A stretch of DNA of 64,000 nt from Diadema antillarum. Its lineage: Eukaryota. The stretch spans positions 248,001 through 312,000 of the forward strand of contig NW_027270977.1 in assembly GCF_040938485.1 (NCBI RefSeq). The letters are read 5' to 3'. Positions within the stretch are counted from its first letter, which is position 1. Every line of letters begins with the position of its first letter. A model generated the notes under the pieces. It was not told the origin of the DNA, ran no database searches, and worked only from the letters and a program-made list of their open reading frames with translations. Below, in pieces: positions 1-64,000 of the stretch. A program made the translations under genes and the position numbers.

Positions 1-148
1 AAGACTACTGATGTAGAGCGAAAGTGTTTATGCAGGAGAAATGCTACAAAGCACTGGAAAAGTCCAAACTATGCATTGTACAAAAAACCTAAAAAACCAA
101 TCTTTCCTATTATAATCGATCAAAATCTAACTAATGGATATGATTCCC

Positions 149-1171
149 TTAACCCTATAAAGCCCAAGCTATTTTGACCCCTTCCAGGCCCAAGGGGGGT
201 GGGGGTGGGGGTGGGGGGGGGCACATTGTGCCCCCCCCCCCCTATATAACTTCTTTATTATATGATGTATGACCGTCATATTTGGCACATGGATAGAGCA
301 ACTCATACTCTACATGACCCAACATTTGAAATTTCTCAAGGCCATTCACTGAAGGCGCTACTTACCAAAATATAAAGAAATACATAGGAAATACGCTGAA
401 ATCATGTTTTTTCTTTGTATTTCTTTATCCCCAGCATATATGTTTTTATTTCATATCAATCATTTTAATATTTACCATAACGGAAAAGAAAGTCAACCTT
501 CACTATTAGTCATGGTTGAAATTTCTCAAGGTCAACATATGGGGGCGCTATTCACTACAATATAAAGAAATATATGAAACCTATGATGTATTGCTTGGAA
601 TACTTGTAGATACATATATTGGTATCACATTTCATATTTCCAAAATATTGAAATTTTGAGTTTGCAGATTGATAATATGATAAACAAATGATATTACAGG
701 TAAAGCTTGTGTAAAGATAACACAAAATAAAAGGGTAGTCTTTGGAAAATGCTGTATTTTCGATTATTTCTATCATATCCATTGCTTGATGCCTATGTCA
801 TATAAAAATAAAGGAAATAATAAGAAAACCATTTCAGAGTAATTCACAATCATAATTACTTCACCATTTGGTCCTTTGGCAAATTACAGCCAAGAAAACT
901 CCCATTTCATCAATTATTATATTGTTAACTGACATTGGAACAGAAAATCATGCAAAATCTGACGAACATGGTTGTCAGTTTACGGTTGCCATGGCAACCA
1001 GCAATGTCGAACATAGCTAAATTATACATCAAAATGTTTGCAATAAGATTTTAGGACAAGTCACCAAATTTGGTGGAAATCGGGTTAAGGGTGTAGGAGT
1101 GGCAAACGAAAATATGGTAGGGGGGGGGGGGCACAATGTGCCCCCCCCCCCCTTGGGCTTTATAGGGTTAA
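149..1171. mobile_element. Non-autonomous piggyBac-like MITE (~1.0 kb), copy 1
   Basis: TTAA|CCCTATAAAGCCCAAG ... CTTGGGCTTTATAGGG|TTAA; subterminal GGGGGCACA(T/A)TGTGCCCCC palindromes at both ends; no transposase ORF. Confidence 0.9.
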
Positions 1172-3708
1172 AAGACACACACAGCAAAACAAACTAACAC
1201 ACAAACAAACAGACTAAGCACATTGTATCCTAACAAGAAATCTGTACCGGGAAACATCCTACTTACAATCATGAATACGCACAGTACAACTGCACAAAAT
1301 ATACTCTTCACAGAATCGGCGTTTGAAGATTTTAATTTCACTTAAAGCCAACACTACGAGAACAGCTTACAAAATGACAAAAAAGGAGCAATATTGCAGA
1401 ATTGTTGATAGCCATACACATAACAATGAAAGACTGAAAATATACAACGCACTGCCCATTCATTACAATGATAGCTATGAAAAGCAGAAGTATAATGTGA
1501 AATCTCTAAATATTTTATTCTTACTTCTCTTTTTTCGTTAACATGAAGACAATTTGGAGTCGTCTTGCACATTTCTTTTATTTTCTTTTTTTCTCGCATA
1601 GTTGTAACTCACCCTATAAGACCTCTTCCAGAGATAGGAAGAGAGAGACAGAGGGATGCAGGCGGTATAAAGATCATAGATTGGATAAGGTGAAGCAAGT
1701 GTGAAAAAACAGTGTAGGCGTACACCACAAAACCACAGGCCCACACGAAGGGGAAAGCTTACACGACCCAAGAACTAGCCAAACCGAGGTCCAGTCTGTC
1801 CCTGATAGCTGCAGCCCACCGAGTGCTTTTTTCAGCGTGGCCAAGAGATGGCGCTCTCCAACTTATGGCCTCTTACTACTTAAACTTCTATTTTGTCAGC
1901 ACCAAACATGAGCCTTTAACAGTGTGAGCTTACTGCAAATAACCTGTATGCATGAGAACTGCAGAGTTATCATGATGGCTGGGTTTGTGGTTGTAGACTT
2001 ATTATCACTCATGAATAAAAGGGGAAACTTTATCAGAACTTTATCACAACTGCAACATAAAAATCTTACACAGCTCATAGCAATGCTATTCTATTGGGGC
2101 CCCTGTGGCAGGGCTCGACATTAGATTTTTTCTCTGATGGCCTATTCCACTGTTAACTTATTCACATTTGAAATCTTACTTACCTCACAAATAAACGCAG
2201 CGATCCGACAAACAAAATACTAATTGACAAATGAATATTACAATCCATTTTTTAGACTTAGTTGCTCAATTGGGATAGCAAGAGAAAAGGAGCAGTGACA
2301 ATTGTATGTGTGATGTATTGTCATGATTAATACATGATTTCCAAAGAGAAACCTCAAATGCATTATCTTAGTCGCTATGGAAACATGAGATAACTGACAT
2401 TATCTCTGGAATAAAAAGAGCAGTATTTACATGTGCAACAAAATGTACAGAAAAATAATTGCAATTTTATGGGACTCACTTTGCCAGAAAAACAAAAAAT
2501 AATCATAATGGCTACAGCATGTACAATTGTCCGTTTAAATTTCCCTGGTAACAATAAAGCTATGAGTGATCATGAGTATTACTCTGTCATAAGCATGTTG
2601 AGGATAAGATGAAATTACAACAAGATATACAAAAAATAATGTACGAGACATACAAAGTACATTTGCCAGGCTACTAGATGTCTGTTATACAAAAAGAACA
2701 AAAGAAGGACAGGCCATGTCCCATGTACAAATGTCTGATGAAACAGAAATCACTCGGGCCTGATAGAATGCCCACACCGTGTCAAACTTTGCACGACTTC
2801 TTAATGTGGAAACTTTATCTGTCATGTTTACATGCAATGCACTGTAAACTGTAAACAGAACAAAAAACAAAACAGTCAAAAAAGCATCAATATGATACTG
2901 CATTTAAATAAAAATGTCTCAAGTGTGCTTCTGTATCCCTCTAAAAACATACAAGATATACAAATGTAGAAACAAGAACAAACACAAAAAACGGAAAAAA
3001 AAGAAGTACATATAGGTTCAAACTGACACCTTTTGTAAAATAAAAAACATCCACTCTACACACACAGATGGGTGATGCAAACTATTTCTGGGCACAATTT
3101 TCGCTGAATCAGCCTCACTGTTGTTCTCATTGAGTTAAAGATTTCAGATGCTTTGGATCACATGGGTGCAATATACATGTCGCGGATGCATTGGTCTTTT
3201 ATTCTCAAGTTATAAAGTGGATCGAAAATATTTTACACCTCCTGATGAATATTACTTGAAGGCTCTGTATTTCAATGTTTCCTCTGAAAAAAAAAATAAA
3301 AAAAAGACATTTAAAGAATCAAAGTTCTCAGCTCCTACGTGGCTTATGAGTCTCTGATATCATGTAAATGCAAAAAGAAGAAAATACAACTAGACTTGAA
3401 TGTAACAAAATGATAAATCCTTAAATTGTGAATCAGGGAGTGAGCAGAGCTACTACTTTTCATGTGTTCCACAGCAGTAGTGTTAGAAAAAAAAAAGTTT
3501 AGCAAACAGTCTATGATAATAGCATGCTGATATTTGTTAATAAAAATCTTAATAGTGAAAGCATGATTCACAACAAAATTGAAATACAGGATTTTTTTCC
3601 CACTGCATTTTGAATATCATCATGCAGCTAAAGCAGCAAACTTTGACACTTTCTGAAATTATGCCACCACAATGTTGAACAGTGCCTTATGTTGTCATCA
3701 AAGTGCTC

Positions 3709-3799
3709 TTAACTCATTGAGGATGAGCTGATTTTGCTGACATGCATTTCCCATACACAACTGCCCAAATATACCCGAGAATAATCTTCAACGGGTTAA
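3709..3799. mobile_element. ~90 bp TTAA-flanked mini-MITE (piggyBac-type ends)
   Basis: TTAACTCATTGAGGAT...ATCTTCAACGGGTTAA; homologous to 8956-9048 and 28456-28535. Confidence 0.65.
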
Positions 3800-6242
3800 A
3801 GCAAATAGTAAATGAATATTCTTGGCAAAAGAAAGAAAAAAAAAGTGCTGTCACTCAGTTGCTAGATGAAAGGAAGATGTTTTGTCTTGTATTTTGAACA
3901 GATAGAACTGGTTCAGAACTGCTTTCAGCTCTGGTTTATCCAATGACAAACAATGTTTCAAGATTATCTTAAACTTCATGATCTTTTGCCAATGTGACCA
4001 CAGCTTAGGACACTGTCTCCCCATCATGTTCTCGGGTAAAGGTACATGATATATTTGCTGCTAATATTATCTTTTCCTATTCAAATTGGCAACACAAGTT
4101 TTACTGTGTATCCTTTAATGGAGAAAGATAACTAGTAGAGGGATGTGGCTAGATGCATAAAATCTGTACGACATTAAAAACAAACAAATATGCATACATC
4201 ACAGAAGAATTGAGATAGAAACACTGGGTTTCATCTATTTACATGCACGGCCAATTCCAAGTGTCAGTCATTAAATTTTGTGATTGAGAGGCTTTTGAAA
4301 ATCCAGCAACTGAAACAAGCATTGACATATAGAAACAAAATGTTCTAATGAAAGGGAATGTTTGAACTTTACCTCATGAAACAGGAAGAATAAATAGCTT
4401 TAATCATGATTAAAAGATAATGGCATCAAATACCAGAAGTGGGCTTTCTGGGACTACAGACTGGTACATGTAATACACAGTTGATGCACTTTGGCAGCAT
4501 TTGTTCCTTGGCTTCTATAGTACACAGTGTAAAGTGATTATAATCCTGTAAAATTGCAAAAAAAAATGTATTCAATTGACCAAAGGAGGTTCAAGAGATG
4601 AAGTTCAAACTGGCTGTAATTATTCACAGAGCTGCCAGTTTGTTCCTTGGATGGACTGAAGAATTCAACTGGTGCATTCGTGCCTCTGCTGAACGAGGAT
4701 CAAAGCCGCCATCTTTCTTCGCAATCTGAAAATTTATTTTGAATCATTTAAATTTATCATATGAAATGAAATTTCACCTGACGATAAAGCACATGCCACA
4801 GAAGGAAATACACATTGTACCATCCAGAAATATGTGCAGAAGTTTACATCTGAGCTGTATATTGTGAAAACACTTGAAACTGTACCCTGACTGCCCAGCC
4901 AATTTCATTATTTTTCCAGTCACTTGTGACAAATGAAAATGATATGGTATAATCTTCAAGTACAGTTACTTATATATTCATATGTCAGATTCCTATAAAG
5001 CCATGTAAACTTAAGTGATTTTGAATGGTATTTTATCAATCTTTGTACAATATTTGCGAATCCCTGTGTCTGTTCCAGTATGTACACATACCACTCATCT
5101 CATAAGAAAGGACGGCATAAAGTAATTACTATCATAAAGAGATATCTTCCTTGCACAAAGGGAGGTCATCATGCAATGATGCATGAATCCATTGTCTTCC
5201 TATCTGTGGGACAGCTCCAGTTTGGCACTTACTTCAAATATATTTTTTAGGGGCAGCATCAAACATGGATCAAAGAGAATACAACTGTTGACACTCCATC
5301 TCTATAAACCTCCTTGAATCAGCCATACCCACACCCAGAAGCTATTCGAAATCTATAAAGTCTATTCACAGTCCATGCCAAACACAGCTACATGTACATG
5401 TATAAATGAATAATATTCTCTGTATCATTCTGTACACTACTGTAACACACACACAAATGTAAAAGACAGATTGACATTCAAAACAAAATGCTACCATTTG
5501 TTTGAACTCAAAGCCTTGTTACACATTCAAACCTTGAGTTATTACATAATTCATCAGCACACCAGCTCAGAAATAATATTATGCACTTGTACAGGTGCAA
5601 GAAACTTGAGAGTGCCGTATGCAGTAGAAAAGTACAACAGCTCCACAGTCAAATGTACAATTATATATCAAAATCTTCCTGTAGGACATATTTAAATATT
5701 TATATTTGTATGAAAAAAAAAAATAGTAAGGTGGGTTAACAGAGTTGCCATTTCATTCTTCTACACTTTCTTGCTTAGACCTACATGTACCTCTATTTAA
5801 AAAGAATACACCAAAATTGTGTTGAAAAAAAAAATGTTAGTATCAGGTGAGAACCACAAAGAATCTGAATTACTCAGTAGCAGTGATATGCTTCGAAGAA
5901 GGTTGAAGTCATGGAAAGTCTGAGCACTCACAAATTTTCTATTTACAAATAAACTTGATATCTAAATGTGACACCATGTAATGAATAACCTCGTGATATT
6001 TCTCTTCCATTTTGTAAATTTTGTATATATAAACTAATGTTTTATCTTTTCTCCTTTTTTTTGACTTGAGCACTGGGTTGCCATATAAAAAATAGCCTTG
6101 TTTTCATGCATGTACGCATTCAATATTTCTTCTTTCTCTACCATACAAGAAATGTATGAAATTGATGAGATATGTATTCCTGTCTGTATGCTTGCTTCAA
6201 TTTAATATCAAGTTTGTGTCTCACACCGGCCATATTCACAGA

Positions 6243-6656
6243 CAATGGGCGTTTCTTCATCAGACCAAAGTTCAAACGTTGCTATTTTGCGGATTAGAAA
6301 AATAGCCCAATATCGTGTGTGCTTTTATCAGCTCAAAAACAGCAAGTTGACACATGCGTACTTTGCATCACTACTCTGCTCGGCAACAGAACTCTACGTA
6401 GAGTTCTGTGGGCTCAGCGCATGGTTCAAGTGATGGCATCGAGAAATTTTTTTCACCCCATGGAGACGCAAACTTGATTGCGCACTAATTCACAATCTGG
6501 ACCAAGATTTCTTTGGGGAATTTTCCTGATCAGAAAGCACGCTATGAGCTTCTCCTTTGCATATCAACAGCGGGTTTATTTGACATCAGGCTAATTTTCT
6601 AACTACAAAATAGGCCGCTATTTTGAAACTTTAGTCTGATGAAGACAGGCCCAATG
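6243..6656. mobile_element. MITE (~410 bp), superfamily unassigned, downstream of the BPNT2 stop
   Basis: Imperfect ~35 bp TIRs CAATGGGCGTTTCTTCATCAGACCAAAGTT / AACTTTAGTCTGATGAAGACAGGCCCAATG; internal palindrome CAGAACTCTACGTAGAGTTCTG. Confidence 0.7.
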
Positions 6657-7090
6657 TAGTCCTTGCAATTAATTCCATTTGGACAAGAAATTTGGTTAGA
6701 TATTAAGTAAATAACGATCCATTTCCCTTCTTGGTATTAGTATAGTGACTTGATTGGTTGAACAACATCACTTCCACCCCCTCCCCCTCCACAACTGCCC
6801 CCCCCCCCAAAAAAAAAAAAAAAAAAAAAAAAATCCTTCACCTAATGGACTTGGTAGCAGTTCAGTGTTTGTTGATATTGAATTACTCACCTACATGTAT
6901 CTACTATTACATAAACAGAAGGAAATTTCACTCCTTGATTGTGTTCTTGTAGACAAAGAAGAATGGCCTCCCCGCATCCTCCTAGCTTTCTGATCAACGC
7001 TCATAAATCCAATACCTGAAACATTGTTCATCAATATTCATTGCATCACACACCTCTGTAGACCTCTATAAAGCTCTCGATGTTTCCATC

Positions 7091-7356
7091 CTAGGATTTT
7101 TCGGCCTTCATTCGTTCGTAGACCGGCTTCAGTTTCTCCAGGAACTGCTCGTGGTCCCATATCGTTGCCAGGAGCCCGTCCGGGTTCTTGGGGTCGTCAT
7201 AGCGATCGTAGTCGATGACTCCGCCTTCCAGAGTGGACATCTTTGAATTCATCTCCTGGAGGATGGCGTTCCCAGCGCAGATGTCCCACTTCTTGATCAA
7301 GGTGACATGCACGTATGCGTCCGCCTTGCCTTCCAATAGAGACATGACTTTGTAAC
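7091..7356 (-). CDS. BPNT2: BPNT2/IMPAD1 coding exon 5 (terminal)
   Basis: TTCTTTCAG acceptor; [29 protein letters not shown]...KAEKS*. Confidence 0.95.
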
Positions 7357-10300
7357 CTGAAAGAATATCCACAAGAGTACATCACTTGAAAATTTCTCTT
7401 CTTTTTTTTTTCTCAATTTGAAGACTGCAATAGACCGTCTCTGTAACTTATTACAATTTATGGATGTTTCTGTTCTAACAGCATAGCAACAAAGCATTTC
7501 ATTCACCTGCTCCCTCCAATTACATTTCATATGTAGGATTTAGCTGTTGATAAGTCCGGCAAGCTTTCTGGTTGTTAAGGGAGACTTTTGTTAATAAAGT
7601 AATGCATAAAATCTGAATATCATAGAACCGGTCTACTGTCCTACACTACCAAAAACAGACCTACAAGAAATTAGATCAATCACTTGAATATAGAAAGCAG
7701 GGGATACAAAAATGCTCTTTTGCAAGATTACCGCACCTGCTCCTCCTGCTGGTATGACCTCGGTAGACTCGCCGAATGTTGTCTTGGCGACCTTTTCCAC
7801 GTCGCCTGCGTGGCTCCTGGAGACGATGATGCGTGGACTCTTTAGGATGTTGGCGTCATACTTGATCTCCTGGAGGTGGGGGGCGTGTCCCTTTCCCACC
7901 CACGCCCAGCCTGGAAGTGAGATCAACAAGCAGGCATTAAAAGCAAAATCTACAGGGACAGTTCATCCTAATATTATGTTGCTTCGTAGGAAAAGAGAAA
8001 ACTCAGTGAAATAGATCAGTGAACAGTTTTGAAAAAAGAAAATACACACACATACAAAAATTGTTACAGCTTAGACAGTCAAACAGATTGGAAACTCTGT
8101 ATGACCTGTGTGTTGAGCAGATGTCCATTTGATTTTACACAAAATTTAGCCAATCTTTTAATCTTCTCCCAAGATAAACTTTCTTCAGACTCTGTTCTTG
8201 GTATATATTTAGAGTGCACATATGTGCAATACGTTTTGTGTGTCCTCCTCAACAAACAGTTCTCTTTGATCCCCTACAATTGAGAAATTATGTATACCTA
8301 CTAGCAAATACAAACACAAATATATAGTTCCAAAAGAGTGCTCTTGGCAGGTGCTCGTACACTCAAAAGCCCAAACTTACTTGTTTTGGGTCCTTCTTCA
8401 AGAAAAGGCTTGTGGATGACCCCAATGACTGGCCTCCCCTTGACAGCCACACACACCATTGTGGTGACATACTGCAGCAAATCCTCTACGAGGTGCACAG
8501 ATAAAGGAAAACACATACAAAAACAAAAACCAATAAGAAAAAAACGCTAGTATATATACATGAATGATGCACACACAGAGACATCACTGTTAGGTTGCAA
8601 TTTTTTTATAACACATGAAAATTATATACATGTATTGTGAATGGACAGGCATTAATGCACTTACTCCAGCCTCTGTGTCAAATCACAAAAATAACATCTT
8701 GCAAAGATGTCAGTGACCTCCTCATTCACAAAAATATCTGTATGCAAAAAAATAACAGCATCTACACTAACAGATATCAATATGAACAATTACATCATCG
8801 CCTTTGAAATCCCCTCTACTTTTTACACACACAATTGTAATTGTAAAAAAATATATATATGTATAAACAAAAATTATATATTTGCAAATGTTTTTGGTGG
8901 ACAAGTTCACACTACAGCCATTCCGTTGTTCAAGTCACGATTGTATTAATCTACATTAACCCGTTGATGATGGACCGATTCTGCTACAACACACATTTCC
9001 CATAGACACCTTCCCGAGTATACTTGGGACTTATCCTCAACAGGTTAAAAGTTAAATCACAATACTTGTATTTCACTGAAATGAACACAGCTCAAACAAG
9101 AATCTAGTGAAGATTTGGGTAAAGGCCACTGCAAGACTTTAGAGGGCCAATTCCATGCTATGTTTCAGCTGGAGTAAAATCATCAAGGTTGTGACTTGTG
9201 CTTTTGAATACATGACATAATGAATTTTTAAAAAAAAGGAAGAAGAAAGAATGAATGAATACAAATTACACACATCACAGAAGATAACTAATAAGTTTGG
9301 CCCACCTGTGTATTCTTGCGTTGCATCAAGAGGATCAACCCAAACTGTGATGTCGCCGGATGGAATCTTTTCGTCCGTCTGAATCACTTTGGAAACGATA
9401 GGAATATCTTTGTTGACGGGCTTCACGCTTTCCATGTTGAATTCTTTCTTCTCATGCTCCTCAGAGACAACCTGTTAAAAATGCAAAAAGAAAGGTATGA
9501 TAGGGGGTTGTGTTTCCGGACACTTAATGTCTTAAGTTCGTGTGTGAAAACTTACCTATTTTACATAGAATATGCACCCTTCTTTACCTCAGACTTGATA
9601 TAGACTCCTCATATACTAGACAACATACTCTGAAAATGGCGTGAGAATTCCTGGGTGCGTCATTTTCATTACAGACGCACTTACAATACACGTCCGGTCC
9701 CACAACCTGTCCAGTCCCACAACGCTTGGTCATACTACTAATCAGGCCAAGTCCTGGTTTGTCCACAGCTGTGGATGACCATCCACAGGACACCAGGGCA
9801 ACTAATTCTCACCTAATGTACTACAACATGTTCTATGATTAAATTTACGATCACAACCACTGACACAGTCACAGATTGATACAAAGTGAGTAATTTCCCA
9901 CCTCCGATATACATGTATGATATTTTAGTGAAAGAGCACCTGGAAAGCATGAAACACTTTACACCATGCAGCCTACCAAATCAACTATCAGTAGATCTAT
10001 TAGTATTAATTTTAAAACCGGATCTAAAAAAAAAAGAAAAGGTCACAATTAAATACGCCTGATACATCTTTTTTTCTCACTTTTAGTGCAGTGGAGGATA
10101 GATATAAATTACAAAACCAAAGTCAGTCTAGGGTCTACCCCTATAAATTTACAATCCAACTCAAAATTTTAGGCTATTTTACGTCATGGTTTGGGATCAC
10201 TCTCCTTGAAGCTTTATTCAGCCTTTATTTATGCCTACTGTATTATATTTTTACTTACATGTATGTTATAGACAGCTGGGCAATTGCACAATTGCCCATA

Positions 10301-11627
10301 GCTGCATCCCCAGACTGGTTTATAAGGGATCATATGTGACCCGCTACAACAAAAGGATCCTAAAGTCGCTGACGGCTGAGCCAAGAAAATCGAGTTTGAA
10401 GTCACATCATCAAAATTGGTCAAAACAGTTCGATTTCTGTTTTTGGCATAATTTTGTAGTCTAATGTTTTGTCTATCTGTGATCATCTGCCGAAATTTCG
10501 AAGCTAAATGATCAAATGAAAGGCAAGAAATTAGCATTTTTCTGGGCCATGATTTTTCGACTTTCAACGTAACAGAAACGTGTCCGAAGATTTGGATTTA
10601 GCACCGCAACTAGACTCCGCCCCTAGCAACGAGGAAGTGATCTTATTGGTCAGTGCTTGGCATCCTGATTACTGATTGGTCGTGCGTAGACCGCTGGCGC
10701 TAAGCTTGCACGAACACTGCGGAGGTCGCTAGGAGCATACCTTCTATTGTCAAGCGGTGAAAACTGTCTCGCCTCCCCTTGATCATGGTAGCGTCAGAAG
10801 GAAAACTTTCAAGGCGTTTTTCTCGAAACTCTGATTTCCTCAACCACTTGACATGCGCTAATAAAATCATCGATATCTCCGCAACCGAGTACTGTTATGA
10901 TTTGTGTTATATATGAAATTAAAGTAAAAGAGGAAGGGAATAATGTCATGTCATTTTCAGAAAATTGTCCTTCCCCGACTTTCGGATCCTTTTGGCTTTT
11001 GTAGTAGCGGGTCACATATAGTTTTATGAAATATGAAAAAGATGCAATTTCAAAAAGGATTCAACGTTTATTTGATGAAAATCTTGAAATGGCTAATCTA
11101 GCTAATCTAGATTATCTAGTATTATTAATATTAATTTGGTTCTAACGTTGATCAGAATACAAGTTAAAGACTAGACTCGTCGACGTAAGACTTTGACGAA
11201 GTGCAGTGACAGTGGCAGTGTGCATGTGACTGCAGATCTTAAGTTAATCACATTGTGAGCTTACAAAGACAGAAGGGAATGACTTCTTAAATCCAGATAC
11301 GATAGCTTCATGTGACTTCATATCACCATCCGTGACAGGGTTGTTCATTCCTTCCTTGGTCTTTCCTTTGCTGGCTTCGTTGAGCCGGTGCGAGTCGCGG
11401 ATAGCCTTCACCACTACGCCTCCACGTTCAGCTAGCTGGATGCTGGCTGCGAGCAGTTCCTTCATGCTGATCAGTTCACCTTTCGAAGCCGAAATTACCT
11501 CATTTGCTTTGGTATCAGAACCATTGTAATATGTTCTTTGTATAAACAGAAGTGTACCTCCCCCTAGAAGTACAAGCACTATGACACCAAATGGATTTAG
11601 GCGTATGTTCGGCATTGCGAAAGACAT
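7091..11627 (-). CDS. BPNT2: Golgi-resident PAP 3'-phosphatase / inositol monophosphatase 3 (IMPAD1, gPAPP); join(11627-11265, 9471-9306, 8485-8381, 7910-7737, 7356-7091), ~357 aa
   Basis: Exons translate to an N-terminal TM anchor ([20 protein letters not shown]) followed by [63 protein letters not shown] and [13 protein letters not shown], all matching the human IMPAD1 sequence as I recall it. All four introns are GT-AG with phases 0,1,1,1; total 1074 nt is in frame. The start could be 11627 or 11615. Confidence 0.96.
7737..7910 (-). CDS. BPNT2: BPNT2/IMPAD1 coding exon 4
   Basis: CTTCCAG acceptor; SWAWVGKG...SRSHAGDV...IPAGGA; donor GTGCGG. Confidence 0.95.
8381..8485 (-). CDS. BPNT2: BPNT2/IMPAD1 coding exon 3
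   Basis: TAG acceptor; [35 protein letters not shown]; donor GTAAGT. Confidence 0.95.
8956..9048. mobile_element. ~90 bp TTAA-flanked mini-MITE in BPNT2 intron 2
   Basis: TTAACCCGTTGATGAT...ATCCTCAACAGGTTAA. Confidence 0.7.
9306..9471 (-). CDS. BPNT2: BPNT2/IMPAD1 coding exon 2
   Basis: TTTTAACAG acceptor; VVSEEH...[13 protein letters not shown] (DPLD metal-binding motif); donor GTGGG. Confidence 0.95.
10332..11019. mobile_element. MITE (~690 bp) in BPNT2 intron 1, TGT...ACA-type ends
   Basis: TIRs ATATGTGACCCGCTACAACAAAAGGATCCTAAAGTCG / CGACTTTCGGATCCTTTTGGCTTTTGTAGTAGCGGGTCACATAT. Confidence 0.8.
11265..11627 (-). CDS. BPNT2: BPNT2/IMPAD1 coding exon 1
   Basis: [10 protein letters not shown]...KKSFPSVF, then donor GTAAG at 11264; phase 0. 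Confidence 0.93.
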
Positions 11628-11639
11628 TTGGAAAGTTGT

Positions 11640-11810
11640 CCGTCGTATCAACAATCTTTTCACGTGTATGGGACTGAGCACAAGAATTGTTCATTTGTTT
11701 TGTATACGTGTACGTTTACACGACAAACTGCGCCGGTGGATGATGTTCGGCTGGCGTTCGGCTGTGGTGCTGGTGGACTTGCCCGTAAACGTGTCCAATC
11801 TGAGACAATA
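11640..11810 (-). promoter_or_regulatory. Putative BPNT2 5' UTR / proximal promoter
   Basis: CpG-rich stretch immediately 5' of the ATG with a CCAAT near 11796. Confidence 0.45.
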
Positions 11811-12349
11811 GATTAATTTTATTTATTAGTCTTTTGGAAACGCCATTTTTTCAGAATTATAGGCATTTAAAACTATTAGTTATATATTTTTAAATTCTTT
11901 CTAACATTTGTTTTTTAAATGTTGAAAGTTAAAATAAAAATTATACTCATCAATAACTACTACTACCAATTGGCAAATGGTGCTAACGAGGAAAAAATAA
12001 TAATAGCACCAACCCCTCCCCACTCCCCTCCCACCCCCAGGCCTATTATGCACAAGGATAGAAACTCGTCTAACATCCCAAACTTTTATGTAGGCCTGTA
12101 AAGCACTTTTATATTTCTGGTGACACTTCCGGGTTTAATCAGCAGCTGACAAGCAAGCAAGCAAAACAAAACAAAACAAAACAAGAACAAAAATAAAATA
12201 AAATGGGGGGGGGGGGGGGAGGGTGCTCGCCAGTGCGCCTCCTCCTGGATCCACCACTGGGTTGTTAGACCATGGGATGACATGGAAAAATCAGCCTAGT
12301 TTTTGAGTTTCGTAGTCCGTATTTAGGCTCCACCTGAAAATGTGCCAAC

Positions 12350-13000
12350 CTATGGTAATTTGGGGTGCTGAATCCAAATATCAATGTTGCCAAGTCAGCA
12401 ACATGCACGTTCTAATGATATTAGTGCTTAATTATGCAAATTTATGCAGGAATGTGATATTTTCAGTTTGTGTTGGTGGGTCTGCATTTGGATCACTGAA
12501 AATTAGCAAAGTGGGATAATTTTTGTGTGCTGAGTCCATATATGAATGTCATTTAGTCAGAAATGTGTGCCCTTTTTCATATTTATGCTTAATTATGCAA
12601 ATTTCAGGTATTCTATGCAAAATTCCTATTATTTCTATTTCATCTTGGTATCATGCGTTTGAACCAATGAAAATTCATACATTGGAGTTATTTGGGATGC
12701 TGAGTTCATTTATGAATGATGAAAAATCATTAGCCATCATGTTAACTTGATCAGTGCTTGATTATGCAAATTAGATTAATTTATGCAGAACATAGTATTT
12801 TCATTCTTTCAGAGCGAGTCTTCATTTGTGGAGCAATGAAAATTAGCACAGTTGTTAAATTGGGGGTGCTGATTCCAAATATAAATGTGGTAAAATCAGT
12901 CACCTGCATGATTGTACTTGATTATGTAAATTTAATTAATTAATGCAAGATACAGTAATTTCTTCTTTCTTGGTTGGTCTGTGTATTTTGATCACTGGGG
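12350..13000. repeat. Degenerate tandem array, 4 units of ~162-170 bp, each with an octamer(-like) motif
   Basis: GCTGA anchors at 12367, 12529, 12699, 12868; ATGCAAAT at 12434, 12595, 12764 and ATGTAAAT at 12924. Confidence 0.7.
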
Positions 13001-13286
13001 GAAAATGCCCAGTGGGGTTATAAGGGTTAGGGTCCGTATGTACAGGAAATGTTTCCAAGTTAAGCTGCATGTGATCAGAGCTTAATGACACAGAGTACAA
13101 ACTACAGTGATGCACTGCATTTGGTTTGCAAATTAAGTGTTTAATTAAAGCTTTTCCACATCCACACATTATCCAGGGGTAAAATTACGTGTATACTCAG
13201 ATCATGGTCATTGTAATAACAAATGATTCATAATCTTATTGCCAGCTGATATGATCTCTTATTATTTAAAAAAATAAACTATTCAA

Positions 13287-13428
13287 NNNNNNNNNNNNNN
13301 NNNNNNNNNNNNNNNNNNNNNNNNNNNNNNNNNNNNNNNNNNNNNNNNNNNNNNNNNNNNNNNNNNNNNNNNNNNNNNNNNNNNNNNNNNNNNNNNNNNN
13401 NNNNNNNNNNNNNNNNNNNNNNNNNNNN
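13287..13428. other. Assembly gap
   Basis: Run of N. Confidence 1.
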
Positions 13429-13814
13429 AACACAGGCAAAATAGTGCACAAGGTACTTTAAACTCAAATGAGAACTTACAAAATGTTTCACATCGGAATA
13501 CCTATGCTATATTAAATGTTCAGTTTACAATTAATCACTTTTATTTCACTTTAATTAGATCTCAATTTCAGTCACACAAAGTGGTCCATTAGTATCATTA
13601 GCAATGAGACTATCCACAAATTGTGTCTAGTAGTTCTGGACCGAAATTAGGAGTAGTAAAGAGACTCCATTGACCCCTCCCTAACAGGTCAGGTGCACTG
13701 ATAAATTTTGATAAAAATGAAGGTAACGACAAAACAACTTAGCATAAGCAACGCTCTGCTCCTGATACAAAATGCTCGGCATCTGTCCATGTAAATTTAT
13801 TAATTAATTAATTA

Positions 13815-14114
13815 ATTTGAAGAGTTTGTTTGCAAAAACCGATAAGTCCATTTTTGAAGATTTTAGAATACGGTCTCTGTCATAAAGTACAAAATAATAC
13901 CTTTTAAATGATATATTGGTCAGTACATATAAAGGTATATTTTTGAAGTTAAATGATATATTGGTCACGACATATAACGGTACATTTTTAAAGTTATGGT
14001 CATAAGAAGCAAAAATTTTCTTATTATTCTCTTTATTTTTCTTGACCTTTAATCGCAAATATCTCCATTTCGCAAATATGGACTTATCGGTTTTTGCAAA
14101 CAAACTCTTCAAAT
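13815..14114. mobile_element. MITE (300 bp) with perfect ~37 bp TIRs
   Basis: ATTTGAAGAGTTTGTTTGCAAAAACCGATAAGTCCAT and its exact reverse complement; internal ~43 bp duplication. Confidence 0.85.
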
Positions 14115-14149
14115 ATAAAATGTTTTAATTTAAAGTGCAGCTGAATAAT

Positions 14150-14512
14150 AATTGGGATATTTGCCTTTTTGTTTTGTTTTATTTCGTTTTGTTATCTTTT
14201 GTGTGTATTTTTCCTTTGTTACTTGCAATTTTGTGTATAATTTCTATGTGGTATAGATTTACTCTTAAAATCTATAGCTATATTTTTGATTGCAATTTGT
14301 AGCCTCTTATCTCTAAGGGAATCGGCCTTGATAAGTTCTATACGGTCTTTTTTTTATTCCCACAAATGCTAAGTAGGCCTATATCTTTTGCATTATACCT
14401 TTTATTTCCAATGTAAATGTAATGTTGAATATGTTATGTCCGTGTATGTGCGTTTTTATGCTTTTTAGCATGTGGAATAAATAAGATTGAAATGAATTGA
14501 ATTGAATTAATT
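14150..14512 (+). mobile_element. 3' UTR remnant of a related LINE
   Basis: T-rich stretch ending AATAAATAAGATTGAAATGAATTGAATTGAATT, the same tail type as the LINE at 54581. Confidence 0.5.
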
Positions 14513-14583
14513 CAGGGAAAAGATGCACAGGTTGTTTTTCTATTATTTTTCAGCACTGGATTGTGTTATAATATAGGACCTAC

Positions 14584-14807
14584 AGAGTTTGAATGCAAAA
14601 CAGATTTCACGTTTTTTCCTTTGATTATATCGATATAGATAGCATGACAATGCGCTCATTACATAACACAAAAATCTATAAAGATATTCTTGTATATATC
14701 ACAAACATAGGCCAACATTTTACCTATCTTTATTCTTATTGTTTTTCACAGCTTTGATGTCAAAACATTCAACATAAAAATGGACATCTGTTTTGCATTT
14801 CAACTCT
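14584..14807. mobile_element. Small MITE with TIRs related to the 13815 element
   Basis: AGAGTTTGAATGCAAAACAGAT / ATCTGTTTTGCATTTCAACTCT. Confidence 0.55.
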
Positions 14808-15369
14808 TCTATATAGGACTATGGCAACATGGGAGGAGGAATTATGACTATCACATAATATTCCAGTAGAGAGGCAGGGGTCGTATAAGGTGGATCCTTC
14901 GTGCAAAACATGTTAAAAAATAGATACTAAAGGTAATCAGGTTTGTTTGTTTTTTGGGTTTTTTTGGTTTTTTTTTTTTTTTGGGGGGGGGGGGTGCTGA
15001 ATTACTACATTTTAGTTCAGAGTGAAGAGAAATAAGAATAGGAACACATAAAATAATGCAGGCCTACACACACACCAAAAAACAAACCGAATACAAAAGA
15101 TATGAAATATTGATAATGACTATGAAATGTTGATAATGAATAGATGTATAGATGGATAAATAAAATAGAAATTCAATTACTGTATGCAAAGAAAATTGCC
15201 AAGAAAATAAGAGTGGAGAAGCCATGTTTATTGTGTGAAATACTAGTAGAACAGTCCATTGCTGCTGTCATTTCCCCACGGGACCAAGAGAGGGCGCTGG
15301 ACTACAGAAAGCAGAGGAACAGCTTGCAAAACCCAACAAGAACGCAATGGGGACGGACCATAGAGCAGC

Positions 15370-15925
15370 ATTTACAGCTCTACTTCTATGGGACGGACCG
15401 TGTCGTCGGGTAGTCGACTCGATCTAGCTCTTGCAACGCGGGGGCGGCGGGCATGCGGCGCGAATCGGATGATAATGATGCGATCGGCGATCCTCGAGTA
15501 CGATCGTACGAACAAGTGATGCGATTTTTACAATACTCGGGCTACTGGCTGGCTGCTAGCTCACGCTGCGGAGCATGTGGTGTCAGAAATGATGGGATCA
15601 CAACCTTGCCCTTGTATTTTCAGTCAGCCGTTTTAGATGATCTCATATGTTCGAAGAAGATAAGTAGTATTCAGTGCCAAACGTGTGCTAATTTTTCGAT
15701 TAATAAAACAACGAAGTGTTGAGTCAGATCTACGGACTTCGCCAGCGCAGCAGGTGACATTCAAAGCAGAAGTCGTCAAGTCGGCCGGGCACGGCCACGG
15801 CTGGCTTTCCAGTGCATGTGTAGGGCGACCACCCACCGCCCTTGGGCTTGGAGCAGGGAGAGAACCGGTGCGCTGAGCTGTGCTGTGCGGACTGTGTGAC
15901 ATCGGAACATCGTCTGGTACAATTG
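15370..15925 (+). promoter_or_regulatory. CpG-rich putative DEPTOR promoter / non-coding first exon
   Basis: Dense CpG, GGGGCGG GC box near 15441, located upstream of the 17331 acceptor; exact TSS and donor not determinable. Confidence 0.5.
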
Positions 15926-16206
15926 TATGTTCAGATCCTAAACACGGTAGTGTTTTGCATTGAAATCATCTTCATTGGAGGTCCTATTGATTGCAGTAAA
16001 TGTTTGATGCGGAATTATATTTTCATTTTGTGCTCTGTAAGAAGTCTCGAAAGCTCTCCTCACAGTCATCAGATTAATCTGATTAATTTAGTCACAATCT
16101 TCATTATCAATTAACACAAAAGTAAACAGTAGCAGTGATGATGATCTACCCCTTTAATTGAAATCACTGATCAAACAATGGTGAACAGAGAGATCTTCAA
16201 CTCAGA

Positions 16207-17203
16207 TTAACCCTATTAAGCCCAAGCTATTTTGACCCCTCACAGGCCCAAGGGGGGGGGGGGGGGGGGGGGGGCGCACATTGTGCCCCCCTATATAACT
16301 TTTTTATTATTTGATGTATCATCGTCATATTTGGCATGTGGGTAGAAACTCATACTCTACATGACCGTACATTTGAATTTTCACAAGGTCACCCATGGAG
16401 GGCGCTATTTACCAAAATATGAAGAAATACATAGGAAATATGCTAAAAACATGATTTTTCTGTATGATTTCTTTATCCCCATTATATATGTCTTATTATA
16501 GACCAATCATTTTCATATTTGCCACAAATGATAAGCAAGTGGAATTTCATTATTTTTTATGGTTGAAATTTCTCAAGGTCACCACATGGGGGCGCTGTTC
16601 ATATCAACATAGTGATACATTATGAGACCTGAGATGAAATGTTTGGGATGGGTACATGTATAGTTTATGACATTTCATATTTGCATAATACTGGAATTTT
16701 GAGATTGCAAATTGATAATATGATAAACTAATGATATCAGAGGCATAACTTGGGTGAAGGAATCAAAATAACTCAAAATATAAGGGCAATCTTTAGAAAA
16801 TATCATTGTTTTTAATTATCTCTATTATATCTATTGTTTTATGCCTTTGTCACATAAAAACAAAGGAAATAATAAGAAAAACTTTCCAGGACCATAATTA
16901 CTTCGAATTTTGCTCCTTGAACAAATTTCAGCCAAGAAACACCCATTTCATACACTGTAATGCTGTTAAATGAAATGGGAACAGAAAAAAGATGCAAAAT
17001 CTGACTGACATGGTTGTCAGTTTATGGTTGCCATGGCAACCAGCAACATCAAATATAGCTAAATTATATATTAAAATGTTCGTAATAAGATTTTAGGAAA
17101 AGTCACCAAATTTGGTTTAAATCGGATAAAGGGCGAAGGAGTGGCAAACGAAAATCTGGTAGGGGGGGCACAATGTGCCCCCCCTTGGGCTTTATAGGGT
17201 TAT
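16207..17203. mobile_element. Non-autonomous piggyBac-like MITE, copy 2 (in the putative DEPTOR 5' UTR intron)
   Basis: Same TIRs and colinear internal sequence as 149-1171; the right target site reads TTAT. Confidence 0.9.
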
Positions 17204-17437
17204 TAAATGTCAAACCGCCATAATGTACGCCACAGATGTATTGACCACATAATGTCTACAACTGCTACGTATGTCAGAGAGAAGAAATGATTGTTTCATC
17301 AAAAGTTTTCCATATTATTTTTTATTTTAGCTAGCATCGTCCATCACTAATCTGCATCACTGCTGCCTGGATTGGATCCAAGTGACGGGCAGTGCGAGGA
17401 AAGTTCCGAAAGAACGTGTGACTGCAAGTAGTGCAGG

Positions 17438-17532
17438 ATGCGAGGAAAGGCAAGCTCCTTTGACAGTTCATCTGTCGTCTCTCTTGGGTCAAGAGCTGCT
17501 GGAAACATTTTGATAATTGGAGAAAAACTACG
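17438..17532 (+). CDS. DEPTOR: DEPTOR coding exon 1 (exon probably begins at acceptor 17331)
   Basis: MRGKASSFDSSSVVSLGSRAAGNILIIGEKL-R; donor CG|GTGAGA; upstream TTTTTATTTTAG acceptor implies a non-coding exon further 5'. Confidence 0.85.
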
Positions 17533-20500
17533 GTGAGACCATTTGAGGTTATTATTACAAAGGGATCTACAGTACCGATAAAAATATTTGACTTTCATTT
17601 CTGAAATTCAATAACCCTGCCCCCCCCCCCCCCACAAAAAAAAAAGGTTCAGTTTACATAGTACTAATAACAAATCCAGACGTTAAACCATCATAGCAGG
17701 TTATTCTTTCTTCGAATAAATGAAGGTCACAACTGAAACTTAATGGCATGTTCTGTAAACGTTGTAAATGTACTGCACTTTAATAGTATTAATAATACTT
17801 GTAAGACAATTCATAATAACAAAGGACAAAGGAAAATGAATGGTACTCTGATTTATTTCTAAAAATCAAACGATTGAAATTCTAGAAATGCAAATTTATA
17901 CAGGTCAGAAGGTTAAATGGTATTTCTATGACTGAGTGTAGTCGGTAGAGACAGACACCCTTAAAAATGTGTAATAATATAAAGAGATTTTAGAATTGTT
18001 GACTTGGTTCCAAAGTGGAGATTTTTTACATTAATTTTTTCATCTTTGTACATTGGTCATTGGGGTGAATTTAAAGTTCCAGCTTGGTTGATTTGGGTGA
18101 ATTTAAAGTTGGAAAGGTGTGTGTAACGAAGGCAGTGTTGAGTGAAGGTGAGCAGGTTGTTGTGTGTGCTGAATATCATGAATGATTACACTGACTGCAT
18201 GATTTGATCTGGTTTGTCTTGATAACTCATTGCAGCTGTTCACTGCCCTCCTCGCTGTTGGAAAAACACAAATAATGTACCTGTAGGCCCTATGTGAAAA
18301 AAAAAAGTTTTTACAGGGATGATGTAGTTTTGGTACAGTTTAGAGATGGGAATTCAGATTTAGAATTTTTCGAGAAACCACTTATGAGATATTACAGAGT
18401 ATACCGTTCTAAGAGGAATTCCAAGTTTATTTGATGGAAATTGGTTTTGAAATAGCTGAAATATTCAAAAGAAAGTTAAGCAAAGTGGATGACTAATATA
18501 GTTTAGGAAAAAAAATGCATATGTATATATTCCATTTTTAAAGAAAATGTTGCATTAACATATATATTATGTATATTTAATTATTACCTAAAAGGAAAGT
18601 TCTTTGGTACAAATGTATGTCAGCTTTTCCAATTGTTGTTTATTTCTGAACAGAGGCACAAATCTGATAGTGGGGATCGAATAGAATCCCATAGGAAAGA
18701 AATCAGCCTGCCGCATACTGCTGCGGATGCCTTGCCGCAGATCTGCCGCAGACAGGCATCATTTTCACATGCAAATTAGCTGCTGCCGCAGACTCTTCCA
18801 GGCCAGTGAGGGAGACTGGAGAGTCTGCGGCAGATCTATGCGGCAGACTGTTAATGATGAATATTCATATAAGTACGATTTCAGGAAGAGGTTGTGGCAG
18901 ATCTGCGGCGGGGCAAGTCAGCGGCAAGTCTGCAGCAGACGCCTATTAAATATGTATAGATCTATAGTAAATGACCTAACCTAATCGGCAAGTATGCAGA
19001 TATAGGGCTGCTGCGAGTATTCTAATGCTTAGACTTAGCTTAGCTAGTTCTACATACAATCGCAATGCATCACATGACTTAAATACCCACAAAAAATTGT
19101 TATGTTTTATGGCACGGTTACTAAACTATCTGTGGCAGATCTGCAGCAGATCTGCAGCAGGCTGTTAATGATGAATATTCATAAGTACAATTTCAGGAAG
19201 AGGTTGTGGCAGATCTGCGGCAAGATTTCTACACATGCAGGTATGCAGTATGCGAGAAGTCTGTCGAAAGTTCCTTTCTGTGGCAGCCTTCCCACAGATC
19301 TGCCACAGACTGTTCCTGCTGCATACTAACAGTTAGTATGCGGCAGGTCTGCAGCAAAGCTTGGTTCTGCCGCATACTCCCGCTTACTCTTGCCGCAGAC
19401 TAAAAAGTATGCTGCAGACCGGCGGCAAGTCTGCCGGAGATCTGCGGCAGACTTTTCTTTTTCTTATGGGATGGGCTTAAAATTCACCAAAATTTCCTAG
19501 ATCAGTTCACCCTTTGAAAACAATATTTCTTAAGTTATGAGTATCATGAATATTAGCCAATTAAGAAACGCAAACACAGTATTCCTGGACTTGCAGTGAG
19601 CTACCTGTACAATGGACCTGTATGCTAATGTACATATGTCATACAAATGTAGTATGCTCATGGATGGCATTATAGTGCACAAATAAACAATATTAGTTAC
19701 TCGTTTGGGCAACTCCAAGTTTCTTGTCACTTCAATGTCATACGCTATGTACACCTGTACAATATGTTTTGCGCTGAGGGGTGTGAATACCCTATCACAA
19801 AAGGTCAACCCTGAAGGACGTTACTATCAATGAGTCTTCCTGTGTCAATAAATACTGCCAGTAGCAGTAGGACTGTCTTGCAGCATTAATTGAGTTTAAA
19901 GCAAAGGGGATGCTTACAAAGCTACAGTAGGATCAACCAAAACCCTATCAACTGCCCCCCTTCTGTGTGTATCATATTCTTTAGAAAGATCATATTCAGT
20001 GTAGAAGACAGTGCTTTAGAATATAATTAAGAAATTACATCAGAAGGTGACTTATCATAGTCAAATTGTTCCCGAGACCAAGTCCTACTGGAGTTTTGAA
20101 ATCAAGGACAGGAAAAAGGATTTGAGATTTCACACTTCTGATTTGTTGTTTCATTCATTCATTCCCTTTTAAACTGGTGGTTCTGAACAAATGAAGATTC
20201 TACATCCTACAGTAGTTGTTGTTTTTTTCCCCCACAATGACTCCATTTTGTCTACAAGGTTTATGGATTGCCTGTCAGTGATTTGATTCTTACAATGTAT
20301 TCATCAAGGGATTTGACAAGCTAGTAAATTAGTCATTAAGAACAGCTTTGAGAATAATCCTGTGCTGAAAGATACAATATATGCTTTAAATAGTGCATGA
20401 TGTGCTTTAATAGTGTGTACGTGCTCACCCTGTACACATTTTATTGATTTGTGTTCTTGCTAACAACAGGAGGCAAAGGTTAAGTTCTGAGGATAGTTAA

Positions 20501-23500
20501 CAACACATGTACTTATGTGTGAGTATTTGATCAGCGCATTGCTTGTTTAGAAGCAAGGCCTTCAGGTGAAATCTAGTGGTGAGGTACTATACAAGTATAC
20601 TACAAACCAGTATCTGCAGTTGCAATTGACAAAGGCACACATTGTATCAGATAAGCAGTATTGGGACATCAGTTTACAATATCAGGTCCATGACAAGGAA
20701 TAGCACTGGGGAAGAGGGAAAAACGAGACATCCACAGGACTTTTTCGTTGAAAAACTTGTTCAGTTATTCTAGATGATGGTAATATGAACATATGATGGA
20801 ACAGCAGGAATATGATTGAAGTTTTGTAGACAGTGGATGTAAAAACCTTACCCAGGGAGCCAGGTTACCTTCATCTGTAAACTGTACGTCAGTACAGTGT
20901 GCACTTTTTAGACACTGTTTACACATGAGAGGTATAACACACAAAGCAGCACACAATGAAGGCTGTAAATCCAACTTCTGTGAAAGTTGCATCCAACAGA
21001 AGCTGCCTCCAAAGCTTACATTTCTGTTTAAGAGATCCTCATAGAATTCTGAATGTTTAGAGGCAAAATCCTGGACAAATAAAAGTTATCTAGATAGAAA
21101 TCTTGAGTAAAATCTTACAACAGGGTAGTTTGATCAATACTTAATGGAAATAAAAGAAGTTAAGAAATTGTGAAGTTGATGTCATCCCCTCACAATTTAC
21201 CATTCAGTATTTGTATTAAAATCATATAATTTCCTCCCTTTTCTTTTTCAAAGTATACAATTTTGCCCCAATCTCAAATTCTGAATACCATATGATTGTC
21301 TTACACTTTTAGACCAGAAAAATTAAAGTTTTGTCATTTTTGGTACATGATCAATGGAAAATTATATCTGAATTGATGCATGATGAAATGATGTTTCATA
21401 ATATTCAATTCTGTTTTTTAAAGATTTATTACCATTTTGTCAGGCTCTCTCTGACAATTTGAGAGATATCCAAAAGACACTTTCCCTCATAAAATCTTGT
21501 TTTAAGAAACCACCTTATTGTCTGAGTGCCTGCCGCTGATACATGCTATAATTATGTTTACCAAATCAATTTCTCAAGGCCCGTTTAATTTTGTTTTTTG
21601 AAGATTTATAACCATTTTGTCAAGCTCTCCTCCGATGATGTCAGAGATATTCAAAAGACACTTCATAAAATCTTGTCAAGACACCTCCCTATTGTCTAAG
21701 TGCCGCCGATACATGTTATGATTATGTTTACCAAATCAATTTCTCACGGTCCGTCTGACAGGCACGCACTTTATGCAGCCAATCCATGCATGATCAGGAG
21801 TAGGCGCTATAGACTGCGGTCTTACGCACAGTGCTTTGTTGGCTCCGAGCTGGTGGACTGGCTGATCAAACAGGGGACGATCAAAGATCGCACGACAGCC
21901 AGACAGGCGATGAACGTTCTTCACAAGTACAACGTGATTCACCATGGTAAATGGCCAACTTGTCTCTCTTGTTTTATACACAATCCCCTCATCTTATCGC
22001 CACATTGTCATTATCATTATTATTTTTTTGATATCTCTTGACTTGCTTTTATTGTGTAATTACGAATTACTAGACTGCTTAAAGCCACCATAGGCATGTT
22101 CCACTTTGTGCAGCTAGAACACTATTGTCTAGGCAGCTTGAGTTTTTACAATATGTAACATTCATAGCTATAAACTTTGATTTGACTATTTGATCTGATC
22201 CTGTGTGAGTGTTCTACAATCAACAGAATTCTGTTCAGTATTGTTTGGCACTATAAAGTAATTTTCTCTTGCTTTGTTTAAATGATAATTAATGGAAATT
22301 ACAATGTCCACCTGTTAATGTATGAATTTCAGCAGCAACTCCTTCATGCTCAAAATGGCCAAGATGCAAAATAAACCCCAATATCAATCAGACGGCTACT
22401 CTCCAAACACAAGTGATTATTCCGTAGCTTGCAGTGCATGCAACAGCATCAGGGCAGACAATGATCTACAGTTGTACATACGTACATTGTATCTTCCATC
22501 ATCCGTACTGCAATAGACTCTGTGATTGTTCACGTTCATTACTACAGTATTCATCCATGTGTTCTGCAAAACTTATGAAAGCCAGGGCATACAATGTATC
22601 TAGTACACATAATAGTGTTATGACGAAATGGGAATTATGCCCACTCTGTGCACTTCAATGGCTTCATCTGTTTTAGTTTTAGTTTTTTTGTGTGTGTCAT
22701 CTTTCTTGATTAACAAGGGCTTTGTTTTCATAATGAATTTGCTTGGTTGAAAGTGAAACAAATACTCGTTGCAACTAATGTGCTACCTAGTTATCAATTA
22801 ACCCAGCAAGTTTCGTTGAAGGAGCATTCAAAATGTGGAGGTGTCACATCACTTTGAAAGTTAAGAGGAGTTTTCAAAGGTTCTGGTCTCTGAACACTTC
22901 TTCTCAGATGTCTAAGATCTATAAAGAAGGTATAAAAACAATAACTGTGTATCAATGCATGCTGATGGATGAAGTCACATATGAATCAGTTTTATGAATA
23001 TGAGCATACATCAAATTATATACTGTGTATATGTTTTAAGGACTTTATACTGTATTGAAGATAGTGATAACAGTCCTATTTCTGCTGGACAAATGAACCT
23101 TTACATAAACCATGCCATTCTATCTTTACTGACATCTGTTGATGGTATTATACAGTGCAAGGAATACACTGTATGTTGATTTTTGTCCCCCCCCCCCCCC
23201 CCCCCCCCAGTTCTACTGCTCTGGCGGTCGAGTGTCAGGATCGGCAGTCGTACAAGTTGTATACTATTTGTTTAAACTCTACTTCAACTAGAAATCTGTC
23301 CTAGTTCAAGTTGACCTTTTTTGATATTTAAAGTTTATGATTGGGTGATGAGACATGCAATCTGATTGTCATTAAACTCTTTATGTGCTACATTCGCATG
23401 CCTGAATCAGTTGATGGTGTGCCGAGTTCACGTAATTTGCTCAGACGCATTTTGTAAAGCCACCCAAACTGATTGAGAAATCGACAAATGCCACAGTACA

Positions 23501-26500
23501 ATGAAAGTTTCACTTGTGGTTATGTTCCTCACACATGTAGCTTTCATTGCTTTGTGATTGAATAGTACCATACAAATGTACTTGTTCCACAGGGGATTTC
23601 GAGTTGAAACAAATTCTAGTTTTCTTTCACTGGTGTGTCTGCAAATGCCTTGCCTCCTAGACTTGAACAGTGTGACATACAGTAGCTACTGGCCATCACA
23701 GCAAAGCATGGAATTTTCTCCCAAATTTTGTTCATTGCATGTCTGGCCTGAAAGTTTCTGTGAAAAATGTACAAATCTTTGAGAAATATTATGTTTTCCA
23801 GAAGCACTCATGCGTTGTAGTCTCAGATTGCACAGAATAATGTGGCACACTGGAGGTTTAAGCTTTGGCACATGTACGTAAGTAGAGTTCAACAAACATC
23901 GAAACCAACCTCTGAACATGATGTGAAATTGCACGTTGAATTGTGTAATCGTAATGTTATTTTCTTTTCAAGATTTTACTTATACTTCTCATAAGAGAAA
24001 TATTCAGTAATACCATGCTTTCAACACCCCAAGTCTTTGCGCTATATGTCCATTGTAAATTCATAGCAAAATCCAAGCAGAGTGGGACATACCACTTTTC
24101 ATTAAGAGCATTGGATGCTAAAACACTAAGTCGATTTAAGGACAAATGGCGTTTCAAACCTTGTGTTGCCATTTATATGAATGCAATGTAATAAATTGCT
24201 TGAGTTGTGATTGATGCAATCACGGGGAAAGAGAGAAAGTGAGAGGGAGAAGGTAAAGTCAAATCAAATCAAATCAAATCAAATCAAATCTATAGAAATA
24301 GGAGAGAAAGAAGGAAAAAAGATTGAAGAAGAAGGTTTGAGGAAGGTAAATACATTGTTCTAGTAATTTAAAGGAAAAATGGAAAAACCTCATGAAGAAA
24401 GGCATTTTCTAGTCTTTTGTTAAATAGGAATCAGGTGTGTATCTGTTTGTCTCTTTTTTCCTCCTACGGAACCTCTTGTAAATCTTCAATCAGAGAGATT
24501 TGTTTTGCTATCATTGCATGTACATGTATTTACTGTATGTTTGGGATGCAGGTTGCACAACTCGAAATCAGAAGTTAGAACTTGTTGGTAGCACAAAGAA
24601 TACTTTGAAATTGTTTGAAAATGTATTTGCCTGTAGAAGCACATGTCATGATCAAGTACTTGTTGTCCGTTTTGGCTCAAGTCCAGGGCCTGCTCAAGGG
24701 CATGGGAAGTCCCAGAGTTCTCTGGATGTTCTCTGGATGCTATTTGAGCCTTGTTTTGTTTTGATTTGTTCTTCCCCAACATTTGACCACAGTGATTTGG
24801 CTACGATCCAAAGAATAGAAACTCCACATGAGTGAGGGTGGGGTATTTTTGAAGTCTGCAAACTTTGTTCACTCATGTGCAAGTCTCTTGTAAGCATTAG
24901 CAGGGTGTCAATGCCATCTTTACATTCCATCTGTCCGTCTGTCTGTGTCTGTCTGTCTGTGTCTTTTTCTCTACCTGTCTCTATACTATACGGTTGTATC
25001 TCCCCATGTGACTTATTTGTTTACCTAGTATGTATTCAGTTATCTACCCATGCATATATCTCTAATACCTCCATTCACCCCCGTCTAACTATCTATCTAT
25101 CCATCTATTTTTTCTGCAGTGCAGCTTTTTATACATTTATCTCTTTTGTCATTTTGTCCTTGCATTACAGTCTGTGATGACCATGTCTTTAAGGACGAGA
25201 TACTGTACTACCGATTTCGCGTGGAGGACAACACCTTTGTGGCAACCCGAGAATCCTCGGCTTACTTGCAGGGTACTCAAGTTTTTCAGAGGTGCGCATT
25301 AAGAGCTTGTGGTATTGGCTTCCGTTGGGCTAAGTCTCGATAGCACAAGAAGAATATTATACGTACAATAAAAACTGGTGTTTCATTGCACTTTATAGGT
25401 ACTGTTTACAATTGAGAGTAGTGATTTAAAAAATGTTCGAGTTATCACATTTTATGCATATGTGTAGGTCAGTTGTACCACAGAATATCCTACCATACAA
25501 AATTTTTGCAATAAAGCCTAAAATATAATAAAGGAGATATCAATATTTTTCTCACTAAACCATAACTGCAGACGGTTAAATCTAGAAACAATTTCATTCT
25601 AACTATTTTCACATTTTGTATCTATAGTTGACAATGCTTAACATTGATTATACTGATTATTAACTTTATTACACTGGTTGTTTCTATCTGTAACTCACAT
25701 TTAGGAACTATTTTGAAGCTCGCAAGCTAAGTTTTTGTTTCATCTGTAAATGGTAGACAATGCCTTATGTCTATGGGAATGCAATTTAACAGGATTACTA
25801 CATTTTTGTATCTCATCTTCAGAGATATACAAAAGAAATTTAACACTTTCCAAACTGTAAATGCAAACATTTTGAAGATGCCTATGTGAAGCAAACAAGG
25901 CAATTTGTGAGCAACATCTAAAGCCGCTTTCAGTTTTGCTTCTCATACTCTTCCCCACATTATGTAGCCCAGAAAGAGGAGCCGATCAGTGATGGGGTAG
26001 GATTGTGTGTTGTTGTATCAGGAATTGATCAGATAATGTGACTTTGCATGTCCCTTTATGGCTGCGTTTATCTGACTCGAGAGAGAGAATCACATTTCAA
26101 AATGCATCTGGAATGGTGTTCGCTGCGAAAGTGGTTTGAAACGTGATTTTTCAGGGTGCCGCGTTTATCTAACCATCACCGAATCATGATTCAAGTGTCC
26201 CTGCTCAGCTGCTTTGCATAGTTTGACCCAGGAAGTAGTAATGTAAAATGAGGCCTGTGTTGTAACATGCCGGTTGCATTTACATCATGGACGGTAACCT
26301 TGGCAGCTCAGAGATATAAATGCGTTTCAAAACAGCATTGCGTGTATCTACTCTTAGAAAGCCGATTGTGTCTCAAACGCATTTCAAAACGCCCTTTTGA
26401 ATGGCGTTTCAAATTGGCATTTCTAAACGTGTTTAGAAACACGGTTGCGTTTATCTGTCACCCGTAAATGCCTCAAATGCATTTAGAATCGTGATTCTGC

Positions 26501-29500
26501 CTCAGAAAATTTTGAGATAAACGCACCTCATGTGGCATATTGAAAAGTTATGTGAATTTTCTGCAGCAGTAGATTTGTGAGTGACTATGGTCTTGCCTTT
26601 CTCTGCTGACTTCCTTCCAGGGTGACTACCGAACCCGCTTCACACTCGCTCCTCAAAGTCCACGCAGAGGAAGGACAACAATATGCAAAGGTGAGAGAGA
26701 CCTTACTTCATCTTTGTCACAGACATGATTGTTGGTACAGTGAAAATGGTGCGATAGCATTGAGTGCCGTTCCGCATTCATGAAAAGATAGCTACGTATG
26801 TCCGCAGATCATTTTTTTTGCATTTGTGCACATTCACATTTACTACCTATTTCTATGACCTACTGTCGGTGCATTTCCGTATGTCAGGGAGGGTACATTT
26901 TTTTCCAGCATTGGTGCATGTCAATGATAGCGAACTTGATGCAAAAGGTTAGTCAGAGGATTTGCACTTTTTTTTTCTTTCAGATAAGGTTGGACATGGT
27001 CAAAACAATTATCTAAAACAGCTGTATCAAGGGACTTTTTTTTTTGCTTGTTGAAAGAACAACAACAACAATAATATTTCATAGTTGTTCCGATACATTT
27101 TTTGGCAAAGGGCTTGGCTGATGATTTCTTTTATTTGCCCTTGTACCACAGCACAGTGGGCCAGAATTAGTGCCCAAGCCATCAAAATTAAACAGCACCC
27201 TCTCCAGAGGACTGTTTACAGTTTCAAGGAGTTGCCTGCTGCTGATACGCTGGATCGTGTCATGAACATGGGGCTCATATTGTGTCACAGTGATATGTTC
27301 ATCAAATTGTGGTGCAAGTTTGTTGTTATACAGAGCATGTTTTACTGATTAGATTTCGAAAGAAAGACAAACAGTAAGTCGCAAAGTTGAATGCTGTCCT
27401 TCTACAGTGTCATCCTTGTCCAATCATTCAAGAAGTACTTGACAAAATATCAAGTAGCGCAGATGTGATGTAAAAGAGCAAAGTACTCGATGAAATTAGG
27501 GCATGGTCTAGCTATGAAGGTAAAGATGAAAAAAGAACACAACCCAAACTTGGTGCACTTGGTAGATTCCTCGTGTAACTTTATAGTGTGCACATATTTC
27601 AGATTTTATTGACATTATTTCAGATATAAATGTTGACATTATTTCAGTGATAATGATAAGAAGTGGTCAAAGGGCTCCTTCATGGGATTTGTTTATTATG
27701 GGTCCGGCATGACTTGGCGATTTGATGACATTGGACTTTGGGGCAAATTGTGCTGGAAAGGAATGAAAAATTTTCTTTCTCTTTCGCCATCATGCAATAA
27801 TTCCATAACTGTATCATATGACCAGGCTGCTGACAAGATCATACTTCCCCAACAAAAAAAAAGTATAAATAAAGAGTTGTTGTTTGATTATTTGTAAAGA
27901 CATGTATGTACAGTAGGTACTCTTCATCATAGATAGAGGTTTTCTAAAATAAAACATAATGATGCCTAAGTTGAATGAACACATTAACATGGTATGCTTA
28001 CAAGTGCAAAAGGTTAGCACACTGGATACTACACCTACCCTGTATATCCTAGTATTACAGTAATGATCTACAGTATGTGACATGAATATAATTTTTAACC
28101 CAAAAGTCCATACATGTACGTAGGAAATCCCCCCCCCCCCCCCAAAAAAAAAAAAAAAAGTTTAATGTGCTCCATATTTTGTGGAATGGTATATTTATTT
28201 CAGTGCTGCTGTACAGATTCATGTAGCAAAATATTTCATATGTAATAACATTTTGCTATTCAAGCTACATGTAACATAAGAGTGGTACTTTTCAAGTCTG
28301 TTTTTTGTATGAAATCATTTGATTTAATGTTTTTCCATGCTTTACATACACAACTGTGAAGTAATTTTCAGCAGCTTTTTTTTGCTACACTTAATTTTGC
28401 TTTTGTTAATGTGTGTACAGGAATAGGGGAGACAGATTCTGTATTATGTGAGATCTACAAGTCCTGAGAATATTCGGGCACATGTCTATGTGAAATGCGT
28501 GTTATAGCAAAATCAGTCTGTCCTCAACGGGTTAAAACAAATTTTAACATGTTATGTCTTTCTCTTTCTTTTTTCCCATTGTCCCGACCCACCCACCCAC
28601 CCACCAATCCAACAAAGAGTTTCTATGGAGCTGAACTGGTGTCGTGGCTTCTGAAGTCGGGGTTCTGTCCAAGTAGGGAGAAGGCCCTCGGACTGGGCAA
28701 GGATCTTCTCGAGGCGGACATCATTAGACATGGTAGGAAACTTTGTATCCTCACCCTTTACAAAACAAGCTTTATTGTATTCATATCCCTCCCCCCCTCA
28801 AAAAAAAAAAAAAAGAAAAAAGAAAAGGGAAGAGGAAGCAGAAGAAGAGATGTGGTTATTTGCTGTTTATTTCACCAGTTTACAAGTACTAAATGCATTT
28901 CTTTACATCAAAGTTACAACTGCCTTGCAGTCAAATGGGTTTTAGTTGAGGCCCACTGATAGCAGGTGGGCGGTGCGATGTGTGAAGTCAAAGGTCAAAG
29001 GTCACTGAAAGTCAGCTGAAGTGTCATCTCCCACCTACGGCAATGTATTACTTCTGCGTCCAGTGTTAATATAATTTTTGTATTATGGATAAAGATAAAT
29101 TGAGGCATGTTTTTTTTTTGGGGGGGGGGGGGGAGGAGGTGAAGGGTGGGAGAGGCATAAGGAGAGGGTTAAAGGTCAAATTTAATGATCATTGAACTTT
29201 ATGAAAATGTGATGAAAGGGTGATAATGACAACATGGCAACCCTACCATCCTGGAGATTTTTTCTTTCTCTTTTTCTTTTTTAGTTGCAGAATATGTTAA
29301 AAAGTATCCCTCCCCCGTTACAATTATTTCATTACTTTTTCTTTTATATATTGTGAATTTCAATCCTCTTCACAAGATTAGTGAACCAGAGGTACCCTTC
29401 CAAAACTGATGTGAAAATCTGTCTTTGATAAATTATGCATACTGGTATATATGTGCAGACTGAACCAGCTATTTACATCTGTACATGTAGCTCTGTACAA

Positions 29501-31128
29501 TGTACATCTACTGAAGTCGGACAGTACATGTATGATGAGTAGAACCCATGTATTCAACTTCCTTCTGTACGCTCAGTAAGACAGTCATTCAATTAGGACA
29601 AAGGTCTTCATCCACCTCTCCCGCTTTGTCCAAATCCAGCTGTCCCGATCTTTGCAGTCAGTCGGCAAACGCACAGCAACACTGCCACATTTTCTTCTTT
29701 TTGTTTTCTTTTTTTTGAGCAAACATAAGCCCACCAGCCAGTGCACATGTCCAACTACTACTGTACCTTCACACAAAACACACACCACCTCGTAAGAACA
29801 CACACAAAATAAAATGTGCTATGCTTAGCACTATTTCTCCAGTGTACACAAAAGGGGGTGCAGTGTACACACAAATAGAACAGCATGGCATGCCCAGTAG
29901 AGCCACACACTGTACAGCTAAAGGGAGGTGTCTCACTTCCCTGAATGCTGCTATGCAAAGATGGCATAATGGCCAACTCAAACCAAACCTAATGCAAATA
30001 CATTTACACCTGCACTGGGACTGCACATACTTGCAATGTGCTGTACTTCCTACGTAATCTTCCACATACTCTAAATCCACATGACATGTACAGTACACTG
30101 TGTGTAAATGTACAGCAAATGTGTGTCTAAAATGTATTCAACACTCTTTGCATGTTGCCATGAGTATTGGTTTCAAAGCATGAGGCACCTGCTATGATGT
30201 TGTGCACACTTTGTACATCATACAAAGCAAGAGGGGGAACCTGGAAAAATACCTGTACATCGACATACTCAATTTTTGTAGTTACTCTACTAACAAAAAT
30301 GAAGAAAAAGAAATGGACAGCGGTATTGATATGTAAAAACTGACCACGATGCCTCTGCCGGCTACGGCTACTGTTTGAAGAAATTACGGCCTCCTAAAAC
30401 TGACTCAGATTGGACAATCAAAGAGTAAAACCTTTTATGACATGCAGTGTATGAATTATGCTTGAGTTGCTGATTTGTACTCAATAGGCGTTTTCACATC
30501 AGCCCGATGTTTCGAAATAGCACGCTATTTTCTGACTTGGGAAATTTTCCCGAAAGCGAAATAGCGCGCTATTTGATAATGTGAACACAAATTAGCGCGC
30601 TAATTGTATCGCTCTGATCAAGAAAATTTCTCGACTCCAACTCGGGAAATTTCTGAAATAGCGGGATAGTATCGCGCTATTTGATAATGTGAAAACAACA
30701 CAAGAAATTAGCGCGATGAATCCCATCATGCTTAGCGTGTGTGACCCGATCGATCGAGGCAAACTGCACACAAATCATGAGGAATTTTTGAGAGGGCACA
30801 CACATTACTGATGCTGTTTACACATACTCAGCTGTTGAATTAGCTATTTTAAAATTGTTAACTATTCGGGCTACCCCCTCTTCGGGCTGATGTGAATAAG
30901 AAATGAAATAGCGCTCTAATTCGCAATCGCGGAAAATATTTTGAGCTTGGATTTTTATCGGGCTGATGTGAAAAGGCCTAATGTGACTGGGAGCCTGAAT
31001 GGCATGGTAATTTTGCTAGTTTCATACTCTTGGAAGATCACCCAGAAGGGTATAGAAAGGACGTCGACAAAGCTATTTTTTTTTTTACTTTTGCCTTCCT
31101 ACCTTCTCAGCATGTGACTCTCTCTCTC

Positions 31129-31162
<34 letters not shown>

Positions 31163-34100
31163 CAGTCACCATGGATCATCACTTCAAGGACGAGCGGATG
31201 CTCTACCAGTTCAACCCCATCATGGGGGACCTGGGGGTCGGCGACCTCTTGACCCTTGACCAGGAGGCGGGGTGCAGTTCATCAGGCGAGGCCTCAATGC
31301 TGTCTCTGGCGGTACCCAAAGACGTGACCCGGAAGCACTCGAGCTCTTCCTCTTCAGGTGAATTCTTTTTGTTTCTTTTACCTCTGCCAAGGGGGGAGGT
31401 TATGTTTTCATTACCGTTGGTTTGTTTATTTGTTGGTAGTGGGCACGCCGTCTCCCGACCAGGTCGGGCAGTGCGCCGTCATGTGTCTGCTGTTTACTGC
31501 GTTAATGCGGACCTAGTTGGCTTCACGCCATGTCCCAGGACGGGCCAGGTAGTGCACCATCCTGTGTCTGTTGGTTGCTGTCCCGGCAGTTTAAAAAATA
31601 TCTGACATGGCACCCACAGCAATCATGGCCTTTCATGTTTGCTCATCACATCCCCCCACATTGTCTTATATTCATCCCGTTTTGTCCAAGTTAGCCTGGA
31701 AACAGGACTGCCGTAGCCGCCGGGAATATTGTGTAAACGCAGCGTCAATAAACAAACTATCAAAAATTTCCCCTCCCCTTCAGCCATATGTAGCCCCCTT
31801 TTAGATTTTTTTGTACAGCATTATATCCAAGAAGTGCTGTTCATTTACCTACCGGGGTTAAATTACACTACATTTGCATATATCTGAACAGAAAGTGAAT
31901 CTTTTCACTACATGTTGTATGTTTGATTGATGTACTGGAAATATGTTCCTGTCACAAAATCAACTTGAAAAGAATTATACCAAGGGTTTATTTTTATTAA
32001 AGACTAATTTTTGATCACTCAATATTCCTCTTTTTAATTCACATCATCAGACTCGTCGGCAGACAAGAGCTCTCTCAGTGGCTCCAAGCCAGACATCAGT
32101 ACTCCAGACCAGAACCAAAACAGAGTGGTGGAGGAGCGGCTGCGGAGGGTGTCCTCCGACCTGGAGAGCCCGGACACGCCCACCTCCAGGGCCTTCCTGC
32201 CCGGGTGTGGGCAGGGTTCGTTTTCGGCAGATGAGCTGAGGCAGCCTGACAGCCCTTTTCTGAAGCAGGACATTAAGGTTATTACCCCTTCCCCTGTTAC
32301 ACCTCCTCCATTTTGTCTATTCAAAATAATGGTTCTTGCGTTAAGTTGTTTCTATTGCTATTGGTTGACAAATTTGAATGGCCATTTGTCAATCAGTCAA
32401 TCCATCAATCAAATTAACCTGTTCCTTCCGCAATTCTCTGAGTGCCTTTAATGCCCCCAAACGAGATTCTTTTCGCCCGTCGACAGAGAGGCACATAGGT
32501 TGGTAATCCAGCTGTGTGAAGGCAGTCAAGCGGTTCATTGTGTCCCCATTTCTACGGTCAACTACATGTGCCCGTGAACAATGGAAATATCGATCGGGTG
32601 CGAGGTATGAATAGAGCGTGCGCTGATGAGCTCTCAGAATCTTTTGTTCTACACAAAACAAGGTACTTGAATGAGTGACTGGGGTCAGCGAATCCGCATT
32701 TCTAACTGATTTCAGCCTTGATCATTATGTACATGTTCGTACGAGTTTACAGCAGAACAAGCAAAAAACTAAATCAGGAAAAGGTACATAATACTGTAAA
32801 ACCCCCTTTTTTTAAACAGCAGGAGAACAAATCCTGATAGAATAAACTCTGATCTTTTTATCAAACCCACTTTTTTGAGCATTTTAACACAAAGAAACAT
32901 GAATTTAGGCCACTGAAGCAGGCACCCTTGTCTTCATTAAACCAGGTTCCCGTATATCAGTTGCTCCCACGGGAACCTGGTAAACCAGGTTCCCGTAAGG
33001 AACGGGTTAAAACAGCTTGACGGAAAAATCATTCATTGGAATTAATGTGCAGTATCCACTGCTATAAGGCGTCAGAAGCATCACTGGCTATGGGCAAAAG
33101 TTCAATAGTCTAGTGGACATGATGCCTGTCTAGCAATCAGGAGTTCATTGGTATGAGTCCGACCCTTGTATGTATTACCATTGGATTTTTATCATGGCTA
33201 AAACTGAAACACTGAATAGTGATTTGTATTTATGCGATTAAGAGCAATGTGTCAATCAGTTTGAATTCCAAATTTTCTGTTTTGCAGTTCGTACATGTCT
33301 TTTTTTGACCTTAACTCATACTCTCTGCCATCATTAAAGTAGACATTCAAAGAGATCAATAAATTCTGCAATTTAGGAATCATTAGAAAGCTCCGAAGAC
33401 ATAGAAGGCAATGGAATTTTGTTACCTCGCTTTCGCGTTGCTAGAAAGAAGTAAACGCTCACGAAAAACTGCGGTTTTCTGGAGCCTGATAAGGGCCAAT
33501 TCGTCAGGAAAGATACCCGTTTCGCCTGACGTCATGCACTGGATTTGCGGACTCTGCCCGGTGAATGTGTGTACAATGTTAACGGAGGTACAACCTGATT
33601 CCTTTGCATTTTATTTCCTTATGTAAAAGTCGAATTGAATGAAATATAACTTTTCATGGTTTAATAGTAACGAAGAAACATTTCTCTCTCGATTTTTTTG
33701 TAATTCTTACAGATATTTTCGTCAATATTCAGGAATTCAAGCTACTTAGGTAATCTTATTTTTCTTATGTTTGTAATGTTACCGCGTTCAAGTTTCGCTG
33801 GTCATATAAAGCGTTTAATTGGAAATCATGAGGATGTCCGTGACAGGATTGATAATCTAAGACATGGTGATGTTGACAATAACAAGCAGACTTACGAAAA
33901 ATGGCGAAATATCAAAATAGGAGAGATTTTAAAACGAGGATCGAGACAACTTGTGCAGCCCAGTCTCGTAGCTCGCGATCGCTCGCATGCAATTACATGT
34001 ATGTACTTGTATTAATCCGCGGTGAAGTGGCTCTGCTGCTCCGATCCGTATTGGTAGCCGCTCGCCGCACCACCATCCTCACTGCCTGCGTGCCTGGCCT

Positions 34101-35248
34101 GTTATACATGATTAGCCAAGTCACGGAAGTACTTTCATTGGCGTAGGAATTTAGACGTGAACAACTCGTACTTGCCATGCTTTGCATGTATAGCCACATG
34201 TGTTTGTTTACGTTTGTGCCCGATAGGGTCTAACCAGGGAGGTGGGAAGAGAAGGAGTGGTGGAATCTTCGACATCGACAAGGTTCGGTGTTTTCGCAAG
34301 TAATTACATCACTGCTTCACCAGTGTGCACTCGCTCATAAAACTTCCGTAAATGACATCTGCTAAGATAGCTATCACGCCATTGCGCCTGCCTAGTTGCT
34401 GACCTCAAACCGGTCAGACCAAGGAGGTACAATGAATGACTAGGCTAGCTTTCAACGCTGTGACTATGGTAAGGTCTAATAGCAGGGCGGACATAAGCAC
34501 TTCCCGATTGCTCGGGCAAGTGAAAATCAAAGTCGTACAAGTGTTCTGAACATGGAGAAAAATGCTTGCCCGAATCGGGCAGACAAATAATTTTGAAGCC
34601 ACCTTCTATCTCCACATTTTCCCTTCAACAAACCCATGAAATCATGCACACGCAAGCCCAAAACTAACAACTGTTTATCGATGTCACGATTTCAACAACT
34701 GTCGAACACTGACTTACTTGAAGAAGCCCGGGTATTGCATTGCGATGCCACATCAATGCTCATCGATATCGAACAAAGTTCGTTTTTATTCCAATACGAT
34801 GTATTAGCCTATTTTGGAAGTAAAAAATAGCGGTAGCAGAAAAACTGTGCCATTTTCTGCTCGCCGTTAGCTACCTACAGGTGAGTCGGGTAGTCACTGG
34901 TTGTGCGTGCTCCATGTGGATACCGAGCACAGTGCGTGATTCAAGATAAAAATAACACAAATCAATAACGCGCGGTCAAAAGTGAACACCAAGTTTACCA
35001 AGAAACAATAAAAATTCCACGATGGCAGGGTGCGTGACTTGGGGATGGGGGGGGGGGGTAGAGGATCGAGAGAGACCATTCTTGATAAAAAAAGAAACCG
35101 CGCGTACTGGCGCATTCTTGGCGGTCATGAACAGTCTGGGGCCTGGAGGAATGAACAGGGAAAATGTTTGACAAGTCGAAGACTTAGCCAGGATTGTAAA
35201 CGAAATGATTCTTTATTTCTCTCATTTAATTTGCCTAAAATAGGGCTA

Positions 35249-35291
<43 letters not shown>

Positions 35292-38200
35292 ATTTCCTTT
35301 TCTAATTCTTGTAAGAATTATTTGTACTTACCGATATAGAAAAATAAAATAAACAGTGTTAAACTTGAAATGCCTTATTTTCCTGCTTTAAAATACTTCT
35401 CCATTTTGCACATTATTTCTATTCTGAGTTATGATAAAAAAAGAGAGAACATGTTGCTGATTGTTACTCTAAAAGTTGTTTATTCCGAAGGTTCGCTAAC
35501 CTAAAACTTAAGAAATAAGAAATTTAATCTGGGAACAAATTCAATTCGTTTTCAGATTAACAAGCCTTTTCCCCATTTTCACATTAACCAAACTTCAGAA
35601 TAATGCTACAAATGTTTGGATTAACAAACCCTCTTATATTTTCGAAAGAAAAACATTGGCACAGGGATATTGCGTGTTTCAGATTTTGAATAACGAATTA
35701 TCATAGAATACGTACAAATGTATCTCATGTCTTCTTCTTTTTTCATTATTTTAGGAATAATGAATACCGGACAAACAGTTAAAAAAATTAAAGATGTCAA
35801 ACTAGGACATAAACTTATGAGAGAGAGAGAGGAAAAAAGAAAAGTTACTTGTCGTTACTGTATAAAAGATCGTCAGTCCCAAGGGTTCAATTATCCAAAA
35901 ACTGAAAAAAAGGGTTTGTAAATCAAAAAGGGAAAAAGATGAAAATTAAGTTTCGTTATTTCGAAGTCCTGTTCGCTCAAAAACGTTCCATATTCTTAAA
36001 TGTTCGTTTATCCCAAAACGAAATGCGTAATTCAATTTCAGATAAATGAACTTTTCGAACCACAAATCAAGTTAAACAAACCATAATTAAATTTGTCAGA
36101 TAAACAAACATCCGCACATGCAATATGCGTGTTTCGAAATAACTACCCATCGGGATAGTGAATCTTATTCTTTTTCGGAATAACGAGCACCACGCAAGGA
36201 GATACGTGATGCCAAACTAAAATTCAAACCTATTTTTTTTTTTTTTTTTTACCACCCGTCTGTACACATTTTCTGAACATTTCCTAATGCCCGACTAAAA
36301 AAATAATATTTGCACGTTACTGTGCAAGTTCGTTTATCCGAAAATGAAACAAGCTAGCTCGAGAGTCGATACTCTGAAGGTTTGTTAATTCGACAATGAA
36401 AAAAGAAAAATAGATGTTAATCTGAACGTAAGATTAGCTTTGATTTTCTCATGGTTCGTTAATAATAATAATGATAATAATAAAGAGGTTTTGAAATTGC
36501 TTTTTTAGATTCATGTCCGGATAAACGCAGCTAGGCACAAACATTCTTGCATGGTTTTTGTTTTTGTTTTTGTTTTTTTTTTTTGGGGGGGGGACGAATC
36601 ATATTTCATTTTTACACTTGCGATCTCATTAGGCAGGGCTCGACACTAACTGTGGCCCGGTGGCCCGGGGCCACCAAAAAACGCATGTCGGGCCGACAAT
36701 ATTTCAGAAATGAAGATTTTGGTCTTTACTGTTGGAAATGAACAGCGGTAACAATCGGCTCCGTAAGATGCTAAAATAATTGGAAATTAATAACGGTATA
36801 AGATTCAGCCCCATACGGTGCTAAAATTAATGTCAGATATTTGATTTTGCGTTCGGAAATGAATAAGGATAATATTCGGCTCAGGAAGATGCTAAAGTAA
36901 ATGTTGAATGATCCCTTGTAACGTTCGGAAATGAATAACAATAATATTCAACTCCGTACGATGATAAGGTAAATGTTGGATGTTTGTCTTTACTTTCGAA
37001 AGTAAATAGCAATAACATTCGGCTCCGGAAGATGCTAAAATAAATGTCAGATTATTGCTTTCACGTTCGGAAGTGAATAGCAGGAATATTCTGCTCCATA
37101 CGATGCTGAAATAACTGTCGGATGTTTGCTTTAAGATTTCGAAATGAATAACAGTAATATTTAGCTGCGTTCGATGGTAAAATAGTTTAAAATGTTCGAT
37201 GTTTGCTTTGACGTTTGGAAATGAATAACAATAGTATTCAATTCCGTACGATGATAAAATAAATGCCGGAATTTTGCTTTTGCATTCGAAAGTAAATAGC
37301 AATAACATTCAACTCCGGAAGATGCTAAAATAAATGTCGAATGATCCCTTTGACGTTCGAGAATGAATAACAATAATTTTCAACTCCATACGATGATTAA
37401 ATAAATGTCGGATGTATGCTTTAACTTTCGAAAGTAAATAGGAATAACATTCGGCTCCAGAAGATGCCAAAATAAATGTCGGATATTTGCTATAACATTT
37501 CGAAATGAATAACAGTAACATTCAGCTGCGTTTGATGGTAAAGTAAATGTCTGGTGTCTGCCTTGACGTAAAAAAAAAAAGAGAAAAACAGTATAATACT
37601 CGGCTCCGTACGGTTTAGAGTCTCGACGATCGGTATGTACGATGAATGACGGCGGCGGTCTAGACAAAAAAATGTGGAAAAAGAAGGGATCATTTGTACT
37701 TCCTCACGGCTCATTCTTCCACCCTGTCAGTAGCAATTCGCTTCGTAGAACAGTATACAAAATGCCAGGGAGGTGAGAGGACCTCCCTGGAAATACACAG
37801 ATTACGTTTGGCGAACATTACTCGTACGGTATTGAGTTTATGTTCATCCATTATCGTTACAAACAAAAACATGCATAGAGAGCGAGTGATCAGGGAGTCT
37901 TGCGTAGAACGTCGAGGGGGCATGGAGCCGGCGCACATGTTCGAAGTACGGACAATAGTATAAACCTATGTTCCCATACACACACTTGTTTACGCACAGC
38001 TCCCACTAGACCGAGGAACAAATCACAGCACGAACACTAATATATTCACACACACGCAAACACACACAACGCAGTGCGAACCACACACCAGCACAGTGCA
38101 TGAACGGCTGAGACCAGCTGAGAGCGAGACGTACCATCCAGCTTGCTGTGACCGGATCTACTTTTTGAAGGCACGGAACCGACATGCGGACAAAAACGTC

Positions 38201-40508
38201 TGAAAGAAATCTCTTTTATGCGCCGCTAGCATTCACAAATTTCATACTTTATGAGGATGAAATGTAAGGAAAAACTCTGAACTACAAGGAGACATGCAAG
38301 AAAACTGCTAATAAACTAAATAATTGGACTTGCTAGGCTCCTAAACACAACACTGAAAACAATTCACGGTAGCAGTCTATGGAGCGAACGTGTATTTTCA
38401 GAGTACGAATCCAGTGCGTGACGTCATCTGGAAGGGGTATCGGCAGACCGTTCATCGGGGCATTTCGGGTTCACTTTTTCGCCCGATTTCAATAATTAAT
38501 AAAAAATAGTTGGGATTGTTCTTTTCTCTCGATATTTTGTGTACACCTAGGACAGATGTTCAAATTCAATATTTTCTTATCAAATTTGTGTTTCATGCTC
38601 TTTGAATTTCTACTTGAAAAACCATGACCCCATATTTCATCAACTGCACATCCTTACCTATCATCAGGAGTATCTGTATTCATATTCTGGGTCTGATTTC
38701 GCCACATTTTACTATCAACCGATATAGTCACTGGTGCGTATCTATCCATTTTTGCGCCTCCGTCCCGAAGGATGGTGGCTTAATCATGTTTCAGGTCTGT
38801 CCAGCGGGATAGTGGTGTCAAGATTTCATGAAAGTCTGATACTCCTTTCAAAAATCTGATTTTTAGCTCACCTGAGCCAAATGTTCAAGTGGAGGGGGGG
38901 GGGGGAGGAGGAGAGTTGCAACTCATTTTCCTCATCTTCTTGAAAACACATGGTCAAATTTGTCACCAAACCCAGTTCATTATTACAAGGGTGACATTTT
39001 ATGTACTTATAACAAGGTCCACAGAACCCCCTATTTCAAAAAAGAAAAAATATCATTTCTAACTGAAAATACTCTACTCTTGAGTAAATACACGTACATT
39101 AGTGAATGCACTTTCAAGGTTATTTATAGTAGATTCAGGGGTTGGGCAGGGACCGAATTGGGTGGGGGGGGGGGCAATTTTTACATTAATTTTTCTTTTT
39201 CTTGAACTGCATAGTTAGATTTTGTATATAGAGTGTACTTGGCAGGTATTTTTATCAGTGTGATGGAATATGCTAGTGGACACCATGTCCCCATAGAGGC
39301 CCTCAAAGCTCTGTTTGTTTTTTATGTCAAGAAGTTGGCATCTCTGATTATGTCATCACTTGATGAGAAAGCCAAGGGGCAAATCGTCATTCTCCTTTTA
39401 AAATGCTTGTCCTAAACCGTTCATACTCCCTCATGCAGATAAACGGAGACTCTGTAGGCTTTGGCCTGGTAATACGAGGCAGCGGCCCAACTTATGTCCA
39501 GACTGTTGACCCCAAGGGACCAGCAGCAGCCGCTGGACTAAGGGTAAATACATTGCCATTGACTTCTCAAAAAAAGAAAAAGAGAAAAGTCCTTCCAAAC
39601 CAAGATTCTGGCAGCGACATCATCTGTAAATCATTGCTGAAGTATTAATATGATTAAAGGGTGTGTACAGTTCTGGTCGAGGTGAAGATTTAGCTTTTAA
39701 CGTTAGGTGAGATATTCAGAAAACACTCTATGAGATGTTAAAGAGCATGCAGTTCTAAGGGGCATCAAAAGTTTATTCGATGAAAATCGGTTTTGAAATG
39801 GCTGAGATATCCAAAAGCAATGTGAAACAAAGAGATCCTAATAAAGTTGTGTTATGTCGCCTTTTATTATTAGCACTTTTTTGGATATCTCAGCCATTTG
39901 AAAACCAATTTTCATCAAATAAACGTTGAATCCTTCTTAAAATTACATGCTCTTTCATATTTCATAACAGGCTTTTCATTATCTCACTTAGGAATGTTCA
40001 AAACATGAATCCCTACCTCAACCAGTACTGTACAGTCCCTTTAACAAAAGACATGAGAATACACCTTTTTCTAGGCCAAGTATAACTTGCATGCTTCCAT
40101 GCAGTGTCTGTTGTTGATCAGGTTAATACTTTCAATGATTTACATGTGATGTCACTGGCAGACTCTTGGTGCAGAAAGTTTTTTGATAATAAGAAAGTTT
40201 TTTGTGGGTATATCCAAGTAATCTGAAGGAAAAAAAAAGTGGAAAAAAATTATTACAAAACATATGGCACATATTTAGACATTCTTTTGGCTACATAAGG
40301 GATTTTGAGGGTATCATGAATCAGCACAAGCCAAAATGTATAGCATTTCCATTGTTCCTTTAACATGCATTTGCATTGCATAGTTCCTTTAATTCACTGA
40401 AAATTTTTCCTCATTCTCACTAAGTCAAAAAATTTCTTTTCAGTAGACATTCATTATTTTGCTGTCAATCATTTGTTTATTACTACAGAACAATTCTTTT
40501 GTTTCTAC

Positions 40509-40544
<36 letters not shown>

Positions 40545-40753
40545 TGGACTCTCCTTCCTACCTTTTTATATGTGTAATGTGTCCTTTTGCGTCCTTTGTC
40601 GGGAAACAGGTCAGACAGTACATCTCCAGTGTGAATGGTGTGGACGTCCTGGACAAGAACCACACCGATGTGGCCAAGCTGATCCTGGCCAACCCCTTCG
40701 AGCTCTCGCTGGTGGTTCTCAAGCTCCGGGATGACATGCCGCTGATGGTGTGA
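17438..40753 (+). CDS. DEPTOR: DEP domain-containing mTOR-interacting protein (DEP-DEP-linker-PDZ); join(17438-17532, 21762-21946, 25171-25291, 26621-26690, 28618-28732, 31166-31357, 32051-32277, 39439-39543, 40610-40753), ~417 aa
   Basis: GNILIIGEKLR resembles human AEVLVTGEQLR. DEP1 runs from CFVGSELVDWL to YYRF; DEP2 runs from SFYGAELVSWLL to LYQF. A Ser-rich linker follows, then a PDZ domain (INGDSVGFGLVIRGSGPTYVQTVDPKGPAAAAGLRVRQYISSVNG). All introns are GT-AG with phases 2,1,2,0,1,1,0,0; total 1254 nt is in frame. An in-frame TAG at 17429 lies just upstream of the ATG. Confidence 0.92.
18315..18490. mobile_element. Kolobok-like MITE, left-half fragment
   Basis: GAGAAACCACTTATGAGATA...GAGGAATTCCAAGTTTATTTGATGGAAATTGGTTTTGAAATAGCTG matches the family; a shorter fragment lies at ~11020-11100. 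Confidence 0.6.
18688..19470. mobile_element. CACTA/EnSpm-like MITE (CCC...GGG ends, AT on both flanks) with many subterminal TGCCGCAG / GCAGATCTGC repeats
   Basis: CCCATAGGAAAGAAA / TTTCTTTTTCTTATGGG termini; internal ~60 bp direct repeat at ~18850 and ~19163; superfamily assignment is inference. Confidence 0.75.
21413..21755. repeat. Tandem duplication, ~180 bp period, ending at the DEPTOR exon acceptor
   Basis: Copies start at ~21413 and ~21593 (GTTTTTT.AAGATTTAT.ACCATTTTGTCA...TTTACCAAATCAATTTCTCA). Confidence 0.85.
21762..21946 (+). CDS. DEPTOR: DEPTOR exon, DEP1 core
   Basis: TGACAG acceptor; HALYAANP...CFVGSELVDWL...VIHH; donor G|GTAAAT. Confidence 0.93.
23400..23560 (-). pseudogene. 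Possible highly decayed non-LTR (RTE-like) reverse transcriptase fragment
   Basis: Broken frames give CEEHNH..VAFVDF (23477-23494) and KLRELGTP (23415-23435), reminiscent of the RT region around the FVDFxKAFD motif; weak. Confidence 0.22.
25171..25291 (+). CDS. DEPTOR: DEPTOR exon, DEP1 C-terminal part
   Basis: TTACAG acceptor; VCDDHVFKDEILYYRFRVEDNTF...GTQVFQR; donor AG|GTGCGC. Confidence 0.9.
26061..26527. mobile_element. MITE with GCGTTTATCT / AGATAAACGC ends and internal AAA(T/C)GC(G/A)TTT repeats
   Basis: Short TIRs visible; TSD unclear. Confidence 0.55.
26621..26690 (+). CDS. DEPTOR: DEPTOR exon, DEP2 N-terminal part
   Basis: TTCCTTCCAG acceptor; VTTEPASHSLLKVHAEEGQQYAK (human LLQPREEEGVKYER); donor AAG|GTGAGA. 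Confidence 0.88.
28456..28535. mobile_element. Inverted partial copy of the ~90 bp mini-MITE
   Basis: Reverse complement begins TTAACCCGTTGAGGACAGACTGATTTTGCTATAACACGCATTTCACATAGAC, matching 8956-9010. Confidence 0.6.
28618..28732 (+). CDS. DEPTOR: DEPTOR exon, DEP2 core
   Basis: SFYGAELVSWLLKSGFCPSREKALGLGKDLLEADIIRH; atypical AAAG acceptor; donor G|GTAGGA. Confidence 0.88.
30486..30979. mobile_element. PIF/Harbinger-like MITE (~490 bp)
   Basis: TIRs AGGCGTTTTCACATCAGCCCGAT / ATCGGGCTGATGTGAAAAGGCCT; 3 bp AAT duplication; repeated AAATAGCGCGCTATTT palindromes. Confidence 0.85.
31166..31357 (+). CDS. DEPTOR: DEPTOR exon, DEP2 end and linker
   Basis: (CT)n-CCAG acceptor; VTMDHHFKDERMLYQF...KHSSSSSS; donor G|GTGAAT. 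Confidence 0.92.
32051..32277 (+). CDS. DEPTOR: DEPTOR exon, Ser-rich linker
   Basis: CATCAG acceptor; DSSADK...RRVSSDLESPDTP...FSADELRQPDSPFLKQDIK (human VTSEELLTPGAPYARKTFT); donor AAG|GTTATT. Confidence 0.85.
33100..33170 (+). mobile_element. Degenerate tRNA-derived SINE head
   Basis: A-box-like TAGTCTAGTGG (33106) and B-box-like GGTATGAGTCC (33150) at tRNA-like spacing; no intact cloverleaf seen. Confidence 0.35.
35450..36480. repeat. Degenerate repeat region rich in TTCGGA(A/T)TAACGAAC-like motifs in both orientations
   Basis: Many diverged motif copies; ends not resolved; probably an old DNA transposon. Confidence 0.35.
36730..37610. repeat. Tandem array of ~12 degenerate 71 bp units
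   Basis: Unit starts at ~36859, 36931, 37002, 37073, 37144, 37221, 37292, 37363, 37434, 37505; consensus like ATGAATAACAATAATATTCGGCTCCG..GATGCTAAAATAAATGTCGGATGTTTGCTTT.ACGTTCGGAA. Confidence 0.9.
39439..39543 (+). CDS. DEPTOR: DEPTOR exon, PDZ N-terminal half
   Basis: 105 nt, phase 0-0; INGDSVGFGLVIRGSGPTYVQTVDPKGPAAAAGLR. Confidence 0.93.
39654..40044. mobile_element. Kolobok-like MITE (TTAA|AGGG...CCCT|TTAA), full copy in DEPTOR intron 8
   Basis: ~33 bp imperfect TIRs; TTAA target; long internal inverted repeat (GATGAAAATCGGTTTTGAAATGGCTGAGATATCCAAAA and its complement). Confidence 0.85.
40610..40753 (+). CDS. DEPTOR: DEPTOR terminal coding exon, PDZ C-terminal half
   Basis: AAACAG acceptor; VRQYISSVNGVDVLDKNHTDVAKLILANPFELSLVVLK...MV*. 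Confidence 0.92.
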   Translation, partial: VRQYISSVNGVDVLDKNHTDVAKLILANPFELSLVVLKLRDDMPLMV

Positions 40754-40809
40754 AGAGGTGGTCGTTCCAGGACCTGCGACCGCTGGAATAGCTCATGGAA
40801 AGCTTCCTC

Positions 40810-41330
40810 AAACCCTGGATATACTTACCTTGATCAGGAAGCAGACCTCAGTAAGTCCCGAAGGCCCACCTCAATAGTGGAACTAACCCAAAGGATACAT
40901 AGAGATGCACCTTGACAAAGAAGACAAAATGAATCCTTGAGGGACACCTTGATGCAGAACCAACCCATGTGGATCCATCAGACACTTGGTTTGACCCAAG
41001 GAGCAAACTATCTGAGTTCCTAGAGACAGTTCCTGAACCAATTGCATAGTAATGAGCCTTCGAGATTCACCTCAACAGAGAATCTAACCTGGAGTCTTGT
41101 AGACTCTTACCTGGCCAAAGCAGCGAATAAAACAAAGTCCTGGGGAACACGCCATACCACAGAAACTATCCCCTCTCTGGGTCCTACAGACTACTTGCCT
41201 TAACAAGAGAAGCAGAGACCTACAAGGCTCCTAGAGGCATCCCTCAACAGAGAATCAAGCCTTCACAAGTCTCAGAGGGGAGCCTAGACCAGAGGGGGAA
41301 GCTGCCGAATACCTCTGAGATGAACCTCGA
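40810..41330. repeat. Ancient, highly degenerate ~40-45 bp minisatellite just after the DEPTOR stop
   Basis: Recurring (C/T)ACCT(C/T)(A/G)A...AGAA....CC....GTCCT.GAG pattern, e.g. CACCTCAACAGAGAATC and TCCCTCAACAGAGAATC. Confidence 0.5.
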
Positions 41331-44301
41331 CAGACCGCCGGACATAAGTGGGAGCTGGTGACTGGCTTTTTAGAGGAAAGTGAACCCATGCAAGTTGGGG
41401 AGAGAAAAATTCACCGAAGAAGCAATGCCATGTGAATCCTTCCCAGACTTACCTTGTGGCCTGTCAAACCCCTGATATTTTGTATTATATTTCAGATCAA
41501 AAAATTATTCTCTAGTGATTGATTGAAAGGGGTTCGCATGACTATATTATAATTTATTAAATGTTCAACTATTTCAGAATGTAGGCATGTGTCACACTGT
41601 ATGGTGTACTATTTGTGAAAGATGTCGCAGCTACACTACTGAAGGATGAACAATCAACTCCCCGAAATAGGAGTATTTAGCAGCCATATTATGACAGCTT
41701 GATCTCCTGCCAAGAGCAGCTCTTTCTGTGTTACGACTACTGTACTATGTTTTTCCATTTCAAATCACTGGCTCTGTGGCTGATGGCGAATATATGGTGT
41801 CTTCTTCTGTTCAAATTCTTATCCAAAATATGAAGCAAACAAACCTATTTCGAGTTTCCGGTTAAAACTATGGGCTTTCATTGGTGCCTTTGATAGTACT
41901 ATTCACTTCAGTTATGTGCCCCTTTGTGAATAGTTTACTAATTTATTAGTGTCTGCCCATAATTTCAACCAGAAACACTCAAGGCAACGTTGATTTGTAT
42001 ACTAGAAGAGATTTGACAGGGGATACACCTGTTACTAGGTTTGCAGGAGCTACAAGCTGAAGTTTGCCGCAGCGTACAGACTTGTGAAAGATAGCATATC
42101 TTTACCACAACATGTCTCCCTACGTCTACCTTTGCACAGTCTTTGAGAGACTGCAATCGGTACAGAATACCAGTAGAGAAAGAGAGAGGGTTAGTTCCAG
42201 GTACTCCTTCATGGAAAGAAGCTGCAACCTGTGCCAATCAATAGTGCCATTGAATCCCATATACTGTATTTGATTGTGCCACTTGTACCTCTCTGGGGTA
42301 TGGTATTCCATTCATTTCTCAGGGGTGTTCTGCAAATAACTTGTGAGAATCAAACACACAAGTTTTCTTTTTCTTTTCTTTTTTTGAACAGATCTGTGAA
42401 ACAAGCAGTTTTTGGTTGATGTTCATAGATTGCTTTTGCTGCATGCATATTCAGTCCTCGTTACGTACTATTTCCAATGAACATGCTGCTTTAAAAAACA
42501 TAATATGTATGGCACATTATACCATGTATATATTTATGTATATACATGTAGATACATATATGAAACATTTTGCAAATAAAATGCTTAAAAATCGACAATA
42601 TCTATCTCACAAGCTTTGTACAAATATATACGTTTTTTCCATCTATACATATTGTATTCTTTTCTATTCTATTCTTGGATAGAAGGAAGGGAGGTGAGTT
42701 TTATATTTAGAAGAAAGGGGAGTTCTTTTCCCCAATGAGATACAAAATGGCACAACAAGGCTTCATGCTGTACATCTGCAGCATCAGACACAAAACTCTC
42801 ACTATACTGACTTTTCCTAGTTAAACATTCGTGCTGTTTTCATACTTCTTGTCATGTGGACTTTGAGTCAATTAGTTAGACAAAAGCCCATGTAGTCATT
42901 TATCTCTAATAAATGTAAGAGAGAAAATACCTTTCTTGACATTTTCAGAAATGTTAAGCACAATTGTGTGTACATATGCCCTCTTTCCATATTTTGGATA
43001 AGTTTGGTCATTGATGCACATGTCATTTGATTTGGTGGATACAAGTTTAAAGCATGTGATATGTGTGTGAAAAAAGACAAAGTCCTCAAAAATCCAAAGA
43101 TGAAATCTGACTTCACTTCCTGTCTTTCTCTTCTTTTTTTTTCCTTGTGGTAAAAATAGAAAGCAACAAGAATGTGCCATCAACTTTTGTGCCATTCTGA
43201 GATGCACAGTAATGATGCAATTCATTGTGCCTTGGGATCATAGAAATACATTTCACAATAACTGTCGTTTGTATCCCACCACTGATGGTACTAGGCCTGT
43301 GTTTGCAGCCTATCCCAAGTTGTGCCAAATGAAATTTGTAAGTGGAATTTGTGGATGGAATATCACGTGCCAAGTCGATGATGAATCTACCTCCCATTGT
43401 GGCGATTGGAAACAGAGAAGATCAGTAGGATTTTTTTTTTTTCATTTACCTCACTGAGTGCTGATTAGCTGGCTCAGTCAATGGTATGTCTGTCTCATGT
43501 TATAGAAGTTTTGAGGCCCATTGAGACCAGGGAGGTGTTATTGAAGGAGTGGAAGCTCTTCGTAATCTATGCAAACATTTGTTTGGGTTCTAAAGCATTA
43601 CAATGGGATGTATACTATTTGCGTGCACTTTGAAGTCATGCTCGGCACCGCTCTAGATATAAGATAAAATGTAGAGGTGAACAAGGTTCACATTTTATTG
43701 GATTACATTTCAGTTCTTGTAATGAATCATTCAAATGAAATGAAGATAAGTTCATCTTAAAATGTTAGATTTTCATGATACACACTTTTGCATATGTTTT
43801 GTAGCTATTTATCTTTTTGTCTGGCATATTTGATCCTTCAAATAAAGTTATCAGCTAAAGCATGTTTCAGTATGCATTTCTGCTTCTTGCCATCGAAAGT
43901 GTAATTATTACACCTCGTGATGATTCCCTGCTCCAATGCAGAGCACACAAATTCATTGCTGCCGGCACATTGAAACTGCAGTAGGGGAAAGTCTTTTCTG
44001 CCATGAGAGGGCTGTAGTCCTGATTACTAATGCACTCTTTTTGAAGCAACTGGGTTCCACTTTAAGCTAAGCCCATGGATTCTCGGTGGTGTCACGCATG
44101 ACCTCAAAGGAGAGTTAGAGTTTCTTTTCCTTCCATTACACCTCCCTGATGAGCCCAGCTGAGCGTTGTGTGTTTTTATGCCATCCATCTCAAATAAGAT
44201 GCAAAACACTTTGTTGGTCTTTAATAGCGAAAAAAAAAGACTTGAAATGGAGATTCTTCATGTTTGTGTGAGATAGTATTGATGTATTCTGATCTTTAAT
44301 A

Positions 44302-44627
44302 GGCCTGAATTCATGAAGGTGGTACAAATGAAACCATGGTTTAAACCATGGACAAAAACCATGGAGCGCCAAGTGTCACACGGAATATTTCTTTACGAAA
44401 TTGGTCATTTCGTCGACAAAATGACCGTTTCGTTAACGAAATTATCATTTCGTGGACGAAATGTTCATTTAGTTACAAAATGTTATCATTTCGTTAGAAA
44501 ATAATCATTTCATCCACGAAATGACTGATTTCGTAACGAAATATTCCATGCGACACTTGGCGCTCCATGGTTTTTGTCCATGGTTTAAACCATGGTTTCA
44601 TTTGTACCACCTTTGTGAATTCGGGCC
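44302..44627. mobile_element. PIF/Harbinger-like palindromic MITE (~325 bp)
   Basis: ~80 bp near-perfect TIRs starting GGCCTGAATTCA / ending GAATTCGGGCC; ATA on both flanks; internal ATTTCGT/ACGAAAT repeats. Confidence 0.9.
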
Positions 44628-46221
44628 ATATTGTCTTCAATTTCGAGTGGATTGTGATCTGAGACCGCAACATATTCACATTTATAGCAGGAACTGTACT
44701 TTGTGAAATTTCACCACTGATTTTGTTCTTCAGTGCCTTCACTATTTAAAGCACCTCTTGACAATATCCCAGCCTAATCTGGGTTTTCCAAGGGTTTCTA
44801 CGTCATATCGAAGTATCAAGTCCCATCTGAAAAGTAAATGAAGATACGATATGTCATAACATTTCTGTTGTGCATCAAACTCAGGACTTACGGATTACAA
44901 ATGAACATTTTTTTAATTATATGTGTCATTAAGAATGTACGTGTACATTTTTATTTGCTCATATCGAATAAGAGAGATTTGATATGTAAAAAAAAATTAT
45001 TATTCAAGGACTTGCTCAAGATTTTTAAACTTGTTCTACTAGTGCAAGGAGTTTTATCAACAATAAAGCTACTGTTCTAGTCTGCTTGAATATTACAGGA
45101 ATATCATAAATGTTGCATAGAACATTGTAAGATATATGTGTGTGATTAAAAGATATGTTGTATTGAGCAGCACAGCATCGGATTTTATTTTTTATCTATG
45201 TATTCTTTTCTTTCTGTCTCTCTTCTCTTTAACGCTGCTTGTGTTGTGAGGGGACAATTTGTTTCCCTGAATAGTTCATTCATGAAACTGTATTATACAA
45301 GTAATGTGATTTGGTAATGCATGGGCTAAGAAAGTAATCCTCCAGACTATTTGACATTTAGAGTTTTGAATTATAGTTTTAAAAAAAATCAAGCCATGAT
45401 ATTAAGGTATGATGAAGCTCATTTGGTATGCAGATAAATGAGAGTTGTGATGTATTCTCATGATATTGACTCAGAACATTATGAATGGACACCTTTCTAG
45501 TACAGATGAGGTCTGTGTTCACAGAATATGCATATTCTATATAATTATGAAATCCAGTATTTCTCCTTGTAAAACACTGTGGAACATATGTATATCTGTG
45601 TGAGTGCTAAAGTGAATGAATGTAGTTTATTTGCTGGTGTTATTAGCAGGGAGCTTCAGCCATAGTATTTTGTACAATGTAGTTTGCATTCTGTACATTT
45701 GTAAGATGTATAATGTCAACAATGTATGTGATTTTTACCCCTTGTATTTCAGCTTATATAGGAGGGAGATCCTGTGATGTTTTAACCATACTTTAGATAT
45801 ATGTGATATCATAGTGAGTAGTGTGTGACATAAACATACATGTGTTCTGTTGAATTGGCATGAGGTGTTCATTATCCTTGTTATAGTGCACAGTAATACA
45901 CTATAATCTATTGCTGCACAAAGTTGTCTTGCACAAGTGTACTAAAATGCCCTGCCATGCACTATTCTGGAGTCTACATCATCCTTCAGATAAGTCATGG
46001 TTGTACTATAGAATTTGGCCCTGGTCATATATAACTTCATTTGTCAGCTATGCACTTATTTCATGTTTAACATATTTGAAAGATCATGCATGATTACTGG
46101 GTATGTAATCCACATGTTAGAATATGAAGATATGTGTTAACATGTATAAACTTTAATTGTTTGCTGGATATATGTAGATATAGATACATATTTCCTCTTT
46201 GTTGATTTCTTGTCAACGATG

Positions 46222-46761
46222 TACTGTATACGCTATATATTTCGCGGGGGTTTTATTTTCGCGAATTTTGCGAGTCGGGAGCTATTCGCGAAATTAACAA
46301 CACGCGAAAATATTACCTTCCAAAATGAATCCCTTGCCTTGATGATACGAACATTTCAGTACTAGTATACCATGTCACGGCTTACCGAACAGACCATACT
46401 GGCTAAGCTTGTTTACGCACGTCCACGTCTACTTACGATACTGTAGAGAGCCAATCCATTATCGCAAGGGGACCACTCGTCAGAAATCTAGGGGACCACT
46501 CGTCAGAAATCTAGCGCGATGGACTTAACCACTTCAAAAATGTTGAATTCTAACTTACTAGTTTGCAGAGTTTGGCAAGTCTTTTTCATGCAGTGTATAA
46601 CTAGTATCATTCTTATTTGCTAGTAAGTTGAAAATTAACACTTTCTTTGCCACTTCATATTTCCTCTGGTCCCCCAATCGCGAATTTAACCACTCGCGAA
46701 AATGTGTGACAGCGGCAATTCGCGAAAATTTATGTACGCGAAAATTATAGCATATACAGTA
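46222..46761. mobile_element. TACTGTA...TACAGTA-type MITE (~540 bp)
   Basis: ~25 bp TIRs; TTCGCGAA subterminal repeats; internal perfect 23 bp tandem duplication GGGGACCACTCGTCAGAAATCTA at 46468-46513. Confidence 0.8.
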
Positions 46762-47569
46762 AATGTTAGAGTATATTATGTGAGAGTATACTTTGTGAAA
46801 ATTCTTGATGATGTGCAATACTGTACTGAGTTGTGTGTATATAGAAATTATATGGGTCAGAGAAAAATGACCGAGGAACAGCTTGCATTCATAGAAAACA
46901 ATAGTTCTCTACACTTTACTTGCATTTGATAGAGCCCTGATAACATTACCACACATTGTTTTCTGAATTTGAAATTACCTTGATTCTTCTTCCTCTGAGG
47001 TTCTGCCACGTATGTATGGTACATGTATGTAATGAAAAAATGGCAGTGAAACACTCCATCTTAAAAAGAAAGAGAGACTGTGCTTCCCCTGCAAGAATGA
47101 GCATTTTAATGCCATTTTAGGTTTTTTAATTGCATATAGTATACTTGGCAAAATAAATGCACACACACACATAAATTTGACTTTGTGCCTTGCACAGTGT
47201 CCAGATAAGGTCATTGAGCATCGTTTTTGTGAATTTTGTATATTGAATTCATCCTACTGCAAGAGTTCCAACGAAGCATACGTGAAGTAAAGGGTGAAAA
47301 AGTGGGCAACCTTGTAAACAGATGTGTAAATAAGTTGTCTTTGATATTTAATTGATGCAGTTCAACATGTCAGAGAAGAGCCTGTAAGCAAGCGAAGCCA
47401 ATTTAAGACACTATAGCAAACAGAAAATGTCAGAATTTCAAGAAATGATTAGACTTTGTAAAAGTGTGACAACGACAAGAATTCAAGTAGGTATGTCACC
47501 AGCCCTTCCAATTTTGAGCAGATATAAGGTATCTTTTTTTTAAATCCTCATTTAGCAGGCCTTCCAGGC

Positions 47570-47969
47570 TTAAAGGGATGGGACAGGTCAGTTGAGATGG
47601 GACTGCAGGTTTCGAACATTTTTCAATGATTTTTTTTTTGTTTTTTTGAGATGATGAGAAACCTCTTATGAAATATGAAAAAAAGCATATAATTCTACAG
47701 GGAATTCAAAGTTTATTTGATGAAAAATAGTTTTTGAAATGGCTGAGATATCCAGAACAAACTGATCCAAATGAAAGGTGGGGCCCACGTTTTATTAGGA
47801 TCACTTTGTCTTACTTTGTTTGTGGATATCTCGGCCATTTCATCACATAAATATTGAATTCCTCTTAGACTTGTATGCTCTTACATATTTCATAAAGTGG
47901 TTTTTAAGTATCTTGCAAAAACTTAAATGCTGAATCCTCACCTCAACCAATATGATACCATCTCTTTAA
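47570..47969. mobile_element. Kolobok-like MITE, second full copy
   Basis: TTAA|AGGGATGG...CCATCTCT|TTAA; internal sequence colinear with 39658-40040. Confidence 0.8.
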
Positions 47970-49842
47970 TGCTACAGCCCACCAGGTAACTTGGCGGTAA
48001 ATTATAGAGATTTTATTTTGCAGTGCAGAGTTATTCAATTCAGATGAAACTTCGCTGATTGGTAAGAGGCAGCTACCGTTCTACATAACTTGCTTTTATA
48101 GAATGTAAGTGACAAAAAAAAAATGTTTTATTGTACATAGATTTATGAATGATTATATACGCATAGAGTGGAGTATTTTTATTTTTGTATGCAAGAAAAT
48201 CAAAGCATACTTATGCACCTGTATTTCATTGCCAAATGTAAAAAAGGAAGTAAAGTTTGCAAAGAATATAATACTTTGTCAAAGTAGAACTATATACTAT
48301 ATTGCATTCATATGGAATTTACCTTAAGTGTATGCAGGTAAAATAGTAAAAAGCCAATAAATCAGTCAGCCAATAAGTAAACAAAGAATACCTTCAGAGC
48401 AAAATGCCCCTTGCAGAGTGTGTTAATATGGAAATTGGAACTTCTTGGGTGTCTGTCTGTGTGATATTAATACTGTATTTGTGTGTAATCTGACACTCTG
48501 TAAAGGTGTTTCCCTCATCTCTGATACTACATGTAGTAACTTTTGAATGGCTGTACATTATTATTTCATAATATGTTTATGTGAGAATGTGGTAACGGTG
48601 ATGATCTCCACAAGGTGTTATGTGGTGATTTGGGGATTGATTCATTTACATGAATTCGTGCATCGATGTCATGACGGTTTTACATGGCACTTTCAACGAA
48701 GTTCAAATTCAGCAGATCGTAATAAAAGACATTTTGTCTGACTTGTGCCAAGAAATGCAGATGCTGTCATACTTTGAAGAATGTGTGGTAACCTGTGAGA
48801 GTACGGATGTTTTGGTGTCATACTTCGTATGCTTTTTTTTTTCTTCTTCTTCTTCTTCTTTTGAAGGAAACCATAGCCCCATGATGTCCCATCTTGATTG
48901 AGTGAAAGCAGCAATATTGATATAATACATGTCATGAGTGAAATTTGATGAAAATCAGACAATCTATTCAAAAGTTATTATTCTTTTTTAGGTTTTGGTG
49001 CAGTCATCACTTGATAAGGAGACTACTACACTCATGACGTCATTCTGGACAAACATATTAAAAAAGATATGAAGAAAATTCAACATATTTTCACTTTTCT
49101 AGCATAATGAAAGAAAGCAAGACTCTTTTTTACAGAAAGCTAGGGGAATGACACTACCCCTAAAATATTTCAGTAACGAGTCCATGGAATGTGTAAATTT
49201 TATGAAAAAAATAATTTCGTCAAATTATCAGTATACTTTTTAAGCTTGTTTTTAGCTTATTTATAAAAAAAAGATCCAGATTTGAAAAAAAAGAAGTATT
49301 GAACTTCCCCTTTTTTCTTTGTTTGTTTGTTTGGTTTTTTTTGTTTGTTTTTTTTTTCATTCTTGGGTGTGAAACCTGCATGTATCAAGGTCAGAAGGTG
49401 ATGTTGACATATTGTGAAGCGCCCTCTGGTTTCTAACAGCTTGACAGCCACTTTGTATTTCGATTTTTTTTTCATCTATTTTGTTCTCCTCTCATGGGCA
49501 ATGGCTAGAGTTAATTTCCCAAGCGTGAAGGTTCGAAAAACAATTTACGAGTATATACGTGCTTTCTTTTAGGTGATACATACAAGTATGCGAACTATTC
49601 TTTGCAACACAATAATCCTATCTATCGTCACTCCACCGAAAAACACGCCGGACCGCTGCCATCGAAGTGGCGAAATAAAAGTGATGACTATACAATACAG
49701 ATCAGACATTAATGTGTCTCTCCTTCTCACTAAGCTTCATCCAGTTACAATTGGTGCTGTACAACAAGGTCAGGATTAAAAATCTCATGACAAAAAGAGA
49801 TCAGATTCAATCGAGACATTCGTAGAGTAGGAAACTCCAAAC

Positions 49843-50055
49843 TATCATAAAAGCGTGCAAATTAAATCTGTTCGACTGGACTTACACAGTGTACTTGTGA
49901 AAATCACGGAGAGAACCCCTATCACGGACGAATGCTCGCCAGCCAGATAGAGCTGAAGAAGTGACTCGGACGAGTCACGAAAATGTTCTCTTCGTAATTT
50001 TCACAAGTAAGTCCAGTCGAACAGAATTGATTCAATTTACACGCTTTCATCATAA
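49843..50055. mobile_element. Short foldback/MITE element
   Basis: ~65 bp inverted repeats (AAAGCGTG...TCTGTTCGACTGGACTTAC...TTGTGAAAAT...GAGAAC). Confidence 0.7.
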
Positions 50056-50979
50056 TACAATGGTACCTGGATGAATCAAAATCTACATCGATATACCAAA
50101 ACTAAATAAACTCCTTTTCCTTAAACATATAGGTCTCATTGGGACACGCTAACTCATCAGTTTGTCCTTGGATTTTGGGTACTATACATCAAGGAAATAA
50201 GAAGGTGATTATCGCAAATCTCACAGCCCGGGGGATCTCTGTATGTAAATGCACAATACAAATACACCATCTATCGTCTTCCTATTTATTTATTTTTCTT
50301 TTCCCTGTAGCCTTCGCAGCACAATGACTGTAAAAACGTGCGTCGTGGAACATTTTCTTTCTTCAAGACAAACGGGGAATATAGGAAAAATTGTTTTCTT
50401 TTTAAAATGCTAATATTCATGATTAGGCTATTCTTTCAAATTATATCAGACAAGGATGTTATGACTAATATTAGAAGATAATTTATACATTTTGAATATT
50501 CTCAATTTCCATTTGTAAACCTAGGCATGACTGTAGCGATATTGCACGCCGTCTGGTTAAGTGGTACAACGCTTTGGAATGAAAAAACAGATAAATGGCA
50601 TTAAGAGTATTCGAATTGTTTCTGTCTCGTTCTCACTGTAGAACTGTTAAGAATATGTATGCGAATACACTTGTATATTTTTTGTTTTGGAGAATTAGTG
50701 CCTTTAAAAGTGCGACTCCTCATCATAATTAAGTCTCCTTTATAGAACAGAATGACTTCAGATGCGGGGAATAATTAAAGTTTCGATAAAGTTCAAATCG
50801 GAACATGAGAGCTATGCAAAGATTCGTATGTTTTCATCGAATATGCACGAGTATTGGAAAGGACGATGGAGCCATTGCTTTGTACACGAAACCATTCATC
50901 TAGTCAATGATTAATTTTTCCCAACTGACTGCAACCTGTTTGCCATGAAAGGCAGATTTGCTGTATTTTATTATCATTA

Positions 50980-51116
50980 NNNNNNNNNNNNNNNNNNNNN
51001 NNNNNNNNNNNNNNNNNNNNNNNNNNNNNNNNNNNNNNNNNNNNNNNNNNNNNNNNNNNNNNNNNNNNNNNNNNNNNNNNNNNNNNNNNNNNNNNNNNNN
51101 NNNNNNNNNNNNNNNN
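50980..51116. other. Assembly gap
   Basis: Run of N. Confidence 1.
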
Positions 51117-53359
51117 AAGAATGCACAGTTAGGTTCCGTCCAACGGCGCGTATCATCGCACAATATGCCTACAAGTACAAAATGAGAACATTTTGAACAT
51201 GCTGGCGGCACATCTGTTGGAGGGGTACATTTCATGCAACAAGAATATGCTGTTATTCTAATTGATTTCACGTCAAAAACACACATTTTATTGGAAGGGT
51301 CGTTTACAGGTTCTTTAGAGACTATAGTGCTTTGTGACGTACATGACATTACCCCCGTTGCCGATTTTAAATTGAGGTTGTGACTGAAATCATTGTATTG
51401 TAAAACATGTAAAAATCCACAGTTCCCTAACTCTCTTATAATCTGGAACCGACCTGAAATAAAAAGAAAACATGGGATTGTAACGGTCTGTTTTCGTCTT
51501 ATTCTAGTTTAGTATAAAAGCCTTCAGCTTCAAACTGGTGCAGGAAAAACACGTGAAGGGCTGTCTTTTACGGTGATACTAGAGCGACCTTTCTGATTGT
51601 CTTATTATACTATTATGAACTGGCTTTGGTGAATGCCCTTTCACGTACTCTTTCTTGACAGTGTATTTGTTGTGTACTGTCGCTAGGTGTTTCTGCCTCA
51701 CCAAATTCTGATAATTCTTGTTTACCGTTTTTCCCTTCTCCATTTGTAATCGTCCCTTCGTCTTTTTATCGAATCTGCTACCCACCCTTTTGCTAGCTTT
51801 TTGTCGCTTTTATATAGGCCTAATGTTTATCTGTATTCTCTTTTTTTTTCTAGAGCTCTCTGATCTCTCTCCTCTCTGTGCGCATCTTTCGGTCTTTCCT
51901 TACCCCTTTCTATACCAGGGACTTTGGGCAGAAAGGGCCATGTTAATGGGCTTTCCTATGCCAATCGGCACTCAACGCACTCAAAGGGTTACATGCATCT
52001 ACGACTATCCGGTAGTCTTTGATTACCATCATCTCTCAGTTCTTTAGCTAAAGGAGAGAAAAAAAAAAACGATCAGCATGTCAGCCTTTGGGAGGAGTTG
52101 GAGATGGAAACTGGTTGTACCAAGGAGGTACGAGAGGTACTGTACTAGGCCTATACAGACAGGTGCTGTTTTGAAATGTGTATCGTTTTATGTGGGACAC
52201 CCAGCAGGTTTTTGTTTTCTTATATTCGTTCTTTAACATTGAGAAATGCCCTACCTATATTCGATGAACAGCAGCAGCAAATCATCGAATGGCATCAAAT
52301 TGCTGGAAGTAGATCGATGACGTGTAACTCAGTATACCATGCCAATGACTATACCTTTTGGTTAGTACCCGAATAACAAACCCCTCGCTTAACCATAGTA
52401 ATAATGATGAATAATAGAGATACTCTTATAAAGCGCTTATGAATATGTTGATATACAATAATTAGCTTTGTCATCGCGTATACTGCGTACGCACACTGAA
52501 AAATCACTGTAGTAGAATAAACTCGCATTCCACAGTAGCACAAAGTATGTAAATTCAAGTGTTCAAATACAAGAATAGTATGATATGTTGAATTTCATCT
52601 TTTAAAAAAAAATGCATCTCTATCTTATCCCTAATAAAGTAACGCATTTGTGGTACTTTATCTTCTTTATATTAAGGACGTGTTCTGAAGATGAGTCGAG
52701 TGGTATTTGCACTGCCCCCATTTTGTACGGCCCTGTGAAATTGTCAAATATTTAGATCCAGGGTCTCAGCTATATATGCCACCCTAACTGCTATTATCAT
52801 TCATTCACTTGGCTGGGCCCCAGGATTGTAGGTCTACTGTTCAATGCCCCCTATATTATCAAAGAGAGACACAATATTCTTTGAAAGTTTGTCAGTAATG
52901 CGTAACTTGAGTGGACCACCCGTGAATTAATGTCATAAAGAGTCAACCGTTCGTCGGGATGTATTGACATGTCCCAAACGCTTGCTTGCCTCACTATATA
53001 CAGTGCTTTCATGGGCTGCACTCTAATTATTCGCATGATCAAATCCTCTAAAGTTATTGTTCGTTTAATGAAATATTCGCACTCTCGATCTAGTCCTCAT
53101 TCTTTATTTTATTTTATAAAAACCAAAGACAATCGAATGTCAGCCTATGTCAAGATAATAGAGATCCGGGAAAGTGATATACGGGTAACTGGTTAACTAA
53201 GATCTGACCGTAGCTATAGAGCCAGTCTCTCTTTGTCTTCCCTTAAATTTAGAGCAAGTAGTTTTCTCTTCTACCTAAAGAGATTTTTCTCATTCATTAT
53301 AATCAGATCTTTGCTTCTACCCAAAGTCTTCTTGTTACAAAAAGCGAGATTATAATTAT

Positions 53360-53363
53360 CTCC

Positions 53364-53394
<31 letters not shown>

Positions 53395-53436
53395 AACTTA
53401 TATATATAATTATATGATATAGGATAGAATCACAAA

Positions 53437-53471
<35 letters not shown>

Positions 53472-53500
53472 ATATATACATATGATAAATATAAATTCAC
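53360..53500. repeat. (AT)n microsatellite / low complexity
   Basis: Two AT dinucleotide runs with AT-rich spacer. Confidence 0.9.
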
Positions 53501-54027
53501 AATTCTTGTGTTTGTGATATATTATGCACGGTATTCGAAATAACATCTTGTTTTGAAAGTATTGTTTGTTCTAAATGAGTTCTAAATGAGTTTTATTATG
53601 TGATATTACTGAAAAAATATTGATTTATGTATGAAATTGTGTTGGAGGAAAAATGAATGAAACAAATCAAACAAATAAAAAAAATCACGAATGTGCGAAA
53701 ATAATACCTTGTTTCCCATGACTTTTTATAATTATTCGAAATTAATCGAATATTATGTCCGTAGTATAACACTTGCGAATAGAAGATTTGGATGTAGAAA
53801 TAATATATGCACCCAGCAGAGCATTCTAACACAAGAGGTGAGTTTCTTCTCAAAAGTTTTGGCCGAGAGATTACATTCCCAGGGTCTGTGCAAGAATTCG
53901 TTATCCACAGTTGTCGGCCTCGAGTTAATGGCCGAGATCTTTCCACCTTGAGCTATGGGGGCAGTCACCTTCAACTAGTTTTCTTTTTACCGTTTACGTT
54001 GTACCCTGTTACGTTAGGTAACTAATA

Positions 54028-54304
54028 TACAGTTAACAACAAAATTATTCATACCCGTGAGAAATTATTAGTTTTGAGCAGATTTCTTACAAGTGAAAGA
54101 TGGAGTGATAGTGATTGGGTGTTATATCTCAATATTTCTATTGTTATGCAAATGGGATGCAGCTGGAATGAATGTCAAGTTATAGAGGACAAATTAGAGT
54201 AAAATGTTAACACTCAATCACCATCACTCCATCCTTCACTTGTAAGAAATCTGCTCAAAACTAATAATTTCTCAGGGGTATGAATAATGTTGTTGTTAAC
54301 TGTA
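54028..54304. mobile_element. Tc1/mariner-like MITE (~275 bp)
   Basis: TA|CAGTTAACAAC...GTTGTTAACTG|TA with ~85 bp near-perfect TIRs. Confidence 0.88.
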
Positions 54305-54580
54305 TATACCATGTATACCATGTACTTCACGTCTTTATCCGTCTCACTCGAACCAGGGAGGTGCTCGAACATTGATTACTGGACAAATGATGCAAAATGA
54401 CATGTGCCTCCAAGTAACAAAGAACATTATTTTGACCTGTACAATCTCTGTAATGTTCATACAATTATCCGACACATTTCGGTGTAGAGACATAAATATA
54501 GACGCATAATGATATAATACATACAAGGAATCATGTTCTGAGGAAAATGAAGGGAGAGATGGATTAACAGAACTTAAAGT

Positions 54581-56590
54581 ATTCAATTCAATTCAATAGT
54601 TTATTTATTTCCTTCATCACAAAGAAAAGAAAAGAAAAAGTTGATATAATCCAAAGCGATACAATTTTTTTTTCATTTCTCTTACACTCGTCTGATAAAG
54701 GATTTTTTTTTCAATACAATATAGAGTATGTTATACACGAATGATGTCGTAAAAAAGAAACAATGCACTCTGTCATGGCAACAAAATAGTAAATAATCAC
54801 AATGATGGAAAACAGTGTTCCACTAAAAAGCCACGCTTGTAAGACGTGGAACACTGGAACAAAACAACAACAGCACCAATTTGTTATACCAATATATTCA
54901 TTTTAAATTCTTCTATATACTATTGTACATTTACTCATTGATATAATGATGCTGATACTATGAACAATACTTACTAGGATTTTAGAATGCAAACGTATAA
55001 ACTTTGTAACATATCACATTTGTGGCACAGACACTATGGGGCCAGGTGTGCCAGGAAAATTGAACGGAAAGGAAGATATGCAATCGGCCACAAAAAACAT
55101 AACGACGACAACAACAACAATAACACAATACACAGAAATAACAGAATTTGAGGAAATGCACTCAGACAGATACTGGACAACGAAGAACGAGGAAAGAGGA
55201 ACAGGAAAGAACAGAGAAGGAAAAGGAGAGGGAAAAGGAGAGGGATGGAAAAGTTCTGTGGACACACTACAGAATCTTAGGGAAAAGTGAAACATGACGG
55301 GCTTTTTCATTGAACAGAATTAACTGGTATATTTAGAAAACAAATATTTGTTGAGTTTATATTTAAATGTAATTAACTTCACAGATTCTTTTAGATCATT
55401 ATCTAAGCTATTCCAAAATCTGGGTCCAGTATAAACAAATGTATTTTGAGTGTGTACAGTTCTCACTAAGGGAAGATGGAATTCTTTAGATTGTCTCGTG
55501 GGATAATTATGTACGTGGCTGTTACGGTGAAATAAAGAATAAAATATTTTGGGTAGATGGTTGCAGTTGTAATTAAACATAAATTGACCAAGTTGAAACA
55601 AATACAACTCTTTTATTTTCAGAATTTTGTGCTCAAGGAAAAGCTTGTCGGTATGTGCTCGGATATGAAGGTTAAAAACGATTCTGAGCGCCATCTTTTG
55701 CAGAAGAAAAAGTTTATCTAACAATGTCGAATATGTATTCCCGCAAGCAAGAATTCCGTAATTCAAGTGCGGCAATACCAAACTTGAATAAAGCGTAATC
55801 AAAGCCGAAGAAGGAAGATAATATTTCAATCTATTCATTATGCCTATGTTACGTGCAATTACATTACAAATATTGTTTATGTGACACTTCCATGATAACT
55901 TATTATCAACACAAACACCTAAGAATTTAATAGACGAAACCTCTTCTAGGGGAGAAGTGTCAAATATAACATTACCTGGTAATATCTAAAGAATTACTGA
56001 AAAACATATACTTTGTCTTCTCAATATTCAGTGAAAATTTATTTGCATATATCCATTGTGAGACATTCTTCAATTCATAATTCACTGTACTAATTAAAGT
56101 ATTAGGGTCAGGGTGGGAATAAAAAAGATTGGAATCATCCGCGAATAGTATGAAAGAGAGTTTATCTGAAGATCTATAAAAATCATTAATGTAAACTATA
56201 AATAACAGTGGGCCTAACAAACTTCCTTGCGGAACACCACATTCTATTTTCTTCATAGAAGAATCAAAACTGTTCACATGCACATATTGAAATCTGTCAG
56301 ATAGATAACTCGTAAACCATTGCAAGGCTTTTCCGCGAATACCATAATGGGATAACTTAGAGAGAAGTATACCGTGATTAATCGTATCAAAAGCCTTTGA
56401 AAAGTCCAGGAAGATGCCTATTGTATGCGAAAATGTATCAAGTGCATGTGTAATCTTTTCCACAAAGGTAAGTAAAGCGTGGGTGGTGTTGTGATTTTCT
56501 CTGAATCCAAATTGAAAATTCGTAAATATATCACTCATATTGAAAAATTTTACAGTTCGGATATATACTATTCTTTCCAAAATTTTAGAA
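54581..56590 (-). mobile_element. 5'-truncated non-LTR retrotransposon (CR1/L2-group LINE): RT C-terminal part of ORF2 plus 3' UTR and (TTGAA)n tail
   Basis: RT motifs QFGFR, FLDFSKAFDTINH, GVPQGSLLGPLLF, FADD, KFLGV. One +1 frameshift near 55983 joins ORFs 55972-56580 and 55320-55838. AATAAA and a pentanucleotide tail end at 54581. Confidence 0.95.
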
Positions 56591-57488
56591 TTTTGTATGT
56601 ATGTATTTTGTTTTAGAATTTTGTATGTATGATATGGATGACATGAAAATAACTAACAGTTACTATATACCTCAACATCGGCAGTGAAAACTGTAAAGGA
56701 ATATTATCGAAGCGTGTCTTATTCACCTACACTTTGCAAATAACTTCTTTCTACTTTCAAAATTGACCAGTTGCCTTCAAAATTGAATGCAGCCATTAGC
56801 TGCATTCATTGATATTGTGATATTTCCATTCGCCTCAGGCACTCTCATACGTCTCCGTAGACCTTCGAGTATTGAGATTTCATCGTTTTATTTGATTGTA
56901 TGTCAATGTTACGTGTTTTCGCCTCTCCCCACCAATTTTCTTTTCTTTTTTCCCCCGCACGCGCTTTGACAAATTTCTTCACTGGAATTGCTTACCAGAT
57001 GTGAAAAAAAAATCAAAAAAAGTTTTTTTAAAAAAAAAAAAGTTGCTTTATAGAATGGGCTTTCAACAGGACGATGACTACATTCACTTTCGAACATTCT
57101 CGTGCATATCACTCTATTCTTCTACTATCTCTCTCTCTCTCTCTCTCTCTCTCCCTCCCCCTCTCTTTCTTTTCCCTCATTTCCCTTTCTTAGGTCTTTC
57201 AACATCGACCTAACGTCAAAAGAAATATGTATATCATACTTAAATGTTACCTACTCTTTTACGATGTAGGCCTATATACTTGACTGTATTTTATTCCTTC
57301 GCTGAATGCAGTCTCTTATTTTTTTTTCTTGGAGCTAAATGGCTCAGTGTCTATTTACCAATGGCACTAGAATTTTTCTCCACCTTTTCTTGTATACTTC
57401 CTAATTCTACATTTCTATCTATTTTAAAACCATTTTCATGACTTCATCTTCATGTTCTTCCGTTGCATGCGGCTTTTGGCTGGTGAGT

Positions 57489-57850
57489 CCCAGTTTTCAC
57501 TCCAGTGCCGTAATTCAACAGGTAGCCCTACCCCCCCCCCCCACCTAATAATCCTTTCACTCAACCCATCAATATCATGGGTCTTTTAACAAGGGAAAGA
57601 TTATAGGCACTCTACTTTATTGATTGAACATATTGAACCATAAATTCTACCTCCCTGTGAATAACAGTATTCCCAGTTTTCACGCCAGTGCTGTAATTCA
57701 ACAGGTAGAGCCCTACCCCCCTCCCATATAATAATCCTTTCACTCTACCAATCAATATCACGGGTCTTTTAACAGGGGAAAGATTATAGGCACTCTACTG
57801 TATTGATTGTACATATTGAACTATAAATTTTACCTCCCTGTGAATAACAG
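57489..57850. repeat. Tandem duplication, ~183 bp period
   Basis: Copies start at 57489 and 57672 (CCCAGTTTTCAC.CCAGTG...CCTCCCTGTGAATAACAG). Confidence 0.88.
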
Positions 57851-60789
57851 AATAACTTAGAATGACATATTTTGATTCATGATATGCTTTGAAAAAGAAA
57901 TATAGAGCATGGTATTAATAATCACATTGTGTTTGTTAAATCGGCGCGTGAGCATGCTTGTGTGGGGTGTGTGTTTGCGCATTTTCGGGGCAATGCTTTG
58001 TTATTGCTCTTGGAAAATCTGATAGTGCCAGCATGACGTGTTGAAGACTAAAATCATGCAGTGATGTGATAATCCAAACAATATTTACAACAACAAACTA
58101 AAGCTTTCCTATTCAATATTTTGCCAACATCTTACAAATGGTTATTGACAATATATGCTTTTAAAATACCTCTTTGAAAACACCTGAGGAAACAGAATGC
58201 AAATCTTTCGTGTGTTAGTATCCCAGCTCTTCGCCAAACCCCTTTTTGCAATGCATCTACCAGTCTAGTATGCCTGAAAAGAACTGAACGGGTATATTGT
58301 TGTGAAGTGATCGGTCAGTTGGTTATATTTCTATTGATTGGAGTTTTTCAACCATATTCAGCTGGCACGATAAAGGAGAACAGATCTTTCAGAGTATAAC
58401 CTTGATCCTTCGCCACGAAAGTAACGACAGGGGGAAAAGCGAAAGTGATTTTACAATCTATGTTTAGCTATTTGTACACTACGAAAGGAATTCCCTGTTC
58501 TCAGAGGGTTAAGAATTAGTCACAGGAAAGAGCCTCTCCTGCTCTCACTTCCTGGCTATCTTTCATCTTGCGATTTCTCGGCTGATAAAAGAATAAATCC
58601 TACAAAAGACGCATCAGCAAGTCGTATTCGAATGCATTCTGCTTTTCAATAACCGATGATAACTGGCCTTTCATCTGAACGATGGCATAATTCTACCAGA
58701 AGATTTTTTTTCTTGCCCTACACAAATCATTTAAGAAGGTTTTTTTCTTGCCCTTCACATTTAAGAAAAAAAAAGGAAAATAAAAACATTAAACCGTTCT
58801 AGGCTGCATCCAAGTAAATGAATAGACTTTAAACTTAGTTGTTGTAGTTTTTCTAATGGAAGTTGTGTCTATTTTCCAAGGCGGGCTCAGGAATGGTATT
58901 TCCTGTCCTCCCATAAGGGCAGTCGACGAGTGAAGCTAACTAACGTATCGACAACAACACAAAAAGAATTGAAAAAAAAATCGAGAAGGACAATCGGTAG
59001 GCATAAATTGAGACTTTTAACTAGAAGTGCGCGAAGAAAAGAAATCACTTAGTGAAGGTTTCTATGGGTGGTGAGTTAGGAAAATGTAGGCTACCTGAAA
59101 AACAGAATGATGCGTTAATTGTTGAAATTTCGTCTTTTCTATGTGAAGGCCCACTGACCAATAATAGATTTCCATAGAAATAACAACTTTTTGATATAAT
59201 GAATTAAAAAAAGAAGAAGATGGTTAACAATCGAGAATCGAATTCATTTTTATAAAAAAATCAGTCTGTTATCAATAACGAGAGCGGCAACAGTAGCAAC
59301 AACAACATACACAGTGTTAGGGACACATTTCTTACTTCTTATTTATTAGTTAGTTTGTTTGTTGTTGTTTTTTGTCACAGATATTTTGGTTTTTAAGGCA
59401 TCTGGTGGCCGTGTATGCTTCCATATTGGGTGGTGATTGCTAGTTCTGTATAATGAAGAGATTAACAACGAGTTAGCTCCATTCTTGTTAAGTTGCATGA
59501 GTTGAGGCATTTGCGATTAAGCTGCTAAGAAATAGCATAAAAATGATTAGAAAACATTAGTATTTTTTATCATGAATTTAAGAATATTCACTGTTATGTT
59601 ACAAATCAGGAATCACTTGTTGGCAATAACCTTTACTTGCACGTAAGTAATAATTCAATTATGAAAAACAGAAAAAATAAACTTTGTAAAACGAAATGAA
59701 TGCAAGAGATTCCAAACAAAAAAGATATGAAACTTATAAAACTTACAGAGTTAAGTAGTGTTTCAAGTAGTGTCATAATAACCAAGCAGTGCTGTTTTTG
59801 AGACATGATTATAAAGGGCTGTAGTTGCTAGATTTTCGAGCAAATGCTTGGTTTTTATTTCTTTTGTTTTAACAAAAGATTAAGAGGGGGCTCGCGCCCG
59901 GTGCTCCCCCTCTGGATCCGCCACTGTTACTACGATATTTTGTACTAAAAAAAAGAAACATTGCTGCAGGCGGAAAAATCGAGTGTACCGAAACTTTGGC
60001 AGTATGAAATAAGTAAAGAAATCTTTCATTAAGGGGAAAGTAGTGTGAAATGTTCTCAGTCAGAAAAAAAGAAGAAGAAAAAAGAAGCAACGAAGAAGAA
60101 GAAGAAGAAGAAGAAGAAAGCCAGGTGTGTGGTCACGATTTGTGCTTGTGAACATGCTTGAGGTTGGGGTCCATGAATGCGTTAACCTATTCATGAGGAA
60201 ATTGTACGTCTGAATTTCAGTAGAAAGTTTACAGAATCAAAAGATAAACGTAACGTATGATCATTTCACGATTAACATCTGGTAAGAGCAGCAACGTGAT
60301 GGCCACACAATCCGAGGATCTGAGGGGAAAAGGCGCGAAAAAACAACAACCAAAAGCTACTCAAGTACGCTATGAGCCAAGACATATTCCACGCGTAGAA
60401 TGTATCCCATGTACGTACTGCGCATGCCGATCTAATCGCAGGCATGGTGTTACGTGCTAATTAAAGATGTGTATAACAGTTGAACGTGATTGGTGAGAAC
60501 ATTTTTCATGGGATCGTACATAGAAACCAACTGAAAACGTCGCGACAATTTCATTCATGGTGCATCTTCATCCGAGGTTCTTTTCATAACATAACATCGG
60601 AATACGGGAGCTGCACTCATTCTCAACATCCTGGTTCCTACCGAAGGGATTAAGGTAAGAATCGGTCCATCTTTGATCATCATACTTCAGTAAAACTTGA
60701 ATTTCGCTTAAACTGTGATAATACTCATGGCGGCTTGCAGCAAATTCAACCACTCAACCACTGGCTTGGATTTGTCATGATATGTCAAA

Positions 60790-61065
60790 TTATGACATGA
60801 TTATTATATATATCATATGTAATTGTATATTATATAGTACGCATGCCATAATGTATAATATATAATATACAAAATATAATATATATTATATCATATATAA
60901 TGTATTTTATGTAATATGTGATATGTAATGTATAATACATAATATATAAAATATAATGTATATTATATAAAATATCATATATTATATGTAATATGTAATG
61001 TATAATATATAATATATAATACATAATATATGATATAGCATATCATATATTTTGTAATATATGAT
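60790..61065. repeat. AT-rich low-complexity (ATATA/ATGTA)n tract
   Basis: Direct inspection. Confidence 0.85.
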
Positions 61066-62130
61066 ATGGATATAATATGTGTATGTATGGTGATATGCCG
61101 AGAAGGAACAAGTAAGATTGCTTACAGTCATTATGTGGACTGTCATCAGCTCCTTCAGGGTAAGGTATTGACTATATGCTTTGATATGAAATGCAACTTT
61201 TCTTTCTCACTGTATGTAGCTGTTGGTACGTATGGCGACATAGCCAGTGTCTTTTTTTTCTCGCCCCATCATGCATGCACCCTCTTCGTAGTACCTGTGT
61301 TATAACCACACTGCTACCCATCCCACCACTGATGCTACAAGATTGCTTTTTTTTCTTTCTCCTCCATGTTTTCCTGTCTTCATCACACCTTACAAACTTG
61401 CCTTACAACCAATGCTATGATGACACTTCTAATTCTATATTCTTCTTTTTATTTCCTTCTTCTTCATAATTTCTCGTCAGCCCATACAAAATCTAATGAC
61501 ATTGTTTGAGAAAAATTGTGATACAGACAGCAAAGCCAGTCAGGTAACGACATCATTTATTCTTGCCTCTGGGACTACAAAGTGTACAAGCTAATCTTTG
61601 TTCTCATGCTTTAAATAGAAACCAACAAGCTGTTCACATTTTCTCAAGTCATTTTGGATTACAAAGTAAAGCTATATTAGAATGGCCATTAGTTTGAGGA
61701 AAAGAAAAATCCCAAACGAAACAAAACCAACACAAACAACCAACATAAAAACGATGTTCTTTGCCTTCGGCTTAAAATCCTCCCCAAACAGTGCTTTTGT
61801 TTAAAAAAAGACATGTTTGTCCTTTATATCTCCCTCGCTCTTTGTCTAATGCAGTCCACAATACTTAACATGCAACAGACATGACAGAAAAAAAGAAAGA
61901 AAGGAGGCCAAACTAAAGTTCATACCGCAAGTCACGAAAGTGTTATTCATTCGCCAAACATTGGAATAAAATCAATTCAAAATTTGAGAGTTAATTTCCT
62001 CATGATGCAAAAAGGCTTCTTTACGCAACAGTTGTTGATTTTTAAGGTATTTCGCATGGAACATGCGACTCAGTTATCTTCCAACCCCTTTTGTCACATT
62101 TCCCCTCAACTTTTATTACTTTGCAGAGAC

Positions 62131-63213
62131 ATGGCAGAAGCGAGCGACAAATATCGTGAAATGGGCACAGGAGCTACAGTTACTGAAATCATATTCAGCG
62201 GGGCTCTGCTGTCTATAACCCCTCCATCTCAATCGCAGGAGTTACCAAGGAGTGACTGGGTGTGGCAGCCTATAGAGTGGGGATGGTCTGACATCACACA
62301 GTCTGTCCTCTCGTTGTGTGGCATTGTGGGTAACATGCTGGTCATCATGGTTCTCTTTCAGAGGAGGGCTGCGAGAATTTCGACCGACACACTAATCGGT
62401 GCCCTCGCAGTTGCGGACTTTCTCACGTCTCTGCTCATCTTTCCGCAGCCAAAGCCTGTCCGAGTTCCCCTGACCTTTCTGGGTCATGCCGCCTGCAAGA
62501 TCATAAGGTCTGCCGTCTTCATGTGGATATCCATAAACGCCTCGGTTTTCACCCTGACGGCCATATCGGTAGAACGCTACATCGCCATCGTACACCCTCT
62601 CCACTTCAAACGCTGGATGACTCCCCGACGTACCGTGGTCTTGATCCTTATGATCTGGTTACTGTCCCTTGGACTGAAGTGTCGCAGTTTTGCTGTGACC
62701 GTCGTCGAAGCAACATCAGGAAGATGCATCGTGACCTACCCTTCTCCAGAATCACGCACCTACTTTGCCTTTCAGGAGCTCGTCACAATGTTCCTTATTC
62801 CCATAGCCACCATGCTCGTTACCCAATGCCTTATTGCAAGGTCGCTTCGTCGAGACGTCCGCCGCTTTGACGCGGATCTTCAGAGCTCCGGTCCATCAGC
62901 AAATCTTCTCCTGGCTCGGAAAAAAGTGATCACCCTGGTCCTCATTGTCGTGCTCATTTTCGTCATCTGCTGGACACCGGACGGCGTAGCCTACATGGCT
63001 CTTGGCCTTCAACTCCTTAGACCTGACTTTCTCTTCAGCACCCCTTACAACCTCCTCGTGAACATAGCCTTCTTCAACTCTTGCGTTAATCCCATGGTAT
63101 ACCTTATTCGCTACCCTCAGTTCAGAGTTGCCTTAAAGGAACTGTTCAGCCGACGTTCCACAGAGAGGGTCAAAGCACCAGTATTCGGGCAAGACGAGCG
63201 TCAGTTTCAGTGA
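62131..63213 (+). CDS. Class A (rhodopsin-like) 7TM GPCR, galanin/allatostatin-A-receptor-like orphan, single coding exon, ~360 aa
   Basis: TM1 GN, TM2 LAVAD, TM3 Cys and ERY, TM4 W, TM5 P, TM6 CWTP, TM7 NSCVNPMVY. The ATG lies 4 nt after a TTATTACTTTGCAG acceptor (62126). Ligand and orthology cannot be determined here. Confidence 0.93.
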   Translation: MAEASDKYREMGTGATVTEIIFSGALLSITPPSQSQELPRSDWVWQPIEWGWSDITQSVLSLCGIVGNMLVIMVLFQRRAARISTDTLIGALAVADFLTSLLIFPQPKPVRVPLTFLGHAACKIIRSAVFMWISINASVFTLTAISVERYIAIVHPLHFKRWMTPRRTVVLILMIWLLSLGLKCRSFAVTVVEATSGRCIVTYPSPESRTYFAFQELVTMFLIPIATMLVTQCLIARSLRRDVRRFDADLQSSGPSANLLLARKKVITLVLIVVLIFVICWTPDGVAYMALGLQLLRPDFLFSTPYNLLVNIAFFNSCVNPMVYLIRYPQFRVALKELFSRRSTERVKAPVFGQDERQFQ

Positions 63214-63357
63214 ACCACGTATAGCTTACCCACGAGGAGCTGCATTCTCGTTCCTTGTAGGGAATGTTTCACCATGTAAACTTTGAAATTGACAGCATCT
63301 ATGTTCTGAAATTATTAAACAGTGATATTTGAAAGACACGTCATTTATTCACAGGCT

Positions 63358-63407
63358 TTAAAGGGATGGGGTATGCAGTTTCAGTTGAGATGATAGGGTG
63401 TCAGGTT
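63358..63407. mobile_element. Left end of a Kolobok-like MITE interrupted by the LINE
   Basis: TTAA|AGGGATGGGGTATGCAGTTTCAGTTGAGATG matches the 47574 terminus and abuts the LINE tail. Confidence 0.6.
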
Positions 63408-64000
63408 TTCACTTCACTTCAATTCAATTCAATTCAATTCAATTCAATTCAATTCAATAGTTTATTTATTTCCATCATCAAAAAGAAAAGAAAAGAAAAA
63501 GTTGACATAATCCAAAGTGATACAATTTTTTTTCATTTCTCTTACACTGAACTGATAAAGGATTTTTTCAATACAATATTAAGTATATATACACGAATGA
63601 TGTCGTAAAAAAGAAACAATGCACTATGCCATGGCAACAAAAATAGTAAATAATCACAATGATGGAAAACAGTGTTCCACTAAAAAAGCCAAGCTTGTAA
63701 GACGTGGAACACTGGAACAGAACAACAACAGCACCAATTTGTTATACCAATAAAACATATTCATTTTAAATTCTTCTATATACTATTGTACATTTTACTC
63801 ATTGATATATGATGCTGATACTATGAACAATACTTACTAGGATTTTAGAATGCAAACGTATAAACTTTGTAACATATCACATTTGTGGCACAGACACTAT
63901 GGGGCCAGGTGTGCCAGGAAAATTCAACGGAAAGGAAGATATGCAATCGGCCACAAAAAACATAACGACGACAACAACAACAACAATAACACAAAACATA
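63408..64000 (-). mobile_element. Second copy (3' end) of the same CR1/L2-group LINE, running off the window
   Basis: Near-identical by eye to 54581-55140, including the 3' UTR hairpin and a longer (TTGAA)n tail. Confidence 0.93.

What the first reader, a model, noticed from the sequence alone, without database searches (positions are those of the whole stretch)
17438..40753. Complete DEP-DEP-PDZ DEPTOR in what looks like an invertebrate genome
Seen: a fully spliceable 417 aa DEP-DEP-Ser linker-PDZ gene, bounded by an upstream in-frame stop and a stop right after the single PDZ. Known: DEPTOR, an mTORC1/2 inhibitor, was originally described as vertebrate-restricted and is not reported in the standard fly, worm and yeast models. 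Inference: the host is an echinoderm, and several intron positions (after GEKLR, after IIHH, the 105 nt PDZ exon) match the human structure as I recall it. That would date a full DEPTOR-mTOR module to at least the deuterostome ancestor.
Basis: partly seen in the sequence, partly recalled or inferred. Interest (0 to 1): 0.7.

Follow-up and report, generated by a model that had tools for sequence, protein, structure and literature searches.

The report
Sea urchin DEPTOR gene, already annotated
The window holds a complete, selectively maintained nine-exon DEPTOR gene of the sea urchin Diadema antillarum. DEPTOR is therefore not vertebrate-only, but public annotation and a 2024 mollusc paper already show this, so the finding is correct and not new.

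Summary
Nine + strand exons (17438-40753), all with AG/GT splice sites, splice into a 417-aa DEP-DEP-linker-PDZ protein. [quoted passage not shown]

It is a true DEPTOR orthologue:
- It aligns end to end with human DEPTOR (E 1.9e-62). PREX1 matches only over the DEP pair (E 1.8e-34).
- Its tree follows the species tree.
- Six of its eight introns share position and phase with herring DEPTOR, and five with a coral. The PDZ exon is 105 nt in all seven lineages mapped.
- dN/dS against D. setosum is 0.033.

DEPTOR-named orthologues are already annotated in all five echinoderm classes and in a hemichordate, amphioxus, molluscs, a brachiopod, nemerteans, a tardigrade and corals. A 2024 paper describes scallop DEPTOR. 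The "vertebrate-specific" label persists only in reviews and structural papers.

mTOR binding remains inferred. No RNA runs were listed.

The parts
17429..17431 (+). In-frame TAG stop two codons upstream of the start codon
   Evidence: Read directly in the sequence.
17438..17532 (+). Exon 1 (95 nt): ATG and the N-terminal 31 2/3 codons, ending in GEKLR. The donor is GT, phase 2.
   Evidence: The start MRGKA.SFD is conserved in S. purpuratus. The intron position and phase are shared with starfish, amphioxus, herring and limpet.
21762..21946 (+). Exon 2 (185 nt): core of DEP domain 1, ending in VIHH. Phase-1 intron.
   Evidence: Pfam DEP E 3.4e-15. The best PDB match is human DEPTOR. The intron is shared by all seven species mapped.
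25171..25291 (+). Exon 3 (121 nt): end of DEP1 and the inter-DEP helix. Phase-2 intron.
   Evidence: The intron is shared by all seven species.
26621..26690 (+). Exon 4 (70 nt): start of DEP2. It is followed by a phase-0 intron found only in echinoderms.
   Evidence: The intron is present in Diadema, S. purpuratus and Asterias. It is absent in amphioxus, herring, limpet and coral.
28618..28732 (+). Exon 5 (115 nt): core of DEP2, ending in IIRH. Phase-1 intron.
   Evidence: Pfam DEP E 1.4e-08. The intron is shared by all seven species.
31166..31357 (+). Exon 6 (192 nt): end of DEP2, the helix after DEP2 and the first half of the Ser-rich linker.
   Evidence: In the AF2 model the helix spans 220-232, followed by pLDDT below 50.
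32051..32277 (+). Exon 7 (227 nt): second half of the disordered linker plus the N-terminal extension of the PDZ (ELRQPDSPF).
   Evidence: In non-echinoderms this stretch is split by a further phase-1 intron that sets off a 71-nt exon.
39439..39543 (+). Exon 8 (105 nt): first half of the PDZ. It carries both segments equivalent to the human residues that contact the mTOR FAT domain (DSVGFGL at 339-345, TVDPKGPAA at 357-365).
   Evidence: Human DEPTOR is by far the best PDB match (2.1e-09; the next hit is 1.4e-03). The exon is 105 nt with phase 0 on both sides in all seven species. Mean identity is 72% across 36 orthologues. The contact residues are given in PMC8439657.
40610..40753 (+). Exon 9 (144 nt including the TGA stop at 40751-40753): second half of the PDZ and a 7-residue tail.

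Best explanation
This is the single-copy DEPTOR orthologue of the sea urchin Diadema antillarum, an intact gene under purifying selection. By homology, its product most likely acts as in mammals. The C-terminal PDZ and its short N-terminal extension would anchor it to the FAT domain of TOR. The tandem DEP module and the disordered Ser-rich linker would then dampen TORC1/TORC2 kinase activity, as a partial inhibitor that is also a substrate. Shown here: gene structure, identity, orthology, selection, fold, and conservation of the FAT-contact segments. Inferred: TOR binding, inhibition and phosphoregulation. Turnover control through the mammalian beta-TrCP degron probably does not apply in the same form.
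For: - Exact identity to RefSeq DEPTOR-like of D. antillarum, with the same gene range in record JBFRCO010000089.1.
- Full-length colinear match to human DEPTOR: 215 bits, E 1.9e-62, residues 21-407 against 30-404. PREX1/2 match only over the DEP pair, at E 1.8e-34 and 6.1e-31.
- Fold search on the AF2 model: the top hit is DEPTOR bound to mTORC2 (7pe9_I). The DEP tandem matches 7dkl at TM 0.82 and 2.5 A, and the PDZ matches 7owg_O at TM 0.87 and 1.5 A.
- ML tree of 36 proteins: the urchin clade has support 100/100, echinoderms 100/99 and bilaterians 97/93, with corals outside and a PREX-like outgroup. The topology mirrors the species tree.
- Six of eight introns are shared in position and phase with herring and five with a coral.
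- dN/dS is 0.033 against D. setosum.
- The PDZ residues equivalent to human 336-342 and 354-362, which contact mTOR FAT (PMC8439657), fall on invariant or near-invariant columns: D339, V341, G342, G344, D359, P360, G362, P363, A364, A365.
- There is no DH or PH coding potential anywhere upstream in the window.
Against: - No transcript evidence for Diadema could be obtained. No RNA run was listed, so the junctions rest on canonical splice sites, the RefSeq model and conservation.
- TOR binding and inhibition were not tested.
- The linker motif that sits in a FAT groove in human (residues 304-308, CNPKS; PMC8439649) is recognisable in herring, limpet and coral but diverged in echinoderms.
- The human SSGYFS degron has no counterpart at the aligned position. 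The only SSGxxS in Diadema (234-239) lies elsewhere and is absent from other urchins.
- The DSCC1 neighbour seen in starfish and amphioxus is not in this window.
Confidence: 0.93

Rival explanations
1. The exons are the DEP-DEP-PDZ middle of a P-Rex-type Rac exchange factor, or of another DEP-family gene, whose DH-PH exons lie upstream.
For: PREX1/2 are the next-best PDB matches over the DEP pair. For the short DEP2 exon alone, PREX1 has the higher summed score. An AG at 17434-17435 lies between the upstream stop and the ATG, so an upstream exon could in principle splice in.
Against: - tblastn with the DH-PH part of a PREX-like protein finds nothing on the + strand of the window.
- The 5.7 kb upstream ends at a divergently transcribed inositol-phosphatase-family gene.
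- The N-terminus is conserved with S. purpuratus.
- The PDZ exon matches only DEPTOR strongly.
- The protein ends after one PDZ.
- The tree and the introns group it with DEPTOR.
Confidence: 0.02
2. It is a genuine DEPTOR orthologue by descent, but in echinoderms it no longer regulates TOR, or does so differently. It might act as a phosphatidic-acid or membrane adaptor, or through its free PDZ peptide groove.
For: The FAT-groove linker motif is diverged and the human-type degron is absent at the aligned site. The canonical PDZ peptide groove is unoccupied in the human complex and could serve other partners (PMC8439649). There are no functional data for any echinoderm.
Against: The FAT-contact segments of the PDZ are the most conserved part of the protein from corals to mammals. 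The DEP tandem is also well conserved, at about 51-53% mean identity, and selection is strong. This pattern fits a conserved partner surface.
Confidence: 0.12
3. It is an unexpressed or decaying gene copy, a mis-assembled duplicate rather than the functional locus.
For: The same assembly holds a second copy on another contig (P0228, 418 aa). No RNA evidence was obtained here.
Against: The reading frame is intact, all splice sites are canonical, and dN/dS against D. setosum is 0.033. The upstream neighbour is the same as in S. purpuratus. The other copy is 90-97% identical through the introns as well, as expected of the second haplotype in a highly heterozygous urchin.
Confidence: 0.03

Closest known systems
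Human/vertebrate DEPTOR (DEPDC6; PDB 7OWG, 7PE7-7PED, 7DKL)
   Same: - The same architecture and length (417 against 409 aa): tandem DEP, disordered Ser/Thr-rich linker, and a single C-terminal PDZ with an N-terminal extension.
- A colinear alignment at E 1.9e-62 and matching folds.
- Six shared intron positions and phases with herring.
- Conserved FAT-contact segments in the PDZ.
   Different: - About 36% overall identity.
- No SSGYFS degron at the aligned site, and the CNPKS-like linker motif is diverged.
- One extra intron in DEP2 and one fewer before the PDZ.
- The upstream neighbour is a BPNT2-like gene. In human the flanking genes include DSCC1 (PMC7188784).
- Function is untested.
Scallop AiDEPTOR and other annotated invertebrate DEPTORs (PMC11591371, 2024)
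   Same: [quoted passage not shown] The window protein sits in one clade with the orthologues of other molluscs, a brachiopod, a nemertean, a tardigrade, corals, a hemichordate and amphioxus; the scallop protein itself was not in the tree.
   Different: It belongs to a different phylum. The scallop gene has expression data across stages, tissues and heat stress. The Diadema gene has none here.
P-Rex1/P-Rex2 (PREX1/2) DEP-DEP-PDZ-PDZ region
   Same: A tandem DEP pair followed by a PDZ. It is the second-best PDB match over the DEP pair (E 1.8e-34).
   Different: PREX proteins are about 1600 aa, with N-terminal DH-PH, two PDZ domains and a C-terminal IP4P-like domain. None of these is encoded here. 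The PDZ exon shows no significant similarity to PREX PDZ domains.

Membership tests
DEPTOR | Two tandem DEP domains at the N-terminus | tested here: met
   Pfam DEP, two stretches, E 5.2e-38. The model matches the DEPTOR DEP tandem 7dkl at TM 0.82 and 2.5 A over 208 columns.
DEPTOR | A single PDZ at the C-terminus, with the protein ending just after it | tested here: met
   PDZ_6 at residues 355-407. The stop comes seven residues after the last strand. Match to 7owg_O at TM 0.87 and 1.5 A.
DEPTOR | A long disordered Ser/Thr-rich linker between DEP2 and the PDZ | tested here: met
   pLDDT below 50 for 236-314. The linker has 21 Ser in 81 residues, 31% Ser+Thr, and three SP/TP sites.
DEPTOR | No catalytic or additional domains (no DH-PH, second PDZ or IP4P) | tested here: met
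   Pfam finds only DEP and PDZ. There is no DH-PH similarity in the window.
DEPTOR | Orthology: closer to vertebrate DEPTOR than to any other DEP protein, with a gene tree that follows the species tree | tested here: met
   PDB search and ML tree. Caveat: the outgroup is one PREX-like protein, because animal PREX sequences could not be brought in as ids.
DEPTOR | Intron positions and phases shared with vertebrate DEPTOR | tested here: met
   Six of eight are shared with herring. The 105-nt PDZ exon is identical in length in seven lineages. Skipping of human exons for residues 42-142 corresponds to window exons 2 and 3 (PMC5237168).
DEPTOR | Conserved PDZ surface that contacts the mTOR FAT domain (human 336-342, 354-362) | tested here: met
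   Diadema has DSVGFGL and TVDPKGPAA. Most of these columns are invariant or at least 90% conserved in 36 orthologues. The contact residues come from PMC8439657.
DEPTOR | Beta-TrCP phosphodegron SSGYFS in the linker (a mammalian feature) | tested here: not met
   No [DES]SGxx[ST] at the aligned position in any echinoderm. SSGEAS at 234-239 occurs only in the two Diadema species and lies elsewhere. The pattern is also missing from herring and lamprey and is present in four of the five corals in the alignment, so it does not define the family.
DEPTOR | Head-to-head microsynteny with DSCC1 | tested here: not met
   A Dcc1 gene lies upstream on the opposite strand in Asterias and amphioxus, and DSCC1 flanks DEPTOR in human (PMC7188784). 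There is no Dcc1 in this window. In urchins the neighbour is an Inositol_P-family gene.
DEPTOR | Physical binding to TOR and partial inhibition of TORC1/TORC2 | not testable with these tools
   This needs biochemistry.
P-Rex (PREX1/2) | N-terminal DH-PH Rac-GEF module upstream of the DEP pair | tested here: not met
   tblastn with a DH-PH query finds nothing on the + strand. The ATG is preceded by an in-frame stop, and the start is conserved with S. purpuratus.
P-Rex (PREX1/2) | Two PDZ domains and a long IP4P-like C-terminus | tested here: not met
   One PDZ and then a stop.

The most novel reading that the evidence does not exclude
DEPTOR may be an ancestral TOR regulator of eumetazoans, and possibly older. 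It would then have been lost in flies, nematodes and other lineages, and would work in echinoderms without the mammalian beta-TrCP degron. Two DEP-DEP-PDZ proteins from uncultured, intron-poor eukaryotes (JGI metagenome contigs) branch below corals in the tree. If they are not fast-evolving animals, the module predates Eumetazoa.
Probability: 0.3. Interest if true: 0.4.

Novelty: already known. Interest (0 to 1): 0.22.

Why it matters
Influential reviews and the 2021 cryo-EM papers still call DEPTOR "vertebrate-specific" (PMC5237168, PMC8439649). This locus and its annotated relatives show that label is wrong. The gene, its exon structure and its TOR-contact surface go back at least to the cnidarian-bilaterian ancestor, so its absence from flies and worms is a loss. 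In practice, DEPTOR biology could be studied in sea urchin embryos and other tractable invertebrates. The point is already visible in RefSeq and UniProt annotation and in a 2024 mollusc paper, so it is a correction of a habit in the literature, not a discovery.

Tried and rejected
- **RNA evidence.** The look-up of sequencing runs listed no RNA run for 28400-32400 and its cap is one call. Read laying was therefore not used, and the junctions have no direct transcript support.
- **Spliced protein in search tools.** The spliced protein has no window reference, and I did not type it into any tool. Single exons were searched by reference until the identical RefSeq protein P0152 turned up. From then on P0152 stood for the model.
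- **PREX outgroup.** A word search with the DEP-DEP-PDZ region of the PREX-like protein P0137 returned only itself and an unrelated ATPase. Animal PREX1/2 could therefore not be put in the tree. The PREX comparison rests on the PDB sequence and fold searches and on the single PREX-like outgroup.
- **Big representative search.** With the 61-aa DEP1 exon it was topped by multi-DEP proteins of unrelated architecture (AAA ATPase, RapGAP, kinases). The DEPTOR-like hits had to be picked out by full-length BLAST.
- **Profile word search.** The listed top 120 of 294 hits were almost all vertebrates, so it added little on deep taxa.
- **Taxon of the two deep-branching JGI proteins.** The question is unresolved.
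- **DSCC1 synteny.** tblastx of the starfish and amphioxus flanks found nothing in the window.
- **Montipora locus.** It was not on record. Desmophyllum was used as the coral.
- **Possibly human-derived proteins.** P0025 (ENA, 409 aa, on a 1.3-kb contig) and P0245 may come from human. I left them out of the alignments and the tree and did not pursue their contigs.
- **N runs.** The N runs at 13287-13428 and 50980-51116 were left as they are.


Full report
**What is there.** The window is AT-rich eukaryotic DNA (GC 0.33-0.43) with two short N runs outside the gene. Reading the + strand between 17.4 and 40.8 kb, I assembled nine exons whose introns all begin GT and end AG. The exons are 17438-17532, 21762-21946, 25171-25291, 26621-26690, 28618-28732, 31166-31357, 32051-32277, 39439-39543 and 40610-40753. 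The ATG is preceded by an in-frame TAG at 17429-17431, and the TGA comes seven residues after the PDZ. Exon by exon, Pfam sees DEP in exons 2 and 5 and weak PDZ signal in exons 8 and 9. On the whole protein it sees two DEP domains (E 5.2e-38) and one PDZ.

**Whose gene it is.** A search with the DEP1 exon against the representative library, followed by BLAST of my model against the hits, singled out P0031, a 414-aa protein 63% identical over the full length. [quoted passage not shown] P0152 is identical to my model at all 417 positions. Its gene lies on JBFRCO010000089.1 of assembly GCA_040938485.1 and spans 23,316 bp, the same as 17438-40753. The host is therefore the long-spined sea urchin. 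This agrees with earlier notes of this scan on other pieces of the genome. From this point P0152 stood for the spliced model in all tools.

**Is it DEPTOR or something else with DEP and PDZ domains?** Five tests agree that it is DEPTOR.

- *Sequence against solved structures.* P0152 aligns colinearly with human DEPTOR from residue 21 to 407 (215 bits, E 1.9e-62). PREX1 and PREX2 match only over the DEP pair, at E 1.8e-34 and 6.1e-31. The 35-residue PDZ exon alone hits human DEPTOR at 2.1e-09, and the next PDZ scores 1.4e-03.
- *Fold.* An AlphaFold2 model built on 36 orthologues has pLDDT of 86 or more in nearly all 10-residue blocks of the DEP tandem (21-230) and the PDZ (321-410). pLDDT is below 50 across the linker 236-314. 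Its best PDB matches are DEPTOR bound to mTORC2 (7pe9_I), the DEPTOR DEP tandem (7dkl, TM 0.82, 2.5 A) and the DEPTOR PDZ (7owg_O, TM 0.87, 1.5 A).
- *Tree.* An ML tree of 35 DEP-DEP-PDZ proteins and a PREX-like outgroup (RhoGEF-PH-DEP-DEP-PDZ) puts the window protein with the other sea urchins (100/100). These sit inside echinoderms (100/99), with the crinoid basal, starfish grouped with brittle stars, and sea cucumbers grouped with urchins. Bilaterians are supported at 97/93 and corals fall outside them. A gene tree that follows the species tree is what one-to-one orthology predicts.
- *Gene structure.* I mapped exact exon coordinates for Diadema, S. purpuratus, Asterias, Branchiostoma lanceolatum, herring, the limpet Patella and the coral Desmophyllum and projected the introns onto an alignment. 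Five introns are shared in position and phase by all seven: after IHH (phase 1), between the DEP domains (phase 2), after IIRH (phase 1), and on both sides of the PDZ exon (phase 0). The intron after GEKLR (phase 2) is shared by all but the coral. The PDZ exon is exactly 105 nt in all seven. A review states that human isoform 2 lacks two in-frame exons encoding residues 42-142 (PMC5237168). With the numbering of the human alignment, these boundaries coincide with window exons 2 and 3. No human genomic sequence was used.
- *No upstream GEF module.* tblastn with the DH-PH part of the PREX-like protein finds nothing on the + strand. The 5.7 kb upstream ends at a divergent inositol-monophosphatase-family gene. 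The N-terminus MRGKA.SFD is conserved in S. purpuratus.

**Is it functional?** Against the D. setosum orthologue (L008) there are 58 synonymous and 7 non-synonymous differences, giving dS 0.22, dN 0.007 and dN/dS 0.033. I could get no RNA evidence for Diadema, because none was listed. The orthologue P0031 is encoded whole on a 2.4-kb Logan contig, which suggests an intron-free transcript in a related urchin.

**How it probably works.** The human structures show three things. The PDZ core binds the FAT domain of mTOR in a non-canonical way. A short stretch of linker (residues 304-325) extends that interface. The DEP tandem binds a second FAT site and mediates partial, allosteric inhibition, while the long linker is an mTOR substrate that also touches the FRB (PMC8439649; PMC8439657). 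Heimhalt et al. name DEPTOR residues 336-342 and 354-362 as the key FAT contacts.

In Diadema these segments are DSVGFGL (339-345) and TVDPKGPAA (357-365). Both are encoded by the 105-nt exon. They fall on the invariant or near-invariant columns of the 36-sequence alignment (D339, V341, G342, G344, D359, P360, G362, P363, A364, A365). That exon averages 72% identity to the Diadema protein across the alignment. The whole PDZ averages 59%, the DEP domains 51-53% and the linker 23%. The PDZ extension motif EL..P..P[FY] is also kept. The simplest reading is that the partner surface, and hence TOR binding, is conserved. I rate this about 0.7, and it is inferred, not shown.

Two features differ from the human protein. 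The human linker motif CNPKS(V) (residues 304-308 are CNPKS), which sits in a FAT groove, is recognisable in herring, limpet (EPKSV) and coral (PRPV) but not in echinoderms. The human phosphodegron SSGYFS also has no counterpart at the aligned site in any echinoderm. The only SSGxxS in Diadema (234-239) lies just after the DEP tandem and is absent from other urchins. The pattern is present in four of the five corals in the alignment (at roughly the corresponding place in the one coral I aligned with herring) and is missing from herring and lamprey, so it does not define the family.

**Lineage-specific details.** Echinoderms have gained a phase-0 intron inside DEP2, between window exons 4 and 5. 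They have lost the phase-1 intron that sets off a 71-nt exon before the PDZ exon in amphioxus, herring, limpet and coral. In Asterias and amphioxus the upstream, divergently oriented neighbour is a Dcc1 (DSCC1) gene. In human, DSCC1 and COL14A1 are the genes listed beside DEPTOR at 8q24.12 (PMC7188784). In Diadema and S. purpuratus the neighbour is instead an Inositol_P-family (BPNT2-like) gene, and no Dcc1 is found in the window.

**What is already known.** Peterson-era statements that DEPTOR exists only in vertebrates are still repeated (PMC5237168 in 2017; PMC6118303 in 2018; the abstract of PMC8439649 in 2021). Public annotation, however, already names DEPTOR orthologues in the following groups:

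- sea urchins, starfish, a brittle star, sea cucumbers and crinoids
- Saccoglossus and Branchiostoma
- limpet, chiton and bivalves
- Lingula and nemerteans
- a tardigrade
- several corals

A 2024 paper identifies a 9-exon, 392-aa DEP-DEP-PDZ DEPTOR in the bay scallop and reports expression data. The species it lists for its phylogeny of the five TORC1 subunits include S. purpuratus, Acanthaster, Saccoglossus and a soft coral; I did not read the table that says which subunit came from which species (PMC11591371). I found no paper that studies an echinoderm DEPTOR itself. As a finding it is already known.

**Limits.**
- Animal PREX sequences could not be obtained as ids, so the tree has a single PREX-like outgroup.
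- There was no RNA evidence.
- The TOR side of the interface was not examined.
- Two metagenomic DEP-DEP-PDZ proteins that branch below corals remain without a taxon.

Noticed in passing
window 7091-11681 (- strand): A multi-exon gene of the inositol monophosphatase family (Pfam Inositol_P in four ORF pieces). Its first exon opens with a hydrophobic stretch that I read by eye as a likely membrane anchor, so it looks like BPNT2/IMPAD1. It is transcribed divergently from DEPTOR, with about 5.7 kb between the two start codons. The same neighbour (357-358 aa) sits upstream of DEPTOR in S. purpuratus. In starfish and amphioxus the upstream neighbour is Dcc1 instead.
   Followed up: partly
L009 (D. 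antillarum contig JBFRCO010001333.1), compared with window 17438-40753: The assembly holds a second DEPTOR copy (P0228, 418 aa). It has three substitutions and one extra residue at the exon 6/7 junction, where the acceptor CATCAG reads CATTAG. DNA identity is 90-97% through the introns, so it is most likely the other haplotype of a heterozygous individual and not a paralogue.
   Followed up: partly
L011:217-1434 and L010:2770-3756 (JGI metagenome contigs): DEP-DEP-PDZ proteins P0171 and P0173 branch below corals in the DEPTOR tree. P0171 is an uninterrupted 405-codon ORF next to an equally intron-free RAD23-like gene. P0173 lies beside SH3-SH2-tyrosine-kinase genes. Their organism is unknown. 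They could be fast-evolving animals or a sign that the family is older than Eumetazoa.
   Followed up: partly
window 36782-37551 (intron 7 of DEPTOR): A tandem array with a 71-bp unit (also read as a 142-bp unit), about 10 copies at 72% match. It produces a ladder of similar spurious ORFs on the minus strand.
   Followed up: partly
window 61984-63213 (+ strand): An intron-free 409-codon ORF for a rhodopsin-family GPCR (Pfam 7tm_1, E 3e-44), about 21 kb downstream of DEPTOR.
   Followed up: partly
window 55320-56580 (- strand): A fragment of a non-LTR retrotransposon. One 202-aa ORF carries a reverse transcriptase domain (RVT_1, E 5.5e-27), and an adjacent 172-aa ORF has no Pfam match.
   Followed up: partly
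A1 alignment; coral sequences P0028, P0161, P0160, P0164: Four of the five corals in the alignment carry SSGS[LPS]S in the linker, a few residues before the PRPV motif. In the one coral aligned with herring this is roughly where mammals have the SSGYFS degron. Herring, lamprey and all echinoderms lack such a pattern. It is unclear whether this reflects an ancient degron or chance in a Ser-rich linker.
   Followed up: no
window 13287-13428 and 50980-51116: Two runs of N, which are assembly gaps or masked stretches. Both lie outside the DEPTOR gene and were left untouched.
   Followed up: no
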